A stretch of DNA of 62,744 nucleotides from Chthoniobacterales bacterium (GTDB lineage Bacteria; Verrucomicrobiota; Verrucomicrobiia; Chthoniobacterales; UBA6821). Shown here in pieces: positions 1 through 62,744 of the stretch (positions are counted from its first letter, which is position 1; the number at the start of each line of letters is the position of its first letter). The notes beneath the pieces are model-generated. The model was given only the letters and a program-made list of their open reading frames with translations, searched no databases and had not been told where the DNA came from. A program made the translations under genes and the position numbers. The stretch is from contig JAPJNA010000046.1 in NCBI GenBank assembly GCA_026461395.1, forward strand, positions 1 to 62,744, read 5' to 3'.

Positions 1-230
1 CTGCGTCGGAGATGGACAACCCAACAACAACCCACTAAAAACCAAAACAACCCCCAAAGACTAACTCTCTACTGGCTCGAAAAGCCGAGTCCCGTCACGG
101 GCAATCTTCACGGATTAAATCTACATCACAAACAGCATTAAGAGCATGAAGATTTCACAGGGATGAAGGTGATTAAGGTGATTGTTCTGCAGTTTATCGC
201 TTTTGTCTGCCGATCCCCCCGGATCAGGCA

Positions 231-257
231 TCCGATCCTGCAATTGGCAGGATCGGA
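231..257. other. Perfect 11-bp-stem hairpin downstream of the methyltransferase gene
   Basis: TCCGATCCTGC-AATTG-GCAGGATCGGA; no clear U-tract, so terminator role is uncertain. Confidence 0.5.
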
Positions 258-281
258 CTTCTCGGCTGATGCCTCGAATGA

Positions 282-908
282 CTAAGCCGTGTTCCCACAC
301 GCCTTTTCCATCTGCATGGCCCGCTCCGCCATACCAGGACCTAGGTAGCAGTGAGAACCAACGGAGAGGAAGCCGTGGCGAGCGAGCATCTTCATGTAAA
401 AGGAGGCCGATTGAAGGCCCTCCTTCGGGAAGTCCCCGACAAGGGAATCCTCGTTGGTATAGAGCTCAAGGAAGGCAACCCCGGCGGCCCGGTGGGCAAG
501 CGAGGCGATCCCCTGCTCGAGTTCACTCAATGGCAGGTAGAAGAGTGTGTCGCTGCAGACGATCAGATCATACTCCTCAGAAAGACCGATTTCCTCGAGC
601 GTGGCAAAGGAGCCCAGTTGGATATTCCGCTTCTTCCCAAAGCGCTCCACAGCATAGCTGCTGGGATCGACTCCGGTGTAGCGGATCTTAGGTCGCAGTG
701 CGCGCAGGGCTGACAACCAGTTCCCCTCCCCGCAGCCAACATCCAGCACGGTGCGGGCGGGACGCTCCAGATAATACTCAGCCATGGAGAGAGCGAGTGC
801 TGCCTTCCTGCCAATCGCCGATCCGGACTTCACCCGGGTCTTCGGATTACGATACCACCGGTCGAAATAGGCCCTGTCGTAGCGGGCCGTGCCAGATTTT
901 TTACTCAT
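282..908 (-). CDS. Class I SAM-dependent methyltransferase
   Basis: VLDVGCGEG motif I, GVD motif II, YDLIVC motif. Confidence 0.85.
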   Translation of the reverse strand: MSKKSGTARYDRAYFDRWYRNPKTRVKSGSAIGRKAALALSMAEYYLERPARTVLDVGCGEGNWLSALRALRPKIRYTGVDPSSYAVERFGKKRNIQLGSFATLEEIGLSEEYDLIVCSDTLFYLPLSELEQGIASLAHRAAGVAFLELYTNEDSLVGDFPKEGLQSASFYMKMLARHGFLSVGSHCYLGPGMAERAMQMEKACGNTA

Positions 909-919
909 TATAAAAAAAT

Positions 920-996
920 CGGTAATGGGAAACCGGTGATCGGCTATGGGGTTCCGAAAGATCCCCCATCCGCCTAGAACCTATTACCTATCCCCG
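920..996. repeat. Paired, roughly inverted heptamer tandem arrays
   Basis: CGGTAAT GGGAAAC CGGTGAT CGGCTAT on the left; CCTAGAA CCTATTA CCTATCC on the right. Confidence 0.5.
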
Positions 997-1002
997 GTGC
1001 CG

Positions 1003-1320
1003 TCAGGCACCTAGGAACGAGCAGATGTAGTGGCAGGGATCGAGCTTCACCGTGATGGTGAATCCGGAGTTCGCGGGAACATCGAAGGCATGACCCGCTG
1101 CATAAGAATCCGTCTTATTTGTTCCATCTAGCAACACCTCGCAGGAACCCTCGACGATCTCCATGCGTTCGGCCTTGCCCGTTCCGAAATGATAGGTTCC
1201 GGGCAGAATGACCCCCACGGTCTTGTGGTCACTCTCCTGGGTGATGACGGTATGCGAAATAACGCGCCCCTCGAAGTAGATGTTGGCCTTGGCATGAACG
1301 GTGGCATTAGTGAATTCCAT
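1003..1320 (-). CDS. ppnP: Pyrimidine/purine nucleoside phosphorylase (DUF1255 cupin)
   Basis: KANIYFEGRVISH...KTVGVILPGTYHFGT..AERMEIVEG...F.VPANSGF; start placed at MEFTN. Confidence 0.9.
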   Translation of the reverse strand: MEFTNATVHAKANIYFEGRVISHTVITQESDHKTVGVILPGTYHFGTGKAERMEIVEGSCEVLLDGTNKTDSYAAGHAFDVPANSGFTITVKLDPCHYICSFLGA

Positions 1321-1393
1321 GGTGCGGTAATCGACGTAAGGCAGATCTTTTGCAAGTGCAAAGCACGGCATTTTCCGCCCATGATCGCCGTCA

Positions 1394-1861
1394 ATGCGCT
1401 TTGTGCCTCTGATTTTCCTCGGTTCTCTAGCTCTCTGGGGCTCCTCGCTGCGTGCCGAGATCGGGGCCACGCAGGAGCAGTGCATTGCCCGTTATGGAAA
1501 GCCCGAGCGCGATGCCCTCAAGGAGAGTGGATTACTCTACTTCCGAAAGGACGGCATCTGCACGATCGTTCATTTCTACAAGGGGAAATGCGACGTCCTG
1601 AGTCTCTTTTCCGATAAGGCAGAGTCAGGAGTGCCTGAGGAGCTACCCGCTGATCGGATCAAGTCTCTACTTAAAAGCGAGGTAGCCAGTCCAGACTGGA
1701 GACCTGGAGGTTGCTACTCGATCAACGGAGTCTGGAATACGGCTGATGGAAAATCCTTCGCCATCTACGACACCATGCGCCACAAACTCGCCATCATGAC
1801 GCACGAGGCCTATGTGAGGGAGAAGGCCGCGGTCGCGAAGTCTCGTTCTGGCGTGAACTAA
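1394..1861 (+). CDS. Secreted hypothetical protein
   Basis: Signal peptide ending LRA, followed by EIGATQEQCIARYGKP. Confidence 0.7.
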   Translation: MRFVPLIFLGSLALWGSSLRAEIGATQEQCIARYGKPERDALKESGLLYFRKDGICTIVHFYKGKCDVLSLFSDKAESGVPEELPADRIKSLLKSEVASPDWRPGGCYSINGVWNTADGKSFAIYDTMRHKLAIMTHEAYVREKAAVAKSRSGVN

Positions 1862-1879
1862 AAATCATCGCCCGAGAGC

Positions 1880-1907
1880 TGGTGGAGTTGAGGGAAGTCG
1901 CACCCCG
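1880..1907 (-). other. Degenerate tRNA-Ala/tmRNA 3'-end fragment (possible att scar)
   Basis: Minus strand reads CGGGG-TGCGACT-TCCCT-CAACTCC-A-CCA (T-arm, acceptor 3' strand, CCA); no matching 5' half is visible. Confidence 0.45.
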
Positions 1908-2157
1908 AGCCATTTCATTTCCTCTCATGGCATCTCTAGAAACGCTCGTTTCGAAACGCTCGTTTCTTCAAGGGAGGAATCAGCTTCGGACGACTATTTG
2001 CAAGACGGCGTTTTTGCAAGACGGCGGTGGGTGCCACAAATCAACGAGTCCCATTGCAACCCTCATGTCCACTCCAGTCTGCTCCCATTCAGGGGGGCAC
2101 CGCCTGTGCTGGAGGAATGGTTCTTGTAGCCGGGAGAAGGCTGCGAAAGAGTGCGAT

Positions 2158-3447
2158 ATGGATCCCTTTTTTACCGGACTCGGCCAGAACGTCTATGATC
2201 GCTGGAAGCAGGAGAACTTCAATCTCTCCGCCTTCCCTAGGATCGCTGAGGAAGCCCTTCTTGAGAATCCCCCCTCGGACACCGTCGATCTGGGATCTCT
2301 AATCCAGGAGTTTCTCCTCAACGATGAGCAGCCCTTTCAAACATCCTCGGGATTCGGTCAGCCTGAGCTGATCGTCTATGACAATCCCAAGTTTTACATC
2401 CAGATCCTCTTCTGGCTGGATGGGACGACCGACATCCATCAGCACGAGTTCTCCGGAGCCTTTCATGTGATGGAGGGGTCGAGCATTCACTCACACTTTG
2501 AGTTCGAGAACATCCGTTCCGTGACGGCCCATTTTCGTCTCGGCGAGTTGAAGCTCAAGGATGCCACCCTGCTGGAGACGGGAAGCACGGTTCAGATCAT
2601 CTCAGGTCGCAGTTGCATCCACTCGCTCTTCCACCTCGAGACCCCATCGGTGACCGTCGTCATCCGCACCCATTCCGATCCGGGAACAGGACCTCAGTTC
2701 ACTTACCTGCCTCCCTATGTGGCAGTTGATCCGGTCCATCACGACGCCCTCACCATGAGACGCAAACAACTCCTCGATGTGATGGAGCAGACGGGCGATT
2801 CCGACTATGCTGAGCTTGTTGCCGAGATGGTCGGCGAGCTCGATTTTGAACGTGGATTTTTCATCCTTCAGAATTGCATAGGCAACCTCAGAAACCTCGG
2901 GGCCTGGGAGGATGTCTGGGAGGTCTTTTCATCAAAGCACGGACCCCTTGCAGAACCGGTCGCCCATACCCTTCTGGAAATCATCCGCCGTGACGGGATC
3001 GCTGCGATGCGAGGGAACATCGAGGATGTGGAGCACCGCTTCTTTCTGGCGCTCCTGCTGAATGTGGAGCGCCGAGAAGACATTCTGGAGATGGTCTCCC
3101 GGAAGTCCGACGGCGATTCTCTGGAGACGATCATGCGCTGGGCTGAGGAGCTAATGCAGGTGACCGAATCCGGAACATGGATCCTGGACGCTGGATTCCC
3201 CGAGGAACTCGGCATCGCCGAAGAAGAGCAGCCCGTTCTTTTCCTCACCGCACTGAATCACTTCATCAGGGGAGGCAAAGCTGTCGCCGAGCTGAAGAGA
3301 CTCTCTGCGAGGGATCTCGCCCTTCTGAAAGAAACTTTTGCCCGATCCAGTTGGAGTTCACTGCTCCTCCCTCTTCAGGGGAAGAACCCCCCTTCCAAAG
3401 GGTCAAGCAAAGTGAAAAAAACCGCCGGGAGCAAGAATCCCAAATAG
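2158..3447 (+). CDS. Hypothetical protein with cupin/thiol-dioxygenase-like metal motif
   Basis: TDIHQHEFSGAFHVMEG ... CIHSLFH...SVTVVIRT; start taken at MDPFF within the long ORF. Confidence 0.65.
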   Translation: MDPFFTGLGQNVYDRWKQENFNLSAFPRIAEEALLENPPSDTVDLGSLIQEFLLNDEQPFQTSSGFGQPELIVYDNPKFYIQILFWLDGTTDIHQHEFSGAFHVMEGSSIHSHFEFENIRSVTAHFRLGELKLKDATLLETGSTVQIISGRSCIHSLFHLETPSVTVVIRTHSDPGTGPQFTYLPPYVAVDPVHHDALTMRRKQLLDVMEQTGDSDYAELVAEMVGELDFERGFFILQNCIGNLRNLGAWEDVWEVFSSKHGPLAEPVAHTLLEIIRRDGIAAMRGNIEDVEHRFFLALLLNVERREDILEMVSRKSDGDSLETIMRWAEELMQVTESGTWILDAGFPEELGIAEEEQPVLFLTALNHFIRGGKAVAELKRLSARDLALLKETFARSSWSSLLLPLQGKNPPSKGSSKVKKTAGSKNPK

Positions 3448-3576
3448 CCGGGGAGAGGGAGGCGATAGCTCTTCCCACGGTACTGTAAGCTCCCATTCAC
3501 CGAAAACAACGAAGGCCTCCTTGTTTGCAGAACCCTCTGGTTTGACTGCTCGCTCATGACAACAGAGGATCTTGTC

Positions 3577-4263
3577 ATGAAGTGTCATTTAATCGTGAGC
3601 TTGCTCCTGTTTCCCGCCGCAACAGGCTCCCTGCTTGCCTCCAATCTCCCCCTTTGGGAACGACTGACACCACAGCAGCAAATGGTTCTGAATTCGGGAA
3701 AGCAGGTCGTTCTTGAGGAGAAGATCCCTGACAATCCATGGCCAAAACTGACGATCTATCAACTGGTCAAGAGCAGCTCCGCCGACGTGGCTGCCGTCTT
3801 TTGGAACAGCGAACTGGACACGAAATACCTCCTAAACTGCAAATCTGCACGCATCCTTGATCGCCCCTCGCACGATGTGCACAAGGCAGAGTTTATCCTC
3901 AGAATGCCCTTGTTTCTCCCAGAGGAACTCTACGTGTCGAGGATCGCGATCAAGAACCCTTCGGAGCACGTCTTCGAAATTTCATGGAAGGTTCTGGAGT
4001 CGCGTTACTCCACAGAATGCAACGGCATGATCAGGATCGAACCGCACGGTGACCTGGCTTTCTTCAGCTATGAGAACTTCGTGAAGCCACGGAGTAACTT
4101 CGCGGGCCTTCTGCGTTGGCCTGCACAGGCCACCATTGTCGATAGCGTCAAGGCCTTGGTACGCCAGGTGGAAACGGAGAAACAAAAGAACCCTCAACTT
4201 CTTGCCAGTCAGCTTCAGGCCGTTGAGCAAGCAGTGGGCCTCCCTCCCGGTTCGCTACGATAG
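3577..4263 (+). CDS. Secreted SRPBCC/START-like protein (paralog 1)
   Basis: Signal peptide; strong similarity to the next ORF (GKQVVLEE, PWP, LFLPxExYVSR, EISWKVL); fold is inferred. Confidence 0.6.
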   Translation: MKCHLIVSLLLFPAATGSLLASNLPLWERLTPQQQMVLNSGKQVVLEEKIPDNPWPKLTIYQLVKSSSADVAAVFWNSELDTKYLLNCKSARILDRPSHDVHKAEFILRMPLFLPEELYVSRIAIKNPSEHVFEISWKVLESRYSTECNGMIRIEPHGDLAFFSYENFVKPRSNFAGLLRWPAQATIVDSVKALVRQVETEKQKNPQLLASQLQAVEQAVGLPPGSLR

Positions 4264-4313
4264 GGAAGCGCTGAAGGTTGACCGCTAATTCCCGTGAGGC
4301 ATAGGATCGCCAT

Positions 4314-4985
4314 ATGACCCGTATATCTGCTGGTTTCCTACTGCTCCTTGCTGGAGCAGCAGCATCGCTCTCCGCTGAGGAGTCGATGTGGAGTGCGTTA
4401 ACACAGCAGCAGCATGCACAGCTTCTCGCTGGCAAACAGGTGGTGTTGGAGGAGGAGATCTCAGGCAAGCCCTGGCCCCGCTTCACGATCTACCATCTCG
4501 TGAAAGGGACGCCCGCAGATGTTGCAGCCATTTTTTGGGATTGCGAACTGGATCCGAAGTATATTCCGGACTGCCTCTCCGTACGGATTATTTCACGGTC
4601 GGCCCCTTGGATCCACGATGGAGAGTATACGTTGAAAATGCCCCTATTCCTGCCGGACGAGGTGTATGTTTCGCGAAATGAACTGAAGAGGCACTCCGCC
4701 ACCTCCTATGAAATCTCTTGGAAAGTCCTCCGCTCCCGCTACTCCGAATCATGTTCAGGATCGCTACGTATGCAGGAGCACGACGGTAAGACCCTGCTCT
4801 GCTACAGTAATCTCATTGTTCCCGGCAGCCGTATCGCGAGACTTCTCCGCTCCACCGCCGGAAATCAGGTAGTCTCCAGCGTACAGGCTCTTGTCCGGCA
4901 GATAGCCTCGGAAATCGAGATGAGGCCCCAACTACTCGAGCAACAGCTTCACTCTCTGGAACACGCTCTGGAAACGGCAAAGTAG
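4314..4985 (+). CDS. Secreted SRPBCC/START-like protein (paralog 2)
   Basis: Signal peptide ending LSA; paralog of 3577..4263. Confidence 0.6.
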   Translation: MTRISAGFLLLLAGAAASLSAEESMWSALTQQQHAQLLAGKQVVLEEEISGKPWPRFTIYHLVKGTPADVAAIFWDCELDPKYIPDCLSVRIISRSAPWIHDGEYTLKMPLFLPDEVYVSRNELKRHSATSYEISWKVLRSRYSESCSGSLRMQEHDGKTLLCYSNLIVPGSRIARLLRSTAGNQVVSSVQALVRQIASEIEMRPQLLEQQLHSLEHALETAK

Positions 4986-4989
4986 CAAG

Positions 4990-5742
4990 GTGCCGACCCT
5001 TCTGCATCTGACCTTACAGGCGTGGCTACTAGTGGCCGTCGCCGCATTCTGCATAGGTTTCACCAAGGCGGGATTCGGTGGATTCGGACTTATCGCGGTA
5101 CTCCTCATGGCGCAGGCCTTTCCTGCCAAGGAATCAACCGGAGCCGTGCTCCCGATGCTTATCATGGCTGATTTCATGGCCATCTCCGCCTATCGCAGGC
5201 ATGTCTCGTGGGGAGAGCTGTGGAGACTCCTCCCATCGACTTTTCTGGGTCTCATCGCGGGATGGTTGCTGATGAGCAGGATCCCCGACGATCTCTTCTC
5301 TCACTTCCTTGGATGGCTTATTCTTGTGATGATGGCACTCGTCCTCTGGCAGCGATTCGACAGGAGGATACTCTCCGGAATCATGCATCACCCGGTTCTC
5401 GCGACGGGATCGGGATTTCTGGCCGGCGTGACCACGATGATGGCCAATGCCGGCGGTCCCGCGATGACCTTTTACCTCTTGGCCAAGAGGTTCGACAAGA
5501 TGGCTTTTGTCGGAACCTGCGCTTGGTTCTTCTGTATCACTAACCTAGTGAAGATTCCGCTGAGCTGGAATCTCGGCCTGATCACCATATCCTCCCTGGC
5601 GATCAATCTCATGATGCTCCCGGCAATCGTTGCGGGGATGCTCGTGGGGCGCCTCCTTCTCGGGAAAGTTTCCCAAGCAGCCTTTGAATGGGTGGCCATC
5701 ATCATGGCCATTGCCTCTGCGGCCCGGATGATCATGGTGTAA
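4990..5742 (+). CDS. Sulfite exporter TauE/SafE family membrane protein
   Basis: GFTKAGFGG, ANAGGP and NLVKIP motifs; multiple TM helices. Confidence 0.85.
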   Translation: MPTLLHLTLQAWLLVAVAAFCIGFTKAGFGGFGLIAVLLMAQAFPAKESTGAVLPMLIMADFMAISAYRRHVSWGELWRLLPSTFLGLIAGWLLMSRIPDDLFSHFLGWLILVMMALVLWQRFDRRILSGIMHHPVLATGSGFLAGVTTMMANAGGPAMTFYLLAKRFDKMAFVGTCAWFFCITNLVKIPLSWNLGLITISSLAINLMMLPAIVAGMLVGRLLLGKVSQAAFEWVAIIMAIASAARMIMV

Positions 5743-5755
5743 AGCGGAGCCCAAA

Positions 5756-5790
5756 ACCTTTTACCTTTTACCGGTTACCTTTTACTTTCA
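5756..5790. repeat. Heptamer tandem array (ACCTTTT-like x5) directly before dnaG
   Basis: ACCTTTT ACCTTTT ACCGGTT ACCTTTT ACTTTCA. Confidence 0.7.
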
Positions 5791-5793
5791 GCC

Positions 5794-7608
5794 ATGCCCC
5801 GGATCGCCGAAGAGAGTGTTCAGAAGGTCGCCGACGCCAGCGATATCGCGGAGATTATCGGAGGTTATTTTCCACTGAAGCGTGCAGGGACTAGCTTTCG
5901 AGCCCTCTGCCCCTTTCATAAGGAGAAGAGTCCCTCGTTCCATGTGAATCCCTCGCGGCAGACATTCCATTGCTTCGGTTGTGGTGCTGGAGGCGGTGTC
6001 TTCCGGTTTGTGATGGATTACGAGCATATCGATTTCCCCAGCGCTATCCGTAAGCTTGCACAGCGTGCCGGCATTGTCCTGATCGAGAACAATGATCCCG
6101 CAGAGCAATCGAAGCGCGACCAGCGCAGCCGCCTTCTCCAACTCCACAAGGAAGCCGCCGAGTGGTTTCATCTCAATCTCCTACGCAACCGCGATGCCGA
6201 GCACGCACGTGCCTATCTGAAAAAGCGTGGACTCACTAAGGAGATCGCCGTGGAGTGGCTGCTCGGATTCGCCCCTGGAGGATGGGAGACGCTTAGGAAC
6301 TGGGCCATGGCCAAGGGATTTAGCCGGGAGGAATTGCTGTTGGGAGGACTGCTCACATCCAAGGAGGGTGATACCCAGGGAGGCTATGACCGGTTCCGCG
6401 ACCGACTGATGTTCCCAATCCGTAATGATTATGGCGAAGTGGTTGCTTTCAGCGGCCGCATACTCAACGACAACGACCGGGAGGCGAAGTATGTGAACTC
6501 GCCTGAGACGCCCATCTTCTCCAAGGGACGCGTCCTCTTCGGCCTCGACAAGAGCAAGCGTCCCTTGATTGAGGCAGGAAGTGCCATCGTTCTGGAGGGA
6601 CAGATTGATCTCATATCCGCCTTCGAGCACGGGGTAAAGAACGTGGTAGCACCACAAGGAACAGCCTTCACGAGCGAGCAAGCGCGCCTATTACGGCGCT
6701 TTGTGGAGAAAGTCATTCTCTGCTTCGACTCAGACAATGCTGGCCAGAATGCTGTGGAGAAATCCCTTCCTGCTCTCCTGAGTGCCGGACTAGCCGTTCT
6801 GGTGGCGAGGCTTCCCGCTGGGGAGGATCCCGACTCACTCATCCGAGGAAAGGGGGTGGAAGCCTTCACGGAGAAGATTTCCGGGGCCAAGGACTTCTTT
6901 GATCACACCATCGATCGGGCTGCGGATTCAGCCGGAGGAAGCCTTGGACCAAGGGATAAAGCCATGGTGGCTCAACGCCTTGGGGGATTCCTTGCCCTGT
7001 TATCAGACACGGCCCTCAGGGAAACCACGACAACCCATGTCGCCGTCAGGTTAGGAATTTCTGAATCAGCCCTTCGAGAAGCCGCATTGCGCAATACCAT
7101 CTCATTTCCCGAAAATGATGGATCGGGAGAGTCGGTCGCACCCGCCGAAAACCGCGCCCGCGTGTCGGCCTCTACAGAACTCATCTGCGGTCTGGCACTC
7201 CTCTCCAAGGAGGCCCGGGATTGGATCTCCTCGGAGACTTCGTTCTGTCCCGAGGAGTTAGACCCAGAACTAGCCCTGCTGCGTGAACTCCTGCCTCCAC
7301 TTCAGGGTGTAGAGACCCCCACGCCAGCGATCGTCCTGGCGTTGATCCCCTCCCCACTTCAGCCCCTTGTCAGTGGATGGGAGTTGGAGAAGTTGCCCCC
7401 TTCACCACTGTTGGCCATCCAAGATGCGATCCGCAATCTCCGCATGATCGATCTGAAGAAGAAACAGTTGGCGGCAACGCTTAAACTAAGAAATCCAGCC
7501 CTCGAAACGGCTGAAATGATCTCTGTCCAGAAAGAGATCCTTGACCTTCAGCTCAAGATCAACGATCTTTCCGCGCCCGCGACTTCGGTACCAACTGAGC
7601 TACGTTGA
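5794..7608 (+). CDS. dnaG: DNA primase
   Basis: CPFHxEKSPSF..CFGC zinc finger, [19 protein letters not shown] and FDSDxAG. Confidence 0.97.
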
Positions 7609-9791
7609 AAAAAAAATCCCAACCTTCCCCGTCCCGGAAAACCTCCGGAAAGTCCGTCAAGCCAACTCCTGCAGTCAAGAAGGCACCGGCTAAAAAGCCC
7701 ATGCTTAAACTGGCCAAGCCGACCAAGCCTGCACCAAAAGTAGCTGTCAAAAAGCCACTTCCGGCGAAACAAGTAGCAAAAAAACCGATTTCCAAGACCC
7801 CTCTTTCCAAGCCATCACTCGCAGCTAAGAAGGCACCGGCTGGAAAGCCTGCGCCCGTGGCTAAGAAGGCACAGGCTGGAAAGCCTGCGCCTAAGCAAAC
7901 TAAACCTGCTAGACCAGTTTCAAAGGCGCCTATCAAAAAGTCGCTTCCAGCAAAAACGGTTTCCAAGACAGTACCCGCGTCATCCAAGGCTCCCGCTGTT
8001 ACCAAGACCTCTTTAGCCAAATCGACTCCCGTCGCATCGGGAAAACCTTCAGCAAAGGCTAATGCGGCCAAGGGTGTAAAGAGCGGTGTTTCCCTCTCCC
8101 TTTCAGGCCAGGCTCCCGCCAACGCGCTCGAAGCCCAAAAGCTTCTTCAGGAAAAGATCCGTGAACTTCTGAAACTCGCCAAGGAACAGGGCTACATCAC
8201 TTTCGAGGATCTGGACGAGCATCTTCCCGAGGGAATGAATGATCCCGATACGATCGATGCAATCCTGACCCAACTTCGTGCAGTCGAGATCGATATCATC
8301 GATGCCTCCGATGTCGACAGGGTCAAGGAACCCAAACGTCCCGATGACGAGGAGAAGGATGACAAGGAAAAGGAAGAGAAGGAAGAGAAGGCCGATGGCC
8401 GCCTCGATATCCTTGACGACCCTGTCCGCATGTATCTCAAACAGATGGGCCAGGTTCCCCTCCTCACCCGCGAGCAGGAAGTGGAGATCTCGAAGCGTAT
8501 CGAGGAAGCCGAAATCAGGATGCAGGATGTCCTCTATCGATTCGGCTTTATTGCTCACGCCTATCTCGACATGTCACAGCGCCTGCTCGATTCTCGCGAA
8601 CGTTTCGACCGCGTTATTCAGGACAAGAAAATCGAAAGCCGCGAACGCTACCTCAAGCTACTCCCGCGTCTGAGCCAGCAACTCCAGCGCCTAGCCGATG
8701 TCGTTTCGGATCATTACGTCAGCAAGATTGCTCCGGCTAAGAAATCCCCCGTTCCCAAGGATGTGGCAGTCTTCGAGAAGCAGATCGACGAGGTCGTGAA
8801 GATCTATCCCAAGTTTTTCTTCAAATCTAAGATAGTAGAGGACTTCGTCACCCATGCCGACGACCACCTGAAGACACTTCTCTCGCTTCGGGCCGAGCAC
8901 CAAAAGCATGCTTCGAAAAAAGATCAGGATGCCCAGCACAAGCGTCACGTAGGCTCCCTCGCCGCCCAGATCGACGAAGCTCATCGTCGGAACTGGATGA
9001 CGATCGAGAACTATCACGATCGTCACCGAGAGCTGAAGCGTAACTTCCGCGAGGCACTCCGCGCCAAGACCGAGATGGTCGAGGCCAACCTGCGTCTCGT
9101 TATTTCGATCGCCAAGAAATACACCAACAGGGGTCTCTCTTTCCTTGACCTCATTCAGGAAGGGAACATGGGCCTCATGAAGGCCGTGGAGAAGTTCGAG
9201 TATCGCCGCGGTTACAAGTTCTCAACCTACGCCACCTGGTGGATTCGCCAAGCGATCACCCGCTCGATTGCCGATCAGGCCCGCACCATCCGCATTCCGG
9301 TGCACATGATCGAGACGATCAATAAACTTATCCGCGTGCAGAAGCAGCTCGTCCAGGAGTATGGCCGGGAACCTTCCGCCGAGGAGATTGCCGACGAAAT
9401 CCAACTCCCAGTTGGTCGCGTTCAAGCTGTCCTTAAGATGGCCCAGCAGCCGATTTCGCTTCAGGCGCCTGTCGGCGACAGCGATGATACAAGCTTTGGG
9501 GATTTCATCGAGGATAAATCTGCTGAGAACCCGTCGGACATGGCGGCGATCGTCCTCCTCAAGGAGAAGATCAAGGATGTGCTCGAATCTCTCACCGAGC
9601 GCGAGCGTCAGGTTCTCGAACAACGTTTTGGACTCGTCGACGGCTACTCCAGGACTCTCGAGGAGGTTGGCAAACAGTTCAAGGTCACCCGCGAGCGTAT
9701 CCGACAGATTGAGGCCAAAGCTCTCCGCAAGATGCGTCACCCCACCCGTCTCCGTCAGCTAGAGGGATTCCTCGAGCCGAAGGATATGTGA
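7605..9791 (+). CDS. rpoD: Primary sigma factor sigma-70 with a Lys/Ala/Pro-rich N-terminal extension
   Basis: [44 protein letters not shown]; start is either TTG 7605 or ATG 7701. Confidence 0.97.
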
Positions 9792-9813
9792 AACGGCAAC
9801 TCGTAACATTTCC

Positions 9814-9850
9814 GAAAAGGGGGGCATTTCGAATGCCCCCTTTTTCTTTT
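9814..9850 (+). terminator. Intrinsic terminator after rpoD
   Basis: AAAAGGGGGGCATT-TCG-AATGCCCCC-TTTTTCTTTT. Confidence 0.85.
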
Positions 9851-9893
9851 GCAACAAGTGCGCATTTTCGGTGTTAAACTCTTGAGACGATCC

Positions 9894-10268
9894 ATGGATA
9901 TGAACCCTAAACCTCAGCAAAAAGAACTTTGTAAACTGAACGAACTGGAAAATCCCCAGGACGATTCTCTTTGGAATCTTCTTTCAGCCGACGCGAAAGC
10001 CCATCCCATAGCCCCTTCCCCCTGGTTTGCGGCACGGACTGTTGCGCAAGCCAGAGCAATAACTCAAGGCCAGTGGAATACACGTGCGCTGCTTTTACGC
10101 TGGCTGATGCCCATTCCTCTTGCAGGACTGGCTCTTGTTGCCCTGCTATTCTCGCAGGGAGTGGGACTGCAAAACCTTAAGGACTTTGGAAAACTTGGAG
10201 CCGATTCCTATGTCTCTACGGACTCGGAATTTGAGCAGCATATGGAACTCCTCTGTTTCACAGAGTAA
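9894..10268 (+). CDS. Small single-TM hypothetical protein (anti-sigma-like architecture)
   Basis: DDSLWNLL...PSPWFAARTV followed by one TM helix. Confidence 0.6.
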   Translation: MDMNPKPQQKELCKLNELENPQDDSLWNLLSADAKAHPIAPSPWFAARTVAQARAITQGQWNTRALLLRWLMPIPLAGLALVALLFSQGVGLQNLKDFGKLGADSYVSTDSEFEQHMELLCFTE

Positions 10269-10277
10269 GAGTTCAGA

Positions 10278-10416
10278 GCGAAAGCTGAAAGCTGAAGACC
10301 GAGTCGAGGGACGAGAGTCGAGCGTCGAGAGTTGAGGGCCAGATGGGGGAAACCTCTCATCCATCCACTGAAAATAGCGAAAACTTCAGGTTTCAAGTAT
10401 CAGCTTTCATCCTTCC
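10278..10416. repeat. Composite heptamer arrays with inverted arms
   Basis: GCTGAAA/GCTGAAG arm, then GTCGAGA-like x5, then inverted arm CTTCAGG TTTCAAG TATCAGC TTTCATC. Confidence 0.75.
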
Positions 10417-10419
10417 GTG

Positions 10420-11025
10420 CTAGTCCCCCACGGTCACAGGGGTGTTCAGCCCTACTCTTGAGTAGATGATCTCAGCCATTTCCTTAGGTAGGCGGATGCA
10501 ACCGTGAGAGGCTGGGTATCCGGGCAGGATCCCTGCATGCATGCCTACACCCTGGGGGGTGAGGCGTAGAAAGAATTTCATCGGTGCACCGCTGAAGCGG
10601 GTGCCGCTAGGAGCGGCGTCGTGTTTACTGCTGACGCCTGAGCGGACTACCTGTCCCGAACCATTGACAAAGTTTCCATAGAGAGAGGAATAATGATTAA
10701 GATCCTTCTCGATCACGAAGAAGTTACCCTTCGGTGTCCAGCCGTTACGGCGACCCGAGGAGATAGGGGAATCAACAGCAACTTTCCCCCCCACGAGCAA
10801 ATAGACGCGCTGTTTAGAGAGAGAGACCACGATGGAAAGGGGCTGTGTTGAAGTCCTTTCGAGTAATGAGCTATTCACCTTGCCTGGCTCCTGAGTTGAG
10901 ATGAGTTCCGAGGCCGGCTTCATGGGGTTGATTTGAGGTTTCCTGGGCTCCGACGCCAAAAGGCCCGTGCATTGAATTCCCGGAATCACGATTCCTATAA
11001 AAAGAATCAATCGGAAGGCATTCAT
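10420..11025 (-). CDS. L,D-transpeptidase (YkuD family)
   Basis: SPISSG..TPKGNF and catalytic HAG...PASHGCIRL; signal peptide. Confidence 0.9.
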   Translation of the reverse strand: MNAFRLILFIGIVIPGIQCTGLLASEPRKPQINPMKPASELISTQEPGKVNSSLLERTSTQPLSIVVSLSKQRVYLLVGGKVAVDSPISSGRRNGWTPKGNFFVIEKDLNHYSSLYGNFVNGSGQVVRSGVSSKHDAAPSGTRFSGAPMKFFLRLTPQGVGMHAGILPGYPASHGCIRLPKEMAEIIYSRVGLNTPVTVGD

Positions 11026-11185
11026 GGATAACAGATTTGCAAAGAGCACGGGGTAGACATGGTGCGCTAATATAGTGGAAAGCTAGCATCAGGATGCTCT
11101 GCGCGCGATCTCTTCCTGTTCTATTGTCCAACCCTTGAGTGAAGCCAAATATTCGGGTTTAGTGGAGAGAGTACAGAAAAGAAGT

Positions 11186-12277
11186 ATGATCGAGCATCTC
11201 TACATCCACATTCCTTTCTGTCCGAACATTTGCCCCTACTGCGCATTTTACAAAGAATCAGCAGGACGGGAGCGTGTTGAAACCTTTCTCGATGCCCTGC
11301 TTGTGGAGACTGAGCAGTGGTCGTCTCAGTTGAAACCCAGGACTATTTTTTTTGGAGGCGGCACCCCCAGCGCTCTCTCGATCCCGCAGTTCGAAAAGCT
11401 CCTGGGAGGCCTCCGCGCGAGACTTGACCTGAGTCAGGTTGAGGAGTGGACCATCGAGATGAATCCGGCAACTGTGGCGACGGACAAAGCAGCTCTGCTC
11501 AAGGAGGCCGGGATCAATCGGATCAGCATGGGTGTCCAGTCCTGGGATGATGCAGTGCTGAAATCGCTTGGGCGAACGCACGATGCGGACAAAGCGGAGG
11601 ATTCATTTCATACACTCCGGAAAGCCGGTTTCGATAATCTTTCGATCGATCTCATTTTCGGGGTACCCGGACAATCCCTGGAATCATGGAGAGACTCGCT
11701 GGAGCGGAGCCTTCGTTTGGCCCCCGAACATCTCTCTGCCTATGGTCTTACCTACGAGGAGGATACCGAATTCTTTACTAAGCTGGGACGCGGGGAAATG
11801 GCTCCTGACGAGGGGTTGGAGGCCGATCAGTTCGAACTGACCGCGGAGCTGCTGGGCATCGCCGGATACGCACAATACGAGGTTTCCAATTACTCCCTCC
11901 CTCGACGGGAGTCACAGCACAATTCCGCTTACTGGAGAGGGTCGGACTATATTGGTCTAGGTCCGAGTGCTTTCTCTACCATGGGATCCAAGCGTTGGCG
12001 CAATATCCGGGAAACGGGAATCTACAGCGAGACCACCATGGCAGGTCGCACTGCCATTGATTTCGAAGAGGAAGTTTCCGAGCCAGTAAAGGCTGGAGAG
12101 AGGGCTGCCTTCGGGATGAGGACCAATGCAGGCTTACCATTTTCGGAATCTACACCGTGGGAACTAGAGCTCAGGCAGGCTGCCGGAGAGGGGCTAGTGA
12201 TATTCAAGGGAGACCGTTGGCTCCTTACGGCCAGAGGACGTCTTCTTGCCGACACAGTAGCGGAGATCTTTGTGTGA
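11186..12277 (+). CDS. hemW: Radical SAM heme chaperone HemW
   Basis: LYIHIPFCPNICPYC, FFGGGTPS, YEVSN, HNSAYW. Confidence 0.9.
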   Translation: MIEHLYIHIPFCPNICPYCAFYKESAGRERVETFLDALLVETEQWSSQLKPRTIFFGGGTPSALSIPQFEKLLGGLRARLDLSQVEEWTIEMNPATVATDKAALLKEAGINRISMGVQSWDDAVLKSLGRTHDADKAEDSFHTLRKAGFDNLSIDLIFGVPGQSLESWRDSLERSLRLAPEHLSAYGLTYEEDTEFFTKLGRGEMAPDEGLEADQFELTAELLGIAGYAQYEVSNYSLPRRESQHNSAYWRGSDYIGLGPSAFSTMGSKRWRNIRETGIYSETTMAGRTAIDFEEEVSEPVKAGERAAFGMRTNAGLPFSESTPWELELRQAAGEGLVIFKGDRWLLTARGRLLADTVAEIFV

Positions 12278-13377
12278 ACGCCTTCGATGTCATTATCATC
12301 GGTGCGGGGCCGGCTGGTAGCACCTGCGCGACGCTCTGTTCCGAGGCAGGCCAGCGAGTGCTCTTGCTGGAGGCTTCCCGCTTTCCAAGAGACAAGGTCT
12401 GCGGGGATTGCCTGAATCCCGCCGCATGGCCTGTTCTTGAGCGACTTGTTGTCGAGGAGCGCGTCCGCGCACTCACTTCGACCACACCGGAAAAGATCCG
12501 ATTTTCCGTTGCCGATGCCGGTTCTACGGAAATCCCCGTTCCTAAATCTCAGGGTAAGGGCAACACCTCTGAATTGGTAGTCAGGCGTCGCGATCTGGAT
12601 GAGCTGCTAGTTGAGCGTGCTATCGAGGCTGGCGTCCAGTTCCAAGACGGCTCACCCGTGACCGCATTGCGCAAGGTCTCAGGGCAATGGGAAGTCACCA
12701 CCTCCACGGGCGATTATCACCTTGGTAAGCGAATCGTCGCGGCCGATGGCCGGAACTCCGTGACAGCCCGCTATCTCGGCATGCACACCTCAAGACGACG
12801 CAAGGGAAGGATCGGCCTCCAGGTTCATATCCCCCACCCCACGGGTTATGACAGTGCTTTGGAGATGAGGATCTATCGACATGGCTACGGCGGCCTGGCG
12901 GACCTTGGAAACGGCCTGGCAAATCTGTGTCTGGTAGCCAACGACGGAGAGATGAAGGAACTGCGCAAGGAGGCCGAGATTCATTACGGACTTACTTCTG
13001 CCTGCGCCTGGCGGAGCATTACCCCAATTTCGAGAGCAAGTGCGCCCCATGTGGCCCGTGAGGGTGTCTTCCTCTGCGGTGATGCAGCGCGTGTCGTGGA
13101 ACCCTTTACCGGCGAAGGGATCTCTTTTGCCCTGAGAAGTGGCGCCCTTCTTGCCGACATCCTGAACACGGGAAAATCGGACTGCACTAAGGTTCAGGCA
13201 AGTCAGGAAGAACTCTATCGGAGAGGACATCGGGATCTTTATAGGAGCGGACTTCTCGTGAACCGCTTGACCTGCCTTCTTTCCGAGCACCCAAAGATTG
13301 CCCATGCACTGAGTCCATTCCTTCTGAAACACCCCAATCTCCTTACTTTCCTCACAAGCAAGGTGATCAGTATATAA
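12274..13377 (+). CDS. FAD-dependent oxidoreductase (geranylgeranyl reductase-like)
   Basis: IIGAGPAG, FPRDKVCG, AADG, GDAARVVEPFTGEGI; GTG start overlaps the hemW stop. Confidence 0.85.
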   Translation: MNAFDVIIIGAGPAGSTCATLCSEAGQRVLLLEASRFPRDKVCGDCLNPAAWPVLERLVVEERVRALTSTTPEKIRFSVADAGSTEIPVPKSQGKGNTSELVVRRRDLDELLVERAIEAGVQFQDGSPVTALRKVSGQWEVTTSTGDYHLGKRIVAADGRNSVTARYLGMHTSRRRKGRIGLQVHIPHPTGYDSALEMRIYRHGYGGLADLGNGLANLCLVANDGEMKELRKEAEIHYGLTSACAWRSITPISRASAPHVAREGVFLCGDAARVVEPFTGEGISFALRSGALLADILNTGKSDCTKVQASQEELYRRGHRDLYRSGLLVNRLTCLLSEHPKIAHALSPFLLKHPNLLTFLTSKVISI

Positions 13378-13459
13378 TATAATGAATTACTTTGTTTTTG
13401 ATTTCGTAGTTGAAGTTAGGTCGACTTTGGCCTTTTGATCACAAAGCACTCACTCATCC

Positions 13460-14998
13460 ATGTCCGTAGAAATCCTCTCTCGCATCCAGTTCGCCCTTAC
13501 CGTCTCCTTCCATTTCCTCTACCCGCCAATGACGATCGGCTTGGGGATGCTCTTGGTGATCATGGAGGGACTCTACCTCAAGACAAAGAATCCCCTCTTC
13601 CATCAGATGGCCCATTTCTGGACGCGGATCTTCGGACTGATCTTCGCCATCGGCGTTGCCACAGGGATCGTCATGGAGTTTGAGTTCGGGACGAACTGGG
13701 CTGCCTACTCCCGCTTTGTCGGTGACATCTTCGGGAGTGCCCTTGCCGCAGAGGGCATCTTTGCCTTCTTCCTCGAGTCTGGATTCCTAGCTTTGCTTCT
13801 CTTTGGTTGGGACAAAGTCGGCCCCAAGATGCACTTCTTCGCCACATGCATGGTGTGCCTTGGATCGCATTTCAGCGCCATCTGGATCCTGATCGCCAAT
13901 TCCTGGATGCAGACACCTGCAGGATTCCATCTGGAAAAAATCACTGGCTTAGTCCACACCCGCCTTCCCGAGGGTTACATCGTCCAGGCATCCGACATGG
14001 GTCATGTACGCGCCGTGGTGGATAACTTCTGGGCCATGATTGCTAATCCCTCATCCCTAAACCGGATCTGTCACGTGGTCTTCGGTGCGTGGCTTGTGGG
14101 TGCTTTCCTTGTCATGAGTATCTGTGCTTGGTACCTGCTCAAGGGACGCTTCACGGCCTTCGCCCGCAAATCAATGACCATAGCGGCCTGCTTTGCCGCC
14201 TTCACCACAATCCTTCAATCGATCAGTGCAGATGCCACCGCTCGTGGCGTGGTTCGTACCCAACCAATCAAGCTGGCCTCGATGGAAGGAGTCTACCAGA
14301 CACACGATTACACCCCGATGACTCTCTTTGGTTATGTCGACACCAAGAACCAGACTGTCCACGGCCCGCAGATCCCGGCACTCCTGAGCTTCCTCTGCTT
14401 TCATAATTTCAAGCAACCGGTGCAGGGACTCCTCTCCATGCCAAGCGACGAGTTCCTGGCAGCGCGTCATCCAGGCCTCTCCAAGGAAAAGCTCGCCGAG
14501 ATCAGGCCGAATTACTGGCCCGTCGTCGGGGCTGTCTTTCAGACCTATCATCTCATGATCGGCCTTGGATCGGCAGTCTTTGGTCTCTCCTTCCTGGCTC
14601 TCACACTTCTCTGGAAAGGCTGGCTCTTCAGGGCGGATAATCCACTCATCCGGGCTCTTCTCTGGATCTATGTCTTCGCAGTGGCAGCCCCCCAGATCTG
14701 CATGCAGTCCGGTTGGTTCACCGCCGAGATGGGTCGCCAGCCTTGGATCGTCTACAACATGCTCAAGACCTCTGACGGTCTTTCCAGAGCAGTGCATGCA
14801 AATCAGGTGCTTTTCTCGATCATCCTTTTTGCCCTGATCTACATTCTTCTTTTCGTCACTTTCATCTATTTGCTGAACCGCAAGATCCAGCATGGTCCGG
14901 ATGAGGATCAGGATCATTACACCAAGGCTCCAGGCGTGAACGACCCCATAGCCACCGCCCTCTTCACCAAGAAGGGGCGTGCTTCCAGTCAGGAGTAA
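13460..14998 (+). CDS. cydA: Cytochrome bd ubiquinol oxidase subunit I
   Basis: [39 protein letters not shown]. Confidence 0.97.
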
Positions 14999-15023
14999 TT
15001 CATAACCCTCCCTTCCACTGGCC

Positions 15024-16061
15024 ATGCACCAACTCTTTCATTTCCTGAATCTGAACATCATCTGGTTCATCCTCGTTGGCATCCTTTTCACGGGATACGC
15101 CATCTTGGATGGGTTCGACTTCGGCGTCGGAATCCTCCATCTCTTTGTGAAGAAGGACGAGGATCGCCGCATCCTGCTGAATTCGATTGGTCCCGTCTGG
15201 GATGGAAACGAAGTCTGGCTTGTCACCGGCGGAGGAGCTCTCTTTGCCGCCTTCCCGGGAGCCTACGCGACGGTCTTCTCAGGATTCTACGATGCCTTCA
15301 TGCTCCTGCTGGCCGCCCTGATCTTCCGAGCCGTGGCGATTGAGTTCCGCAGTAAGGAACCGGGTAAAGCCTGGAGGAGATCCTGGGATATCGCCTTCAG
15401 TGTCGCCAGTTTCCTAGCCGCGCTTCTGATCGGCGTCGCGATGGGCAATATCACCCGCGGCATCCCCCTCGACAGTCAGGGTGATTTCACCGGCACGTTC
15501 CTAGGACTCCTCAACCCCTACTCCCTCTTGCTGGGAGTCATGGTGGTCGCCCTCTTTGCGATGCACGGAGCCATCTTCCTTGTGCTGAAGACCGAAGGGG
15601 AACTCCAAGCCACGATCAAGAGCTGGGTGCCGCGGCTCATCGCCATCTTCCTTCTTTTGTTCCTAGCCTTCAATATCGCCACCTTCTTTGAGTGTCCTGA
15701 TCTTGTAGCCGTCATGCTGACCCGTCCCTACGGCTTCATCATCTTGGGATTGGATATCGTGGCTGCTATTTCCATCGGTTTGATGACCGCCAAGGGATAC
15801 GAGTTTGGTTCCTTCCTCATGTCAGCACTCACCATGGTCCTGCTCATGGCCGTGCTTGGTATCTCCTATTTCCCTCACATCGTCATGTCCATGCCTAACC
15901 CGGGCAACAGCCTGACGATCTATAACTGCGCCTCATCGCACAAGACGCTCGCCTACATGTTTATCATCGCCGTCATCGGCGTCCCGATCGTCCTGGCTTA
16001 CACTGTCAGCATCTACTGGATCTTCCGTGGCAAGACCCGACTGGGACATGTCGGCTATTGA
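15024..16061 (+). CDS. cydB: Cytochrome bd ubiquinol oxidase subunit II
   Basis: LDGFDFGVG, GPVWDGNEVWL; directly follows cydA. Confidence 0.97.
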   Translation: MHQLFHFLNLNIIWFILVGILFTGYAILDGFDFGVGILHLFVKKDEDRRILLNSIGPVWDGNEVWLVTGGGALFAAFPGAYATVFSGFYDAFMLLLAALIFRAVAIEFRSKEPGKAWRRSWDIAFSVASFLAALLIGVAMGNITRGIPLDSQGDFTGTFLGLLNPYSLLLGVMVVALFAMHGAIFLVLKTEGELQATIKSWVPRLIAIFLLLFLAFNIATFFECPDLVAVMLTRPYGFIILGLDIVAAISIGLMTAKGYEFGSFLMSALTMVLLMAVLGISYFPHIVMSMPNPGNSLTIYNCASSHKTLAYMFIIAVIGVPIVLAYTVSIYWIFRGKTRLGHVGY

Positions 16062-16150
16062 AGTGAAAGGTGCAAAAGTGAGAAGGTGGAAAGTTATGAT
16101 TCCCTGACAGGAGCTCAACCTTTTTACTTTCTTACATTTTACCATTTTCC
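16062..16150. repeat. Paired inverted short-period (about 8-nt) arrays
   Basis: GTGAAAG GTGCAAAA GTGAGAAG GTGGAAAG ... CTTTTTAC TTTCTTAC ATTTTACC. Confidence 0.55.
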
Positions 16151-16152
16151 TC

Positions 16153-16225
16153 GGCGGTGTAGTCCAATGGCAGAGACAAGCGACTTAAAATCGCTCCAGT
16201 GTGGGTTCGAGTCCCACCACCGCTA
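16153..16225 (+). tRNA. tRNA-Leu (TAA), short variable loop, CCA not encoded
   Basis: Acceptor GGCGGTG/CACCGCT, anticodon arm AGCGA-CTTAAAA-TCGCT, T-arm GTGGG-TTCGAGT-CCCAC, discriminator A. Confidence 0.92.
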
Positions 16226-16334
16226 GGTTGTTTTTTACTCTCCGATTTTAGCGTGAGTGCTAACGGGCCGAATTATCTTGTACGATATTTGCCTTCGTAT
16301 ACTGGGTAAGAGTAGTACACTCTAAGGAGTGCTT

Positions 16335-17201
16335 ATGAAAACGCCTTCAAAAGCTTCCCCCCCCTCTCGGAAGGAGCGTATTGCGATCGTCGATAGCCAG
16401 GCTTCCAGCAGGATTGGACTTTCCCATTTCATCAAGAAGATCGGCCTCTGGGAGATAGCCTGGGCTAGCGCGACAGCAGAAGAGGCATTGACGAAGATCG
16501 CCGAGAATGAACCAGATCTCATGATTCTGGAAATCCAGCTTCCCGGCAAAGATGGACTCGAACTTATCAAGCACCTGATGCCTCTTTATCCCCAGCTGAA
16601 GATTCTTGTGCATTCATCCCACAGTGAGGAGTTCTATGCGGAGCGCTGCCTTCGGGCGGGGGCCATGGGCTACATGAATAAGATGGATCCCATGGGGAAT
16701 TTTGAGAATGCCGTGAAGAAGGTGCTCCGCGGAGAACTCTATCTTAATTCCCGCCTGGCATCTCACGCCCTTCACTCACTGGTCCGGCATGCGGAAACAA
16801 TGAAGGGGAACGATCATAACCTTCATAATCTCACTGACCGGGAACTTGAGGTCATGATCCTCATGGCCCAAGGTCAATCCTGTCAGGACAGTGGGGAAAA
16901 ACTGCACATCAGTCCTAGGACAGTTCAGGTGCACCGTAACAACATCAGGTTGAAGATCGGCTTGGAGAGCGCCCTGCAACTCCATGCATACGCCGTGCGT
17001 TTTTATGGAGAGGATTCCCTTTCTCAAATTCAAGACGCAGGGTCAGAACGGCCGACGCAGGAGATGGCAACTGCAACTGCCGATTTTGTCCCCAAGGACC
17101 ACTCGAAGGGAAATGGGAACGCCCCTGTGAAACTTAAGAACGATTCAGGTAAGACTGCTACTCGTCGTGATGTCAAAAGCCTCCCCTCGCAATTGAACTG
17201 A
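16335..17201 (+). CDS. NarL/LuxR-family response regulator (atypical receiver)
   Basis: Receiver-like N-terminus plus LTDRELEV...LHISPRTVQVHR HTH; SD AAGGAG upstream. Confidence 0.9.
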   Translation: MKTPSKASPPSRKERIAIVDSQASSRIGLSHFIKKIGLWEIAWASATAEEALTKIAENEPDLMILEIQLPGKDGLELIKHLMPLYPQLKILVHSSHSEEFYAERCLRAGAMGYMNKMDPMGNFENAVKKVLRGELYLNSRLASHALHSLVRHAETMKGNDHNLHNLTDRELEVMILMAQGQSCQDSGEKLHISPRTVQVHRNNIRLKIGLESALQLHAYAVRFYGEDSLSQIQDAGSERPTQEMATATADFVPKDHSKGNGNAPVKLKNDSGKTATRRDVKSLPSQLN

Positions 17202-17307
17202 CGGGACGCTGATGCCGAAGCGGAAGGCGTCTAAGCATTTTACTTAGTAAGATCTAAGCATTACAGCAGCTTTCGGCGCTGTGGGATCTGATGCAGGATG
17301 GCAAGCG

Positions 17308-17907
17308 ATGAATCATCCCTCCTCCTCAAATGCCCTATCACTCCGGAAGATCCGGCGACTACGGAATCATCATCTATCACCGGAATCCCCGCTGAATCAT
17401 CAAAGCCCGTCATCCGAAGAGCCTCTCTATCCCAAGGGATACGAAATCAGGATCATCTGCATCTATCCGTCGGTCGACGCCGGGAAACTAGGCAAGAAAT
17501 GGATCGAGATGGCTTTCCGAGAGATGGCCCCATTCTCCAGTACGAGCGTCGAGTATTTCAACTTCGCAGTCCTCAACCACGATGGGATCTGTTGGGAGCA
17601 CATCGTGGAGCGAATCATGCCTGACATCATCCTCATGGTAAGCGACGGGAATCACATGCTCAGCTCCGGCCTGAGGCACTCCCTAAGCGAACTGCTCTCT
17701 TTCCAGAATGGACGGAGAAAACCGATGGTCATCTTCCGGGATCTTGAGCCCCTCCCCACACTCAATACCCGCACTATTCTCGACTATGTCTCCGTGCTCA
17801 GTGATAGGAATCACTGTGAGTTCAATGCCGTGAACGGGGACGGCGATTCCATCAGCTGCTTCCGTCACCCAAGACTTCTTCTCAAGGGGCGGAAGCGCGC
17901 TGAATAA
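17308..17907 (+). CDS. Hypothetical protein
   Basis: ORF ends 7 nt before the epimerase start; no motif recognised. Confidence 0.6.
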   Translation: MNHPSSSNALSLRKIRRLRNHHLSPESPLNHQSPSSEEPLYPKGYEIRIICIYPSVDAGKLGKKWIEMAFREMAPFSSTSVEYFNFAVLNHDGICWEHIVERIMPDIILMVSDGNHMLSSGLRHSLSELLSFQNGRRKPMVIFRDLEPLPTLNTRTILDYVSVLSDRNHCEFNAVNGDGDSISCFRHPRLLLKGRKRAE

Positions 17908-17914
17908 CCACACC

Positions 17915-18904
17915 ATGCATATCCTCATCACGGGCGGCGCTGGATTTATTGGATCGCATCTTGCGGAACACCACCTGGCTAAGGGAGATTCCGTCACAGC
18001 CGTTGATGACCTTAGCACGGGTAGCTTAGAGGTTTTTTCAGGCTTCGACCGCTCGCGTCTTTTCTTCGAGACTGCGGATATCCTGACATGGCAGGGACTG
18101 GAGTCGGCCGTTGCCAAGGCCGACCGCATCTACCACATGGCGGCGGTGGTGGGGATGTTCCGCGTTCTCAAGGAACCGATTGAAGTCACTCGGGTGAATG
18201 TCCTCGGCACGGAGCGCCTTCTCGAGTCTGTTTCCAAAAGGGATCACCTTCCCGAATTGGTCGTGACCTCCAGTTCTTCGGTCTATGGGCATACCGCTTC
18301 AGAGGAGCTTATTGAGGGGATCGATCTCGTCTACGCGCCTGAGAAGGGAGGACTCACCGCCTATGCCCTCAGCAAACTGACGAACGAAGTCCAGGCGATG
18401 GCCTACCGCCAGATCCATAGTCTGCCGGTTTCCATTCCCCGCCTCTTCAATGCCGTCGGCCCCAGACAGTCTGGCAACTACGGATTTGTCCTTCCCCGAT
18501 TCATCAAACAGGCCCTCTCGGGGTTACCCCTCACCGTCTATGGTGACGGCACCCAGACGCGCTCCTTCTGCGATGTTCGTGACACGGTCGCTGCTCTCGA
18601 CATGCTTGTCGGGGAACCTGAGTCATGGGGAATTCCCGTCAATGTCGGCAATCCCAGGGAGATTACGATCCTTGATCTTGCCAGAATGGTGATCGAGCGC
18701 TCCGGTAGCAACTCATCGATCGAATTCATTCCCTTCGAGCAAGGATACGGTTCCCAGTTCTGGCAGATCACACAGAGACGACCCTCCGTCGAGCTTCTGC
18801 AAAGACTCACTCCATTCCAGCATGTCTGGACACTTGAAAAAACAATCGATGACTTGATCACCCGAAACCGGGTCAACGTGGTCCCCGACGGCAGACTTCT
18901 ATGA
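17915..18904 (+). CDS. NAD-dependent nucleotide-sugar epimerase/dehydratase
   Basis: ITGGAGFIGSH, YALSK, RLFNAVGPRQ, GDGTQTRSF. Confidence 0.92.
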   Translation: MHILITGGAGFIGSHLAEHHLAKGDSVTAVDDLSTGSLEVFSGFDRSRLFFETADILTWQGLESAVAKADRIYHMAAVVGMFRVLKEPIEVTRVNVLGTERLLESVSKRDHLPELVVTSSSSVYGHTASEELIEGIDLVYAPEKGGLTAYALSKLTNEVQAMAYRQIHSLPVSIPRLFNAVGPRQSGNYGFVLPRFIKQALSGLPLTVYGDGTQTRSFCDVRDTVAALDMLVGEPESWGIPVNVGNPREITILDLARMVIERSGSNSSIEFIPFEQGYGSQFWQITQRRPSVELLQRLTPFQHVWTLEKTIDDLITRNRVNVVPDGRLL

Positions 18905-20175
18905 TAACGACACGCCCATTCCGTATTCCATCTATTCACCTTTTATTCGCTCTTCTCCTGCTCATAACACTGCCTGCGGGGCTGCGTGGCGAAGGTAACA
19001 CTCCGCTCTGGAGTGTCGGAGAGACCCTCCCCATGGAGGACGAGTACCCGAATGCGAATTTAAGCAACTACCAACAGGGACAACTGGCCGAGGGACAGCA
19101 GCAGATTCTCCAGGCCCGCGAAGATTACCGTAAGGCGCTTGCAAGCAATCCCGAACAGAAGGACCTCCGAGAACACTATGCCTGGTTCCTCTATGCCAAC
19201 GGCTACCACGATAAGGAATGCCTTCACCTGCTCGAGCAGTCACTTCCCGATGCCGCCGATCCGACCAGGATCTTCAATGCCATCGTCGAAGTGAGGAACG
19301 AACTCCGCCTGCCCGCCACCCCGCTCAGAACGCCTCCGGGTGTACTCCAGAAAAAAACTGTGGCACCACATCATACTGTGATTGCCAAGGCCTCCACCGG
19401 TAAATCCTTGAAGAAGGTCGAGAAGGAGGAGATCGAAACAGTCGAGAGTTTCCGCCACTGGATCTTCATCCCTTACTACGATTACAGCTTCTTCAACGAC
19501 GGTCGTCAGGGCTGGCAGGAAGAGGACGCAACCCTCATCTATCGTGTCAACCAGCGCCTGGCACTCGGAGCCGAGATCGACATCATGCAGCGCCCCCCCT
19601 CGGGAACGAACACCTACTATAGCGCTCTCGCCTCCTACTACCTCTGGAAATGGCTCGAGGTTCACGGAAAGATTTCCATCTGTCCCGATCCAACCTTCCT
19701 TGCACTGCAGGTCTACACCGGAGGATTCATCTACCAGGCCGCTCCACGCCTCGGACTCCTGCTCGACTACCAGCGTTACAACTTTATCCAGGGACCCCTC
19801 GACCAGATCAATCCTGGCATAGCGTATAACTTCACGGACACAACCTCACTGGTGTTGCGTTATGTCCGCGGATGGGCCTTCAACAATCTCGAGTACAACT
19901 ACTACTCGGCAGCTCTGAATCTTGGTCTTCCCGGTAACCGTAGGCTCTCGATGGCTTTTGCCTATGGCACGGATCCTGATGCCCAAGTCGGGGCGAACGG
20001 CAACAATGTCAGCAGTCTGAGTCCCGCCTACACCTATTCCCTCTTCTTCACCCAGCCTATCACGCGCGATCTGAGTCTCTTCACCGGCGTGCAGTACATC
20101 TACCGCCTCACCCAGAACAACTCCCCACTCTACCAGCAACTCACTCCGACCCTGGGCCTTTCGATGAAATTCTAA
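18901..20175 (+). CDS. YaiO-family outer-membrane beta-barrel protein with N-terminal TPR-like helices
   Basis: Signal peptide, helical N-terminal part, aromatic alternating beta-strands, C-terminal Phe. Confidence 0.7.
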   Translation: MITTRPFRIPSIHLLFALLLLITLPAGLRGEGNTPLWSVGETLPMEDEYPNANLSNYQQGQLAEGQQQILQAREDYRKALASNPEQKDLREHYAWFLYANGYHDKECLHLLEQSLPDAADPTRIFNAIVEVRNELRLPATPLRTPPGVLQKKTVAPHHTVIAKASTGKSLKKVEKEEIETVESFRHWIFIPYYDYSFFNDGRQGWQEEDATLIYRVNQRLALGAEIDIMQRPPSGTNTYYSALASYYLWKWLEVHGKISICPDPTFLALQVYTGGFIYQAAPRLGLLLDYQRYNFIQGPLDQINPGIAYNFTDTTSLVLRYVRGWAFNNLEYNYYSAALNLGLPGNRRLSMAFAYGTDPDAQVGANGNNVSSLSPAYTYSLFFTQPITRDLSLFTGVQYIYRLTQNNSPLYQQLTPTLGLSMKF

Positions 20176-20177
20176 TC

Positions 20178-21251
20178 ATGAACCTGCTCATCATTGTCTC
20201 CATAACGGCAGCCATCCTCACACTGCTCAGCATCCTCCTGCTGACTTTCATTATTGGGATGAGAGTGTTCACCGATCGGAGCATTAATCATCAGGCTGAG
20301 TTTCGAAAGCGAGCTATCCCTCTGATCAATGCGTACCTTCGAGGAGAAGCTACCGTTGAGATCATCGCCCCGATCTTGCTAAAGGATCAGCACTTGGCAC
20401 TGCTGATCCTGATGGAGCAGGCGGATTCCCTTGATGAAAGAGAGCGAAAAAAACTCCATCCCCTCTTCGTTTCATTACCCAAGTTCAGGAATGAATCGCA
20501 TGCTCTGAAAAGCCGCCATTGGCAAACCCGACTCCATGGCGCGGAGCGTCTCGGTTACCTGGGCGACGACTCCTCACTCCCTGCGCTCATGACAGCCCTC
20601 CGCGATGATGTGGTAGGCGTCCGCTTCGCCGCGGCACGGTCACTGATCCATCTTGGCTGCGATGAAGCCGTCGAACCGATTCTCAGTTCCCTGGATATAC
20701 CGGGTGAGGTCTCCCAGCGGCGCGTTGCAGAGATCATCTCCTCACTCGGTTCACGTGCAATCGATCCCATCCTGAATGTGATGAATGGCCCCGGTTATGA
20801 CGATGCCTCACTCTCCATCGCCGCCCGTGTCGCGGGAATCCTCCGTTCGGAACGCGCCGTCTCCTCTCTCAGCCACCTTCTGAAGCATCAGGTGGCGAAT
20901 GTTCGGCTCAATGCCATCCGTTCCCTTGCCTCCATCGGCGATCATTCAGTGATCCAGGACATAGCCTCTCTCGGCGAAGATCCCTCCTGGGAGGTACGCA
21001 GCAGCGTGATGACCGCGCTGGGAAAGCTGCGCGCCTCAGAAAACATCCCGCTCCTGCTCGACGGACTATCCGATCAGGAGTGGTGGGTCAGGCACAATGC
21101 CGGGTACGCGCTCATGGCTATTGGTGATCAGGGAATCACTGCTCTCAGGAATGCCGCCGATCATCACACTGATGCCTTCGGACGCGACATGAGTCGCCAG
21201 ATTCTTCAGCAAAAAGGACTTCTCGAACCCAGCGCGGAGGTGCAGCCATGA
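20178..21251 (+). CDS. Membrane-anchored HEAT-repeat protein
   Basis: N-terminal TM; repeats VRFAAARSL, VRLNAIRSL, WEVRSSVMTAL, WWVRHNAGYAL. Confidence 0.9.
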   Translation: MNLLIIVSITAAILTLLSILLLTFIIGMRVFTDRSINHQAEFRKRAIPLINAYLRGEATVEIIAPILLKDQHLALLILMEQADSLDERERKKLHPLFVSLPKFRNESHALKSRHWQTRLHGAERLGYLGDDSSLPALMTALRDDVVGVRFAAARSLIHLGCDEAVEPILSSLDIPGEVSQRRVAEIISSLGSRAIDPILNVMNGPGYDDASLSIAARVAGILRSERAVSSLSHLLKHQVANVRLNAIRSLASIGDHSVIQDIASLGEDPSWEVRSSVMTALGKLRASENIPLLLDGLSDQEWWVRHNAGYALMAIGDQGITALRNAADHHTDAFGRDMSRQILQQKGLLEPSAEVQP

Positions 21252-22660
21252 TCACAATCCATATCCTCCTCTGGCTGATCCTTGCCTACTACATAACCCT
21301 CCAAGGCATCTACCTGATACTTGTACTCCTCGGAGCGACCCAGGCAAAAAGCTACCGTAGCGGGATCACCTTTGAGGAATTCCGGAGGATCGGGGAATCC
21401 CCGCTCAGCATGCCGGTCTCCCTGATCATTCCATGTTACAACGAGGAGGCGATCATCGTGGCAACAATCAGGAATGCTCTTCGCCTGAACTATCCCCAGT
21501 TTGAGGTGATCGTTGTCAGCGATGGATCAACTGATGGAAGCATCCAAGTTCTCAAAGAGAGCTTCCATCTCCGCAGGGTCGACCGATTTGGCAGGAGGCA
21601 CATCCTGTCCGAGGCTATCCTCGGTGTCTATGAATCCCAGGAACATCCGAGTCTCGTCGTGATCGAGAAAGTGAACGGACGCAGAGCAGATGCCATCAAC
21701 GCTGCGGTGACACTTTCGCGCTATCCTCTCCTCTGTATCATCGATGCCGATTGCGTGCTCGAAACCGATGCGCTACTCCACATGGCGCGACCATTTCTAC
21801 AAGACACCAGTGTCGCCGCCGTTGCTGGTATCGTCCGTCCTTCCAATGGCCTCAGCATCGTCGATGGGGAGATTCTTCACAACACTCTGCCCAAGACCCT
21901 GCTGGGAATGAATCAGGAGGTCGAGTACGCGCGGAGTTTCCAGTGGGCGAGAATTGGTCTCTGCAGGTTAAAAAGCATGCTCTGTATTTCCGGCGCCCTC
22001 CTTCTGATCAAAAAGAGCATCTTCGAGGAGGTCGGCGGCTCATGGCCCCAGGCTATCACTGATGACATCGAGTTCACCATGCGACTCAACCGTCACATCC
22101 ACGACAGGCGTAGGAAGGACCATGCACATCTCGTCTTTGTTCCCGACGCCGTCTGCTACACCGAAATTCCCGAGGAAATATGTCAGTATGCCTCCCAGAG
22201 GAATCGCTGGCAGCGCGGTACCATCCAGGCGCTCTTTCGCAATGCCGGCATGATCTTCAACCCCCGCTACGGCATGACCGGTCTCTTCGGCATGCCCTTC
22301 TTTCTCATCTTCGAAGCCCTCGCAGCCATCGTGGAAGTCTCTGCCTGGATCTTAATGGTAGTCTGTTTGGTGCTCGGGATCGCCAGCGGCTTTGAAATCA
22401 TCGCGATGATCTACCTAGCCTTCATCCTCGGAGTCTTCCTATCACTTACGGCAGTCCTGCTGACTGAATCAAGCCGCCTGCGTGCGGCAAATTGGCGGGA
22501 CTTCTGGCGCCTCATCCTTGCCATCCTTCTCGATAACCTGGGCTTCCATCAGTTCCACCTCATCATCCGCGTGATCGGAACCTTCCAGTACCTGATCGGC
22601 CGCAAGGATCTAGGGGCTGTCATGACTAGGAACGGAAACAATTCACCAATAACCAAGTAA
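21248..22660 (+). CDS. Processive GT2 glycosyltransferase (polysaccharide-synthase-like)
   Basis: PCYNEE, DGSTD, DAD, TDD and QRNRW motifs; N- and C-terminal TM helices. Confidence 0.92.
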   Translation: MITIHILLWLILAYYITLQGIYLILVLLGATQAKSYRSGITFEEFRRIGESPLSMPVSLIIPCYNEEAIIVATIRNALRLNYPQFEVIVVSDGSTDGSIQVLKESFHLRRVDRFGRRHILSEAILGVYESQEHPSLVVIEKVNGRRADAINAAVTLSRYPLLCIIDADCVLETDALLHMARPFLQDTSVAAVAGIVRPSNGLSIVDGEILHNTLPKTLLGMNQEVEYARSFQWARIGLCRLKSMLCISGALLLIKKSIFEEVGGSWPQAITDDIEFTMRLNRHIHDRRRKDHAHLVFVPDAVCYTEIPEEICQYASQRNRWQRGTIQALFRNAGMIFNPRYGMTGLFGMPFFLIFEALAAIVEVSAWILMVVCLVLGIASGFEIIAMIYLAFILGVFLSLTAVLLTESSRLRAANWRDFWRLILAILLDNLGFHQFHLIIRVIGTFQYLIGRKDLGAVMTRNGNNSPITK

Positions 22661-22665
22661 ACCCC

Positions 22666-23970
22666 ATGATCCCCAAACCCTCAGATTCCCTTTATGAGGT
22701 CGCAGTCGTTGGTCTCGGCTATGTCGGCATTCCACTTGCAATTGGCTTTGCCGAGGCCGGATGCCGCACATTGGGTTTCGATCTCAATCAGGAGCGTGTG
22801 CGTGAACTTCAGTCCGGACTCTCCCCATTGACTACGGTCCCGTCCGCGAGGATCAATGCAGTCACTGGAAAACAGCTCCTCACCTTCACAGGGAACAAGG
22901 AGGACCTTGCCCGCAGTGAGGCAATCATCATCTGCGTTCCCACTCCTCTTAGGGAACATCTCGATCCTGACATCACATTCATCCTCTCGGCTGGCGAAGA
23001 GATCGCTCCAATGCTGAGAAAAGGCATGCTGGTCTCTCTGGAATCCAGCACCTATCCCGGAACGACCCGCGAGGACCTTTGTAAAGTCCTTGAGAAGAAA
23101 TCAGGCCTCAAGGCCGGCGTTGACTTCGCACTCGCCTTCTCCCCCGAGCGTGAGGATCCGGGCAATGAGAAGAGTATTCTCAAGCAGATGCCCAAGGTTG
23201 TAGGGGGACTCACTCCCGATTGTCTCGAGCGAGCCGTAGAGCTCTACTCGCGTGCCGTCAGCAAAGTGGTCCCCGTCAGCAGTTGCGACACCGCGGAGGC
23301 AGTCAAACTCACGGAGAATATTTTCCGCTTCATCAACATCGCTCTGGTGAACGAGCTCAAGCGCATCTACACCCCCATGGGAATCGATATCTGGGAGGTC
23401 ATCGAAGCGGCGAAGACCAAGCCCTTTGGATTCATGCCATTCTATCCCGGTCCCGGAGTCGGAGGGCACTGCATCCCGCTTGATCCCTACTACCTGACCT
23501 GGAAGGCCCGTGAATTCAACCTCGATACGCGCTTTATCCAGATTGCTGGTCAGATTAACCGAGGAATGCCTTACTATGTTGTCAGTCACTTGACGGAGGG
23601 ACTCAATTCACTTTCCCTGCCAATTCAGGGGGTTCGCATCCTGATCCTTGGTCTCTCCTATAAAGCTAATATCCCTGATGACAGAGAGTCACCCTCTTAT
23701 GACATTATGAATATCCTCAAGGAGAAGGGAGCTGTGTTGGACTACTACGATCCTTTCATCCCAGTCATCGAAAAGCATGCCGGTCCTCGATGGGCAGGTC
23801 GTCACTCGATCACTTGGAATCCAGAAACGCTCGATAGCTACACCGCGGCCGTCGTCTGCACTCCTCACAAAGGAGTCGACTATGCACAACTCGCCGAGCA
23901 TGTCCCCCTCATCGTGGACGCATGTAATATCGTCCCCAAGAACAGCAAAGCCCGCGTCATCGCCGCCTAG
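22666..23970 (+). CDS. UDP-sugar (UDP-HexNAc/UDP-Glc) 6-dehydrogenase
   Basis: GLGYVG, ICVPTP, ESSTYPG, SPEREDPG, GGHCIPLDP. Confidence 0.93.
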   Translation: MIPKPSDSLYEVAVVGLGYVGIPLAIGFAEAGCRTLGFDLNQERVRELQSGLSPLTTVPSARINAVTGKQLLTFTGNKEDLARSEAIIICVPTPLREHLDPDITFILSAGEEIAPMLRKGMLVSLESSTYPGTTREDLCKVLEKKSGLKAGVDFALAFSPEREDPGNEKSILKQMPKVVGGLTPDCLERAVELYSRAVSKVVPVSSCDTAEAVKLTENIFRFINIALVNELKRIYTPMGIDIWEVIEAAKTKPFGFMPFYPGPGVGGHCIPLDPYYLTWKAREFNLDTRFIQIAGQINRGMPYYVVSHLTEGLNSLSLPIQGVRILILGLSYKANIPDDRESPSYDIMNILKEKGAVLDYYDPFIPVIEKHAGPRWAGRHSITWNPETLDSYTAAVVCTPHKGVDYAQLAEHVPLIVDACNIVPKNSKARVIAA

Positions 23971-23990
23971 CAGGGAAACGGGGAATCGAC

Positions 23991-24577
23991 TCCCGCGGAG
24001 GCGCAGAGGCGCGGAGAAGATACTATGAGCAAGGCTGATAATGGCGGGTATATTCCATTTAGAATCAATCTCCCCCTTCATTACCATGCATCCCTTCCCC
24101 CCCTCAGCGCCTCTGAGGGAAAATATCTTTTAACTCACCGGACAACTCAATGAACAATGAATGAAAATGAGATTGGCACACGGATTATTGAAGCAGCGAT
24201 CAGCGTGCATCGGGAACTTGGCCCAGGCCTCTTGGAGACTGTTTACGAAGTTGTCCTATCTCGGGAGTTAGCTAATCATGGATTGAAATCTGAGAGGCAA
24301 ATCCCCGTTCCGATCATCTACAAGGGAGTAACATTTGATGAGGGGTTCCGGGCCGACATCATCGTGGAGAAAAAAGTCCTGCTTGAGCTAAAATCTGTGG
24401 AGAGAATTATTCCAGCTCACAAGAAACAGGTTCAGACCTATTTGAAGCTGACAGGCTTGAAACTCGGATACCTACTGAATTTCGGGGAAGACGTTCTCAA
24501 GAGTGGAATCACCCGCTGCGTAAATGGACTGGAAGATTAGATTCTTCAACCCTCTGCGCCTCTGCGCCTCCGCGGGA
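23991..24577. mobile_element. Putative element: GxxExxY gene bracketed by 26-bp inverted repeats
   Basis: Left TCCCGCGGAGGCGCAGAGGCGCGGAG (23991-24016) and right CTCTGCGCCTCTGCGCCTCCGCGGGA (24552-24577) are 25/26 complementary; extra partial inverted arm at 24102-24120. Confidence 0.65.
24157..24540 (+). CDS. GxxExxY protein (PD-(D/E)XK-like nuclease fold)
   Basis: VHRELGPGLLETVY, RADIIVE...ELKS, QVQTYL, GYLLNFG. Confidence 0.93.
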   Translation: MNENEIGTRIIEAAISVHRELGPGLLETVYEVVLSRELANHGLKSERQIPVPIIYKGVTFDEGFRADIIVEKKVLLELKSVERIIPAHKKQVQTYLKLTGLKLGYLLNFGEDVLKSGITRCVNGLED

Positions 24578-25384
24578 AAACATTTATCCGGATTTCTCCT
24601 ATTTCTACTTATGGCTTTATCTTCACTCACGGCGGGGGAGTATTTCGAGGGGTTTGATAACCCGGGGAAGCCCCCTGAGCGTGATGGCATTCACTGGGGA
24701 TACACCGACGAACTGACTCCCGTGGCCGGTTGGAAATCCATCATCCCGGGCGACGGATTTGCCCACCTTTCCGTCACGAGTCATTCGCTCGGGAAGAAAT
24801 TCAAACACCTCCCCGACGGAAGTGACTTCCTTCCTTTCCAGACACTCTCGCTTGGCCCTATCGGGAGCAATCACCGTATCAGCATCCGCGCAAAGAACAT
24901 GGCCATCCCCGGTGTCGCCTGCGTCCTCTTCACCTATCGTGAAAAAACCAAAGTCGACGAGATCGACATCGAGGTCACTCCTGACGACACCCAGTCACCC
25001 GACACGGGACATAAGACCGGTACCAATGGCGGGTGGACCGATGTCCGCCTCAATACCTGGGCCAATGCCAGGGAAAGTAAGAATGGCGACGGTTCGCTTC
25101 TACCGATGCGGAGCATTCGTACTCCGATCATCGGCTCCAACGGGGGAAAGGTCTCCCACCGCGATGACAGGTTTCACATCTACACGATCGAGTGGCGCAG
25201 CGGGAGTGTCCTGTTCTTCATCGACGGGGTTGAGCAGGCCTGTATCGACGACGTGGTTCCCGACTACCCATCCATGATTATCTTCGGAATGCGTCGTATG
25301 CCCTGGTCGGGTAAGCCCGATTGGTCTGGTGAACAAACCCTGCTAGTCGATTGGATCGACATCGAATCACTAGAGAAGCATTGA
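24524..25384 (+). CDS. Glycoside hydrolase family 16-like protein (start uncertain)
   Basis: Catalytic DEIDIE motif, FHIYTIEW...FFIDG, LLVDWI; signal-peptide-like segment. Confidence 0.8.
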   Translation: MDWKIRFFNPLRLCASAGKHLSGFLLFLLMALSSLTAGEYFEGFDNPGKPPERDGIHWGYTDELTPVAGWKSIIPGDGFAHLSVTSHSLGKKFKHLPDGSDFLPFQTLSLGPIGSNHRISIRAKNMAIPGVACVLFTYREKTKVDEIDIEVTPDDTQSPDTGHKTGTNGGWTDVRLNTWANARESKNGDGSLLPMRSIRTPIIGSNGGKVSHRDDRFHIYTIEWRSGSVLFFIDGVEQACIDDVVPDYPSMIIFGMRRMPWSGKPDWSGEQTLLVDWIDIESLEKH

Positions 25385-25390
25385 TTCTCC

Positions 25391-25750
25391 TCTCCCGCAG
25401 GGGCGTGGAGAATAAAGACCGAGATCTCCCGCAGAGGCGCAGAGGCGCAGAGAGGGAAAGAGAAAAGGATTTAATATGGAACTCAGGAACTCAGGAAAAG
25501 CATGAGCCAACAATGTTGCATAAAGATCTTGAAGTAGGATCGAGCGAAATTCTCCTTACTTCCCAATAAGGGCACACGTCTTTATTTCTCTTTTTCATTT
25601 CTGAGTTCCTGAGTTCCATATTAATTCTCTGCCTCCTCTACATCTCAGAAATTGATATCCCGGCCATTGCCTCGCCTTAGCGCCTCTGCGGGAGAATCTC
25701 TGCGGGAGAATCTTTTCCCCCACCCCCTCTGCTTTTCTGCGTTGCGGGAA
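25391..25750. repeat. Nested inverted-repeat element (CGCAGAGG family outside, GGAACTCA family inside)
   Basis: Outer arms 25427-25452 and about 25676-25693; inner perfect 24-bp IR TTAATATGGAACTCAGGAACTCAG at 25471-25494 and 25601-25624. Confidence 0.8.
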
Positions 25751-25853
25751 AACATCTTCATTCCTCATTTTTCGCCCCCTCACCTACAAACATAAGCATT
25801 TCGCTTATCCCTATTCCTTCCACCTCTGATGATGCGAGAGGTAATGTTGAGTT

Positions 25854-28241
25854 ATGAACGAAATGGCACCGGCCAAACTCTCCGGATCAGTACCACCGCC
25901 GCCTCACCCACGCGAGGAGGAACGGATCGCCCGCCTACTTGGCTACGACGTTCTCGATACCGAACGCGATGAGCTTTTCGACCGTATCACCGCAATGGCT
26001 GCTGAGATCACGGGATCGCCGATCTCCCTTGTCTCCTTGGTCGACAGGAATCGGCAGTGGGTGAAGTCCAACTACGGAATCGATCTTAAGGAGAGTTCAC
26101 GCGACGACTCCTTCTGTGGTCATACGGTCATGGATGCGGATAATCTCATGATCATCCCGGATTCAATGAAGGATCCTCGCTTTGTTCATAATCCGTTTGT
26201 CGTCGGGGAACCCCACATCCGCTTCTACGCGGGTGTCCCTCTTCAGAATGGTGATGGCCTCGCAATTGGCAGTCTCTGTGTCATCGACCGGAAGCCGAGG
26301 GAATTAACACCAGATCAGATCGCCTCGTTGAAGAATCTCGCCAAGATTGCCATGGATTACCTCGATATCCATCGCTCCAATCGTGAACTCACACGTCTTC
26401 TTCTGAGGGAGAAGGAAATCTACAACCGACTTCTCAACATGTCCTCAGAGATGGCCTCCTCGTCAGTCACTCTGGAGCAGGCCCTCCAGAGTATCATGGA
26501 TCACCTTGATCCCACGATGGGATGGCTTTCATGCCGCATGACTAACTTCATGACCCATGGTTCCGATGGGATCCGAATGAATCCCCTCCTTCCCCAAGAT
26601 CCGGAAACCGCTCAGATCTGGAGGAAGATTGATTCTCAGGCCACAAAACCATCACACGATGGAGAGAACACAGCCTTCATCTCCACAGGCCTCGACGCAC
26701 CCAAGTATGCCTATCTCGTGGTGCCGATCAGGAACCGGGGTAAGCTGCAGGCCAAGATTGAAATGATCTACCCCGATCACCGCAAGATGGATCCCAGGAT
26801 CAAGGAGGTATTCGACATCATGGCGGCGAATCTCGCGATTGTGGCAGAGAGGGAGATCGCCAACATGGAGCTCCAGCACCGCGCCGTTCACGACGCGCTC
26901 ACCGGGGCTGTGAACCGGACGCTCTTCCTTGAGGAGCTTCAAAAAGCAATCTCTCAAACCGATTCGGGTAGCCCCGATTCCGCCCTCCTCTTTCTCGATC
27001 TCGATGGATTCAAGGATGTGAACGATAATTTCGGCCACCAGATTGGTGACCGCCTTCTCGTCGAGGTCACGGAACGACTTAGGCATCTCATCCGACAAGA
27101 AGACATTCTCGGACGTCTGAGTGGCGACGAGTTTGTCCTCCTGGTGAGCCATCTTGATATCCATCGGGATCTGGATGCATTGCTCAAACGGATTCAGAGA
27201 CGTATCTCCCAGCCCTACATGCTCGGTGATCTGGAGATCCGAATCACCAGCAGCATCGGTGCGGCGATTCTCGACCGGAACGACCTCACCACACCCGAGC
27301 TCCTTCGCCGTGCCGAGGAGTCCATGTACCTCGTCAAGCATGGGGAGCGGAATGGGTACTGCATCGCTACCGAGGACATCATCCGCGCATTCAAGAAGCG
27401 CCTCGATCTCGACCGCAATGTCCACGAAGCCGTCTATCAAAAACGGCTTCTGCTACATTTTCAGCCGATCGTGGAGATCGAAACCGGAAATATCTGCTCA
27501 GCGGAGGCGCTCCTCAGGGTGATGAACAAGGATGGGTCCATTCTCGCCGCTTTCGACATTATCCCCTCCATGGAGCGCATCCGCCTTATGTCTGAGGTTG
27601 ATGAATGGGTCTTCGCCGAGTCCGTCCGTATCCTCCAGCAACACAGGAAGACATGGGAGGCGATTCCTGGATTTCGCCTCTCTCTGAATGTGAGCCCTAG
27701 TATCCTCATGACCCATGGATTCGCCACCCTCTCCTTGAATCGCCTCCAGACAGCGAGTGTCTCCCCCACGATGATTCGTCTCGAGATCGTTGAGGACCAT
27801 CTGGATATGGGCAATGCCTCGCTGATGGAAAATATCACCCTCTTCCGCGATGCAGGGGTGAAGGTCGCAATCGATGACTTCGGGACAGGCTACAGCAACC
27901 TTCAGCACTTGATCTCCATCCCCTGCGACACGCTCAAGATCGACCGCTTGTTTATTCAGGGAATTCCCTCCGGAGACGAAAAGAAAATCCAACTCCTGAC
28001 CGCGATGCTTCAGTTGGGGAAAACCCTTGGCTACACTGTGATTGCCGAGGGGATCGAGCTTCAGGAACAGGCCGATCATCTCCTAGCGATCGGTTGCAAG
28101 TATGGGCAGGGATACCTCTACGGGAAGCCGATGACGATCGATCAGTTCCTCGAGCGCCTCATGGAGCAACCTCCGAACGAACTCGATCTCTTCTCCTCCT
28201 CACCAGAGCTCACACATACTCCGACGCTACGCCATCCCTAA
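25854..28241 (+). CDS. GAF-GGDEF-EAL protein
   Basis: GAF (IRFYAGVPL, GSLCVID), SGDEF, EALLR, DDFGTGYS, QGYLYGKP. Confidence 0.93.
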   Translation: MNEMAPAKLSGSVPPPPHPREEERIARLLGYDVLDTERDELFDRITAMAAEITGSPISLVSLVDRNRQWVKSNYGIDLKESSRDDSFCGHTVMDADNLMIIPDSMKDPRFVHNPFVVGEPHIRFYAGVPLQNGDGLAIGSLCVIDRKPRELTPDQIASLKNLAKIAMDYLDIHRSNRELTRLLLREKEIYNRLLNMSSEMASSSVTLEQALQSIMDHLDPTMGWLSCRMTNFMTHGSDGIRMNPLLPQDPETAQIWRKIDSQATKPSHDGENTAFISTGLDAPKYAYLVVPIRNRGKLQAKIEMIYPDHRKMDPRIKEVFDIMAANLAIVAEREIANMELQHRAVHDALTGAVNRTLFLEELQKAISQTDSGSPDSALLFLDLDGFKDVNDNFGHQIGDRLLVEVTERLRHLIRQEDILGRLSGDEFVLLVSHLDIHRDLDALLKRIQRRISQPYMLGDLEIRITSSIGAAILDRNDLTTPELLRRAEESMYLVKHGERNGYCIATEDIIRAFKKRLDLDRNVHEAVYQKRLLLHFQPIVEIETGNICSAEALLRVMNKDGSILAAFDIIPSMERIRLMSEVDEWVFAESVRILQQHRKTWEAIPGFRLSLNVSPSILMTHGFATLSLNRLQTASVSPTMIRLEIVEDHLDMGNASLMENITLFRDAGVKVAIDDFGTGYSNLQHLISIPCDTLKIDRLFIQGIPSGDEKKIQLLTAMLQLGKTLGYTVIAEGIELQEQADHLLAIGCKYGQGYLYGKPMTIDQFLERLMEQPPNELDLFSSSPELTHTPTLRHP

Positions 28242-28252
28242 GGAACTCATTC

Positions 28253-30634
28253 ATGAACAACGAGCCATTACCATCTTCCCCTGTGAATAAATCCTCTACC
28301 GCTGGAGAAATCCCCTCTTCCCCTACCCCGTATGAGGAGGAGCGTCTTTCCGTTCTCCAGAGCTTCGATCTCCTAAACAAAGAACCAATCCCCATTCTCG
28401 ATATCCTCTGCCAGTACACCGCCACTCATTGTGGTGTTCCCACGGCAGCCATCACGCTGGTAGATCGGGAAAAGATCCTGCTCAAGTCTGTCGCAGGAGT
28501 GATCAAGCCCCTAGAAATCGAGCGCACGACGAGCTTCTGTGCCAATGCCCTGATTAGTAGGGAGAAGGTCTTTGTCGTTCCCGACACATTTCTCGATCCG
28601 CGGTTTGCCTCCAATCCCCAGGTCACGCAGGAACCCTTCATTCGCTTCTATGCATCCGTGCGACTGACCACCACCACAGGTCAGGACATCGGATGTTTCT
28701 GCATCATGGATACCAAGCCGGGAACACTCTCAGAGGATCATGCAGAGTTTCTGACAGGCATGGCCAAGCAGGTCATCAAGTACCTGGAGGGTGAAAAGAC
28801 GAAAAAGGATCTTGCCCGCCTGCTCCTTCTTGAAAAAGAGGTCTATAACAAGCTCCTGCTCACCTCGGCGAACCTAGCATCCGTAGCACCCACCTTTGAC
28901 GAGGCTCTCCAGAGCATGATCCTCCATCTTGATCCAAAGCTCGGATGGCTCTCGGCCCGCATCCGCAACATGCAGACCGGCGGCACCACGGGGATCACAT
29001 ACAACCCGATCCTACCCGAGGATCCCGAGCTCCCCCTGCTCTGGAACCGCCTCGATAGTCAGTCCAGCCACCCCAGGCTGGAAGTGCCCCAGACGGACTT
29101 CATCAACTCCGCCCCGCTCCGCCCCGAGTACTCCCATCTGGTAGTTCCGGTACGGATCCGTGAGCGGCTTGTCGCCGTGATGGAGTTTCTCTATCCGGAT
29201 CATCGCAATGCGGATCCCCGGATTCGTGATGTCTTCAACCTCATCGCGGCCAATCTCTCCATCGTCGCAGAACGCGAACTCCTGAACATCGATCTGAAGT
29301 ACAAGTCAGAGCACGACCACAACTCAGGAGCGCCGAACCGCGAACTCTTCGTCCAGAGGCTGGATCGGATCCTTCAGGAGGGGAGCCTCATGAGCAATCG
29401 GAAACTGGTGCTCTTCTGCTTCGACATCAATGGTTTCCAGTCGATCAGCGACGACTTCGGCTACGAGGCCGGAGTCGAAGTACTCCGTGAGATCACCAGA
29501 AGGGCATCAAAGTTCTGCTCGGGGGATGACACGATCGGGCGACTTGTCGGCGGGGAGTTCCTTCTGCTCATTCATGAGAGAGAGCCCTACAGCTCACTCG
29601 AACTCACCATCAAGCGGGTGACATCCAACCTGAGCGGCGAGTTCCAATATGGTGATGCCAGCATTGATATCCAATTGAGCATAGGTTGTGTGGCCCTTGG
29701 TTCTGCCGAAGGATCCTCAGCCGAACTCATCCGCCGTGCCGAGGAGGCTATGCACCGCGTCAAGAACGGACAGAATCGCGGAATCTGCGTTGCCGATGAG
29801 CAGGTCACGCGGGAGTTCCTCTACAAAAGGGCGATGAACCGCACGGTCAAGGATGCGGTGAAGAACAACAGAATCTCACTCTACTATCAGCCGATCGTCG
29901 AGTTAGCCACGGGTAGGATCGTGGGGGCGGAGGCCCTGATGCGTCTGGTGAATCAGGATGGAAAACTTCTAGAGGCCAAGGATTTCATCGACTCCATGCA
30001 TAGGATGCGTCTGCTGGGCCAGATCGATGCCTGGGTCATCTCAGAGGTGCTTCTCATCTTGAAGGAAAACAAGAGCTTTCGGGATATGATTCCCGACTTC
30101 TATTTCTCCCATAATGTTACGCCTGAGGTCATCTGCCGGGAGGACTTTCACGAGCACTTCATCGCACAAGTCGAGCGATCCGGCGCACCCGCAAACGGAA
30201 TCCACATCGAGATCACCGAACAATCGATCATCCCCAACAACCAGATCCCCAACAACCAGATCCCCAACAACCAGATCCTAATCAATAACCTCAAGGTAAT
30301 GAAGGATTATGGCATCAAGGTATCTCTGGATGATTTCGGCACGGGATACAGCAATCTTCAGATCATCGCGCAATACCCGGTCGACATTATCAAGATCGAT
30401 CGCTCCTTCCTCACAGGGATTGTCTCCGGAAATACCGTGATGAACAACCTCTTGCGCTCCATCACCGACATTGCCAAGAACTTTGGCTGCAGCATGGTGG
30501 CCGAGGGAATAGAGCAACAGGCCGAGGCAGAGCACCTCCTCTCGCTGGGATGCACCCATGGACAGGGATATCTCTTCGGGAAGCCAATGCCTCTAAAGGA
30601 ACTCCACGCACTGGTCATGAAGCAATCAGGCTAA
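28253..30634 (+). CDS. GAF-degenerate GGDEF-EAL protein (likely phosphodiesterase)
   Basis: Paralog of the previous gene; VGGEF degenerate site; EALMR, DDFGTGYS; start at MNNEP. Confidence 0.9.
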   Translation: MNNEPLPSSPVNKSSTAGEIPSSPTPYEEERLSVLQSFDLLNKEPIPILDILCQYTATHCGVPTAAITLVDREKILLKSVAGVIKPLEIERTTSFCANALISREKVFVVPDTFLDPRFASNPQVTQEPFIRFYASVRLTTTTGQDIGCFCIMDTKPGTLSEDHAEFLTGMAKQVIKYLEGEKTKKDLARLLLLEKEVYNKLLLTSANLASVAPTFDEALQSMILHLDPKLGWLSARIRNMQTGGTTGITYNPILPEDPELPLLWNRLDSQSSHPRLEVPQTDFINSAPLRPEYSHLVVPVRIRERLVAVMEFLYPDHRNADPRIRDVFNLIAANLSIVAERELLNIDLKYKSEHDHNSGAPNRELFVQRLDRILQEGSLMSNRKLVLFCFDINGFQSISDDFGYEAGVEVLREITRRASKFCSGDDTIGRLVGGEFLLLIHEREPYSSLELTIKRVTSNLSGEFQYGDASIDIQLSIGCVALGSAEGSSAELIRRAEEAMHRVKNGQNRGICVADEQVTREFLYKRAMNRTVKDAVKNNRISLYYQPIVELATGRIVGAEALMRLVNQDGKLLEAKDFIDSMHRMRLLGQIDAWVISEVLLILKENKSFRDMIPDFYFSHNVTPEVICREDFHEHFIAQVERSGAPANGIHIEITEQSIIPNNQIPNNQIPNNQILINNLKVMKDYGIKVSLDDFGTGYSNLQIIAQYPVDIIKIDRSFLTGIVSGNTVMNNLLRSITDIAKNFGCSMVAEGIEQQAEAEHLLSLGCTHGQGYLFGKPMPLKELHALVMKQSG
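30230..30278 (+). repeat. In-frame 15-bp tandem repeat x3 (IPNNQ)
   Basis: ATCCCCAACAACCAG x3 followed by ATCC. Confidence 0.95.
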
Positions 30635-30706
30635 GCAGGAGTCTCAGCTATGCGACCAGAGCGGTCGGGTCATCTGTGATGAATTAGTCAAAATCATAAG
30701 GTTCTT

Positions 30707-32299
30707 ATGAAAGACATGCCCTCCAGACGGATCACGCAACCTATCAGGCAGAGGATCCTTCTCTTGAGGCGAAATATTCTCGCCCTCTGTGCGCTAACCG
30801 TGATCGCACTCTGGGGTGTGGTCCTCTACGCGCTCCACATCGAGTGGATCAATCGTCTGAAGGAGGAGAAGGTGGCACTCATACGCCATGCCAGCATCAT
30901 CTCGGGCAAGATCCACGACTCACTCGTCGATGCGAGCAAGATCATCGATGCGGTACGCACGGCTATCGAAAAGCAGATCAGCGTCGCATCTCCGGATCGA
31001 CGTCAAGCTTACGAGGTCATTCGCACGGTCATTCAGAACTTCAGCATCTACAACTCGGGCGACACATTGGGTCTGCTTCTCTACCTGGACAAGAACGGCT
31101 TTCTTACTGCCCAAAGCGGGGTCTACCCCTCCCCTGCCTATGATCTCACGGAGAGGGGCTATTTCCGTTCCCTTAGGGATGATCCCTCCAGGAAGTTTTC
31201 CATCGGCAAGATGAGGACAGCCATCACCACGGGCAAGCAGGTTTTTCACCTGTCAATGGCGCTACATAGCCCCCAGGGTGGGTTTGCGGGGGTGGTCGCA
31301 TGTCAAATCAGAGAGAAAGAACTCGCTGAGTCCATCGATCACATGCTCAAGGGGATCCACAACCAGATCCTGGTCCAGATCCCGAGTGATGGAACCGCCT
31401 TTCTTTATCCCACGACAGGTGAGATCCCCAAACAGGAGTCCCTGCTCAACGAGGAACTCCTGAGAGGCATCACCGGGAATCGGCAGGAAAGTGGACTGAT
31501 TGGTAATGAAGAAACTGGAACACTCAGAATCAGCGGAGCTAACTCGGCGTTTCGGGAAACGACTTATGTCGGATATGTAAGGGATCCCCTCTTTGGACTC
31601 CTCACCACAGCCAGAATTCCCGAATCGCAAATCATGAGAAGCTTTCTCCTCCAGAACGAATGCCTTATCGGACTGGCCATCCTGACTTCCCTGGGAATCA
31701 GCATCCTCTTTTATAGACTCTATCGAAAGGCGCTCTCGCTGGATAAATCGATCCATGAGGCTTCCTTCGACCACCTCACCCTGATCAGGAACCGGCGCTC
31801 TCTGGAGAAGGAGTTTCACCGTCTCTGGCGTGATGCGTCTCGTCGCAAGAAACCAATCAGCTTGCTCTTCATCGATATCGATCGGTTCAAGCAATTCAAC
31901 GACACGCACGGCCATGCAGCGGGTGATCGAGTGCTGATGGCAACGGCTCTCGTGATAAATCGCTCCCTAAACCGCCCCCTCGATCTCTGCTGTCGATGGG
32001 GTGGCGAGGAATTCCTAGCCCTTCTACCCGAAACAACGGCTCAGGAAGCCCTCTTCGTTGCAGAGCGGATCAGGCAACGCATCGGCATGATGAAGCTGAA
32101 GTTTCATGGAAAACCTCTTTCCCATATCACCCTGAGTATCGGTATTGCTGCAACCATGTCCCGGGTGCAGGCAGAGTTCCTGCACGAGTCGAAGTCTGGG
32201 ATTTATGAGCGGATCACCCCGGAGGATCTCATCGCCCGGGCCGACAAGGCCCTCATGCAGGCGAAGGAGTTGGGACGCGATCGGGTTATCATTGGCTGA
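30707..32299 (+). CDS. Membrane sensor (Cache-like) diguanylate cyclase
   Basis: Two TMs flanking a periplasmic domain; DIDRFKQFND, RPLD I-site, RWGGEEF. Confidence 0.92.
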   Translation: MKDMPSRRITQPIRQRILLLRRNILALCALTVIALWGVVLYALHIEWINRLKEEKVALIRHASIISGKIHDSLVDASKIIDAVRTAIEKQISVASPDRRQAYEVIRTVIQNFSIYNSGDTLGLLLYLDKNGFLTAQSGVYPSPAYDLTERGYFRSLRDDPSRKFSIGKMRTAITTGKQVFHLSMALHSPQGGFAGVVACQIREKELAESIDHMLKGIHNQILVQIPSDGTAFLYPTTGEIPKQESLLNEELLRGITGNRQESGLIGNEETGTLRISGANSAFRETTYVGYVRDPLFGLLTTARIPESQIMRSFLLQNECLIGLAILTSLGISILFYRLYRKALSLDKSIHEASFDHLTLIRNRRSLEKEFHRLWRDASRRKKPISLLFIDIDRFKQFNDTHGHAAGDRVLMATALVINRSLNRPLDLCCRWGGEEFLALLPETTAQEALFVAERIRQRIGMMKLKFHGKPLSHITLSIGIAATMSRVQAEFLHESKSGIYERITPEDLIARADKALMQAKELGRDRVIIG

Positions 32300-32544
32300 G
32301 TTGGAATTTTGTCGAGAGGCGCAGAGATAGAAGAAAACTCATAGGGATCCGTAACGGCTGCGTAGCAAAGAGATGTGTAAAGCAAAGGGATGAAAGGGAT
32401 GGGGGGGTAGATTCGCACGAGAAATCTTATCTTGTATTATATTGCCCCGAAATATAACGCTTAGAAACTAACCAGTTCGTTTTCATAGTTCGTTCAATGC
32501 TTTAGTTATTATACACCTTAGCCCCAACTGTACCCCCGCAGGTA

Positions 32545-34053
32545 ATGCTCACTGGAAAGCCGACATCCCGAAAAAAGATCAAGCGATTCTTTCTCCTGAT
32601 CCTAACGCTGGTCCTCATCATCGGCGGTCTCTCGGTTTATTCTGCATGGAGATCTTGCCTACTGAAGACAGAGGATCAGATGAAGCGGGATGCCTCCGCA
32701 GTCTCACTTCTGGTTAATAACTCGCTGGAGTCCGGCCTCAAGATCCTCAGGCTTACAGAACCGAGAATCACAGGGAAAATCCTACACGGCAAAGATGCTT
32801 GGAAAAATCCGGAGTTAAGCGCGGTGCTGAGTTCCTGCATGGAAGAGTTCGGTCTGACCTCCAGCAATGATCAGTTGGGCTTCCTGATCCTGCTTGATGC
32901 GTCGGGATATCTGATCGCCAGAAGCGGGGAAGATCCCCACAGGAAGTTGGATTTCTCCGACCGCTACTTCTTCACGGATCTCAGGGATAATCCTTCCAAG
33001 CAATTCACGGCAAGCTCCCTACGGATTTCCGAAACAACGGGGTCGCCAGCCTTTCATATCGCTATTCCACTCAGGAACTCTAAGAGCTCTCCAAAGCCCC
33101 TCCTCGGTGTTCTTTCCCTACAAATCGACGCGGAAAAGATAGACCGTGAGCTTGAGAAAATCGTGCAGAACCCTGGGGAGCGAATCGTGATGATGATGTC
33201 CAATGGAATGACCATCTTCCAATACCCACTACCACCCCTTCCCCAGGCGACAGATCTCTTGGAGAACAGTCGTGTGATTCAGGGACCGATGGCAAGCCAT
33301 GTGATGCAAGGAGGGGGAGCGTTTCTTGGATCCGTTGGCAATATTGCGGCTAGGAGCCATGTGATCACACTCCCCCACGACAAATTCGGACTATCCACTT
33401 CCGTGCTGATACCCCGCCAGAGTATCGCAACGGCTTTTTGGAGTGTGAACTCACACCTGCTCTACCTGACCGTGTTAACGATTCTGTTAATAGGACTTTT
33501 TTACATAGGGGTTTGCTCGCAGACGCGAAACCTCGAGAAGGCTATCTTCGATTCCAAGACGGATAGTAACACGGGTCTTTGGAACCGTAGGCACCTTGAG
33601 GAAGAACTTACCCGTTTACTCTCCCAAGCGCTCCGTACCAATTCGCCACTCAGTGTGCTCTTCATCGATATTGATCATTTCAAATCCTTCAACGACACCA
33701 ATGGACACGATCTGGGCGACAAGGTGCTCAACGCAGTCGCCCAATGCATCACCAATATGGCAAAACGCCCTCTGGACTGCAGTTGCCGCTGGGGCGGTGA
33801 GGAGTTCGTGATGGTGTTGCCGGAAACGAGTCCCGAGGATGCCGTGAAAATCTCTAATCAATTGATGGCGATGGTTGGACGGATTGAGATAGGCCAATTG
33901 TCTAAGATCCCGAATCACGCGATCACCATCAGCGTCGGTATTGCCAGCACCGCCCTCTCCCCTGATGCGACACCCGATGAACTGATTGTGATTGCGGATC
34001 ATGCGATGCTCCGAGCCAAGGAGGAAGGTCGAAACCGGGTCGTTCTGGCTTAG
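32545..34053 (+). CDS. Membrane sensor (Cache-like) diguanylate cyclase, paralog
   Basis: DFSDRYFF, DIDHFKSFND, RPLD, RWGGEEF. Confidence 0.92.
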   Translation: MLTGKPTSRKKIKRFFLLILTLVLIIGGLSVYSAWRSCLLKTEDQMKRDASAVSLLVNNSLESGLKILRLTEPRITGKILHGKDAWKNPELSAVLSSCMEEFGLTSSNDQLGFLILLDASGYLIARSGEDPHRKLDFSDRYFFTDLRDNPSKQFTASSLRISETTGSPAFHIAIPLRNSKSSPKPLLGVLSLQIDAEKIDRELEKIVQNPGERIVMMMSNGMTIFQYPLPPLPQATDLLENSRVIQGPMASHVMQGGGAFLGSVGNIAARSHVITLPHDKFGLSTSVLIPRQSIATAFWSVNSHLLYLTVLTILLIGLFYIGVCSQTRNLEKAIFDSKTDSNTGLWNRRHLEEELTRLLSQALRTNSPLSVLFIDIDHFKSFNDTNGHDLGDKVLNAVAQCITNMAKRPLDCSCRWGGEEFVMVLPETSPEDAVKISNQLMAMVGRIEIGQLSKIPNHAITISVGIASTALSPDATPDELIVIADHAMLRAKEEGRNRVVLA

Positions 34054-34067
34054 CGGCCACAAGATTT

Positions 34068-34093
34068 TCCCGCAGAGGCGCTGAGACGTTGAG
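34068..34093. repeat. Solo degenerate CGCAGAGG-family arm
   Basis: TCCCGCAGAGGCGCTGAGACGTTGAG, about 15 nt after the stop codon. Confidence 0.7.
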
Positions 34094-34185
34094 GAAAAAT
34101 TTCATAAGATTGTCCGGTTAGACGTTCTTGGAACTAAGCGTTTCTACCAATTGAGGGATCGGGAGACCGGGGTGATCCTCTCCCT

Positions 34186-34923
34186 ATGAACCACACTCAG
34201 TATGACTCTGGAAATTCTGGCGTCTTGGAGGAATTCACCAGAACGGCTCATGTCCCCATCTTGGGCAATGGCAATTCCCTGATCGCAGACTGGACGATGC
34301 CAGCTAATGCAAGGGGTGTTGTCCTCTTTGCCCACGGTAGCGGAAGCGGCAGGCAGAGCTCACGCAATAGGGCCGTCGCTAGGTATCTGGTCAGTCGGAG
34401 CATAGGCACCTTCTTGATGGATCTCCTGAGCATTGAGGAGGAGAGGATCGACAATGTGACCCGTCATCTCCGCTTCGACATTCCCTTGCTCGCCAAGCGA
34501 CTCGAGTTGGCAACTCACTGGATACGCTCTCAACCCGAGTCGAGGGATCTGCCCCTCGGTTACTTCGGTGCAAGCACCGGTGCGGCGGCCGCACTCGTGG
34601 CCGCGGCAAAACTGCAGGATGAGATATCAGCTGTCGTCTCTCGCGGGGGGCGCCCCGACTTGGCCGGCAGCGCCTTGGCAGACGTCACCGCCCCCACACT
34701 GCTGATCGTGGGAGGAAGGGACCCTGAGGTCGAAGACCTCAATAGACAAGCTCTGGCACGCCTCACATGCAATAGGAAGCTCTCGATTGTCCCAGGGGCC
34801 ACACACCTCTTCGAGGAATCGGGTACCCTCGATCAGGTGCAGCTCCTGGCGGCCAATTGGTTTCTGAAACAATTCCCCGTTCCGGAACCGATAACCATGA
34901 ATAAGGGAGGAGATTTCCGATGA
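34186..34923 (+). CDS. Dienelactone-hydrolase-family alpha/beta hydrolase
   Basis: FAHGSGS, GYFGASTGA, SRGGRPDLA, GATHLFEE. Confidence 0.9.
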   Translation: MNHTQYDSGNSGVLEEFTRTAHVPILGNGNSLIADWTMPANARGVVLFAHGSGSGRQSSRNRAVARYLVSRSIGTFLMDLLSIEEERIDNVTRHLRFDIPLLAKRLELATHWIRSQPESRDLPLGYFGASTGAAAALVAAAKLQDEISAVVSRGGRPDLAGSALADVTAPTLLIVGGRDPEVEDLNRQALARLTCNRKLSIVPGATHLFEESGTLDQVQLLAANWFLKQFPVPEPITMNKGGDFR

Positions 34924-35591
34924 TGCGATTCAACGACAGAAAGGAGGCGGGCCAACTGCTCTCACTGGAGCTGGCACGATACAAGGATGGTAGAGACGTG
35001 CTCGTACTCGCACTGCCACGAGGAGGAGTTCCGGTGGCTCATGAGATCGCTTCGGTACTTCATTGCCCACTCGATGTGCTCGTGGTGAGGAAACTGGGTG
35101 TTCCGGGACACGAAGAGATGGCTATGGGGGCTATCGCAACAGGCGGAATCCGCCTGATTAACCCGGATATTGTCTCCGCACTCGGAATCTCTCCTGAAGC
35201 CGTCGAGGATGTCGAGCGCAAGGAGGAGGCGGAGCTATTTCGCCGTGAGAGAAGCTATCGTGGAAATCGCGGCCCGCTCGACACAAGGAACAAGACAATC
35301 ATCTTGGTCGATGACGGCATCGCAACGGGAGCGACCATGCAGGCGGCGATTGCCTCTCTGAGGCAGCGTCGTGTCAGGAAGATCATCGTGGCTTCTCCAG
35401 TTGCTCCTCGTTCGGTGGTCTTATCACTCCGTCGCGTGGCTGACGATGTGGTCACGATGTTGAATCCGGAAGACTTCGGCGGAGTGGGACGTTGGTATGA
35501 GGATTTCTCCCAAACCTCCGATGAGGAAGTGCAGCAGCTTCTAGAGGCCGACCATGAGGTCTCCCTAACCACACACCTCCATGAAAACTGA
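34920..35591 (+). CDS. Phosphoribosyltransferase-family protein
   Basis: LALPRGGVPVA, VRKLGVPG, LVDDGIATGAT. Confidence 0.92.
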   Translation: MMRFNDRKEAGQLLSLELARYKDGRDVLVLALPRGGVPVAHEIASVLHCPLDVLVVRKLGVPGHEEMAMGAIATGGIRLINPDIVSALGISPEAVEDVERKEEAELFRRERSYRGNRGPLDTRNKTIILVDDGIATGATMQAAIASLRQRRVRKIIVASPVAPRSVVLSLRRVADDVVTMLNPEDFGGVGRWYEDFSQTSDEEVQQLLEADHEVSLTTHLHEN

Positions 35592-36936
35592 GACTGAGAT
35601 CCTACGGAAATCGGTGATTCCCCTCACCGGAGGCCCCGCTGATTTCGACCCGCTGATCGAACGGTCACGGAACAAGCGGGTAGTACTTCTGGGCGAGGCT
35701 TCCCATGGAACCCATGAGTTCTACAAAATTCGCGCCGAGATCACGAAACGACTGATCCGTGATCTGGGATTCAATGCGGTCGCTGTGGAGGGTGACTGGC
35801 CGGACGCTTATCGAGTGAACTGCTTTGTGCAGGGAATAGGAGGCGATTCGGAGGCAATCGATGCGCTGGGAGGATTCAAACGCTTCCCCCAATGGATGTG
35901 GCGCAATACCGATGTCCTCGATTTCATTGGTTGGCTCAGGAACTGGAATGAATCTGTTGAGGACTACCACCGAAAGGGACATCATGACGGGAAATTCGCA
36001 ACGGGTTTTTTCGGTCTGGATCTCTACAGTCTGAACGCCTCGATGAAGGCTGTGGTTGATTCCCTCCAAGAGATCGACCCGGCCTCAGCGAAGCGAGTAG
36101 CCACGCATTACTCATGCTTCGACCATTATGACAGCGACACTCAGCGCTACGGACTTCTGGCCGGCTCTGGGATGTCCGAGAGCTGCAGGCAGCAGGTAAT
36201 TGCTGCGATTGCTGAACTCCATGTACACAGGGATTCCTATCTGGGGCGAGACGGCACACGTGCAGCGGATGATTTCTTCGATACCGATCAGAATGCACGT
36301 CTGGTCCATGACGCGGAGGAGTACTACCGGACGATGTTCCGCCACGATGTCTCCTCATGGAATCTTCGGGATCGTCACATGATGCAGACGCTACTGCTCC
36401 TGATGCACCATCTCAAACAGACACGACTCAGGGCGAAGGTGGTAGTCTGGGCCCACAATTCACATCTCGGCAATGCCTCTGCCACCTCGATGAAGCAACG
36501 AGGGGAGTTCAACATCGGCCAGCTTGTCCGGGATCATTTTCAAGAGGAGGCGCTCGCCGTGGGATTCACGACGCATCACGGAACGGTCACTGCTTCCTCA
36601 GACTGGGATGGAGCAGCAGAATGTAAGCGTGTCAGACCGGCTCTCCCGGACAGCTACGAAGAATTCTTTCACGAAACGGGGGTCCCCAACTTCTGGCTCG
36701 ATTGTCACGCCGATCCGAAAGTCGAACAGATCTTGAGGAATCCACGTCTGGAGCGTGCCATCGGGGTGATTTACCGGCCCGATACAGAGCGACAGAGCCA
36801 CTACTTCAGGTCGACGCTTCCCGATCAGTTCGACGCCATCCTTCACTACGACGAGACCAGGGCGGTGGAGCCGTTGGAACGCACCGTGGAATGGACTGCA
36901 GGTGAAGTCGACGAAACCTACCCCAGCGGGCTTTAG
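35581..36936 (+). CDS. Erythromycin esterase family protein
   Basis: LGEASHGTHEFY, EGDWPD, WNLRD, WAHNSH, ERAIGVIY. Confidence 0.92.
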   Translation: MKTETEILRKSVIPLTGGPADFDPLIERSRNKRVVLLGEASHGTHEFYKIRAEITKRLIRDLGFNAVAVEGDWPDAYRVNCFVQGIGGDSEAIDALGGFKRFPQWMWRNTDVLDFIGWLRNWNESVEDYHRKGHHDGKFATGFFGLDLYSLNASMKAVVDSLQEIDPASAKRVATHYSCFDHYDSDTQRYGLLAGSGMSESCRQQVIAAIAELHVHRDSYLGRDGTRAADDFFDTDQNARLVHDAEEYYRTMFRHDVSSWNLRDRHMMQTLLLLMHHLKQTRLRAKVVVWAHNSHLGNASATSMKQRGEFNIGQLVRDHFQEEALAVGFTTHHGTVTASSDWDGAAECKRVRPALPDSYEEFFHETGVPNFWLDCHADPKVEQILRNPRLERAIGVIYRPDTERQSHYFRSTLPDQFDAILHYDETRAVEPLERTVEWTAGEVDETYPSGL

Positions 36937-36946
36937 TCCTAAGTTT

Positions 36947-37093
36947 TCCCGCAGAGGCGTAGAGGCGTGGAGGAGGATGACAGATGAATAAGATCTGTGT
37001 TGGTCTTGGTAAGGAGACCCCGAAGAAACCCAATCTCTACAAAATCATTTTCCCTCCTAATTCCTTTCTCCGCGCCTCTGCGCCTCTGCGGGA
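36947..37093. repeat. Gene-less CGCAGAGG-family inverted doublet
   Basis: TCCCGCAGAGGCGTAGAGGCGTGGAG (36947-36972) and CTCCGCGCCTCTGCGCCTCTGCGGGA (37068-37093). Confidence 0.85.
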
Positions 37094-37224
37094 GTAATTC
37101 CTAAGTTACCTGAATTCCACATCCATCATCCCATTTATCCCCTTCATCCCTGTAAAATCATTTCAGCTCTCCGCGATTGCTAGCCCGGCCGTTGCTTCGC
37201 AACCGTGACGGCTGCGGGATTACT

Positions 37225-38250
37225 TCACCCTTCTGCCACTTCTTTTTTCAATGGCAGGAGCCAGGAGAAGAATGCGGCCATGGCGAGGGCAGTAACAATG
37301 ATCCCAAGCGACCAGACTGTCGGGAAGTGACCATGGAAGTGAGGATCTAGCCAGAACATCTTCAGGCCCACAAAGCAGAGGATGAATCCCAGCCCGTACT
37401 TGAGGTAATGGAACTTGGAGGCCATTCCAGCCAGAATAAAGAACAGAGCCCGTAGCCCTAGGATCGCGAAGATATTCGACGTGAACACGATGAAGGGTTC
37501 CTTCGTGATGGCAAAGATCGCAGGGACACTGTCGACAGCGAAAACGATATCGGTGAACTCGATGAAGATCAGCGTCAGGAGCAGTGGCGTCCCGATGAGA
37601 CGGCCCGATTCCCTGATGAGGAACTTCCCATCGTGCAGACCCGGTGATATTGGCAGAAACTTCTTCAGGAGGCGGAGGAGGATATTATGAGCCGGATCAG
37701 GATGGGACTCAGGACCGAAGGCAACCTTGAGACCCGTGATAGCCAGGAAGACTCCGAAAACGAGCGGAACCCAGGAGATCTGCATTAGCACCGATCCGAG
37801 GGCGATGAAGAGGGCGCGGAAGACGATGGCTCCCAGAATGCCGTAGAAGAGGATCTTATGACGGTACTTCGGCGGGATCGCGAAGAAGTCGAAGACCACA
37901 AGGAAGATGAAGAGATTGTCGATTGAGAGGCTCTTCTCAACCAACCAACCGGAGAGAAACTCGAGACTGCACTGCTTGGCGAGAACCCTGGGGTCGTATC
38001 CGGCCAGCCTCGGATCCTGAGGAAAGACATGCAGTCCGTAGAAGTAGAGGCCTCCGCAAAAAAGCAGAGCCAAGGAAACCCAAAGAAGCAGATTGCAGAG
38101 GGCCTCCCGGTGACCTATCTCATGCTCATTCCCATTCCTGCGACGCATGTCCAGAAAGAGACTTCCAAGAATCATGAGGAGAAAGAGTCCGTAGAGCCAC
38201 CAGACGCGCTCCATGGGAAAGAGCTCTGGATGATAAGCGGCGGCGATCAT
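37225..38250 (-). CDS. TerC/Alx family metal homeostasis membrane protein
   Basis: EKSLSIDNLF, GILGAIVFR, DIVFAVDSVPA, TSNIFAILGLR. Confidence 0.93.
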   Translation of the reverse strand: MIAAAYHPELFPMERVWWLYGLFLLMILGSLFLDMRRRNGNEHEIGHREALCNLLLWVSLALLFCGGLYFYGLHVFPQDPRLAGYDPRVLAKQCSLEFLSGWLVEKSLSIDNLFIFLVVFDFFAIPPKYRHKILFYGILGAIVFRALFIALGSVLMQISWVPLVFGVFLAITGLKVAFGPESHPDPAHNILLRLLKKFLPISPGLHDGKFLIRESGRLIGTPLLLTLIFIEFTDIVFAVDSVPAIFAITKEPFIVFTSNIFAILGLRALFFILAGMASKFHYLKYGLGFILCFVGLKMFWLDPHFHGHFPTVWSLGIIVTALAMAAFFSWLLPLKKEVAEG

Positions 38251-39545
38251 TGGGAAACAGCCTCTTCGTCCAACGAAAGTTTATAATCACGACTGACAAG
38301 CAGCTTGTCGATGCGCTGACGGTCCATATCGACAACCTCAAAATGGAAGCCGTTCTGCTGAAACTTCTCACCCTCTTCAGGAATGTGGCCGAGATGATGC
38401 AGGACAAACCCGCCGATCGTCTGATACCTATTAGCCTCCAACTCTTCATCGGATAACTCCAACGAGATAGCTAAGGCTGTCTCCTCAAAATCGAGCTGGG
38501 CATCGATAAGCCAGCTCTCATCCTCGCGCGTGATGATCTCGGGATAGTTCTGGCGGACACCGCGCTCGGGCAATCTGCCGACGATGGCCTCGACCACGTC
38601 CTTGAGCGTGACCATACCCTCGACAACACCGAATTCATCAACGACGAGAGCGACATGACGGCGGGTGTTCCTGAACTCCTCGATAAGGCGCGGGGCCATC
38701 ATGGTGGAAGGGACAAAGAGCGGTGGATTCAGCACGTCAGCGAGTTTCACTGAGCCGGTAAGCGAGAGGTTGGCCCAGAGGGATTTCACAGAAACAATGC
38801 CTCGGATATTGTCAGGAGTCCCCTGGAAGACGGGGTAGTCGGAGTGACCGGCCCCGGCGATCCGACGCCAGTTTACTTCGTTCGTGTCATCAAGATCGAG
38901 CCATGCAACCCGGGAACGAGGGGTCATGAGTTCAGACGCAGACTGCTCGTCAAGATCGAGCACCCCCTCGACCATCTCCTTCTCGGCAGGGTCAAAGGCG
39001 CCACTCTCCAAACCCTCGTCCATCATCTGCAGGACCTCATCCTCGGTCTGCTCGGCGGTGCGACGTGGATCGAGATGTAATAACTTGAGTGTTGAGGCGA
39101 CAAAAGCCCAACCCAACTCAGCCAACGGATCGATCCAAACAGTCGTCCAACGAGCCAGACGAGAGAGGGCCCGGATCGGTAGGGAGGTATGAAGCGATTC
39201 CCCGATAGCTCTCGGAAGCAATATCCCAAAGAGCAGGATCAGAAAGGAAATCACCGTCGTGACAATCCCGATCCAGGCAGGGAGGAGCATCACCCTACCC
39301 TCATGATCAAGGATCAGGAGATCCTGAGCGGCAAGAACCGAGGCCAAGGTAAAAAGAAACACCGAGGCCAGGCGCAACCCTGGACGGGGACGCGATCTTG
39401 CATCCACATAGGAGGTCACTGAATCGGCATCGCCGCGGCGCTTTAGCAGGACCACATCGGCCATCACGCAGATCCCACCCAGAAGGATAAGGACAAGCGG
39501 CAACAAGCACATCAGCACGTAATCCACGGTATCGACGGTATTCAT
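38247..39545 (-). CDS. HlyC/CorC family (CNNM-CBS-CorC) protein
   Basis: MTPRSRV, CBS pair with LVVDEFG, YQTIGGFV, VVDMDRQRIDK. Confidence 0.9.
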   Translation of the reverse strand: MNTVDTVDYVLMCLLPLVLILLGGICVMADVVLLKRRGDADSVTSYVDARSRPRPGLRLASVFLFTLASVLAAQDLLILDHEGRVMLLPAWIGIVTTVISFLILLFGILLPRAIGESLHTSLPIRALSRLARWTTVWIDPLAELGWAFVASTLKLLHLDPRRTAEQTEDEVLQMMDEGLESGAFDPAEKEMVEGVLDLDEQSASELMTPRSRVAWLDLDDTNEVNWRRIAGAGHSDYPVFQGTPDNIRGIVSVKSLWANLSLTGSVKLADVLNPPLFVPSTMMAPRLIEEFRNTRRHVALVVDEFGVVEGMVTLKDVVEAIVGRLPERGVRQNYPEIITREDESWLIDAQLDFEETALAISLELSDEELEANRYQTIGGFVLHHLGHIPEEGEKFQQNGFHFEVVDMDRQRIDKLLVSRDYKLSLDEEAVSQ

Positions 39546-39553
39546 ACAAAAAA

Positions 39554-40210
39554 TCAGTTCAGCAATGCCGCAAGCTTGGAGGGGGTAACCTCCAGCAGTG
39601 TCTCAACGGCTAGATCGCACTCACCCAGTGAGGAGAGTGGGTTAGTCGTGGCCACGCCGACGACCTTCATTCCCCCGCGTCTCGCGGCTTCGATCCCCGC
39701 AAAGGCATCCTCAATGACAAGGCAGCGGTGAGTCGGAAGTCCGAGAAGATCGGCTCCCTTCAAGAAGACCTCGGGATCGGGCTTCCCATGCAGAACATCG
39801 CTACCACAGACAACCTGATCGAAAAAAGCATCCAGACCGGTGGCGGCAAAAAGGGCATCCAGATTACCCCTCGGGGTGGAAGATCCAACAGCACGTGGAA
39901 TCCCGGCCTCTTTCAGGGCAATAAGTAATTCGCGGGCACCAGGCAACACAGTGACTCCCTCGGCGGCCACAAGCTGGCGGTAGAGATCCTCCTTCCGATC
40001 TGCCAGCTCATGAACAAGAGCCAGCTCGTCCCCCCATCCTAGGGCCGGTATGATCACTTCGTTCTTCTTGCCAAACCCAGCTTTGAAATGTCCTTCGGGC
40101 AGAATAAGTCCCCGTTCAGAGGCCAAAAGCTCCCAAGAACGCTCATGCTGAGAGGAGGAATCGATCACGACACCATCCCAGTCAAAAAGAACACCCCAAG
40201 GATTAGACAT
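39554..40210 (-). CDS. HAD-family phosphatase (beta-PGM-like)
   Basis: FDWDGVVIDS, GKPDPEVF, VIEDAFAG. Confidence 0.9.
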   Translation of the reverse strand: MSNPWGVLFDWDGVVIDSSSQHERSWELLASERGLILPEGHFKAGFGKKNEVIIPALGWGDELALVHELADRKEDLYRQLVAAEGVTVLPGARELLIALKEAGIPRAVGSSTPRGNLDALFAATGLDAFFDQVVCGSDVLHGKPDPEVFLKGADLLGLPTHRCLVIEDAFAGIEAARRGGMKVVGVATTNPLSSLGECDLAVETLLEVTPSKLAALLN

Positions 40211-40301
40211 TGGTTAAATAATGAGGGATTCGTAAGGGTGCGGCAACGTCATTCTCGAAGGGTTGCACTCCTCAGATGCTTAGGCGAGTCTCTCCCATCA
40301 C

Positions 40302-41822
40302 ATGAGCTGCCGGAAACTCCTTCCCTCGCTGGGCCTTAGAGCGAGCTTTATGATGAGCCTCATTCTAGCGATGGCTCCCTCCGTGATCGCCAAGGATCCT
40401 ACTTCCGAAAACCGGGGGGGCGCGCTCGGGCAAAACCTCTCTGCAAGCGTAGTGAGGATAGAAGTGACAGATCAGGAAGCGGACTATGCCTCCCCGTGGA
40501 ATGCGGGTCATATAGGAGGAGGTATTGGCTCGGGATTCGTCATCGTCGCTCCCAACGGGAAAAAGCGGATCCTGACCAATGCCCATGTGGTGAGCAATGC
40601 CCGCTTTATTACCCTCACTCGCGAACGGGTAAGCCATCCCTACACAGCCCATGTGGAATTCATCGCCCACGATTGTGATCTGGCACTTCTAAGCGTTGAT
40701 GACCCTGCCTTCTTCGAGGGGACAGTGCCTCTGGAACTCGGCGGGGTCCCTCTTATCGAGAGTGGAGTGAGTGTCTACGGATATCCTCTGGGAGGAGAGC
40801 GCCTGAGCGTGACCAGGGGAGTGGTCTCTAAGATTGATTTCGACCTCTACACGCACTCCGGACTCGATTCGCACCTGGTTATACAGATTGATGCCGCGAT
40901 CAATCCGGGCAACAGTGGTGGCCCGGTCCTTCAGGATGGAAAGGTGGTAGGGGTCGCCTTTCAGGGGTATTCGGGGGAAGTAGCCCAGAATGTCGGATTT
41001 ATGATACCGATCCCGGTGATCGGGCGATTCCTCAAGGATCTCTCGAAGGGATCCTACACAGTATACACTGATCTCTCGATCGCCTTCAGGCCTCTGCTCA
41101 GTCCATCTTCCCGAAAGGCTCTCGGCTTGCCTGATGATGACCGGGGGGTGCTCGTCACCGATGTGCATGAGAAAGGCTCCTCCCACGGGTTCCTTCGAAA
41201 AGGGGATGTGCTTCTCTCCATCGATAGTCATCCCATCGCAAGTAACGGACGCGTCGAACTCGACGGGCAGTCGGTCGATATGACGGAGGTGGTGGAGCAG
41301 AAGTTTGAAGGTGAGAAGGTTCGCTTCAATATTCTGCGTCAAGGCGCCACCAGTGCAGTGGAATTCCCAATGGCGGGAACATGGCACTTACGCATGCAGG
41401 GAAATGCCTATGATGAGAAGCCCCGCTATCTGCTCCACGGAGGACTGCTTTTCCAGCCCCTCGACAGAAACTTCCTGAATGCGGATAGCACAGCCGATCT
41501 TAGGATGAAGCGGGCCTTTGAGGACTTCGTGGAAAAACATCTCTACCTGCAACGGCCCGAGATCGTCGTTCTGAGCAGAATACTGGCCGATCCCATCCAC
41601 AAGGAATGCGATGGTCTCCGTCCTGGAATCGTGGACTCGATCAACGGTAGGAAAATCCGCTCACTCGCCGATGTCAGCACGGCATTCGATCAGCCGGCCC
41701 GTTACGATGTCGTGATCCTGGAGGGCATCGGTAGCCCGATTGTCCTGGGCCGTGAAGCGGCACTGAAGGCGAATCCCCGTATCATGCAAACCTACAGCAT
41801 CCCCTCCCCTCGGAATCTCTAA
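40302..41822 (+). CDS. Deg/HtrA-type serine protease with PDZ domains
   Basis: Triad motifs TNAHVV, DCDLALL, INPGNSGGP; signal peptide. Confidence 0.92.
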   Translation: MSCRKLLPSLGLRASFMMSLILAMAPSVIAKDPTSENRGGALGQNLSASVVRIEVTDQEADYASPWNAGHIGGGIGSGFVIVAPNGKKRILTNAHVVSNARFITLTRERVSHPYTAHVEFIAHDCDLALLSVDDPAFFEGTVPLELGGVPLIESGVSVYGYPLGGERLSVTRGVVSKIDFDLYTHSGLDSHLVIQIDAAINPGNSGGPVLQDGKVVGVAFQGYSGEVAQNVGFMIPIPVIGRFLKDLSKGSYTVYTDLSIAFRPLLSPSSRKALGLPDDDRGVLVTDVHEKGSSHGFLRKGDVLLSIDSHPIASNGRVELDGQSVDMTEVVEQKFEGEKVRFNILRQGATSAVEFPMAGTWHLRMQGNAYDEKPRYLLHGGLLFQPLDRNFLNADSTADLRMKRAFEDFVEKHLYLQRPEIVVLSRILADPIHKECDGLRPGIVDSINGRKIRSLADVSTAFDQPARYDVVILEGIGSPIVLGREAALKANPRIMQTYSIPSPRNL

Positions 41823-41849
41823 GGATCTCAGGTAGCGAAACGACCAACG

Positions 41850-43364
41850 ATGAAAAGATTCCTTCCCATGATCCGGGTGCTTTCACTTGCGGGTCTGGCA
41901 CTCGTGACGGGCTGCCAGGAAGAGAATACGCTTCCGCAAAAGCTCGATGAATCAGTCCTTCGGGTCACATCGACAATCCAGTATCCCGATAACAAGCGCC
42001 CCTGGCTGAAGAAGAAGCCGTTCACCCGCAACGGACTTGGGACGATCATCGAGGGAGGACGACTCCTAGTCACGGCGGACATGGTGGCCCATGCGAGCTA
42101 CATCTGCTTGGAGAAGCCGGAGGATGGACCGAAAGGGAGTGCCACGGTGGAGGCAATCGACGAGGAATGCAATCTGGCAGTCATCAAGCCGGTGGAACCT
42201 GAACTCCTCAAGGGTACCCATCCTCTCTCGCTTGACGCAATGATCACGCCCGGGAGTACGGTTCAGATCCTCCAACTCGAGCCCAACGGAGCGCCAGCCC
42301 TCACACCGGCCAGTTTGACCACAGTCGCTGTGATGCCTTATTCATCTGATGGGGGTGCTTATCTACTCTATCGTGCTTCCACGACGATCCCTCAGCGCGA
42401 GGGAAGCTTTGTCATTCCCGCGCTGCACGAGGGAAAACTCGCAGGCCTGGTCATGCGTTACGATTCTCGCACTCAATCGGCGGACATTATTCCCTCACCC
42501 CTGATCGGGCGCTTCCTGAAGGAATACTCCAAGCCCGGCTACTCAGGATTGGCGCGCGCCGGACTGACCTACGGAGAGTCTCACGGAAGGACATTGCGCG
42601 AATGGCTCGGTGCAGGAAAAGACCTCAATGGTGTCATCATCACGTCCCTTGACTCAGGTGGACCGGCAGAGAAAGCAGGCCTCCGCAAGGGGGATCTCAT
42701 CGTGCGTGCTGGCGGCAAGCCCATCGACGGCGAGGGCAACTACACAGACCCTCGCCTCGGAAAAATCAACTTCAGCAATCTTGCCACACTAGAATCCGCA
42801 CCCGGAGACAAAGGGGAAATTGTGTACTTCCGGAGCGCCGGTGAAGGGACCGGCACGCTGGGAACGGCAACACTGACGCTAGGGGGGAGAAATACAGTAC
42901 CCGAAATCAGTCCATCACGGCTGCGGGGCAACTCTGTTCCGTACACCTTTCTGGGGGGACTTCTCTTTCAGGAGCTGAGCAGACCCTATCTCCGCGAATG
43001 GGGAGTTAACTGGAGAAGCGACGCTCCTCAGAATCTCGTTGCTCTTGATGCATTTCAGGAAGATTTACCGAAAGATCAGAAGAGACTGGTCATCCTCGCG
43101 AAGCTCCTCCCTTCATCAGAGACCATCGGACTTCAGGAACTTGCCAATAAGGTGGTGTTGACTATCAACGGAATGCCTATTCACGAACTAGCAGACGTGA
43201 ACGAGGCGGCAAAGCACCCCGAAAAAGGATTCCAACGCATTGAATTGGAAGGATCAGCAGGCCCTATCTATCTGGATAACGCCTCCCTGGAATCAGAAGA
43301 AGCTCAACTCAGGAGCGAATATGGCATCCCAGCTAAGTCAGATTCCTTGGCTAATCCGAAATAA
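41850..43364 (+). CDS. Deg/HtrA-like lipoprotein, predicted catalytically inactive
   Basis: Lipobox LVTGC; same layout as the previous gene but triad motifs read TADMV, ECNLA, QREGS; PDZ GPAEKAGL. Confidence 0.8.
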   Translation: MKRFLPMIRVLSLAGLALVTGCQEENTLPQKLDESVLRVTSTIQYPDNKRPWLKKKPFTRNGLGTIIEGGRLLVTADMVAHASYICLEKPEDGPKGSATVEAIDEECNLAVIKPVEPELLKGTHPLSLDAMITPGSTVQILQLEPNGAPALTPASLTTVAVMPYSSDGGAYLLYRASTTIPQREGSFVIPALHEGKLAGLVMRYDSRTQSADIIPSPLIGRFLKEYSKPGYSGLARAGLTYGESHGRTLREWLGAGKDLNGVIITSLDSGGPAEKAGLRKGDLIVRAGGKPIDGEGNYTDPRLGKINFSNLATLESAPGDKGEIVYFRSAGEGTGTLGTATLTLGGRNTVPEISPSRLRGNSVPYTFLGGLLFQELSRPYLREWGVNWRSDAPQNLVALDAFQEDLPKDQKRLVILAKLLPSSETIGLQELANKVVLTINGMPIHELADVNEAAKHPEKGFQRIELEGSAGPIYLDNASLESEEAQLRSEYGIPAKSDSLANPK

Positions 43365-43465
43365 GGATGGCGCGAACGAATGAGAGAGCAAGTGACCCTT
43401 CTTCGATTTTTGACGCTCGACGCGATGGGAAGAGCGGCTAATTTAACCACTCTTCTATCGTGACC

Positions 43466-44209
43466 ATGCCCGAACGTACACTCGTCGTCGTCCCCACCTA
43501 TAACGAGAGAGAGAACCTGCCTCAACTGGTCGAGCGTCTCTTCGCGTTGCCTGAGTGTGGCGAGATCCTCGAGATTCTTGTAGTCGATGATGGATCTCCG
43601 GATGGCACAGGGCAATGGGTAGCAGATAACGCAATACGCGATCCGCGCCTGCACCTCCTCTCGCGCACCGCGAAAAACGGCTTGGGTCGCGCCTACGTGG
43701 CGGGATTCCTGTGGGCTCTCGAGCACGGCTACGACTTTGTCATCCAGATGGATGCTGATTTCTCCCACAGTCCGGAAGATGTGCCAAAACTCCTGGAAGG
43801 GATCAGGACTACAGGCGCGGACTTGGCCATCGGCTCCCGGTATGTCGGCGGAATTCGTGTCATCAACTGGCCTCTCAAGCGGCTCGTGCTCAGCGTCGGC
43901 GCCTCCTACTATGTCAAATGGATCACTGGACTGCCAGTATGGGACCCCACCGGTGGCTTCAAGTGCTGGCGCCGCAAGACGCTTGAATCAATCGACCTTC
44001 CTTCGGTGAAATCAAACGGCTACGGCTTCCAGATTGAGATGAATCACCGTACCTGGATGCGTGGTTTCAAGATTGCCGAAGTTCCTATCATCTTCGCAGA
44101 TCGCATCGAGGGTGTCTCCAAGATGTCCAAGAAGATCGTCGTCGAAGCTCTCCTCATGGTCTGGGGCCTTCTGATTAACAGCGGATTTCGCAGATCTCCC
44201 CACGCCTAG
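43466..44209 (+). CDS. Polyprenol monophosphomannose synthase (Dpm1/Ppm1-like GT2)
   Basis: PTYNERENL, DDGSPDGTG, GLGRAY, QMDADFSH, GYGFQIE. Confidence 0.9.
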   Translation: MPERTLVVVPTYNERENLPQLVERLFALPECGEILEILVVDDGSPDGTGQWVADNAIRDPRLHLLSRTAKNGLGRAYVAGFLWALEHGYDFVIQMDADFSHSPEDVPKLLEGIRTTGADLAIGSRYVGGIRVINWPLKRLVLSVGASYYVKWITGLPVWDPTGGFKCWRRKTLESIDLPSVKSNGYGFQIEMNHRTWMRGFKIAEVPIIFADRIEGVSKMSKKIVVEALLMVWGLLINSGFRRSPHA

Positions 44210-44271
44210 CAATCCTGCGCGTCGCTCCTCCTTAAATCCTCCAAACTAACTCTCTTTTTACTCCTACCCCA

Positions 44272-47200
44272 ATGAGCTCTACGGACATGACGCCCTCCTC
44301 TATTCCTGAATCTGTCGCCTCGGTAGAAGAACGAGTTCATCCCTTCCGGATCTTCGACAAACACGAGCGCTTGACGGCCATCATCTGCTTTCTCATAGCG
44401 CTGGTGACATATTGGGCGACCGTGATGCCAAATATCGGCCTCAACGACGACGGCGAGATGGCTACTGCGGCCCTGCACTTCGGGGTCATGCACCCCTCAG
44501 GCTACCCTCTCTGGACGATCCTGGCAGGGCTCTTCAGTCATATCTTCCCGTTTGGCAACGGATCCTGGAAAATCAATCTCTTCTCCGGGCTCTGCACGGC
44601 TATCGCGGCCGCTGTCTTTTCTCTGGTATCGCTGAATGCGACGCGTTGGTTGGGTGTGAAGAAGCTGCCTGCGACCATCCTCTCCGTGGCCTCGACCCTG
44701 ACCTTCATTTGGGTGACTCCTATCTGGTCTCACGCGGTTGTCGGAAAGGGACTTTACGCCCTCCATGTCTGTCTGATGATGATCTACCTGATGCTTACTT
44801 ATCTCTGGATAAGAAGGCCTCACTGGAAGAATGCCTTTGTCTGGTTGGTCTTCATTTTCTGCCTTGGGATGAGCAATCACCACATGACCCTGGCCATGGC
44901 CTTCATGCCTCTCATGGTCATCCTGCTGCTGCATGCAGAACTCTTTTGGGAATACACAGTGTACAGTATTCTGGTCGCAAGCGTTCTCTACCTCGGCTTT
45001 GCCTACCTCTCCACGGATCAATATCATCCCATGGCGATGAAGGCGGCTGTCCGGCTCTTCTACACAGTATGGGCTGGATTCCTTCTCCTGATTATCGTGC
45101 GTCGCAAGCTCACCGAATGGCGACAGGGTCTGCTGCTTTTTGTCGCTGTCTTTGTCGGTCTGCTTCCCTACGCCTACATGCCCTTCGCTTCCTCGACCAA
45201 TCCCCCGATGAACTGGAGTTACTGCAGTACTCCCGAGGGATTCTTCTACGCCATCAACCGCTCCCAGTATTGGGGAACTTTGGCGGATCAGCTTCAGGGT
45301 ACGGTCGGCAAACTCGTCGGTGTTGCCCCTGCCGAGAAACCGAAGGGACCGAAGGCGCCTGATGATGAGAGCGCCATGCAGCAATTTGCGGGATACTGCA
45401 AAGTCTACTGGAGCGTTCTCGCCCGTAACATTTCACCGATTCCGTTGGTCTTTGCCCTTCTTGGCTTCGCTCTTTTCTGGCGATTGTCACGGGAGCAGCG
45501 CATCTGGTTTTACCTACTGGTCATCGGCTTTTGTCTGGCGGCATTTCTGGAACCCATCCAGGCACCAAACGGCTATGATAATTCCGGATGGGACATGCAG
45601 TACCAGTACCAGAGCCTCTGCTACGGTTTCTTCATCATGCTGGCAAGTTACGGGGCCGCCATGATCTTCGCCTCGCTTCATCACGGAAAATTCCGACCCT
45701 TGGCATGGACAATACCGATCATTTCAGCCGCAGTTGCGATCTACACCTTGGTGGTGTGCTATCCAAAAAGCAACCAGCATGGTCACTGGTTCGGATGGAT
45801 GTACGGGCACGACATGCTCGCCAACTTGCCGAAGGATAGCTTTGTTTTCGGAGGGACCGATCCAGGTCGCTTTGTTCCAACCTACATGGTCTTCGGTGAA
45901 AGCTTCGAGAAAACAAAACGGGATCCGAACTTCGACCGCAGGGATCTCTACATCGTGACCCAGAACGCACTGGCCGACACCTTCTACAATCGCTACATCC
46001 GCTCCCATTACACCACGGAGCGCCCGACAACCTTCAGTTGGTTCGAGAAGCTTCTTGGCCGCGATCATACCTATCCGAATGAAACACTCATCCTTCCCCA
46101 TCGGGAGGATATCATGGCGCTCTTCGGGGAACTGATGAATCAGTACCAGAAAAATCCCCAGGCAATGCCCAACCCTCAGAGTGATCCTGTCGCCCTGAAC
46201 TCGGCTGTGGCCGAATGGATCTTCCTGCATAACCGCGACAAGAAAGACGGGACTCCCCGGCATTTCTATGTGGAGGAGAGTTTCCCCATGCAATGGTCCT
46301 ATCCTTACGCCCTCCCGCACGGGCTTTGCTATGAGATCACCCATGACAAAATGGGCACCCTGCCTCCGGGGACGGCTGAGAGGGATCTGGCTTGGTGGGA
46401 TGATTACATCCAGAAACTCGATTCCGTACCCGGTTTCCGCAACGACGATCTGGCCCTTCACTCCTTTGCCAAACTGCGCAATACCGGTGGCAATATCTAT
46501 GCCTTCCGCAACATGCGTTCTGAAGCGGAGCGTGCTTACAGACAGGCTCTCTCTCTCTGGCCTGCGAACACCGAAACCACCAGCAATCTCGTCAATCTGC
46601 TCTGGATACAGGGACGTTTTCAGGATGCCCGAGATCTCGTGGCGGGGTTCTTACCGATGGATCCCAATAGCAAGGTCCTTCAGCGCCTGAGCGCAGCCAC
46701 GGAAGCTAGACTAAAGGCTTCCAAAGATCTCCCAATGCAACTCGCAGCACTACAGGTCAACCCAACTAACAGGCAGGCACTGGCGCCGGTCCTTCAGAGC
46801 TTCATGATGCTGGGGCGCACGGGCGATGTCGACGCGACCATCTCCAATGCCATCGCGGCAACGCCCAAAGACATCTCATTCCTCAGGGACATGATCAACT
46901 TCTATGCCACCCAGGGTCGCATTCCTCAGGCGCTGGAAGTTGCAAAAGTTCTCGAGAAAGCGCAACCCGACCAGTGGGATATCCCCTTCACTATTGCAAA
47001 ATACGATCTCATCACGGGGCAGCGGGAAGCGGCGTTCAACAACCTGCGTCGTGCGGTTCAACTCGGGGGAAATAATGCACTACAGCAAATCAGCCATGAG
47101 CAGATCTTCCAACAAGTGGCGCAGGATCCGGCCTTCCAGCAGGCTCTCCAACCATCTGCTCCAGCTCAGGCCGGTGGCAAGGCTTTGGGAGAGATGTCCA

Positions 47201-47277
47201 AGGCGATCAGTACTGCCCAGGGTGCATCCCCAACCCCTTCTGCAACACCCAAGCACTCCAAGAAGAAGAGCCAGTAG
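44272..47277 (+). CDS. DUF2723 (TMEM260-like) polytopic membrane protein with C-terminal TPR
   Basis: DDGEM...GVMHPSGYPLW, SNHHM, PPMNW, GGTDPGRFVP, TPR-like C-terminus. Confidence 0.85.
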   Translation: MSSTDMTPSSIPESVASVEERVHPFRIFDKHERLTAIICFLIALVTYWATVMPNIGLNDDGEMATAALHFGVMHPSGYPLWTILAGLFSHIFPFGNGSWKINLFSGLCTAIAAAVFSLVSLNATRWLGVKKLPATILSVASTLTFIWVTPIWSHAVVGKGLYALHVCLMMIYLMLTYLWIRRPHWKNAFVWLVFIFCLGMSNHHMTLAMAFMPLMVILLLHAELFWEYTVYSILVASVLYLGFAYLSTDQYHPMAMKAAVRLFYTVWAGFLLLIIVRRKLTEWRQGLLLFVAVFVGLLPYAYMPFASSTNPPMNWSYCSTPEGFFYAINRSQYWGTLADQLQGTVGKLVGVAPAEKPKGPKAPDDESAMQQFAGYCKVYWSVLARNISPIPLVFALLGFALFWRLSREQRIWFYLLVIGFCLAAFLEPIQAPNGYDNSGWDMQYQYQSLCYGFFIMLASYGAAMIFASLHHGKFRPLAWTIPIISAAVAIYTLVVCYPKSNQHGHWFGWMYGHDMLANLPKDSFVFGGTDPGRFVPTYMVFGESFEKTKRDPNFDRRDLYIVTQNALADTFYNRYIRSHYTTERPTTFSWFEKLLGRDHTYPNETLILPHREDIMALFGELMNQYQKNPQAMPNPQSDPVALNSAVAEWIFLHNRDKKDGTPRHFYVEESFPMQWSYPYALPHGLCYEITHDKMGTLPPGTAERDLAWWDDYIQKLDSVPGFRNDDLALHSFAKLRNTGGNIYAFRNMRSEAERAYRQALSLWPANTETTSNLVNLLWIQGRFQDARDLVAGFLPMDPNSKVLQRLSAATEARLKASKDLPMQLAALQVNPTNRQALAPVLQSFMMLGRTGDVDATISNAIAATPKDISFLRDMINFYATQGRIPQALEVAKVLEKAQPDQWDIPFTIAKYDLITGQREAAFNNLRRAVQLGGNNALQQISHEQIFQQVAQDPAFQQALQPSAPAQAGGKALGEMSKAISTAQGASPTPSATPKHSKKKSQ

Positions 47278-47301
47278 AACTGAGAACTAAAAAGAAAGAA
47301 C

Positions 47302-47470
47302 TCGCGCAGAGGCGCAGAGGCGCAGAGTTTTTAAGCCTCGAGGCAACCGCATTCCAAGAAACGTTTTAAGAAAAACGTGCCTTTTGAATTGGGTGTTTGA
47401 ATGGCCGCCATACGCTCAACTCCGAACGCCTTTGTCTCTTTACCCTCCGCGCCTCTGCGCCTCTGCGCGA
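47302..47470. repeat. Gene-less CGCAGAGG-family inverted doublet
   Basis: TCGCGCAGAGGCGCAGAGGCGCAGAG (47302-47327) and CTCCGCGCCTCTGCGCCTCTGCGCGA (47445-47470). Confidence 0.9.
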
Positions 47471-47488
47471 TGTTTTTCCCTTGATGCA

Positions 47489-48652
47489 CTAGTAGACCAA
47501 GGGAGAGTTGCCCCCTTCTTCCATCAGCTTGGCAGCCTTAGCTTCGGCAAGACTTGCCTCCTGCTCTACGACTTTTTCCTGGAGAAAGGCTTTTAACTCA
47601 GGGATCCCCTCACCCAGTTCGGCGCAAATCGGGAGAATCGTGACACCCTTGAATTTCTTTTTGAAGAGCTTGAGATTTGCTGTGGCTTCGGGCATGTCCA
47701 TCTTGTTGGCGACGATGCACCAGGGACGTTCCGCCAGTTCGGGATTATAGAGTTCCAGCTCCTTGCGAAGAGCATTCAGATCATCCATGGGACTGCGTCC
47801 CTCGGATCCAGCCATATCCAGCACCATGAGTAGATAGGCGCAGCGCATGACATGGCGCAGGAATTGATGGCCCAAGCCCCTGTTCTCATGGGCTCCTTCG
47901 ATTAATCCGGGAATGTCGGCAACGGTTGTCTTGTGGTAATCCTCAAGGTCAACAACTCCAACCTGCGGGTTACGCGTGGTGAAGGCATAGGATCCGACCT
48001 TCGGATGGGCACGCGAGATTGCTCTCAGAAGAGTCGACTTGCCTGCATTCGGATAACCAACCAGACCGGCAAAGGCGATGGAGCGCATCTCGAGTAGGAA
48101 CCAACTTTCATCACCTTCTGTTCCTTCGGTGAAACGTCGGGGAGCCTGATTGCGTGAACTCTTGAAGTGGATGTTACCACGTCCTCCTTTTCCTCCGTGA
48201 CAGATGATGAATTCCTTGCCCACTTCGTCCAGGTCAGCGACCAGATCCTCGGGCATTGGATCGGCGAGACCTTTCTTGGCACGAGGCTGATCGGAGGGAA
48301 ATTCTTCCCCGTCAATCAACTCAGGCTCGGCAAAGGGATCGTGAGGGGCTGGTGTCGGAAACCGATAGATCAAAGTACCGACGGGAACAGGCACCACGAG
48401 ATCGGGGGCCGACTTGCCATGTCGTTGGCGATAGGAGCCCTTGCCACCCGGTTTGGCTTTCAGGATCGGCTCGAAGAAGAGATTGGCCAACTGGTCGATA
48501 TGGTTGTCGGCACGGAGAATGACATCCCCTCCGTCGCCTCCATCACCACCGTCCGGCCCGCCCTTAGGGATGAACTTTTCACGGCGGAAGCTGGCGGACC
48601 CATCGCCTCCGTCGCCCGCCTTCGCATGCACCCTTACTCGATCAATGAACAT
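47489..48652 (-). CDS. obgE: GTPase ObgE/CgtA
   Basis: MFID...SFRREKFIPKGGPDGGDGG, GYPNAGKS, DIPG, NKMD. Confidence 0.95.
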   Translation of the reverse strand: MFIDRVRVHAKAGDGGDGSASFRREKFIPKGGPDGGDGGDGGDVILRADNHIDQLANLFFEPILKAKPGGKGSYRQRHGKSAPDLVVPVPVGTLIYRFPTPAPHDPFAEPELIDGEEFPSDQPRAKKGLADPMPEDLVADLDEVGKEFIICHGGKGGRGNIHFKSSRNQAPRRFTEGTEGDESWFLLEMRSIAFAGLVGYPNAGKSTLLRAISRAHPKVGSYAFTTRNPQVGVVDLEDYHKTTVADIPGLIEGAHENRGLGHQFLRHVMRCAYLLMVLDMAGSEGRSPMDDLNALRKELELYNPELAERPWCIVANKMDMPEATANLKLFKKKFKGVTILPICAELGEGIPELKAFLQEKVVEQEASLAEAKAAKLMEEGGNSPLVY

Positions 48653-48656
48653 TCGG

Positions 48657-49862
48657 CTACCTTTGCAGAAGCTTGTCGTAAAGTCGCTCAGTTTTGCGGG
48701 CAATCGCATCCCACCCGAAAAGCTCCTCGGCGCGCTTCCTCCCAGCAGCCCCCATTCGCGAAGCAAGATTGGGATCGGCCATAAGTAGATTGATCTTGGA
48801 GGCAAGGTCTGAGGCAAAGGCTGCAGGATCAGTCGCCTCGAAGGGACTCTCTTTCATCTGCTCAAGGGGTATAAGGAAACCAGTCTCGCCATCGACGACT
48901 ACCTCCTTGATGCCACCGACAGCACTGGCGACGACAGGTGTGCCACAGGCCATGGCTTCGAGATTGATGATGCCGAACGGTTCGTAGATCGAAGGGCAGA
49001 CGAAAACAGAAGCGCTTGAGTAGAGAGCAATCGCTTCGGGTCGACTCACCATCTTCTCAATCCAGACAATCTCACCATGATGCTCCCGTGCTAAGGCAAT
49101 CGCCTGCTGCATCTCGGAGGCGATCTCGGGGGTGTCGGGCGCGCCTGCACAAAGCACCACCTGAAAACCGGGATCCAGATGACGGATTGCACGGACCAGA
49201 TGAATGATTCCCTTCTGACGTGTGATACGGCCAACAAAGAGGACATACGGGCGATCGGGATCAACACCAAGCGAGCGGAGCACTTCGGGATTTTTTGTCG
49301 AGCGATACTCGCTTAGGTCGATGCCATTATGAATCACGCTGAGGCGCTCTTCGCTGACATTGAAGAGGGAGAGAATATCCTTCTTGGTCTCTTCTGAGAC
49401 GGCAATCACAGCATCAGCCATCTCAAGAGCGGTCTTCTCAACCCAGAGACTGAAGTCATAACCACCTCCAAGCTGTTCGCGCTTCCAGGGGCGGAGAGGC
49501 TCGAGGGAGTGAACCGTAATGACGAGGGGAATGCCGTAGTTGAGCTTCGCCATAATACCGCCAAGGTGGGTGTACCAGGTATGGCAGTGGACAATGTCGG
49601 CGGTGATCCCGGCGCCGTTGAAATCGACACACCGACGTGAGGCACCCAGTGGGCTCTGAAGCGGCTTGGGGCAGGTCATCTCGGGAGTACCAAGGCCGAA
49701 TCCCTTGACCTCGATGGAGCCGATTTTCTCATCCTGATCGCCGAAGCAGCGGACCTCCACCTCCATGAGCTTGGCCAACTCACGGCTCAGATAATCGACA
49801 TGAACGCCCGCACCCCCGTAGATATGCGGAGGATATTCGTTGGTGAGAAGGAGTGTTTTCAT
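48657..49862 (-). CDS. glgA: Glycogen synthase, GlgA/GlgM (actinobacterial-type GT4)
   Basis: EYPPHIYGGAGVHV, HCHTWY, HSLEPLRPWK, CPSIYEPFGI. Confidence 0.88.
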   Translation of the reverse strand: MKTLLLTNEYPPHIYGGAGVHVDYLSRELAKLMEVEVRCFGDQDEKIGSIEVKGFGLGTPEMTCPKPLQSPLGASRRCVDFNGAGITADIVHCHTWYTHLGGIMAKLNYGIPLVITVHSLEPLRPWKREQLGGGYDFSLWVEKTALEMADAVIAVSEETKKDILSLFNVSEERLSVIHNGIDLSEYRSTKNPEVLRSLGVDPDRPYVLFVGRITRQKGIIHLVRAIRHLDPGFQVVLCAGAPDTPEIASEMQQAIALAREHHGEIVWIEKMVSRPEAIALYSSASVFVCPSIYEPFGIINLEAMACGTPVVASAVGGIKEVVVDGETGFLIPLEQMKESPFEATDPAAFASDLASKINLLMADPNLASRMGAAGRKRAEELFGWDAIARKTERLYDKLLQR

Positions 49863-50041
49863 GCGAGTGATTTTATCCCAGATTATGCAATAGAATCAGG
49901 GAAACATAGAAATCTTGTTCACCAATGCGGTGAAGGGACTCAAGACAGAAGAAGAGGTATAACTCTTCGGTCATCTCTACACTTGAAATTCTGATTCCTG
50001 TATTAGGTGCAGAGGTCCAACCCCTAATGCAATCTTTGGGT

Positions 50042-50512
50042 TTATAAAAACTTCACGGGCAGGAGATACTGCAGGATCCCCGATCCAAACTGGAGACGAG
50101 GTAGGTTCACCCCTAGAAGAGAGGCCTTGGCAACCTGAATAGACTCGCTCCGTTCCATCCCGATCAGCGAGGCACTCAGGGAACTTAAATCCGGTTCGTG
50201 CCCCACGATCATGACGGAATCAAGCTTTGCATAGGCTGATAGCTCGGCCAGGGCCACCTCGGGATTCATCCCGCAAGCGGCCCACGGAACTTCACTCAGA
50301 GGTGGTTTACCCAAAAGCTTTGCAACGATTTCCGCTGTTTCACGCGCACGAACGACGGGACTGGTGAGGATGATATCAGGTCTGAGGCACTGCTCTTTCA
50401 GGAAGCAACCAATCCGGCGCGCCTGCTTGAATCCTTTTTCCGTCAGACATCTGGAAAAGTCATCGAGACGATGAGGCTCAGCCTCGGCGTGTCGTATCAG
50501 ATGGAGAAGCAT
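50042..50512 (-). CDS. sixA: Phosphohistidine phosphatase SixA
   Basis: RHAEA, TSPVVRARETA, VGHEPD. Confidence 0.85.
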   Translation of the reverse strand: MLLHLIRHAEAEPHRLDDFSRCLTEKGFKQARRIGCFLKEQCLRPDIILTSPVVRARETAEIVAKLLGKPPLSEVPWAACGMNPEVALAELSAYAKLDSVMIVGHEPDLSSLSASLIGMERSESIQVAKASLLGVNLPRLQFGSGILQYLLPVKFL

Positions 50513-50523
50513 GAAGGGAAAGG

Positions 50524-50551
50524 GATGAAGGCTGAAGCCTGAGACCTGAAA
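50524..50551. repeat. Heptamer array (nnTGAAn family)
   Basis: GATGAAG GCTGAAG CCTGAGA CCTGAAA. Confidence 0.65.
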
Positions 50552-50578
50552 GGATTAATGGGCCTTTCGGCCTTACAA

Positions 50579-51337
50579 TCACATCGACATGCCGCCGTCT
50601 ACCGCAAGGACCTGACCGGTAATATATCCGGCTGCAGGACTGCAGAGGAAAGCGACTGTGGAGGCGATATCCTCGGGCTGGCCGAAACGGGAAAGAGGAA
50701 TCTGCGCTAGGGCTCCCTTGCGGATCTCCTCGTTCAGGACTGCTGTCATGTCGGTCTCGATAAATCCAGGGGCCACCACATTGACCGTGATACCACGGCT
50801 GGCGACTTCCTTCGCGAGAGCCTTAGTAAGGCCGATCATGCCGGCCTTGCTGGCGGCGTAATTGGTCTGACCCGCAAGGCCCATGAGACCACTGACGGAA
50901 CTGATGTTGATGATACGTCCGGAGCGCTGCTTGATCATGGTACGCAGAACGGAGCGAACAAAGTTGAAGGCTCCCTTGAGATTGGTATCAAGAACGGCAT
51001 CCCATTCCTCAGAGGACATGCGCATGAGGAGATTGTCCCGGGTGATTCCCGCATTATTTACCAGAATGTCAGCACGGCCAAAGTCGGCTACAATCTGCTC
51101 TCCTACCTTCTGGACGGCATCGAAATCGGCTACATCGACGGCATAGGCGCGTGCAGATCCCGGACGGATTGCTTCAAGGGCAGCCGCGACCTTGGAGGAG
51201 TTTTCCTCACTTCGGCTTACGACAGCCACCTTGGCACCCGCCTCGACAAAATAACGGGCAATGGATTCACCAATGCCGCGTCCGGCTCCGGTGACAATGG
51301 CAACTTGATCCTGCAGTGGGTTGTTGATGGTGCTCAT
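50579..51337 (-). CDS. fabG: 3-oxoacyl-ACP reductase
   Basis: TGAGRGIG, NNAGITRD, YAASK, APGFIETDMT. Confidence 0.92.
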   Translation of the reverse strand: MSTINNPLQDQVAIVTGAGRGIGESIARYFVEAGAKVAVVSRSEENSSKVAAALEAIRPGSARAYAVDVADFDAVQKVGEQIVADFGRADILVNNAGITRDNLLMRMSSEEWDAVLDTNLKGAFNFVRSVLRTMIKQRSGRIINISSVSGLMGLAGQTNYAASKAGMIGLTKALAKEVASRGITVNVVAPGFIETDMTAVLNEEIRKGALAQIPLSRFGQPEDIASTVAFLCSPAAGYITGQVLAVDGGMSM

Positions 51338-51424
51338 AAATTCGAAATGAAAGGTGATAAGCAAATCACTTTACCCGAGAAGGGTCCTGCAGGAAATCGC
51401 TTTTTCCCTATGCAGGCAGAAGAG

Positions 51425-52669
51425 TTACACATGGGTAGAAGTAGCCTCCCTGAGTTTCGGCATGTGCCTCGAGAGTACAAACTGAGCCGCTCCCATAAGT
51501 CCGAGGATACCACCCACCACGGCGAAAGCTCCGAAAGCTCCCAAGCCGGCTGAGAAGGCGGCGCCAACAATGGTCTTGATGACAACCGAAACCGCATTCA
51601 CACCGAACTGGGAAGCGGAGGTAACACCGCCAGCATGTTCAAGCGGAGTAAGTTCCTGACGTTTTTTGGTCAGAGTCAAGCGGGCGCAGACATTGAACAA
51701 GGCAAAAAGGAACACCGCCACCGTCATAACCCAGAGATTTTCAGGCAACCAACCGATGGCCAGGATGAACGTTCCGACAGCCCCCAGAGCGACCCACTTC
51801 CCTCCGGAGTTTTTATGCTTTGTGAATGCATAAATCAGTGCTCCAACAACACCTCCGAGGGCAAAGGCGGCGCCGATCTGCCCAACAGAAGCTGACTTAT
51901 GAAGGAGCCCCTTGGCAAAGAAAGCACTCAGGAGCTTGCGTAGCGGGTAGATATTGAACGACATCAGGCCGAGGCAAGTGATCAGGAGCGGTCGGCGGGT
52001 GAAGATATATTTTATTCCAGCCCAAGAACCCCCGTGGGAGTGATGGACCGCTCCTTTGCTCATACCTCCGGTTTTCTTAGGAATGAAGAAGTAGGCCACT
52101 GAGGAGAGGACAAAGCCGACCGGTATCAAGATATGAGGAACGATCTTCCCTCCCCACATCATCAACCCGCCAAGAATAAGCGGCCCAGCGACTCCACCGA
52201 TATCAAAGGTGAGTTCGTAGCGTGAATTGATCCTGTCGAGTTGCTCAGCACGATGCTGTGCAAGTTCAAGCGGAACCGTGTGAACTGATGTATCAACAAA
52301 GCCCCTGATCAAGGCCTCCAATGTGTAGCAACCCATCGCCCACCAGAGACTCAGAAAACCGCAGAGCATCGAAATGGGTACTCCAGCTAAAGCAACGGCC
52401 CTCAGGAAGGTGGCAACCACAAGCACACGTCGGGCTCCGAATTTCTCTGTAGGCCAGCCTCCGATATAAGTACCAAGCATGTGAATTCCGGTATCAAAAG
52501 CGGAGAAAAATGCCGCGCCGCCGAGTGAACCGGAAAGCTTCGCCAGCAGTAGAGGTTGTGCCAGATGCAGGGCGCTATCGACCAACTGGGTCAGGAAGAC
52601 ACCACCAAGAAACCCGCGCAAACGGATCGGGTACTGGGGTTCCTGATGAGTTGCCACGTTCAATTCCAT
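51425..52669 (-). CDS. MFS transporter
   Basis: About 12 TM segments; GWPTEKFGARR motif A-like; start taken at MELNV. Confidence 0.8.
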   Translation of the reverse strand: MELNVATHQEPQYPIRLRGFLGGVFLTQLVDSALHLAQPLLLAKLSGSLGGAAFFSAFDTGIHMLGTYIGGWPTEKFGARRVLVVATFLRAVALAGVPISMLCGFLSLWWAMGCYTLEALIRGFVDTSVHTVPLELAQHRAEQLDRINSRYELTFDIGGVAGPLILGGLMMWGGKIVPHILIPVGFVLSSVAYFFIPKKTGGMSKGAVHHSHGGSWAGIKYIFTRRPLLITCLGLMSFNIYPLRKLLSAFFAKGLLHKSASVGQIGAAFALGGVVGALIYAFTKHKNSGGKWVALGAVGTFILAIGWLPENLWVMTVAVFLFALFNVCARLTLTKKRQELTPLEHAGGVTSASQFGVNAVSVVIKTIVGAAFSAGLGAFGAFAVVGGILGLMGAAQFVLSRHMPKLREATSTHV

Positions 52670-53343
52670 GCGGCGTGCTTTTGATATTCCTGTGTAGCCG
52701 GGACACTGATGATTCGTCTCTCGGGCAGAATGAGTGCGGTGAGAGCACCTCCGTAGACACATCCAGTGTCGAGACCGATGGCATTCGGACGCATCATCGG
52801 ATCACGCTTGGCCCAGTGGCCAAAGACAATGAGCTGCTCCTTCTTGTAGTCCTCGTACCATGGGACATGCATCCCATCGGGAACTCGGATGGTTATGAGG
52901 TCGCGAGGCGACTGCTGGCGCAGTTCGGAGATACGGGGATCGAGCCCAGCATGGACGACCAAGAACCCCTCCCCCTCCAAATAGAGCGGCCATGAACGGA
53001 TGAAATCCATAGCCTCATTGTACGAATCGCCCAGCTGACTTAACATCTCCCAGTCAGAGGAACCCTTTGCCGGTTTATCCCCAGCAAGCCAGCGGGTAAG
53101 AAGCCGCTGCTCGTGATTCCCCATCACGCACCGCACATTCGGAGTCTCCATCGCCCAACGGAGAACGGAGGCGCTGTCGGGGCCTTTTCGGACCAAATCA
53201 CCGACCGCGATAATCTCGTCATCCTCAGTAGCGACGACGGCTTCGAGTAGACTCCGAAGTTCCTTTATACAGCCATGAATGTCACCGATCACGATTGTCC
53301 TGCGGACTCTTGGAGCGGAGGGAGTTGGCATGGGGGAGGTCAT
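52660..53343 (-). CDS. Metallophosphoesterase (ApaH/PrpE-like)
   Basis: GDIHG, GDLVRKG, GNHE, VHAG, FGHW, LDTGCVYGG. Confidence 0.9.
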   Translation of the reverse strand: MTSPMPTPSAPRVRRTIVIGDIHGCIKELRSLLEAVVATEDDEIIAVGDLVRKGPDSASVLRWAMETPNVRCVMGNHEQRLLTRWLAGDKPAKGSSDWEMLSQLGDSYNEAMDFIRSWPLYLEGEGFLVVHAGLDPRISELRQQSPRDLITIRVPDGMHVPWYEDYKKEQLIVFGHWAKRDPMMRPNAIGLDTGCVYGGALTALILPERRIISVPATQEYQKHAAWN

Positions 53344-53659
53344 GGTCGGAAGATCGGCCCGGAAGAGATATCGGTATGCCGTGCATAAGTCAAAGCGGCT
53401 GGAATGATGAATCCTGCAAGGAGACTCTTCGTATAAACTGGACGCGGAGAATGAAACTGGAGCACCGAAAACTCCGGTTGCCAGTAAAGTTACCATCGTT
53501 GCGAGAACGACTAAGAGGCAGAGGCAGAGGCAGAGGCCACCGGAGGAATGCAGATTGTCATGTAAGCAATCAATTCGCCCCCTCAGACCCTCTTTAATAT
53601 AATGCAACAAATCTTAGACTTATACTGGGTATTTCGTTGAGGTGTGCTAGTTTACGTTC

Positions 53660-55204
53660 ATGACACTTCACGTAAAAAAAGGCACCGACTGGAAATCCGT
53701 TTACGCTCAGGCTAGATCGTTAGCGCCAGAAGCCTTTGAGGCGGATCGCATCAACAACCTGATTATGGGTGAATGGGCTTCCGTTGGAACGTCCTCAACC
53801 CACGTGAATCCGGTAGACCAAATGCCGATTGAAGGTCCGCCTAAGATAGACCACCAAACCGCTCTCGATGCCGTAGCTGCGGCTGCCCGCCAGCACAAGG
53901 CCTGGGGTTTAGTGAATCTTGACGAGCGCAAGGCACGGGTGAATGCTGGATTGGTGGGACTTCGCGAGGCTCGCGACACAATTGCCCTGTTGCTGGCTTG
54001 GGAGATTGGGAAACCGTGGAAACTGGCGTGTGCCGACATCGACCGCTGTATCGACGGAGTGGATTGGTACCTGACCCAAATTGACCGTCAGCTTGAGGGT
54101 CGTTCACCACTACGTGGGCCGATTTCCAATATTGCGTCATGGAACTACCCCATGAGTGTTCTCGTTCACGCAGAATTGGTCCAAGCGCTGGCCGGAAACG
54201 CGGTCATCGCGAAAACACCCTCACAGGGAGGATTTCACTCACTCACTCTTGCCCACGCAATGATGGCCCGAGCTGGCTTGCCCGTGACTCTTGTGAGTGG
54301 CGTTGGTGCCGAGTTGAGCGACGCACTGGTCTCTTCGCCTGAGCTTGGTGCCTTTGCCTTTGTTGGCGGAAGGTCAAATGGCCGGGCCACACTCGAACGC
54401 CTTGCCGATTTCAACAAGCGTCACATCTTGGAACAAGAGGGTTTGAACGCTTGGGGGGTTTGGGATTTCAGCAAATGGGATAACCTCGCTCCCCTCATTC
54501 GCAAAGGCTTCGAGTATGCGAAACAACGATGCACCGCCTACCCTCGGTATGTCGTTCAGCGACGACTTTTCCCAGCTTTTCTCGAGATGTACATGCCTAT
54601 CGTGAAAGGGCTGAGGTTCGGCCACCCATTGGCGGTAGAGAATGACCATGACGAACTTCCAGACCTCGAGTTCGGTCCAGTGATTCACAAGACCAAGGCG
54701 GACCAGCTGCGCGCTCAGTTCAATGAGGCTATCAACACGGGAGGAATCCCTCTCTATAATGGAAACCTCGACCACGGTCGATTTATACCGGGGCAAGACA
54801 CTTCAGCCTATGTCGCGCCTGCCACAGTCCTCGAACCACCTCGGGCGTGGTCGCTGCACCACTCAGAACCGTTCGGCCCAATCGATTCGATTGTTCTGGT
54901 GGATACCGAGGCTGAATTCATTGCCGCGATGAACGTGTCAAATGGAAATCTCGTTTCTTCCGTGGCTACCGATGACATGGTTTTCGCGAAGCGCGTGCGC
55001 GAAGAAATATCGGCCTTTAAATTTGGCGTCAACGTACCCAGGTCCCGGGGAGATCGTGACGAGGTGTTCGGAGGGCTTGGTGCGTCGTGGCGCGGCGCAT
55101 TCGTCGGCGGAGACTTGCTCGTGGATGCTATCACAGATGGCGAGAGGCCCATTTACGGAAACTTCAAGGGCGCATCTCGATTCCCCGAAGGACTCGACCT
55201 CTGA
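53660..55204 (+). CDS. Aldehyde dehydrogenase family protein
   Basis: SWNYP, EQEG, QRCTA, EPFGP. Confidence 0.88.
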   Translation: MTLHVKKGTDWKSVYAQARSLAPEAFEADRINNLIMGEWASVGTSSTHVNPVDQMPIEGPPKIDHQTALDAVAAAARQHKAWGLVNLDERKARVNAGLVGLREARDTIALLLAWEIGKPWKLACADIDRCIDGVDWYLTQIDRQLEGRSPLRGPISNIASWNYPMSVLVHAELVQALAGNAVIAKTPSQGGFHSLTLAHAMMARAGLPVTLVSGVGAELSDALVSSPELGAFAFVGGRSNGRATLERLADFNKRHILEQEGLNAWGVWDFSKWDNLAPLIRKGFEYAKQRCTAYPRYVVQRRLFPAFLEMYMPIVKGLRFGHPLAVENDHDELPDLEFGPVIHKTKADQLRAQFNEAINTGGIPLYNGNLDHGRFIPGQDTSAYVAPATVLEPPRAWSLHHSEPFGPIDSIVLVDTEAEFIAAMNVSNGNLVSSVATDDMVFAKRVREEISAFKFGVNVPRSRGDRDEVFGGLGASWRGAFVGGDLLVDAITDGERPIYGNFKGASRFPEGLDL

Positions 55205-55298
55205 GGATTTCGCTAGTTTGGTTGACCGATGGGAAGGTCCTCGGTCCCAAGAGCCTACATGAGCTCATTGAGAAAAACCTCCGAACTGGTCTTGGAGA

Positions 55299-56384
55299 TC
55301 AATCCTCCTTGAGTGAAGTAGCAATCCTCCGTCTGAGTTGTCCGCAAGCGGCGTCGATATCGTGTCCTTTCTCGCGGCGAATGGTAGCGGCAATTCCGCG
55401 GTTACGCAGGATAGAAAGGAACTCCTCCTGAACTGGCTCGGAGGGGCGTTTCCAAGGTAGACCCTCGACGGTGTTGTAGGGAATGAGGTTGATCTTGGCA
55501 CGGAGACCCCTCGCCCTCTCTGCAAGGAGCTTGGCCTCGGTGGGAGCGTCGTTTACCCCCTCGATCAGGATGTACTCAAAGGTGATCATCTGTTTCTTGC
55601 GTTCGCTGTAGTAGGCGCAGGCCTCCATCAACTCGGCGACGGGGTATTTCTGATTCACCGGCATGATTTCGCTGCGGACAGAATCGCTCGCCCCGTGCAA
55701 TGAGATGGCCAGTCTTATCTGGAGGGACTGATCCGCGAGTTCTCGGATTTGGGGAACAAGACCGCTGGTGGAGACGGTCATCTTGCGTGCACCCAAGCCC
55801 ACTCCCCAGGGAGCGTTCAGGATAGAGACAGCCTTGAGCCAGTTCTTATAATTGGCCATCGGTTCCCCCATTCCCATAAAAACCAGATTATTGATGCGCT
55901 CTCCGGATATCTTCTCCGCGAGCAAAACTTGGGCGACGATCTCGTCGGTACTCAGGTGACGCTTCCATCCGTCGAGCCCGCTGGCGCAGAACTTGCATCC
56001 GTAAGCGCATCCGACCTGTGACGAAACGCAGAGGGTTCGACGGTCGGATTCCTCTCCATAGAGTGCTGGCGAGGCAGGGATCAGAACGGTTTCGATGAGC
56101 TCCCCGTCGTGGAGACGCAGAAGGAATTTGCGCGTCGTATCCTCCGAACCACTAACTGTCACTACTCCGGGAATGCGGATGGGATGTTTTTCGGCAAGTG
56201 CCGAGCGCAGAACCGCAGGGAGATTCTTCATGGCCTCCCAGGACTCGACGCGCTTCTCCCTCTCATACGCCCACTCCATGATCTGCTTGGCCCGGTAGGC
56301 AGGCTGCTCCAGCGCGGTCAGGCTCTCCTCAAGATCCTCCAGTGTGAGGGCATGAAGCGGAATGGGTACAACAGGTTCGGGCAT
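55299..56384 (-). CDS. rlmN: 23S rRNA m2A2503/tRNA methyltransferase RlmN
   Basis: SSQVGCAYGCKFC, MGMGEP, ISLH, IDAACGQL. Confidence 0.95.
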   Translation of the reverse strand: MPEPVVPIPLHALTLEDLEESLTALEQPAYRAKQIMEWAYEREKRVESWEAMKNLPAVLRSALAEKHPIRIPGVVTVSGSEDTTRKFLLRLHDGELIETVLIPASPALYGEESDRRTLCVSSQVGCAYGCKFCASGLDGWKRHLSTDEIVAQVLLAEKISGERINNLVFMGMGEPMANYKNWLKAVSILNAPWGVGLGARKMTVSTSGLVPQIRELADQSLQIRLAISLHGASDSVRSEIMPVNQKYPVAELMEACAYYSERKKQMITFEYILIEGVNDAPTEAKLLAERARGLRAKINLIPYNTVEGLPWKRPSEPVQEEFLSILRNRGIAATIRREKGHDIDAACGQLRRRIATSLKED

Positions 56385-56544
56385 GATCGGGTTTTTTCGA
56401 AAAAGGCAGAACTAAAGTGTGAGAGAAATTCATTGCCCTGCAAGCAGGGATTGCTACTATTTTCTGCTCTTCTGCCGTCACTTAAAAGGAGTCGCGGTAG
56501 GAGGGATTGGCAACAATCTCTCCGTAGAAGTTATTCAATACATC

Positions 56545-58236
56545 ATGACAACAACAATCGCTGAACTTCAGCAACTCATCGCAGCCTCGGTTAAGAACTA
56601 CCGCGAAGGCAGCATCGTCAAGGGCCACATCCTCGAGAAGCGTCCCAAGGAATTCCTCATCGACATCGGCTACAAATCCGAGGGTGTCGTTTCCGCATCG
56701 GAGTTCGAAAATCCCGAGGAGATCCAGGTCGGTGACGAGGTCGAGGTGCTCCTCGAGCGTCTCGAAAACGACCTCGGCATGGTCATCCTCTCCCGCCTGA
56801 AAGCTTCCCAGCGTCAGAACTGGTCGAAGATCGTCAAACTCTTCGAGGCAGAGGGCATCATCAAGGGCCGCGTCAAATCAGTCGTCAAGGGCGGTCTCAT
56901 CGTCAATGTCGGCGTCGAGGCTTTCCTCCCCGCCTCCCAGGTGGACATCAATCCTCCCAAGGATCTCACCCAGTTTGTCGGCAACACCTACGACTTCAAG
57001 ATCGTCAAGCTTAACGAGGACCGCAAGAACGTCGTTCTCAGCCGTCGTGAACTGATCGAGGCTGAGCGCAGTGAGCGCCGCCAGCAATTCCTCGGCACCA
57101 TGAGCGCTGGAGACAAGGTCGAGGGTACCGTCAAGAACATCACGGACTTCGGGGCTTTCCTCGATCTCGATGGCATCGACGGACTCCTCCACATCACCGA
57201 TATGTCCTGGGCCCGTCTCACTCATCCGAGCGAGGCCGTCAAGCCCGGCGACCGCCTCACGGTTGTCGTCCTGGAAATCAACAAGGACAAGGAGCGCATC
57301 TCCCTTGGCCTCAAGCAGCTTCAGTCCAATCCTTGGGATCGTCTCGAAGAGCGCTTCCCGATCGGCCAGAAGATCAAGGGCAAGGTCACCAATCTCATGC
57401 CTTACGGCGCCTTCATTCAGATCGAAGAAGGCATCGAGGGACTCATTCACGTCTCGGAGCTCTCCTGGACCAAGCGTATCACCCGTCCTTCCGACGTCCT
57501 TACCCTTGGTCAGGACATCGAGGCCGTAGTGCTCGGAGTCAACAAGGAGGATCAGAAGATCTCCCTTGGCGTCCGTCAGCTCGAGCCGAATCCTTGGGAC
57601 GAGATCGAACAGCGTTATGTCATCGGCAAGCAGGTTCGCGGCCAGGTCCGCAACATGACCGCCTACGGCGCCTTCGTGGAGCTTGAGGAAGGTATCGACG
57701 GCATGGTGCACGTCTCCGATCTCAGCTGGAACAAGAAGATCAACCACCCGAGCGAAGTCCTCAAGAAGGGCGACGAGGTGGATGCAGTCGTCATCGACAT
57801 CGACAAGGCCAACCAGCGTATCAGCCTCGGCGTTAAGCAGCTCGAGGCCGATCCCTGGAAGGAGATCGAGGGTAAGTTCAAGGTTGGCGACGTCGTCAAG
57901 GGAACCGTCTCCAAGATCGCCAATTTCGGCGCCTTCATCGAGCTCCCCGGAGCCATCGACGGACTCGTTCACATCTCTCAGATCACCGAGGATCGTGTCG
58001 AGAAGGTCAAGGATGTCCTCAAAGTCGGCCAGGAAGTCGAGGCCCGCGTTATCAAGATCGACAAGACCGAGCGTCGTCTCGGCCTCTCGATCAAAGCAAC
58101 CGGTTACAGCGAGGAAGCACTCCGCAAGGAGAGCGAGGCCCTCGAGTCCGTAAAGAGCGGCGAGGATATGGTCAGCTTCGGTGCAGCCCTCATGGCAGCC
58201 GAGGAAGAGTATCGTCCCGGTCAAGGCAGCAAGTAA
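56545..58236 (+). CDS. rpsA: 30S ribosomal protein S1
   Basis: Six S1 repeats (DIGYKSEG, FGAFLDLDGIDGLLHITDMSW and others). Confidence 0.97.
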   Translation: MTTTIAELQQLIAASVKNYREGSIVKGHILEKRPKEFLIDIGYKSEGVVSASEFENPEEIQVGDEVEVLLERLENDLGMVILSRLKASQRQNWSKIVKLFEAEGIIKGRVKSVVKGGLIVNVGVEAFLPASQVDINPPKDLTQFVGNTYDFKIVKLNEDRKNVVLSRRELIEAERSERRQQFLGTMSAGDKVEGTVKNITDFGAFLDLDGIDGLLHITDMSWARLTHPSEAVKPGDRLTVVVLEINKDKERISLGLKQLQSNPWDRLEERFPIGQKIKGKVTNLMPYGAFIQIEEGIEGLIHVSELSWTKRITRPSDVLTLGQDIEAVVLGVNKEDQKISLGVRQLEPNPWDEIEQRYVIGKQVRGQVRNMTAYGAFVELEEGIDGMVHVSDLSWNKKINHPSEVLKKGDEVDAVVIDIDKANQRISLGVKQLEADPWKEIEGKFKVGDVVKGTVSKIANFGAFIELPGAIDGLVHISQITEDRVEKVKDVLKVGQEVEARVIKIDKTERRLGLSIKATGYSEEALRKESEALESVKSGEDMVSFGAALMAAEEEYRPGQGSK

Positions 58237-58254
58237 CCCTTCGCTAACCACACC

Positions 58255-58617
58255 ATGTCACAGCCAGAAATCACTGCCTACCTCAAGACCTCCTGCGGTT
58301 GGAGCAAGGGAGTACGTGCCATCATGGACAAGTATTCCCTTCCCTACACAGAGAAGGACATCATCCAGAATCCGGCCTTCCGGTTCGAGATGGAGCAGCG
58401 CAGCGGCCAGTCGCTCTCCCCCTGCGTGGAGATCAACGGGGTCATGCTGCCCGACATCAGTGGTGAGGAAGTCGAACGCTACATGCTCGAGAAGGGGCTT
58501 GTATCAGCTAACGAGGTGAAGACCGACGTGCCGCTGAATGCCGCCTGCTCGGATGCAGAACACGCTGCGATGGCTCAGGGCCAGGGCCTGGGCCAAGGAA
58601 TCAAGATGAACCTCTGA
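58255..58617 (+). CDS. Glutaredoxin-like protein
   Basis: CGWS site, SGQSLSPCVEING. Confidence 0.8.
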   Translation: MSQPEITAYLKTSCGWSKGVRAIMDKYSLPYTEKDIIQNPAFRFEMEQRSGQSLSPCVEINGVMLPDISGEEVERYMLEKGLVSANEVKTDVPLNAACSDAEHAAMAQGQGLGQGIKMNL

Positions 58618-58637
58618 GGTTTTCAATAACTCAACAA

Positions 58638-58673
58638 GAAGGCCGCACTCGGAAGGGTGCGGCCTTTTTCTTT
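58638..58673 (+). terminator. Intrinsic terminator after rpsA-grx
   Basis: GGCCGCACTC-GGAA-GGGTGCGGCC-TTTTTCTTT. Confidence 0.85.
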
Positions 58674-58691
58674 GGCAGAAACTGAAGGTTC

Positions 58692-58716
58692 TCGCGCAGA
58701 GGCGCAGAGGCGCGGA
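58692..58716. repeat. Solo CGCAGAGG-family arm
   Basis: TCGCGCAGAGGCGCAGAGGCGCGGA. Confidence 0.85.
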
Positions 58717-59000
58717 AATCGAGAAATTCATAGCTTCCTATTAACCCGAATGATGTGGGGCTGATCATTTCTAAACCTATCTAATGGATCTGTGAGGCTC
58801 ATAACCTTAGCACCTTAAGCGATCTATGCGACCTCCCTACCTCCGAGTGAGACTTCTCCTTCTATTTCCTTATGAAGATCTGTGAAACACTCGCGCCCCC
58901 TCGGATCATCTTTGAATCACAAAAGGGGAATGCGCATCAGAGCAATCTGGTCCCCTGTGCATTCTGTGCATCTTGTGGCCATGACTCAGATTAACCCGTT

Positions 59001-60338
59001 CTAAATGAAAGGTAGCAGCGGATACTTTTTCCCGAGGACCATTTCGCTGGGAGCTCCGAGCCATTTCTCGAGAGCTGTGGCGTAGACGGAACGGAAGTCC
59101 GTGCTGAACTTGAGATCGCCATCATGAAGATCGGTCAGACTTGGATAGTTACCGTAAAGTCCGGGCTTCACCCCTCCACCCATCACAAAAAGCGGAGCCG
59201 CAGCACCGTGATCCGTTCCTCCGCTGGCATTCTCGGAGACACGGCGTCCGAACTCGCTGAAGGAAATCATCAGAACACGGTTAAAATTCCCCTGGGCCTT
59301 CAGATCTTGTGCAAAGGCTGATGTCGCCATGCTCAGATCGTTCATAAGACGCTCATGGGAGGGCAACTGGTTCGCATGTGTGTCGAACCCTCCCTGTGAA
59401 ACGTAATAGACGCGCGTTGGCAATCCTCCGGCAATCAGGCGACCGACGAGATTGAGACTGTTCCCGAGCTGTGACTGTGGGTAGTTAACCGAGCTCTTGG
59501 TCTTCCGAGTGATCGCAAGAATTTTGTCACTGCTCATCTGCGCACCAAGAGCTGTTCTCTGAAGAAACTCCACCGTGCTTCCATCATTATCGGAGGGACC
59601 GGAGATCATACCGATGGAACCTCCCGAATTCTCACTCAGGGAACTGTGTCCCGCATCGGAAGGTTGGTTCATCTGCCTCATGAACATATCGGCCGAGGCA
59701 GGGTCGCTGGCAGCGTCGCTCATGTAGCGGAACTGCTCCGGATTGCTGAATGCCACCCCCTTGGGGATCTGAGAAGCAAAGGACTGGGGGGTCTGGCCGC
59801 CAATGGCTACTCCCAACGTGGATGGGTCGGAACCCTGGCAGCAGTTATCAAAATATTTTCCAAGCCATCCTTCAGACTCGTTCTTGTCTGCATCACTTCC
59901 TGTCTGCCAGATCTCGGTCGATCGGAAGTGCGAGCGATTGGGATTCGGATACCCAACCCCTTGTACCATACCAAGGCATCCTTGGGCATAGAGATCATGA
60001 AGGCCTGTCAGCTTCGGGTGGAGACCTGCATAGTCGCTGATCCTGAGGACACCCGTCTTTGGGATAGCGATCTTGGGGCGAGCCTTGTAGTAGGCGTCAT
60101 CTCCGTAGGGAACGAGTGTATTCATCCCGTCGTTGCCACCTGCCAGTTGGAGCACGATCAGGATAGTGCCATCCTTACCCGTCGTGATCTGTCCCGTAGT
60201 GGCGGCTGCCATGGTGTCGAGACAGAGAAAGGTCTTCTCAAGAAAGAGAGGAACTGTATAGGCCAGTGCACCTCCTAGAACCGATGTCCTGAGAAAGTCA
60301 CGCCGAGTATGGAGAGGTTGGTCTTTGGGGGATTTCAT
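59001..60338 (-). CDS. DUF1501 domain protein (Tat-exported)
   Basis: TRRDFL, LAGGNDGMNT, NRSHFRS, GGFDTH, SEFGRR, GTDHG. Confidence 0.9.
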   Translation of the reverse strand: MKSPKDQPLHTRRDFLRTSVLGGALAYTVPLFLEKTFLCLDTMAAATTGQITTGKDGTILIVLQLAGGNDGMNTLVPYGDDAYYKARPKIAIPKTGVLRISDYAGLHPKLTGLHDLYAQGCLGMVQGVGYPNPNRSHFRSTEIWQTGSDADKNESEGWLGKYFDNCCQGSDPSTLGVAIGGQTPQSFASQIPKGVAFSNPEQFRYMSDAASDPASADMFMRQMNQPSDAGHSSLSENSGGSIGMISGPSDNDGSTVEFLQRTALGAQMSSDKILAITRKTKSSVNYPQSQLGNSLNLVGRLIAGGLPTRVYYVSQGGFDTHANQLPSHERLMNDLSMATSAFAQDLKAQGNFNRVLMISFSEFGRRVSENASGGTDHGAAAPLFVMGGGVKPGLYGNYPSLTDLHDGDLKFSTDFRSVYATALEKWLGAPSEMVLGKKYPLLPFI

Positions 60339-60347
60339 GGGATGGAG

Positions 60348-60502
60348 GGATGAAAGGTGAAACCTGAAACCTGAAGAATATGAAGGGTGTTACTGGATCG
60401 AATTCACTCGGCGTATCAACATGGCACACAATATTAGATAATCTGATAAAAACTCACTTGAATTCATAAGTCCGGACTTTATTTCAGCTTTCATCCTTTT
60501 CA
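60348..60502. repeat. Paired inverted heptamer arrays (nnTGAAn family)
   Basis: GGATGAA AGGTGAA ACCTGAA ACCTGAA ... TTTCAGC TTTCATC CTTTTCA. Confidence 0.7.
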
Positions 60503-60503
60503 C

Positions 60504-61931
60504 TTATGTCAATTGGTAGTCGGGGGTGCTCATCATGATCTGCATGAGATCACGAATGATGTTATCAGAATAAGGTGTAGTGTGTTTTTCCAGATAGGTC
60601 AGATAGGTGGCGCGATCCTTCGGAGGGAGCGGGTAGTTGAACACCCGAAATGCCAGTTCATCCAGAAGCTGGTCGGAGCTCCCCCGGAGGCTTAAAGGAG
60701 CGATTCTTTCCAGAGGAATCACCGCGGTCTTGGTATTGCCGCCACCTAGGATACGAGCCCTTCCGCTGAGCAGATAGGCGGCCAGATTATATCGGTAGAG
60801 AAGGCTGGAGGCGCTGATCCATGATCGTCCTCCGTCCCAGCCCTTAACGTTCGGAGGGGCGAAAACAACCTGACCCAGCACGGAGAGGGAATTTTCCAGC
60901 ACTCGCTCATCCGGAAGAGGGATCTCCAGCATCTTGGTTGTCTGCATGATCCATTGCACTGGACTCTTGATCTGGTGATGGACGACCTTCGGCGAATAGA
61001 AGACAGAACTGCTGAAAATCTTTTGCAGGGTTGCCCCGATATCATAACCGTTGGAGAGCAGGAGTTCTGCCACGGCGCTGAGGGTCTCTTCAGGAGGATT
61101 CTCAGCCACGAAAAAGACCCAGAGTTTTTTGCCAATGAATCGAGCGCACTGGGGTTGAGCCACGATCGCGTCGATGATGTCATCACCTGATAAGTTTCCC
61201 GTCTTGTCAAAAAACGTCTTCGTGCCGGGATCAAAATCCCTTTCTTGAAAGTGAAACTGACCGGTCTCGTAATTGATGCGGTATCCGGTGAAGGCACGGG
61301 CTGATTCCCGGATATCCCTCTCTGTGTAATGACCCTCACCCAAGGAGAAGAGTTCCATGATCTCACGGGCAAAGTTCTCATTGGGATTATCTTTGCGACT
61401 CTGACCGAGATCGAGCCACCGAATCATAGCCGGATCGCGTGATATAGCCTTAAGCATGTCGGGAAACTTCCCAAGGGCGTAACGGCGAAGAGTATCGTTC
61501 TGCTGCCACATCAGGTAGGGATCATTCACCTTCTGATTGCTGGTGGCGAAGTGACCGTGCCAGAAGAGGGTGGCCTTTTCCTGCAAGGGGGCGGATGTGT
61601 AGCGCATCCTGTTCAGCCACCAGAGACGAAGATCAAGCATCGAGGCAGATTCGGCCTTATTAAGCTCCTTCCTGATCATCTGGCGGTCTTGCTCTGTCAG
61701 TGCAGCTTTTTCACGCTGCTTGAACTCGAACCGTTGATCAGGCATGAGCAACTCAGGTCTAGGAAACAGATCACTGTCATCATCAGCCTGGATAAAGGAG
61801 GCCACAGCCTTTTCCGGACCCATTCTGACTACTATATCTATCTCCGAAGGAGTGCCTCCAAATCCCGCCCTATCGAGCAGATGGGCGGCAAGTTTTCGGC
61901 CCCAGAGCTTTTCGGGAAACGGGGAGAACAT
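60504..61931 (-). CDS. DUF1800 domain protein
   Basis: HLLDRAGFG, FWHGHFATS, NENFAREIMELF, PPNVKGW; usual partner of DUF1501. Confidence 0.9.
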   Translation of the reverse strand: MFSPFPEKLWGRKLAAHLLDRAGFGGTPSEIDIVVRMGPEKAVASFIQADDDSDLFPRPELLMPDQRFEFKQREKAALTEQDRQMIRKELNKAESASMLDLRLWWLNRMRYTSAPLQEKATLFWHGHFATSNQKVNDPYLMWQQNDTLRRYALGKFPDMLKAISRDPAMIRWLDLGQSRKDNPNENFAREIMELFSLGEGHYTERDIRESARAFTGYRINYETGQFHFQERDFDPGTKTFFDKTGNLSGDDIIDAIVAQPQCARFIGKKLWVFFVAENPPEETLSAVAELLLSNGYDIGATLQKIFSSSVFYSPKVVHHQIKSPVQWIMQTTKMLEIPLPDERVLENSLSVLGQVVFAPPNVKGWDGGRSWISASSLLYRYNLAAYLLSGRARILGGGNTKTAVIPLERIAPLSLRGSSDQLLDELAFRVFNYPLPPKDRATYLTYLEKHTTPYSDNIIRDLMQIMMSTPDYQLT

Positions 61932-62071
61932 TACTAACTAGAACACCATTTCCTATGAAAGGTTGCAGTATGATTTGAGGTTTTTAAGATTTCCCTGAGA
62001 TCATCACTAAGGCGGGCAGAGGCGAAATTGCCCTCGCGGGTTCTTATACCGTTCTCATAGACTCCTCGAAC

Positions 62072-62744
62072 ATGCGTTTTACGAATCTGACGAGGAGTGC
62101 CGGGATCGGTTCCAACTGTTATCGCCTCGACCTTCCGGAGGGTTCCGTGATTCTCGACTGCGGCATGGATCCCGAGCAGGTGGGCCATGACGCGACTCCA
62201 ATCCTGGAGGAGGTGGAGAATGGATCGATTCGCTCCACGATCCTCACCCATGCCCATCAGGACCATGTAGGTTGCCTTCCCCTACTTCAGTCCCGCCAGC
62301 CTGGAATGCCAGTTCTCATGACCCTGGGAACCTCCAGAATCGCCGATGTCATGCTCCACAACTCGGTCAACGTCATGAACCGTCAGCAGGAGGAACTGAA
62401 ACTTGTCGACTATCCCCTCTTCAGTCACCGAGCCATTGAAATGGCTTCGCGTATGTGGCGTCACTGCGCGCTCGAGCGCCCACTCTCGCTGGATGGTGAT
62501 CGCATCGCGGGAGAGACTGACTCGACAACAGTCACCTTCCATGATGCGGGACATATCCTAGGCTCCACCGGCGTGATGATCCGATCGGAGGGTAAGAAGT
62601 TTTTCTATACGGGAGACGTGAACTTTGAGGACCAGACCATCCAGACAGGAGCCCGTTTCCCCGAGGAACCGGTCGACGTCCTGCTCATGGAGACGACCCG
62701 GGGAAATGCCCCTGTTCCTGAAGGTTTCACAAGAGCCAAAGAAG
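62072..62744 (+). CDS. MBL-fold beta-CASP family hydrolase (5' part; runs off the window)
   Basis: Translated by hand: MRFTNLTRSAGIGSNCY...ILDCGM...THAHQDHVG...AGHILGS...YTGD; absent from the ORF track because no stop codon is in the window. Confidence 0.88.
   Translation, partial: MRFTNLTRSAGIGSNCYRLDLPEGSVILDCGMDPEQVGHDATPILEEVENGSIRSTILTHAHQDHVGCLPLLQSRQPGMPVLMTLGTSRIADVMLHNSVNVMNRQQEELKLVDYPLFSHRAIEMASRMWRHCALERPLSLDGDRIAGETDSTTVTFHDAGHILGSTGVMIRSEGKKFFYTGDVNFEDQTIQTGARFPEEPVDVLLMETTRGNAPVPEGFTRAKE

Follow-up and report, generated by a model that had tools for sequence, protein, structure and literature searches.

The question raised by this locus is whether a run of co-oriented genes in a verrucomicrobial contig specifies a single polysaccharide-secretion machine and, if so, what that machine makes and how it is switched. 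The window, i.e., the whole 62,744-nucleotide stretch of DNA that was analyzed, derives from the 2.03 Mb, 95% complete genome of a freshwater-type Chthoniobacterales bacterium. An initial annotation of positions 17308 to 34053 had proposed a c-di-GMP-controlled exopolysaccharide system extending from a hypothetical protein gene to two Cache-GGDEF genes, and all of the genes that it listed were recovered on the plus strand in the stretch that it gave. The genes between 17915 and 25384 represent a real, uncharacterized variant of synthase-dependent secretion, and no description of such a module was found in literature searches. In our judgment this interval is probably a self-contained, horizontally exchanged polysaccharide-secretion cassette with a HEAT protein as synthase partner, most likely switched by c-di-GMP.

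The regulatory/polysaccharide region is bordered on its left by a tRNA-Leu(taa) gene (16153-16225; Rfam RF00005, 59.5 bits, and ARAGORN), which, like all genes described below, lies on the plus strand. It is followed by a gene for a response regulator of the LuxR/NarL type whose receiver is atypical (16329-17201; Response_reg 70.7 bits, GerE 54.1 bits) and by the orphan hyp208 (17308-17907, with an alternative GTG start at 17281), for which no Pfam or NCBIfam match was returned. The six cassette genes encode, in order, an extended SDR (17915-18904; PF01370, 154.5 bits), a probable YaiO-type outer-membrane barrel (18901-20175), a membrane-anchored HEAT protein (20178-21251; HEAT_2, 97.8 bits), a predicted processive GT2 synthase (21248-22660; PF13641, 84 bits), a nucleotide-sugar 6-dehydrogenase (22666-23970; TIGR03026, 378.6 bits) and an exported GH16-type hydrolase (24524-25384; PF00722, 35.3 bits against a cut-off of 22). 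From hyp208 to the dehydrogenase gene, successive spacings are 8, -4, 3, -4 and 6 bases, negative values denoting overlap. The right cassette edge is marked by nested, unstranded inverted repeats (25391-25709), whose arms are located at 25425-25447/25673-25695 and 25468-25497/25598-25627, and whose REP-like motif occurs in 15 copies in the window versus 3.6 expected.

An open reading frame overlooked in the initial gene list lies between the dehydrogenase and GH16 genes, and encodes a GxxExxY PD-(D/E)XK protein of 127 aa (24157-24540; TIGR04256, 141.4 bits). It is present in five of 30 related loci (L002, L003, L007, L008 and L019) and missing from L001 and L004-L006, which are collinear in other respects, while the source genome contains four GxxExxY matches. 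This frame is probably a variable insert and not a part of the machine.

The related loci belong to the Chthoniobacterales plus a few Gammaproteobacteria, and the SDR-barrel-HEAT-GT2 order is found in 25 of the 30, including the gammaproteobacterial L025, L027 and L028; the expectation that these genes would occur together elsewhere was thus borne out. The HEAT gene is directly followed by that for GT2 in 28 loci, i.e., in every locus that could be checked, the contigs of the other two ending after HEAT, and the YaiO barrel gene lies immediately upstream of this pair in 27 of 29 informative loci. The dehydrogenase gene follows that of GT2 in 23 of the 30 loci and the GH16 gene is present in 21. 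Because it recurs in this manner in related loci, the gene arrangement is far beyond chance.

The 470-aa synthase carries D92, D166xD168, T271-D272-D273 and QRNRW317-321, none of which varies among the 18 aligned sequences, and a simple hydropathy scan places hydrophobic segments at residues 1-31, 343-409 and 422-440, on either side of the GT domain. It weakly matches the solved hyaluronan and cellulose synthases (E about 1e-6) and is, as judged from its sequence, a processive family-2 glycosyltransferase of the PgaC/hyaluronan-synthase-like type and a predicted polymer synthase. The adjacent HEAT protein (357 aa) has one N-terminal hydrophobic segment (residues 1-33 in the hydropathy scan), and PGE..QRR and D..WWVR motifs are invariant in its family alignment. 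The earlier suggestion that it acts as a synthase partner is supported by its constant adjacency as well as by co-folding, in which the HEAT-GT2 pair attained a median score of 0.74 (runs of 0.71, 0.74 and 0.76) compared to 0.00 for the best of three controls, this score being a model confidence derived from our own alignments and not a measurement. Of 157 solved complexes, 116 reach the mark used for such co-folds, as do two of 215 mismatched pairs. Contacts common to the runs amounted to at least 73%, with partner pLDDT values of at least 81, and the modelled interface pairs HEAT residues 3-32 with GT2 382-423, and HEAT 79-182 with GT2 35-55 and 183-187. Residues G176 and R182 on the HEAT side of this interface, and F183 and L184 on the GT2 side, are invariant. 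On the strength of this model the HEAT protein is a predicted synthase partner.

The second cassette product had been described as a TPR domain joined to a YaiO-like barrel, and of these two parts the TPR domain is weak. The protein possesses a signal peptide, a short TPR-like helical domain, a disordered linker and a 14-strand beta-barrel, the latter covering residues 187-423 of an AF2 model whose best TM-scores (0.66-0.71) are to OmpG, and its C-terminal Phe is invariant in the family alignment. TIGR04390 is matched by 19 of 19 barrel homologues at E <= 0.01 (best E 4.5e-24), while the protein from the window itself spans model positions 7-230 of 230 at 22.6 bits, under the cut-off of 32. 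All TPR matches in Pfam are likewise under cut-off, the modelled TPR-like part consists of four helices only (residues 56-134), and the periplasmic domain is absent from most barrel homologues, which counts against our preferred reading. This missing scaffold, a top TPR match to TPR_Slam (25.6 bits) and a barrel of 14 strands, where known glycan porins have 16-18, would agree with a very unlikely explanation in which the TPR-barrel protein is a Slam-type protein translocator and no glycan pore, and in which a small synthase with few predicted membrane segments makes a short oligosaccharide or a periplasmic or lipid-linked glycan. However, the barrel homologues match the YaiO family rather than a Slam model, the barrel accompanies HEAT and GT2 in all but two informative loci, and the synthase retains every processive-enzyme motif, QRNRW included. 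An exported hydrolase, moreover, occurs with the cassette in the 21 loci mentioned above, as it does in known secretion systems. In the window this GH16 protein displays an N-terminal hydrophobic segment (residues 20-38) and lacks a lipobox, and E146, D148 and E150 of its DEID[IL]E motif are conserved without exception in the 13 homologues. A beta-1,3 linkage, as had initially been suggested for the polymer, is not readable from the GH16 fold.

With regard to the sugar, the SDR is nearest, among solved chains, to human UXS1 (138.6 bits), followed by 6wjb (124.2 bits). In UDP-glucuronate decarboxylases (UXS) the Glu of the S-T-S-E-V-Y-G segment is catalytic, and alignment to the UXS1 chain 4lk3 places SSSSVYG of the SDR opposite STSEVYG, with Ser replacing Glu; the absence of this residue speaks against a role as UDP-glucuronate decarboxylase. 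The SDR is most likely, from its sequence relationships, a UDP-sugar C4-epimerase. The best NCBIfam equivalogs of the dehydrogenase are UDP-ManNAc dehydrogenase and TviB, all under cut-off, and among solved chains it comes closest to 4r16 (224 bits), Cap5O and 3g79. Its nearest relatives are thus dehydrogenases of the UDP-ManNAc and GalNAc types, which assigns it by sequence to the UDP-N-acetylhexosamine type and not to the UDP-glucose type. A uronic-acid-containing polymer, as had been proposed, is plausible given this dehydrogenase, yet an N-acetylhexosaminuronic acid would be likelier than glucuronic acid because the enzyme is of the N-acetylhexosamine type, an assignment based on sub-threshold family scores. 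No WecB-type 2-epimerase scoring over cut-off was found in the 95%-complete genome.

The case for c-di-GMP begins to the right of the cassette. The four GGDEF and two EAL matches of the whole genome are all located at 26.9-34.0 kb of the window, so that every c-di-GMP enzyme gene of the source genome lies within 9 kb of the cassette end. The first GAF-GGDEF-EAL protein (25854-28241) has SGDEF with RxxD and intact EAL motifs, and is likely, by these motifs, a phosphodiesterase or bifunctional enzyme, while the second (28094-30634) is without a GGDEF motif but has intact EAL motifs and is likely a phosphodiesterase. Both dCache-GGDEF proteins (30707-32299, with GGDEF at 145.2 bits and dCache_1 at 33.1 bits; 32545-34053, with 148.6 and 34.6 bits, respectively; dCache_1 cut-off 45) contain GGEEF, an RxxD I-site and two hydrophobic segments each, and are predicted membrane diguanylate cyclases. 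PilZ and HD-GYP searches returned no match anywhere in the genome, and no known c-di-GMP-binding domain from Pfam or NCBIfam was detected in any cassette protein.

Beyond the source genome, GGDEF/EAL genes were found in the fetched flanks of 17 of the 30 loci. Within the genus, the 12 genomes that carry the cassette contain 33 GGDEF matches, of which 21 share a contig with HEAT and are located downstream of it at a distance of no more than 15 kb. GGDEF was present in each of the 25 genomes from genera g1 and g194 that carry the cassette, and in only 20 of the 42 genomes without it from g1, g2 and g194, counts that pertain to related MAGs, many of them incomplete, and that are not independent events. 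This distribution argues against an explanation that we consider improbable, namely that c-di-GMP exerts no control, that the GGDEF/EAL genes lie close by owing to a variable island common to both, and that the machine obeys another input. Such an explanation would account for the lack of nearby GGDEF/EAL genes at the verrucomicrobial loci L009, L011, L016 and L017 and at L025, L028 and L029, out of five gammaproteobacterial loci whose flanks were long enough, for the status of the cassette as an indel with respect to the signalling genes, and for the histidine kinase gene adjoining a REC-GGDEF gene in L015. It fits poorly with the clustering of all c-di-GMP enzyme genes of the source genome beside the cassette, and with the at least five GGDEF/EAL architectures that adjoin the cassette across lineages. 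Control of the cassette by c-di-GMP, as originally proposed, is therefore likely on the basis of gene context; what weakens the proposal, besides the loci just listed that have no GGDEF/EAL gene nearby, is that no receptor domain was found and that congeners keep c-di-GMP genes without the cassette.

Indeed, GGDEF genes are kept by eight of 11 cassette-free congeners, for which reason other c-di-GMP targets must exist there and the signalling genes are not exclusive to the cassette machine. In L032, L035 and L038 the regulator, hyp208 and GGDEF-EAL genes are all kept and the cassette is missing. Between hyp208 and GGDEF-EAL is a slot that is occupied by the synthase cassette in the 12 genomes mentioned, by a polysaccharide locus of another kind (Bac_transf, two GT4, acyltransferase, SLBB) in G547, and by nothing in G577 and G491, while in G673 the same Bac_transf/GT4/acyltransferase/SLBB-type locus lies upstream of the same array. 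The cassette is a unit separable from the regulator genes and the c-di-GMP array.

The hyp208 gene, in turn, belongs to the flanking regulatory set and not to the cassette, of which it had initially been considered a member, as it remains next to GGDEF-EAL in loci without the cassette. It occurs in 20 of the 36 family genomes, the very ones that have GGDEF, the other 16 being without both, and is a candidate component of the c-di-GMP pathway. A search of 1.84 billion sequences returned 14 representatives at E<=1e-3, and the model (pLDDT 74) displays five beta-alpha units in a flavodoxin/receiver-like arrangement with generic fold matches only. In the neighboring response regulator, E68 is invariant in seven of seven homologues and presumably, by comparison with the NarL-type motif, occupies the place of the phospho-accepting Asp; because of this invariant Glu, the regulator is unlikely to be driven by phosphorylation.

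These observations bear on a reading that is possible, if clearly less probable than the one preferred here, in which the machine is unchanged but c-di-GMP works at the level of transcription alone, hyp208 and/or the LuxR-type regulator being candidate readers that would switch on whatever polysaccharide locus fills the slot, and the HEAT protein being purely structural. The changing occupancy of the slot, the joint presence and absence of hyp208 and GGDEF, the Glu of the regulator and the lack of PilZ in the genome all speak for it. However, hyp208 and the regulator are restricted to one genus, whereas the cassette is flanked by other GGDEF/EAL architectures in other genera and in one gammaproteobacterium, which indicates a receptor inside the conserved core. 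Furthermore, the fold of hyp208 is generic.

Under our preferred reading, i.e., that of a self-contained cassette most likely switched by c-di-GMP, the SDR, acting as a C4-epimerase, and the dehydrogenase would convert a UDP-N-acetylhexosamine into a UDP-N-acetylhexosaminuronic acid in the cytoplasm. GT2 would polymerize this sugar and pass the chain across the inner membrane, the 14-strand YaiO barrel would provide its exit, and the exported GH16 may trim or free it. In the co-fold, the single TM helix of the HEAT protein packs on the C-terminal helices of the synthase and its first HEAT repeats contact the cytoplasmic GT domain, a packing that suggests a role like that of PgaD beside PgaC. 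The cassette occupies a variable polysaccharide slot, with the regulator and the receiver-like orphan on its left and the c-di-GMP enzymes on its right. As the genome has no c-di-GMP enzymes other than these flanking ones, a pair of Cache-type cyclases and a pair of GAF-type phosphodiesterases, c-di-GMP made in response to periplasmic ligands most likely switches on polymer production, and it may do so transcriptionally via the regulator pair, allosterically via HEAT-GT2, or both.

Comparison with known systems agrees with the initial placement of this synthase-dependent locus outside Pga, Bcs and Nfr. For Bcs, no BcsB was found in the locus and no PilZ in the genome, and the CelA model scored 48.6 bits against a cut-off of 699. 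The recently recognized Nfr system of E. coli (NfrB-NfrA-YbcH) combines a GT2 synthase with a TPR-plus-barrel outer-membrane protein, and makes an N-acetylated amino-sugar polymer under local c-di-GMP control. Pfam and NCBIfam searches revealed no MshEN on the 470-aa synthase and no NfrA_C on the barrel protein, and the cassette further differs from Nfr in its YaiO-type barrel and HEAT partner. Genes resembling xagBCD of Xanthomonas are described as a set in which a GT gene, about 2.05-2.08 kb long, is joined by one of unknown function and a GH10, with a BcsB-like gene alongside (PMC4643136; PMC8250860), and the cassette was compared with xagABCD through these descriptions. In the order to which the gammaproteobacterial locus L029 belongs, the HEAT partner was detected at E<=1e-40 in one of 301 sampled genomes, that of L029 itself.

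Other systems share individual components with the cassette. The second-best solved relative of the SDR, 6wjb/6wj9 (124 bits), is what we take to be PelX, a UDP-GlcNAc C4-epimerase, and Pel also includes an alpha-solenoid membrane protein, PelE; however, the Pel synthase is a GT4, its receptor is PelD, and its porin and hydrolase are unrelated to those of the cassette. TviB/TviC and WbpO/WbpP, which lead to UDP-GalNAcA, similarly pair a dehydrogenase of the N-acetylhexosamine clade with an SDR 4-epimerase (217 bits to the TviB model, cut-off 592; 80.9 bits to the TviC model, cut-off 760), although Vi uses a GT4 polymerase and WbpO/WbpP feed Wzy-dependent O-antigen assembly, neither involving a GT2 synthase. 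As for the synthase itself, the comparison extends to class I hyaluronan synthases, chitin synthases and NodC: GT2 matches Chitin_synth_2 (46.9 bits), its only long solved-chain matches are, at low identity, the Chlorella-virus hyaluronan synthase (residues 134-417) and BcsA, and a uronic-acid-forming dehydrogenase is encoded next to it, an arrangement also known from has operons. These enzymes nevertheless act alone or with other partners, without HEAT, a dedicated barrel or GH16. PgaC_IcaA (TIGR03937) of PgaABCD/IcaADBC is the best-scoring curated family for the cassette synthase, at 131.5 bits far under the cut-off of 422.3, and no Pfam or NCBIfam match to PgaD, the PgaB deacetylase or a large TPR porin of the PgaA type was obtained among the locus proteins. 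Both systems have an outer-membrane barrel and probably an N-acetylhexosamine-derived substrate, and in both a small processive GT2 appears to need a small membrane partner, c-di-GMP acting on PgaC-PgaD in the Pga case. In the cassette, this predicted partner is a 357-aa cytoplasmic HEAT solenoid whose TM helix would lie on the synthase, the barrel is of the 14-strand YaiO type, and an epimerase, a dehydrogenase and a GH16 hydrolase are added.

The ORF listing and the Pfam/NCBIfam scans of the window show a row of genes that are all co-oriented on the forward (+) strand, as the initial annotation had described in proposing an uncharacterised c-di-GMP-controlled exopolysaccharide system at 17308..34053. 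Downstream of a tRNA-Leu(taa) gene (16153-16225, +) lie genes for a LuxR/NarL-type response regulator (16329-17201) and for the hypothetical protein hyp208 (17281/17308-17907), which has no Pfam or NCBIfam match. The secretion cassette follows, comprising an extended SDR (17915-18904; PF01370), a barrel protein (18901-20175; TIGR04390), a membrane HEAT protein (20178-21251; HEAT_2), a family-2 glycosyltransferase or GT2 (21248-22660; PF13641, PgaC_IcaA), a nucleotide-sugar dehydrogenase (22666-23970; TIGR03026) and a GH16 protein (24524-25384; PF00722), and then the c-di-GMP array, i.e., two GAF-GGDEF-EAL genes (25854-28241 and 28094-30634) and two dCache-GGDEF genes (30707-32299 and 32545-34053). 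From hyp208 through the dehydrogenase gene, neighbouring genes abut or share a few bases. All genes named in the annotation are thus present, while its list omitted a GxxExxY PD-(D/E)XK ORF (24157-24540; TIGR04256) between the dehydrogenase and GH16 genes. This ORF shares 17 bases with the start of GH16, occurs in the window and in the related loci L002, L003, L007, L008 and L019, and is missing in the otherwise collinear L001 and L004-L006; its family has four matches in the window's genome.

Several further features of the region were recorded. A REP-like motif, TCTCCCGCAGAGG (with at most 2 mismatches), occurs in 15 copies versus 3.6 expected, at 25391-25709 and at 11 further sites, mostly just 3' of gene ends and in inverted pairs; the copies between GH16 and the first GAF-GGDEF-EAL gene form nested inverted repeats that enclose a second, 30-base inverted pair. 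The two GAF-GGDEF-EAL frames share 148 bases (28094-28241) if the TTG start is real, and in L008 and L019 tblastn alignments also run through an overlap of ~115-145 bases. An erythromycin-esterase-family gene (35581-36936; PF05139, 422 bits), preceded by alpha/beta hydrolase and phosphoribosyltransferase genes, is located shortly downstream of the c-di-GMP genes. At the other end, the tRNA-Leu gene, which was considered as a site of island integration, stands between cytochrome bd oxidase genes (13460-16061) and the regulator gene. The match of three GGDEF-free congeners to the window stops after cydB, the tRNA-Leu not included, and in G591, the only one of these genomes with enough contig, the 12 kb downstream of cydB match nothing in the window. 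An Rfam scan of the window for a c-di-GMP riboswitch or other RNA element returned only the tRNA at gathering score, along with two chance-level matches to miRNA models, both on an inverted repeat, and a promoter and terminator scan found no more sites than in shuffled sequences.

Searching species-representative genomes with the HEAT alignment yielded 30 loci, mostly from metagenome-assembled genomes (MAGs) of Chthoniobacterales/Spartobacteria, together with five Gammaproteobacteria-type MAGs and one actinobacterial MAG. Mapping of the window's proteins onto these loci by tblastn placed the GT2 gene directly 3' of the HEAT gene in 28 of the 30 (the remaining two contigs stop after HEAT) and the barrel gene directly upstream of it in 27 of 29 informative loci. 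The complete SDR-barrel-HEAT-GT2 order is found in 25 of the 30 loci, a dehydrogenase 3' of GT2 in 23 and GH16 in 21, and the gammaproteobacterial loci consist of four or five core genes with unrelated housekeeping genes on both sides. The HEAT-GT2-YaiO core is thus confirmed in two phyla. The distribution is patchy: the locus occurs in 29/401 sampled genomes of the order, representing 4/93 genera, and in 12/23 genomes of the window's own genus. In an even, phylum-wide sample of 401 genomes a family-level match was obtained in genome G000 only (E 7e-174). Five further genomes' matches reach E <= 1e-20 but are weak (77-103 bits), with four spanning the repeat region only. Among 301 sampled genomes of the order to which locus L029 belongs, the HEAT partner was present in the query genome only. 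Locus L019 is a mosaic: between its positions 7407-9910 and window positions 20178-22660, HEAT and GT2 are 56% and 75% identical, as against 89-99% for the flanking genes and 80% for the SDR, and its HEAT and GT2 resemble L004-type alleles. This pattern, suggesting that the HEAT-GT2 pair was replaced together by recombination, hints that the two genes may be inherited as a pair.

A physical association between the two proteins is also predicted by modelling. Co-folding of GT2 and HEAT, with an own alignment for each, gave a median score of 0.74 (runs of 0.71, 0.74 and 0.76), with none of three controls scoring above 0.00; the mark applied was reached by 116/157 solved complexes and 2/215 mismatched pairs, rates that are only rough when own alignments are used. 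At least 73% of contacts are common to the runs, and partner pLDDT is at least 81. To our knowledge there is no solved complex resembling HEAT-GT2, and it therefore seems unlikely that the pass stems from model memory. Two interfaces are predicted: the single HEAT transmembrane helix (3-32) packs against GT2 helices 382-423, and HEAT residues 79-182 face GT2 residues 35-55 and 183-187, the latter interface including HEAT G176 and R182, of an invariant PGE..QRR motif, and the invariant GT2 residues F183 and L184. Basic residues following the HEAT helix suggest that the solenoid is cytoplasmic. Natural HEAT-GT2 fusions were also sought: the long open frames encountered proved to extend upstream over the barrel gene by chance. 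In the distant GT2 homologues P0244 and P0242 (943 aa; 34-36% identity to GT2), the synthase part is preceded by an N-terminal transmembrane helix and ~450 helical residues, and one weak HEAT_2 match was obtained. They were rejected as HEAT-GT2 fusions because neither hhalign (probability 1.8%) nor hmmsearch (E 2.6) shows significant similarity to the HEAT family; at this non-significant similarity, their N-terminal part may correspond to the HEAT partner in fused form.

The GT2 protein possesses all motifs of processive family-2 synthases, with D92, D166xD168, TDD271-273 and QRNRW317-321 invariant across 18 aligned homologues and hydrophobic segments at both ends. Of the curated families, PgaC_IcaA scores highest for it (131.5 bits versus a cut-off of 422.3), and among solved chains long matches were confined to viral hyaluronan synthase and BcsA (E ~1e-6). 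In the AF2 model of the barrel protein (pLDDT 74), a signal peptide is followed by four helices (56-134) and a disordered linker, and residues 187-423 form a 14-strand barrel, for which OmpG is the best superposition (target-normalised TM-scores 0.66-0.71). Its own YaiO score is below the cut-off, while 19/19 aligned homologues match TIGR04390 (best E 4.5e-24); most homologues are barrel-only proteins of ~285-294 aa, which argues that the TPR-like part is a clade-specific addition. The dehydrogenase groups with UDP-N-acetylhexosamine dehydrogenases (solved chains 4r16, Cap5O and 3g79; family models WecC and TviB), and since no WecB-type 2-epimerase scored over the cut-off in the 95%-complete genome, we infer UDP-GlcNAc or UDP-GalNAc to be the likelier substrate. 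The nearest solved relative of the SDR is human UXS1, followed by 6wjb; the alignment places a Ser opposite the Glu of the UXS1 motif STSEVYG, a residue that is catalytic in such decarboxylases, and Ser at this place would suit an epimerase better than a decarboxylase or dehydratase. The GH16 protein attains the Pfam cut-off, has a hydrophobic segment at its N-terminus, and its E146, D148 and E150 are invariant in 13/13 homologues.

The window's genome (2.03 Mb, 95% complete) contains only four GGDEF and only two EAL matches, which correspond to the four genes directly after the cassette, and no PilZ or HD-GYP match was obtained in it. The two dCache-GGDEF genes encode GGEEF and an RxxD site between two hydrophobic segments, motifs which suggest two active membrane cyclases, while the GAF-GGDEF-EAL genes have intact EAL motifs, with one GGDEF domain reading SGDEF and the other lacking the motif, which suggests two phosphodiesterases. 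GGDEF/EAL genes are present in the fetched flanks of 17/30 loci, in at least five architectures: GAF-GGDEF-EAL, dCache-GGDEF, REC-PAS-GGDEF-EAL (L026), REC-GGDEF with a histidine kinase (L015) and, in the gammaproteobacterium of L027, cNMP-GGDEF. Across the 12 cassette-bearing genomes of the window's genus, 21/33 GGDEF matches share the contig of HEAT and are located at most 15 kb downstream of it, two fragmented assemblies having no GGDEF match on the HEAT contig. GGDEF occurs in 25/25 cassette-bearing genomes (genera g1 and g194) versus 20/42 cassette-free genomes (g1, g2 and g194), counts that are descriptive rather than a test because the genomes are related and many are incomplete. On the other side, no GGDEF/EAL gene was detected near the cassette in L009, L011, L016, L017, L025, L028 and L029, all of which have enough flank, and no known c-di-GMP-binding domain was detected in any cassette protein. 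Taken in context, c-di-GMP control of the cassette is likely, and we hold it quite probable that c-di-GMP is involved in that control in some way.

The cassette is, furthermore, a separable block relative to the flanking signalling genes. Three congeners, G577 (L032), G491 (L038) and G605 (L035), possess the regulator, hyp208 and GGDEF-EAL genes with nothing or a few unrelated genes between them; since these genes are kept without the cassette, c-di-GMP must act on some non-cassette target there. In congener G547, another polysaccharide locus is located between the same two flanks, encoding an SLBB protein, Bac_transf, two GT4 proteins and an acyltransferase, and the same polysaccharide genes lie upstream of the c-di-GMP array in G673. 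By region, this locus of Bac_transf, two GT4 and acyltransferase genes upstream of the GGDEF-EAL array in two cassette-free congeners is L031 (3989-12134) and L033 (2644-11431), the SLBB export protein having been scanned for in L033 only. The secretion cassette is thus exchangeable, inserted as a module into a signalling neighbourhood that is small and conserved, and the single dedicated system originally envisaged calls for amendment. A slot with constant regulators and exchangeable polysaccharide loci shows how surface-polymer diversity originates in the abundant freshwater and soil Verrucomicrobiota.

Both hyp208 and the regulator are counted with this signalling set, not with the secretion machine, on the basis of the co-occurrence of hyp208 with GGDEF and of the Glu at the phospho-acceptor place of the regulator. 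The hyp208 gene is present in 20/36 family genomes, which are exactly the 20 with GGDEF, and is missing in the 16 without; only 12 of the 20 have the cassette. Its family is tiny: a profile search of 1.84 billion proteins gave 14 representatives (E <= 1e-3) and matched no known family, and Atlas matches were confined to unnamed verrucomicrobial clusters. The hyp208 model is a five-unit beta-alpha sandwich, for which a specific fold was sought with Foldseek and VIA-align and rejected, only generic flavodoxin, Rossmann and receiver matches being returned (flat Z 7.6-9.7). Its C-terminal tail, FRHPRxLLKxRxxxE, is conserved and arginine-rich, and hyp208 is a candidate c-di-GMP effector, put forward as an idea rather than a result. 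In the regulator, Glu68, invariant in 7/7 homologues, occupies what we take, by comparison with the NarL-type motif, to be the position of the phospho-accepting Asp, and the second acidic residue of the receiver pocket is absent; judged from these residues, the regulator is probably a phosphorylation-independent pseudo-receiver.

A more far-reaching reading, which we regard as doubtful in its entirety, is that HEAT-GT2-YaiO would represent a distinct, unstudied secretion class, in which the tethered cytoplasmic HEAT protein would act as obligate co-subunit of the synthase and as signal-input hub. Here the cassette would serve as the exchangeable output of a minimal c-di-GMP network of two cyclases and two phosphodiesterases with no PilZ, whose new effector would be either the HEAT-GT2 interface or hyp208 with its arginine-rich tail. 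Both are concrete effector candidates that are open to binding assays, and a 2 Mb genome with four adjoining c-di-GMP enzyme genes and no PilZ makes this a very small system in which to find a new c-di-GMP effector.

Synthase-dependent secretion is represented by a handful of known systems (cellulose, PNAG, Pel, alginate and Nfr), and working out the c-di-GMP route to the synthase has been a substantial finding in each. Tested for the membership features of Pga, Bcs and Nfr, the locus did not display them, and no paper describing a HEAT-synthase module was found in the largely open-access full-text literature covered. The angles searched were HEAT with synthase-dependent exopolysaccharide and c-di-GMP, YaiO with glycosyltransferase, HEAT with PNAG synthase or PgaC, and PBS lyase with glycosyltransferase and exopolysaccharide; full-text papers on Chthoniobacterales or Verrucomicrobia and c-di-GMP likewise included none describing such a module. 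These results uphold the initial view of an uncharacterised exopolysaccharide-type system: among synthase-dependent polysaccharide secretion systems, the locus forms an uncharacterised variant whose synthase has a partner of a new kind, and no counterpart of the conserved HEAT-GT2 pair is described in the literature covered. Because Lysobacterales are among the relatives, the xag cluster of Xanthomonas was considered as a counterpart. In passages of two reports, xagBCD-like genes comprise a glycosyltransferase gene of ~2.05-2.08 kb, an unknown gene and a GH10 gene, with a BcsB-like gene adjoining (PMC4643136, PMC8250860), and passages of six others do not give the gene products (PMC3609779, PMC3542200, PMC8042644, PMC3826837, PMC4624772, PMC3633832). 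So far as these passages go, the published xag gene set differs from the HEAT-GT2 cassette, a separation made by description only, and xagABCD was set aside as the known counterpart on account of this different gene set and of a HEAT partner in just 1/301 genomes of the order.

Follow-up and report, generated by a model that had tools for sequence, protein, structure and literature searches.

Inverted octamer arms past stop codons in a Chthoniobacterales genome, the probable ends of a horizontally mobile mini-cassette carrying a GxxExxY gene

INTRODUCTION

The intervening sequence (IVS) in the 23S rRNA of Coxiella burnetii is approximately 430 to 450 nt long, and its complementary ends form a stem around one small open reading frame (ORF); in the available part of the report, it is described as a selfish, horizontally acquired element (PMC4990558). 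The GGGNATC heptamers of Xanthomonas and Nostoc are non-coding tandem repeats that are rarer between divergent genes and lie within approximately 50 bp of stop codons. Convergent plus/minus pairs account for 70 to 75 sites in Xanthomonas, and the single or paired state is usually kept between species. These intergenic arrays of short tandem words were reported without a cause; the accessible sections of the report read them as G-quadruplex formers, generally without an association with mobile elements (PMC4692102). In REP/REPIN-RAYT systems, one gene is flanked by its own repeats and accompanied by many gene-less doublets in lineage-specific copy numbers. MITEs (miniature inverted-repeat transposable elements) and their parent insertion sequences have terminal inverted repeats, with non-autonomous copies that outnumber the autonomous ones and that are present or absent depending on the strain. 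In an intrinsic terminator, a T-run follows a short GC-rich hairpin whose loop is small. PDDEXK_3/GxxExxY proteins form a widespread family, which was annotated as "function unknown, multiple transfers" in the part of the source available (PMC3424549).

We analyzed a stretch of 62,744 nt from a Chthoniobacterales bacterium (assembly GCA_026461395.1, contig JAPJNA010000046.1), here called the window, which contains inverted pairs of short repeat arrays (arms). The elements resemble the 23S IVS in size, in having complementary ends around one small ORF, and in their apparently selfish nature and horizontal acquisition, and the ORF family of the IVS (S23p/PF05635) occurs in this genome in five copies with an arm-gene-arm layout. 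The IVS lies in a 23S rRNA helix, whereas the copies in the window all lie between protein-coding ORFs; here the ORF has a GxxExxY nuclease fold, the arms consist of tandem octamers whose sequence is conserved across phyla, and there are dozens of gene-less or solo derivatives. Like the GGGNATC heptamers, the arms are tandemly repeated short words that lie in non-coding DNA near stop codons, are less frequent between divergent genes, and form convergent pairs, but the word here has no G-tract, and the heptamer report, as far as it is available, mentions no small gene between arms (PMC4692102). The elements share with REP/REPIN-RAYT systems the single repeat-flanked gene, the many gene-less doublets, and the lineage-specific copy number; they differ from them in the lack of a Y1 transposase, in tandem rather than palindromic arms, in a PD-(D/E)XK protein, and in unconserved spacers. 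Terminal inverted repeats, an excess of copies that appear non-autonomous, and presence/absence variation are features in common with MITEs, from which the elements are distinguished by the lack of a target-site duplication, by unrelated interiors, and by a "parent" that encodes only a 127-aa protein. The doublets have loops of 32 to 223 nt.

RESULTS AND DISCUSSION

An arm is made up of TC[C/G] and three tandem octamers, in that order (the number of units ranges from two to four), and its outer end is fixed as TC[C/G]CGC. The window contains 20 occurrences of the consensus octamer, CGCAGAGG, compared with an expected 3.80 ± 2.08, and a count of 20 was reached by none of 100 shuffles. Sixteen of these occurrences are within arms named in a first-pass annotation of the window; the remaining four (5714, 13071, 13747, and 56027) are isolated octamers at approximately the chance level. 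The four doublets of that annotation (23991/24102, 25427/25676, 36947/37068, and 47302/47445) and its four solo or degenerate arms (25391, 32311, 34068, and 58692) were all located, and each of them begins 6 to 77 nt past a stop codon, in agreement with the stop-codon proximity that it had described. The features are as follows (positions in the window).

23991..24016, plus strand: gene-bearing cassette, left arm; TCC plus three octamers; 25 of 26 positions match the arm at 24551-24577
24017..24099, no strand: unique 83-nt insert separating the left arm from the gene; the "spacer" of the first doublet in the first-pass annotation
24100..24120, minus strand: weak degenerate arm, previously named as the partner at 24102; left edge of the segment missing in X6
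24157..24540, plus strand: intact GxxExxY/PDDEXK_3 gene, 127 aa, identified by profile matches; putative nuclease, cassette cargo
24551..24577, minus strand: gene-bearing cassette, right arm; 10 nt past the stop codon
25391..25408, plus strand: degenerate outer arm; likely degenerate partner at approximately 25712-25740
25427..25693, no strand: gene-less doublet, arms 25427-25453 and 25676-25693, 223-nt spacer
25474..25621, no strand: doublet of a second word family, (GGAACTCA)n, nested within the 25427-25693 spacer
32305..32330, plus strand: degenerate solo arm that follows a GGDEF gene
34068..34093, plus strand: solo arm, 17 nt past a stop codon, partnerless within 700 nt
36947..37093, no strand: gene-less doublet, arms 36947-36972 and 37068-37093, unique spacer
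47302..47470, no strand: gene-less doublet between convergent genes, arms 47302-47327 and 47445-47470
58692..58717, plus strand: solo arm at which the G003 alignment ends

The doublets had been described as gene-less, which is wrong at the first locus: its best arm pair, 23991 with 24551-24577 (pairing score, 47; spacer, 532 nt), encloses an intact GxxExxY gene, while arm 23991 and the weak arm at 24102 match at 22 of 30 positions. Among the five arm pairs of the window, a GxxExxY gene lies inside this one and inside none of the other four, and the genome contains one intact copy of the 23991-24577 cassette. The profile scores of the gene are 1.5e-41 (TIGR04256) and 6.6e-41 (PF13366). Residues E27, D67, E77, and K79 of the protein are invariant across 33 homologues. 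An AF2 model (pLDDT, 91.3) has Cas4 and Hjc as its nearest folds in a fold search, and a sequence search of the PDB with the 127-aa protein returned no match at E ≤ 1. On the basis of the modeled PD-(D/E)XK fold and the invariant catalytic D, E, and K residues, we consider the protein a putative nuclease.

Gene-bearing and gene-less forms of this locus co-occur in natural populations. A 13.5-kb X6 contig from a lake metagenome joins 24099 to 24550 (i.e., segment 24100-24549 is missing) and has the form arm, spacer, arm, without the gene, while X8 contigs retain the gene. In genome G005, a truncated GxxExxY copy occupies the same locus, and the distance from the upstream arm to the ATG is 11 nt, compared with 140 nt from the left arm to the gene in the window; the 83-nt insert (24017-24099) is missing from G005, is retained in the gene-less X6 form, and has no other match in the genome.

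The elements also vary between presence and absence at the same site in close relatives. The orthologous site in genome G003 lacks the doublet at 25427-25693; the partner arm at approximately 25712-25740 is found there too, and everything between the 25391 arm and this partner is missing. The spacer of the same doublet is different in G005, and the X6 contig has 94 letters in place of 244. Another X6 contig junction, from 36946 to 37109, omits the doublet at 36947-37093, which is bracketed in the window by the 9-nt direct repeat TCCTAAGTT; X8 has one additional octamer unit at 36949. In both X6 and X8 contigs, 61 letters replace 30638-32386, which covers the GGDEF gene and the arm at 32305-32330. 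The doublet at 47302-47470 is 98 to 100% identical to its G003 orthologue, while the flanks are approximately 80 to 84% identical.

In the whole genome, we found 113 arm matches and 31 convergent doublets, and arm pairs were convergent in 33 cases versus 5, 4, and 3 cases in the other three arrangements. Approximately 30 canonical arms are truly solo (i.e., partnerless within 700 nt). A flanking stop codon lies within 75 nt for 24 of the 31 doublets. Sixteen of the 29 typed doublets are located between convergent genes, compared with 16% of intergenic gaps overall (P = 1.9e-6). Typed doublets are flanked by 58 gene ends, of which 43 are 3' rather than 5' ends. Target-site duplications were not evident either at the doublets (mean best direct repeat, 4.77 nt versus 4.38 ± 0.16 nt in controls) or at the gene-bearing cassettes (3.72 versus 3.57 nt), and a 9-nt direct repeat was present at only one doublet.

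The earlier description of the spacers as unrelated was mostly borne out, since 25 of 31 match nothing else in the genome; one spacer family is common to three spacers. The possibility that spacers are mosaics of other repeats holds for only 6 of 31. One doublet of the same genome (G000 C4:22975-23222) contains residues 1 to 49 and 110 to 126 of the GxxExxY gene. In a six-frame hmmsearch, this spacer scored 78.6 bits and none of the other 30 exceeded 2.2 bits, with shuffled controls scoring up to 4.2 bits; only 1 of the 31 spacers is a recognizable gene remnant. With one spacer that is a gene remnant and 25 that are unique, simple decay of whole cassettes fails to account for most doublets.

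GxxExxY homologues with 69 to 99% protein identity were found at 80 loci in 57 different flank contexts, from at least 10 phyla according to the record titles of the metagenome-assembled genomes (MAGs); Prosthecobacter MAG records are among those with such a cassette. Both arms are present at 58 of these loci, one arm at 18, and no arm at 4. At the gene-bearing loci, the upstream arm ends 1 or 9 to 12 nt before the ATG, and the downstream arm begins 4 to 7 nt past the stop codon. Across the 80 loci, the arms are 90.6% identical to their consensus, compared with 68% identity for gene nucleotides and 39% for third codon positions; the comparison somewhat flatters the arms, since the genes were compared with one sequence and not with a consensus. 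The arm word in the clade of the window's gene is CGCNGAGR (period, 8), while a C62-type GxxExxY clade has a different, [GA]C[AG]CAAAGR-like word (GCACAAAA type; period, 9 to 10) at 20 of 30 loci. To judge from the sequences of these two clades, the arm word appears to be specific to the protein clade. In the genome under study, seven of the eight intact GxxExxY or four-helix-bundle genes are flanked by arms, and the words vary between cassettes.

Of 22 other genomes of the genus, 19 contain the arm 16-mer; it was found in neither of 2 sister-genus genomes and as single matches in 2 of 16 others. The number of arm matches ranges from 0 to 47 between species of the genus, with a median of 18 in genomes with an intact cognate gene and 3 in genomes without one (one-sided P = 0.007; the genomes are related and not independent). 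G005, with 30 matches and a truncated gene, and G016, with the gene and 0 matches, are exceptions to this association. A literature search of main articles found no paper linking such repeats to GxxExxY genes.

These results suggest that the arms are probably the ends of a horizontally mobile mini-cassette and that the doublets and solo arms are its gene-less, decayed, or non-autonomous copies. The complete unit would be approximately 450 bp long and consist of an arm, a GxxExxY (PD-(D/E)XK nuclease-fold) gene, and an inverted arm, and the doublets and solo arms would be the gene-less, decayed, or non-autonomous members of the family, piling up just past stop codons, where insertion may be tolerated. 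The arms may serve, like transposon ends, as sequence-specific sites recognized by the cassette's own protein, and arm and gene would then travel and co-vary together because the one is read by the product of the other. In the transcript, the arms might also pair, with a stem that would enclose the gene and cover its GAGG ribosome-binding site.

Alternatively, the doublets may be selected RNA structures, in which a 3'-untranslated-region stem is cut by RNase III, blocks exonucleases, or ends transcription while the variable spacer is looped out. We regard this explanation as unlikely, although the stems predicted for the 31 doublets are very stable (-35 to -127 kcal/mol), the doublets favor 3' gene ends, the 47.3-kb doublet is better conserved between two species than its flanks, and the Coxiella 23S IVS, with its stem around a small ORF and its excision by RNase III, provides a precedent in the available part of the report (PMC4990558). 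Selection for a long-range stem had been proposed in the first-pass annotation, and the evidence offered for it fails. In permutation tests on anchored arm pairs (3 of 32 pairs were dropped for lack of an anchor), complementarity specific to the pair did not exceed that of the shared consensus (21.8 identities versus 21.6 in permuted pairs; P = 0.13). The co-variation of arm ends holds for the pairs in the window but not genome-wide, where the ends agree in 17 of the 29 anchored pairs (Fisher P = 0.45); moreover, the arm position said to co-vary (position 3) has G upstream and C downstream, which is a stem mismatch, in 32 of 58 gene-bearing cassettes. A preference for G-U pairing on the plus strand is not general either, given that the 122 mismatches comprise 32 wobbles on the plus strand, 35 on the minus strand, and 55 transversions, with 54, 53, and 112, respectively, in gene-bearing cassettes. 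Orthologous arms at loci C12 and C54 in a sister species have no compensating changes and diverge approximately as fast as the flanking DNA; the decay of gene-less arms resembles that of neutral DNA. The approximately 30 solo arms are unable to form the stem, and what is conserved across phyla is the sequence itself, beyond mere pairing. The 47.3-kb spacer was also rejected as a genus-conserved small RNA, being present in 2 of 23 genus genomes, and a search of 23000-59500 against Rfam at gathering thresholds gave no match. The same annotation had offered mobilization or RNA processing as the outcome of the stem; its mobilization half pointed in the right direction, while its evidence for stem selection did not hold.

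Other kinds of repeats fit the data less well. Ordinary MITEs, that is, elements shortened by deletion from a DDE-type insertion sequence and mobilized in trans by its transposase, would have terminal inverted repeats of the observed length (approximately 26 to 30 nt), and both the range of 0 to 47 matches among species of one genus and the 9-nt direct repeat around one element missing from another strain are consistent with them. Such an origin is nevertheless improbable, given that a general target duplication was not found, that the interiors of 25 of 31 copies are unrelated, and that the 127-aa GxxExxY gene is the only one seen between these ends, with at least one arm at 76 of its 80 loci. 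It is less probable still that a RAYT (Y1 transposase) spread the arms as a REP/REPIN-type system. Intergenic repeats, inverted doublets, lineage-specific copy number, and one "master" gene per genome recall such a system, but Y1_Tnp (PF01797) had 0 matches in this genome, which is 95% complete (as a control, the domain was detected in 6 of 14 reference genomes), the fold of the associated gene product is PD-(D/E)XK, and a single arm, being three direct octamers, is no palindrome and can pair only with a second arm 32 to 223 nt away. We likewise give very little credence to simple-sequence repeats produced by slippage, or to G-quadruplex formers, unconnected to a mobile unit. The number of units does vary (the additional CGCAGAGG unit of X8 at 36949; two to four units per arm), and the similarly laid out Xanthomonas heptamers were read as G-quadruplex formers in the part of the report available (PMC4692102). 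However, the fixed outer end and the predominantly convergent orientation of the arms are not in line with slippage, the consensus word contains no run of three G residues, and the presence of the same arms with one gene clade across phyla contradicts both versions.

Beyond the mobile mini-cassette itself, it is conceivable, although we advance it only tentatively, that GxxExxY proteins are the mobilizing nucleases of an undescribed class of tiny autonomous DNA elements. Each element of approximately 450 bp would hold one 127-aa PD-(D/E)XK protein between two arrays of its own recognition word, insert past stop codons without target duplication, spread freely across phyla, and give rise to MITE-like doublets and solo ends. 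The occurrence of non-nuclease four-helix-bundle genes in the same architecture means that the GxxExxY gene could instead be cargo and not the mobilizing enzyme.

If the arms are the ends of a mobile mini-cassette, the PDDEXK_3/GxxExxY family, the stop-proximal tandem-word arrays, and the ORF-bearing rRNA intervening sequences would be linked. The mobilizing-nuclease reading, if true, would explain both a "function unknown" family and the long-noted excess of 7- to 9-nt intergenic tandem repeats. For annotation, the hairpins would be better masked as repeat relics than interpreted as regulators of the adjoining genes, and they would also flag rearrangement and assembly breakpoints.

The second word family, (GGAACTCA)n, has 79 matches at other loci, and contigs of other runs skip 25498-25597, which lies inside its nested doublet in the window.

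Distribution of arm repeats in the window and the genome

The octamer CGCAGAGG occurs 20 times in the window (expected, 3.80 ± 2.08; none of 100 shuffles reached 20). Sixteen of these copies lie inside repeat arms that a first-pass annotation of this DNA had reported, and the other four are isolated octamers at about chance level. On sequence inspection, an arm consists of TC[C/G] followed by three tandem octamers of approximately TCSCGCAGAGGCGCRGAGGCGCAGAG; a doublet is two such arms, inverted, around a spacer. Our reading of the sequence located every reported doublet (23991/24102, 25427/25676, 36947/37068, and 47302/47445) and every solo or degenerate arm (25391, 32311, 34068, and 58692).

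The window is contig C20 of genome G000 (2.03 Mb; 95% complete), in which a 15-mer search (up to 2 mismatches) detected 113 arms (plus strand, 56; minus strand, 57). Neighboring arms less than 3 kb apart are convergent (plus then minus) in 33 cases, versus 5, 4, and 3 cases in the other arrangements, and the spacers of 31 of the 33 convergent pairs measure 32 to 223 nt. Arm orientation and spacing are therefore far from random genome-wide; random values would have refuted the first-pass annotation by its own criterion. Outside the doublets there are 51 arms: 10 lack a canonical end and may be chance matches, 3 are long-range partners, 5 are too near a contig end to be judged, and 33 have no above-background partner within 700 nt (3 of these with a weak candidate only).

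On the basis of longest-ORF calls, typed doublets in G000 favor convergent gene pairs: 16 of 29 have this setting, compared with 16% of intergenic gaps overall (P = 1.9e-6), and 2 are flanked by divergent genes. Counting the gene ends on both sides (58 in total) gives 43 3' ends and 15 5' ends (P = 3e-4). Genome-wide, a stop codon occurs within 75 nt of 24 of the 31 doublets.

A GxxExxY gene between the strong arms of the first locus

The arm at 24102, originally paired with that at 23991, is a weak copy. The arm at 24551 to 24577 is identical to that at 23991 at 25 of 26 positions, including the unusual first unit CGCGGAGG, and this strong pair encloses a gene, so the description of the doublets as gene-less does not apply to the first locus:

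24157-24540: intact ORF between the strong arm pair, encoding a 127-aa GxxExxY protein (TIGR04256, 1.5e-41; PF13366 PDDEXK_3, 6.6e-41)

We refer to an arm, a GxxExxY gene, and an inverted arm as a cassette (here, 23991 to 24577). Residues E27, D67, E77, and K79 are invariant in 33 homologues, a pattern that fits the PD-(D/E)XK motif. The AlphaFold model of the protein is confident (pLDDT, 91.3). Its closest solved folds are Cas4 SSO0001 (E, 4.7e-4; TM, 0.58) and the archaeal Holliday-junction resolvase Hjc (E, 5e-3), and these matches show a nuclease core and nothing more specific.

Contigs from four metagenome runs (lake or freshwater) were aligned to the window. In run X6, one 13.5-kb contig fuses 24099 to 24550, giving an arm, an 83-nt spacer, and an arm without the gene, while contigs of run X8 retain the gene. 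The X6 deletion spans the interval between the weak and strong arms, and these two arms form a direct repeat. At the same locus in the relative G005, the left arm lies 11 nt upstream of the ATG of a truncated gene copy. Thus, gene-bearing and gene-less forms of the first locus coexist in nature. Elsewhere in G000, the doublet at C4:22975-23222 retains an internally deleted copy of the same gene, of which residues 1 to 49 and the last 17 remain.

Association of arms with GxxExxY genes across bacteria

A scan of one genome per prokaryote species yielded 323 relatives of the window protein, and the best 80 (69 to 99% identical) were taken as the locus set. The record titles of these 80 loci name Verrucomicrobiota, Kiritimatiellia, Lentisphaerales, Desulfobacteraceae, Terriglobia, Nitrospirota, Thermotogae, Bipolaricaulota, Planctomycetota, Spirochaetota, Bacillota, and others, although some labels may be mis-binned because they come from MAGs. 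Their flanks represent 57 unrelated contexts. In a blind search, an inverted repeat scoring at least 28 spanned the gene in 56 of 78 testable loci (maximum in shuffles, 26), and almost all of these repeats are the CGCAGAGG arm; a direct search of the 80 loci found both arms in 58, one arm in 18, and none in 4. Mean arm identity to the consensus is 90.6%, versus 68% nucleotide identity for the adjacent gene (39% at third codon positions); the genes were scored against a single sequence, so the values are not strictly comparable, but the gap is large nonetheless. Each octamer keeps CGC and GAG nearly constant, with variation at the base that separates these triplets and at the final base. The downstream arm starts 4 to 7 nt past the stop codon, and the upstream arm ends 1 or 9 to 12 nt before the ATG, which puts the GAGG of its last full word at the predicted position of a ribosome-binding site. 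In other genomes, too, gene-bearing cassettes lie downstream of stop codons: at 36 of 63 loci, no more than 30 nt separates the left arm from the end of an upstream ORF. These cassettes tend to be co-oriented with their neighbors, with the upstream neighbor in 47 of 70 cases and with the downstream neighbor in 50 of 69.

A second GxxExxY gene clade, represented on contig C62 of G000, has arms of another word. Its relatives from 300 further genomes of the phylum (44 to 59% identity) have arms at 20 of 30 loci, with [GA]C[AG]CAAAGR-like words of period 9 to 10. Seven of the eight intact GxxExxY or PF05635 four-helix-bundle genes of G000 lie between arms, and the words differ among cassettes. Judging from these sequence comparisons, the arm and the GxxExxY gene travel together. 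A published table lists PF13366 as a family of unknown function with multiple transfers (PMC3424549), and our literature searches found no paper tying such repeats to GxxExxY genes.

Within the genus, 19 of 22 other genomes contain the arm 16-mer (0 to 47 matches per genome). It is absent from both sister-genus genomes, and of 16 further genomes from the order, 2 have a single match. The intact cognate gene is present in 10 of 23 genus genomes, and the median number of arm matches is 18 with the gene versus 3 without it (one-sided P = 0.007, or 0.013 without G000; kin genomes are not independent).

Turnover and nesting of the elements

The relative G003 lacks the entire 25387-25712 block and, at the first locus of the window, has a doublet made of another word. 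A contig of run X6 fuses 36946 to 37109, and the 36.9-kb doublet is missing there. In the window, this doublet is flanked by a 9-nt direct repeat (TCCTAAGTT), which is an exception, since no general target duplication was found among the doublets and gene-bearing cassettes tested. The elements are also nested within one another. Inside CGCAGAGG doublets are nested inverted doublets of a second word family, (GGAACTCA)n; the sites of this family are as follows:

Window 25474-25621: (GGAACTCA)n family
G000 C16:18211-18336: (GGAACTCA)n family
G000 C18:3643-4313: (GGAACTCA)n family, within a nest of three word families that includes GCACAAAA, the word of the C62 GxxExxY gene
G003:C2, about 108400-108500: (GGAACTCA)n family, at the site of the window's GxxExxY cassette

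The segment at 30638 to 32386, which holds a 530-aa GGDEF (diguanylate cyclase-like) gene with a degenerate arm behind it, is replaced by 61 other letters in contigs of two lake metagenome runs, X6 and X8. The change amounts to gain or loss of a gene between strains and ends at an arm. Synteny with relatives ends exactly at arms at 36947 and 58710 (G005 contigs C12 and C23; G003:C26). In G005, the left flank of the 36.9-kb doublet is on a different contig from the doublet itself and its right flank, and the G003 alignment ends at the 58.7-kb solo arm. Eight G000 arms lie less than 800 nt from a contig end, so arm repeats also break assemblies.

Origin of the doublets and solo arms

The first-pass annotation had attributed the doublets to selection for a long-range stem, citing arm ends that co-vary and mismatches that keep G-U pairing on the plus strand. 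This inference fails its tests. Of 29 anchored pairs in G000, 17 have the same end base (C or G) in both arms (Fisher P = 0.45; 3 of 32 pairs were left out for want of an anchor), and true partners share 21.8 identities of 26, versus 21.6 ± 0.19 for permuted partners (P = 0.13). Among the 122 arm mismatches, G-U pairing would be kept on the plus strand by 32 and on the minus strand by 35, and the other 55 are transversions; sorting them by the direction of neighboring genes lent no support to a strand preference. In the 58 gene-bearing cassettes, 54 sense-strand wobbles, 53 antisense-strand wobbles, and 112 transversions were counted. Their supposedly co-varying position is asymmetric (upstream arm, G 40 and C 23; downstream arm, C 64, G 6, and T 1), and its commonest pair, G with C (32 of 58 cassettes), is a mismatch in a stem. 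Cassette partners are slightly closer than permuted ones (22.2 versus 21.7), but many of these loci are closely related. Comparison of G000 with G003 shows orthologous arms diverging about as fast as their flanks, without compensation: the C12 doublet is 92% identical (flanks, 94% and 78%), the C54 doublet is 72% identical (flanks, 83% and 82%), and four solo arms have identities similar to those of their flanks.

We consider the doublets and solo arms to be probable relics of the GxxExxY cassette; the further proposal that the GxxExxY protein itself moves the element is less likely. A relic origin leaves unexplained that spacers are unique in 25 of 31 doublets, that only 1 of the 31 is a GxxExxY gene remnant, and that about 30 arms are truly solo. 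Nor does it account for the 47.3-kb site, where the whole convergent intergenic region (47262 to 47490), including the doublet and its spacer, is 98 to 100% identical to G003:C26 (locus L002), versus about 80 to 84% in the coding flanks, with the spacer present in only 2 of 23 genus genomes (G000 and G003). Such identity could mean that the element alone was transferred recently or that it is under strong constraint. At the same site, G001 and G013 have a tRNA-Pro(CGG) (loci L005 and L010), G005 has a methyltransferase-like ORF, and G002 has nothing; in G000, the locus gave no tRNA prediction with ARAGORN. On visual inspection, this tRNA-like sequence is also present at the site in G004, G006, G009, and G010.

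The element shares its layout with the ORF-bearing intervening sequences (IVS) of 23S rRNA (PMC4990558) and with the convergent pairs of heptamer repeats that lie near stop codons in Xanthomonas (PMC4692102). By their definitions, it falls outside the IVS, MITE, and REP-RAYT families.

Other repeats

G000 contains 200 tandem arrays of period 7 to 9 with at least 3 units, 154 of them outside long ORFs; the largest family has CGCAGAGG-type words (45 arrays), followed by AAACCTG (16) and AACTCAGG (7). GATC is contained in 23 of the 25 commonest 8-mers of the genome. Repeat-unit number differs in the population, run X8 having one additional CGCAGAGG unit at 36949, and the same run has 11 nt inserted into the degenerate arm at 25395. 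A dispersed module (TTCCTAAGTT.CCTGAATTCCACATCCATCATCCC...) lies just outside right arms (window 37096-37160; G005:C12:45230-45400); in G005 it appears twice, in tandem with arms.

Follow-up and report, generated by a model that had tools for sequence, protein, structure and literature searches.

The feature under study occupies positions 23,991 to 24,577 of the window, by which we mean the whole 62,744-nt stretch of Chthoniobacterales DNA analysed here. It sits between the UDP-sugar dehydrogenase and GH16 genes of a neighbourhood that also holds genes for a GT2 glycosyltransferase and a GGDEF/EAL protein, that is, among protein-coding genes and not in rRNA. An inverted repeat around a 127-aa GxxExxY gene had been proposed here from a sequence-only reading and proved real, with profile matches for the gene and two 26-nt arms (23991-24016 and 24552-24577), 535 nt apart, that are complementary at 25 of 26 positions (96%). 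The element comprises the following features:

23991-24016, + strand: left arm, TCCC followed by three 8-nt iterons (GCGGAGGC / GCAGAGGC / GCGGAG), purine-rich on the + strand
24017-24100, + strand: spacer of the arm pair, also present in the gene-less allele
24101-24119, − strand: partial, degenerate internal arm (CCCTCAGCGCCTCTGAGGG) in right-arm orientation
24120-24156, + strand: leader from the internal arm to the start codon, 37 nt, conserved with relative G010
24157-24540, + strand: GxxExxY gene, 127 aa, matching PF13366 / TIGR04256
24552-24577, − strand: right arm, reverse complement of the left arm, beginning 11 nt past the stop codon
24100-24549: 450-nt segment absent from the gene-less allele (internal arm, leader, gene and trailer)

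The two outer arms had been described correctly, but the third, partial arm at 24101-24119 had been overlooked, and the layout is therefore arm, 83-nt spacer, partial arm, 37-nt leader, gene, arm. The counterpart of the partial arm is intact in two relatives (G010 and G029), and in the window it forms the left edge of the segment missing from the gene-less allele. Two other relatives (G006 and G030) carry a compact form without the leader, in which an arm is followed by about 10 nt and the ATG. The spacer at 24017-24100 retains 89% identity with its counterpart at this site in G010, and the synonymous sites of the adjacent gene are saturated. The arm unit had been given as 9 nt, which is wrong: the consensus of 105 arms across the genome, TC[C/G]CGC[A/g]GAGGCGC[A/G/t]GAG[G/a]CGC[A/G]GAG, consists of TC[C/G]C and then about three GCRGAGGC-type units with a period of 8. 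The variant TCCCGCGG, thought to be special to these two arms, is so within the window, but genome-wide at least three other arms (C3, C19 and C56) share it. As previously noted, no target-site duplication is seen at this element, and comparison of a second site with a relative that has no arms there showed none either; at 90–93% identity this absence is weak evidence. A promoter and terminator scan of the element returned a single promoter-like site, which lies within the ORF, and detected no terminators, no more than in shuffled sequences, and a −10/−35 pair guessed by eye in the spacer was dropped when a simple promoter scan gave it no support. An Rfam scan of the element found no rRNA or other family at threshold, only sub-threshold hairpin-like miRNA matches.

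The ORF matched both PF13366 (PDDEXK_3; 139.8 bits against a cut-off of 22, E = 6.6 × 10−41) and TIGR04256 (GxxExxY; 141.4 bits against a cut-off of 35, E = 1.5 × 10−41). Across an alignment of 13 diverse GxxExxY members, D67, K79, E27 and Y95 never vary and E77 and Q91 hardly do, and the structure model (pLDDT 94.2) lies nearest to Cas4, the AddAB nuclease domain, lambda-exonuclease-like proteins and Hjc. The conserved D67/E77/K79 and the model's proximity to Cas4 and the AddAB nuclease support the PD-(D/E)XK-like fold assigned earlier, and on the modelled structure the product is a minimal RecB/Cas4-like PD-(D/E)XK nuclease of ~125 aa that, judged from its intact catalytic residues and fold, looks active. 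A PDB search with the GxxExxY sequence gave 0 matches, and the only PADLOC defence profile to match was Cas4, weakly (E = 0.0079). PF13366 is very large, our search having returned 19,136 clusters at 50% identity (E ≤ 0.001), and two-domain members that are natural fusions occur; its function is entered as 'Unknown' in the table of a survey of PD-(D/E)XK proteins (PMC3424549). The earlier suggestion that the enzyme at hand may not be an HUH transposase agrees with our finding that the HUH Y1 family (PF01797) has no match in this genome, whose assembly is 95% complete.

We next consider the arm family to which the element belongs. Allowing up to 1 mismatch, GCGCAGAGGCGC has 14 occurrences in the window, where 0.41 would be expected and 100 shuffles gave at most 2. 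Besides the gene-bearing unit, the window holds gene-less pairs and solo arms of the same family:

25427-25693: gene-less pair, + arm 25427-25452 and short − arm 25677-25693
34068-34094, + strand: solo arm
36947-37093: gene-less pair, + arm 36947-36972 and − arm 37068-37093
47302-47470: gene-less pair, + arm 47302-47327 and − arm 47445-47470
58692-58716, + strand: solo arm, directly after a terminator-like hairpin

The first of these pairs encloses another, which belongs to a second family and has ATATGGAACTCAGGAACTCAGGAA at 25474-25497 and its complement at 25598-25621. Orthologous arm pairs are vertically inherited among close relatives; the pair at 47302-47470, for example, occupies the same site in G003 and G023, and at that site G005 has a different gene and G006 a tRNA with arms of another family. 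The site of the pair at 25427-25693 is without arms in G003 and G006, and in G023, G005 and the X7 strain the inner sequence is partly or entirely different. In a search of window positions 45000-62744, synteny with relatives ended at the solo arm at 58692-58716.

Genome-wide (2 Mb), we counted 113 arms of this family, 33 of them forming close pairs, and one intact cognate gene plus one remnant against about 100 arms. The gene-bearing unit is indeed part of a dispersed inverted-arm family, as had been suggested, with gene-less pairs and solo arms across the genome. Gene-less pairs fall between convergent genes in 18 of 30 cases, compared with 156 of 881 intergenic regions, and between divergent genes in 2 of 30, and the outer flanks of the arms are A-rich and T-rich. 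Nearly every pair in the genome has an inner sequence of its own, with sharing only between C9 and C72 and between C46 and C4, so that there is no trace of recent whole-pair copy-and-paste; no second copy of the spacers of the four window pairs or of the site-2 pair of G023 was found in this genome, and no new-insertion junction was found. With inner sequences almost all unique and no target-site duplication seen, the family is not MITE-like in the usual sense, as had been proposed. A further family, GGAACTCA, forms about 53 arrays in this genome and has no cognate gene among the 4 PF13366 matches (95% completeness); GGAACTCA and CACGAAAG are the arm types of other GxxExxY subfamilies. Several arm families cluster within the same intergenic spacers. 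A few ordinary host genes also lie between same-family arrays; apart from GxxExxY and PF05635 genes, the ORFs so placed resemble, by eye, a peroxiredoxin, an ArfB-like protein, a PIN protein, a J-domain protein and an ABC ATPase.

Having described the arms of a single genome, we asked how closely they follow the gene elsewhere. In this genome, all four PF13366 matches are bracketed by inverted arrays of tandem 7–11-nt units, including an internally deleted remnant (C4:22967-23230) that is still tightly enclosed by arms. Among relatives, 27 of 32 GxxExxY loci reached an inverted-repeat (IR) score of at least 30, a score with a mean of 17.7 and a maximum of 32 in 400 random windows. Across more than 12 phyla the same held for 59 of 78 loci, drawn from a set of 80 that was gathered with an alignment of closer homologues and so favours the subfamily to which the window's gene belongs; of 147 displaced control windows, 1 did so. 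Six of the 7 GxxExxY genes of Nostoc linckia and Flavobacterium rivuli are bracketed. Altogether 86 of 110 loci are bracketed, against that 1 of 147 and about 1% of control windows, and 24 of 110 have no clear inverted repeat; GxxExxY genes are flanked by arms far more often than control windows, as had been predicted. In 50 of the 86 the layout is simply arm, gene, arm, and the arms directly adjoin the ORF.

The arm word itself depends on the protein. We distinguished at least 8 protein subfamilies, each with its own word, and arm similarity grows with protein identity: it is 0.25 for proteins less than 45% identical and reaches 0.71 for those more than 70% identical (Mantel r = 0.40, P = 0.001), which bears out the protein-arm covariation that had been proposed. 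A single Nostoc genome harbours three different gene-word pairs side by side, and so does a single Flavobacterium genome. The word of the window's subfamily, TC[ACG]CGC[AG][AG]AG, is constant from cyanobacteria to Verrucomicrobiota and is kept between proteins 50–70% identical in Cyanobacteria, Desulfobacterota, Binatia, Acidobacteriota and Bacteroidota. Matches to related patterns number 148 in Nostoc linckia, 45 in F. rivuli and 49 in a deltaproteobacterial MAG, and gene-less pairs are dispersed in genomes of four phyla. Across 23 genomes of the genus, the median number of arms is 100.5 in the ten that have an intact cognate gene and 21.5 in the ten that have none, a difference that is only suggestive because kin are not independent. 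There are exceptions: G005 has 202 arm matches and only a gene fragment, and G011, G003 and G001 have 47–64 and no cognate gene. Some relatives carry 2–3 cognate genes at 70% identity or above.

These data bear on the possibility that the arms are a generic intergenic repeat and that the small gene just happens to fall in a spacer rich in repeats. Arms are abundant, a few host genes are similarly placed, and several families pile up in the same spacers, as mere coincidence would allow. The excess of bracketed loci over control windows stands against it, as do a word that changes with protein subfamily inside a single genome and one that follows the protein across phyla. Coincidence is already contradicted by the control windows and the subfamily-specific words, and we give it next to no credence.

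We also compared this site among strains and species. In a strain ~98% identical to the window, a 13.5-kb contig of run X7 joins position 24099 to 24550 and the gene is absent; the same joint appears in X2 and X5. The missing segment is edged by the direct repeats CCCTCAGCGCCTCTG and CCCTCTGCGCCTCTG. A search for empty alleles between the dehydrogenase and GH16 genes had been proposed, and a gene-less allele does exist; it retains both arms, and its most plausible origin is a deletion between arm copies in direct orientation. Across species and strains the site holds the gene-bearing form, a gene-less pair or nothing, and the contents between constant arms vary among genomes 90–98% identical. 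Orthologues at this site show dS of 1.1–2.5 and dN/dS of 0.03–0.08, and their arms differ from the window's at 2–3 of 26 positions, all of them degenerate. From these sequence comparisons, the GxxExxY gene is an old, vertically inherited resident under strong purifying selection; with dS above 1, the idea of a recent insertion is abandoned.

Such polymorphism would also be expected of a homing-type cassette, in which the arm pairs are hairpin sites, of host or selfish origin, that were there beforehand and serve as landing pads; the nuclease would cut gene-less pairs and arm-homologous repair from a gene-bearing copy would bring the gene in, with the arms themselves not being spread. Homing would account for the three states of the site, the differing contents between constant arms, the co-variation of protein and arm word, and the commonest layout (50 of 86), where arms abut the ORF as whole-spacer replacement would leave them. 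Efficient homing would, however, fill many sites, and there are only one or two genes per arm family against ~100 arms; moreover, the gene here is old and vertically inherited, its gene-less allele has a simpler explanation in deletion between direct copies of the arm, and the spread of the arms is left unexplained. We therefore consider a homing cassette unlikely.

We then examined whether the arms behave as a sequence motif or as the two halves of a stem. Over 29 pairs, partner arms are as alike as non-partners (0.811 versus 0.806, P = 0.30), and on the sense strand arm mismatches comprise 19 G·U-compatible changes, 20 A·C changes and 38 transversions. With no partner-specific likeness and no leaning of the mismatches to G·U, the constraint on each arm seems to act on a sequence motif and not on a stem. 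An RNA-stem signature, tried as positive evidence, was discarded because there was neither a bias of G·U over A·C nor partner covariation.

An RNA reading of the element was also weighed. Intervening sequences (IVSs) of 23S rRNA lie in a 23S helix and are excised by RNase III, and those of Leptospira and Coxiella bear an ORF (S23p / PF05635). The Coxiella IVS is 428 nt long with a 28-bp terminal stem and a small ORF, and an old proposal cited in the same source holds that the ORF encodes a mobility component (PMC4990558). By analogy, the transcript arms of our element would form a 26-bp stem, RNase III would cleave it and the ORF would be released or regulated while the host operon stays undisturbed, with the protein's job unrelated to the arms. 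The size and anatomy fit the Coxiella element. The transcript is also predicted to close by the arm stem (MFE −212.6 kcal/mol, z = −5.4), the upstream arm is purine-rich, and compact forms place GGAG/GAGG just 5′ of the start codon. PF05635, the IVS protein family, is bracketed likewise in these genomes: these rRNA IVS/Avd-like four-helix-bundle genes show the same anatomy with other units. On the other side, the arms lack partner-specific complementarity and any excess of G·U over A·C mismatches (19 versus 20; at PF05635 loci, 23 versus 32), the word follows protein subfamily across phyla, which a plain stem would not need, and the gene-less pairs go unexplained. We judge an IVS-like RNA cassette improbable.

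The PF05635 genes bear equally on what the nuclease contributes. The sequence-only reading suggested that the nuclease may mobilise or process the arms, which is still an inference. Since an unrelated, non-nuclease family has the same anatomy, the role of the arms need not require a nuclease, and nuclease chemistry cannot be the general explanation. PF05635 is described as uncharacterised outside diversity-generating retroelements.

One further explanation is that the arms are operator arrays: a domesticated DNA- or RNA-binding protein regulates itself and acts at ~50 intergenic sites, nothing is mobile now, and the arms persist because the host uses them for termination, insulation, nucleoid structure or mRNA stability. 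A gene that has long stayed at one locus under strong purifying selection would suit such a role, as would vertical inheritance of orthologous pairs among close relatives and constraint at the level of the motif and not the stem. The placement of pairs (18/30 convergent, 2/30 divergent) would fit a host terminator or stabiliser, and the A-rich and T-rich outer flanks point the same way. Against this, the catalytic residues of the nuclease are invariant, near-identical gene-word pairs in many phyla imply horizontal spread of the unit, and presence, absence and content vary among close strains; the survey table cited above also reports multiple transfers for PF13366 (PMC3424549). Overall, we find purely operator-like arrays unlikely.

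The reading we prefer, to which we assign roughly an even chance, is a partnership resembling that of REPINs and RAYTs, in which a small protein recognises its own iterons and maintains or propagates both gene-flanking and gene-less arrays. The locus would then be one of many widespread mini-cassettes, each a GxxExxY gene between two inverted arrays of about three tandem iterons. The GxxExxY protein would bind its own iteron word sequence-specifically, arm by arm, and may cut at or near the iterons; host repair or recombination between arms could then spread, homogenise or exchange the arrays and their contents. This upkeep would reach the arrays around the gene and the ~100 gene-less arrays, mostly inverted pairs in 3′-end intergenic regions. 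A broader and more doubtful proposal, which we put forward tentatively, is that iteron arrays form an undescribed, pan-bacterial class of elements whose protein components are GxxExxY nucleases and, in parallel, Avd/S23p-like four-helix-bundle proteins. Each protein would recognise a 7–8-nt word and, by cutting or recombination there, would write, homogenise and spread inverted arrays of that word both next to its gene and in intergenic DNA, with the ORF-bearing 23S IVSs as the rRNA-resident members of the class.

Our search of openly searchable article text found no published description of the pairing of GxxExxY with iterons. In that text the arm sequence strings had no match, nothing relevant emerged on dispersed small repeats or on S23/IVS copies located elsewhere than in rRNA, and one mention of GxxExxY proved incidental. 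To our knowledge, the arrangement of a gene with dispersed doublets is known only from RAYTs; the gene-plus-word pairing looks, by analogy, like an undescribed counterpart of those systems and would offer a second, mechanistically different example. PF13366 and PF05635 thereby gain a concrete, testable partner in cognate, phylum-spanning iteron arrays, which may account for many short intergenic repeats in Verrucomicrobiota, Planctomycetota, Cyanobacteria, Bacteroidota and others, and the arms may also explain spurious N-terminal extensions in gene calls. The long-standing question of what the ORFs in rRNA intervening sequences do is reopened, and subfamily-specific words would form a natural set of short-sequence-specific recognition modules.

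Among known systems, Cas4 and RecB nuclease domains agree with GxxExxY in fold and in the E, D, ExK and QxxxY motifs; GxxExxY differs in its ~125 aa, in lacking an Fe-S cluster module and CRISPR context, and in a sequence match below family thresholds. PD-(D/E)XK homing endonuclease genes share a small nuclease gene with presence/absence polymorphism at a fixed site, whereas the present system has no intron or intein, a gene copy number near one, flanking iteron arrays and ~100 gene-less sites per genome. Like MITEs, the pairs are short, non-coding inverted-repeat units dispersed in intergenic DNA with a gene-bearing relative, but they show no target-site duplication, no internal sequence common to copies and no associated transposase of a known class. 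The 23S IVSs resemble our element as units of ~430–590 nt whose small ORF is closed by 26–28-nt terminal inverted repeats, and PF05635 genes in these genomes are bracketed the same way; here, in contrast, the unit lies between protein-coding genes, the ORF encodes a nuclease and not S23p, and the arms are iteron arrays with gene-less copies and no RNA-stem signature. REPIN-RAYT systems differ in having an HUH Y1 transposase where we find a PD-(D/E)XK nuclease or a four-helix bundle, and palindromic REPs where we find tandem 7–11-nt iteron arrays (inverted doublets being present here also); our arms, moreover, lack partner-specific complementarity, and their word is common to several phyla. The hallmarks of REPIN-RAYT systems are type-specific association, one gene per type, spacers that all differ and A/T flanks (PMC3337134). 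Here too, a short GxxExxY gene is flanked by its own repeat type, with one repeat type per gene type; gene-less inverted doublets number in the tens to hundreds, for roughly one or two genes of each type, although some relatives have 2–3; and spacers differ, outer flanks are A/T-rich and inheritance is vertical over the long term.

The unit around the GxxExxY gene has a UDP-sugar dehydrogenase gene on one side and a GH16 gene on the other; a GT2 glycosyltransferase gene and GGDEF/EAL genes belong to the same cluster. It is ordered as arm, 83-nt spacer, partial arm, 37-nt leader, gene and arm, an arm being an array of short tandem iterons:

23991-24016, left arm of a 26-nt inverted repeat
24101-24119, third, partial arm, in right-arm orientation
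24157-24540, GxxExxY ORF of 127 aa between the arms, clearly assigned to PF13366 (PDDEXK_3) and TIGR04256 (GxxExxY)
24552-24577, right arm of the 26-nt inverted repeat

The inverted arms described in the sequence-only reading were confirmed (25/26 complementary), and the iteron period was corrected from 9 nt to 8 nt. The arm word is enriched in the window (14 matches vs 0.41 expected), and 105 genome arms give the family consensus TC[C/G]CGC[A/g]GAGGCGC[A/G/t]GAG[G/a]CGC[A/G]GAG with an A/T-rich outer flank. The spacer upstream of the gene (24017-24100) is 89% identical to that of G010, a compared genome, while the adjacent gene is saturated at synonymous sites (dS 2.5); this conservation suggests that it may hold something functional, and a simple promoter scan found no promoter there. 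Elsewhere in the window, the second GAF-GGDEF-EAL paralogue (28094-30634) carries the peptide IPNNQ three times in perfect tandem.

All four PF13366 matches in the window's genome have arms: CGCAGAGG arms for the gene on the window's contig, C20, GCACAAAA-type arms for that on contig C62, GGGATGAA-type arms for that on contig C49, and CGCAGAGG arms still tightly enclosing an internally deleted remnant at C4:22967-23230, which retains the N-terminal 46 aa and the C-terminus. Among 20 relatives from the same genus or order, the flank inverted-repeat score reached at least 30 in 27 of 32 loci (random baseline of 400 windows: mean 17.7, 99th percentile 23, maximum 32), and subfamilies had words of their own (CGCAGAGG, GGGATGAA, GCACAAGA, GGAACTCA, CATGAAGA, CGCAGATT, CGCGAAGA, CACGAAAG). 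Scanning one genome per species with a subfamily alignment gave 80 loci spread over more than 12 phyla, whose proteins are 50-80% identical to the window's; the query chosen biases this sample towards the subfamily of the window protein. In the comparison proposed from the sequence, inverted arrays accompany these genes: a score of 30 was reached by 59 of the 78 loci with enough flank and by 1 of 147 displaced windows taken from those loci. Nearly all share the word family TC[ACG]CGC[AG][AG]AG x3, whose carriers include Nostoc, Nodularia, Desulfobacteraceae, Binatia, Acidobacteriota, Bacteroidota, Planctomycetota and Chloroflexota.

A clear inverted repeat was present at 86 of 110 loci, most commonly as arm-gene-arm (50/86) with arms a few to ~30 nt from the ORF ends; the other layouts add arms on one side or both or, in 5 loci, have arms that face outward. 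Across these 86 loci, arm similarity was 0.25 at protein identities below 45%, 0.41-0.46 at 45-70% and 0.71 above 70%, and the expected co-variation of protein and arm was borne out (Mantel r = 0.40, P = 0.001, 999 permutations, uncorrected for shared descent). The pattern recurs inside single genomes of other phyla: Nostoc linckia NIES-25 and Flavobacterium rivuli together have seven genes, six of them bracketed, and no two of the six have the same word or spacing (8, 9 or 10-11 nt around a CGCARAG-like core). The conclusion with the best support is that small protein and flanking word co-evolve as a pair under selection, the word being read arm by arm.

Were the arms important as a hairpin, partner arms would be expected to co-vary, and such covariation was absent across 29 pairs (identity 0.811 vs 0.806 for shuffled partners, P = 0.30). 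Read on the sense strand, arm mismatches around GxxExxY genes comprised 19 G·U-compatible changes, 20 A·C changes and 38 transversions, and those at loci of the four-helix-bundle family PF05635 comprised 23, 32 and 43, respectively. The measurable constraint is on the word itself. If transcribed, the arms are predicted to fold into a 26-bp stem, which leaves room for an RNA role.

Genes of PF05635 (23S rRNA IVS protein) offer a parallel. They occur in 18 of 21 genomes searched, one protein compared matched the PHROG family 'Avd protein of DGR', and 22 of 30 loci (L033-L062) reached a score of 30, as did 3 of 3 further copies in the window's genome. All five of that genome's PF05635 genes are array-bracketed (C41:37008-37444, C43:12254-12732, C8:6519-6951, C38:26925-27339 and C12:31239-31755). 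The brackets are inverted tandem 7-8-nt arrays, subfamily-specific and with words distinct from the GxxExxY ones, including AGRCTGWWG, GAGTCGAAAG, GTTGAGAG, GTTAAAAG and GGTGGGAA. Their anatomy is that of the Coxiella IVS, which the available text of PMC4990558 describes as 428 nt with a 28-bp terminal stem around the S23p ORF. An IVS-like RNA-processing cassette, which this likeness and the predicted stem favour and the absent covariation disfavours, is in our estimate improbable, and the least probable of the three alternatives considered here. The four-helix-bundle parallel shows that such an arrangement does not in general need nuclease chemistry.

Arms are also dispersed beyond genes. The assembly holding the window (2.03 Mb, 80 contigs, 95% complete) belongs to an organism whose stretch was found in freshwater and lake metagenome runs; the window protein's nearest named relative is from an uncultured Verrucomicrobiae MAG. 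Searching this genome with the arm 15-mer (at most 2 mismatches) gave 195 raw hits vs 35 in the reversed genome and 113 arm sites, among which 33 form close pairs of plus and minus orientation, separated mostly by 32-225 nt, with 47 sites solo. Pair inner sequences are nearly all unique in the genome, being shared only in C9/C72 and C46/C4. By rough ORF calls made in this analysis, pairs prefer convergent-gene spacers, which hold 18 of 30 pairs and make up 156 of 881 intergenic regions (at least 50 nt); divergent-gene spacers hold only 2 of 30. At 58643-58716, a terminator-like GC hairpin and T run are followed directly by a solo arm, at which synteny with G005, G003 and G023 stops. A related 15-nt pattern matched 148 times in the Nostoc linckia genome and 49 in a deltaproteobacterial MAG. 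F. rivuli had 45 matches, many of them in plus/minus pairs spaced 75-250 nt, and two Prolixibacteraceae genomes had 0 and 6. In F. rivuli (C4:246838-247914), an arm block of plus, minus, minus occurs twice in tandem, ~580 nt apart, adjoining a GxxExxY gene without a downstream arm.

Other period-8 arrays in the window's genome are AACTCAGG-type (~53), AACAGCCT-type (~25) and AAGGTGGG-type (~10), and arrays of different words are nested in one another (e.g., window 25427-25693, C18:3643-4313). The GGAACTCA/GGAAATCA family has ~53 arrays (e.g., window 25474-25497 and 25598-25621) and brackets a distinct GxxExxY subfamily in G001, G003, G008, G011 and G012; no cognate gene was found among the 4 PF13366 matches of the window's 95%-complete assembly. 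A further short dispersed repeat, …CCCGGCC(A/G)TTGC(C/T)TCGC…, alternatively read GCAACGGCCGGGCTAGCAATCGCG, lies beside or within arms (window 25655-25679 and 37165-37200), interrupting the left arm in G029 (L073) and the right arm in G005 (L066).

Across the genus, we compared arm-pattern counts per genome with the presence of cognate genes at 70% identity or more. Ten genomes with an intact cognate gene had 20-197 arm matches (median 100.5), ten with none had 3-64 (median 21.5), and three with fragments only had 202, 42 and 10. This trend fits dependence on the gene, with clear exceptions and among genomes that are kin.

The gene-less allele sought between the dehydrogenase and GH16 genes exists. 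In a 13.5-kb contig from sequencing run X7, ~2.2% diverged, 24099 is joined directly to 24550, so that exactly 450 nt (partial arm, leader, gene and trailer) are missing and the left arm, spacer and right arm are kept; the same joint occurs in runs X2 and X5, the latter also having gene-covering contigs. Since the breakpoints fall within direct repeats CCCTCAGCGCCTCTG and CCCTCTGCGCCTCTG and the composite form is common to distant genus members, we read the empty allele as a probable deletion between direct arm copies. A homing-type cassette, which gene-bearing and gene-less states of one site would fit, seems unlikely. Contents also turn over between constant arms: at 25427-25693, with flanking genes 90-98% identical (L185-L188), the inner sequence is 77 nt and unrelated in G023, partly different and with extra arms in G005, and 94 other letters in the X7 strain, and G003 and G006 lack arms. 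No second copy of these inner sequences was found in the window's genome. G003 and G023 retain the pair at 47302-47470 by inheritance; in G005 and G006 it has been replaced.

The gene's own site was located in 11 other genomes of the genus:

G025, G004: no arms
G024, G026: gene-less pair
G006, G030: compact form (arm, ~10 nt, ATG...stop, ~15 nt, arm)
G023, G010, G029: composite form as in the window, with homologous spacer
G005: decayed gene
G003: arms of another family

Compared with the window's arms, those at this site in G010, G006 and G030 carry 2-3 changes in 26 positions, each at a degenerate position, and orthologous genes show dN/dS of 0.03-0.08 at dS 1.1-2.5 (11 computable between-species pairs). 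In the catalytic set, E27, D67, K79 and Y95 are invariant in 13 diverse members, with E77 and Q91 almost so. Structure prediction was confident (pLDDT 94.2), the nearest folds being Cas4, the AddAB nuclease domain and lambda-exonuclease-like proteins, with Hjc weakly matched. A domesticated binding protein with the arms as operator arrays, which the word-level constraint would fit and these invariant catalytic residues speak against, we consider improbable, ranking it between the homing-type and IVS-like accounts. PF13366 has very many members (19,136 clusters at 50% identity, E at most 0.001), and its function is given as 'Unknown' in the available text of a PD-(D/E)XK survey (PMC3424549). 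Several relatives (P0002-P0005, P0009, P0010 and others) are ~270-295 aa with two GxxExxY domains per chain (P0002 inspected), which hints at a dimeric working unit; many others have N- or C-terminal extensions resembling ORF calls that run into arms.

Given the co-evolving gene-word pair and the hallmarks it shares with REPIN-RAYT systems, our preferred reading is a partnership of a similar type, whose nuclease would act on its own iterons; we infer that it may move or copy them. No direct trace of recent transposition was found in the arms and sites compared, and no Y1 transposase in the window's genome. A search of open-access article texts found no account of the arms or of the gene-arm association. 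Hallmarks in the available text of PMC3337134 that are matched here are numerous gene-less doublets whose spacers are unique, A/T flanks and persistence by vertical descent. Gene number per type, one or two, resembles them more loosely, some relatives having 2-3 genes at 70% identity or more. Unlike REPIN-RAYT systems, the protein fold is unrelated and tandem iterons stand in place of palindromes.
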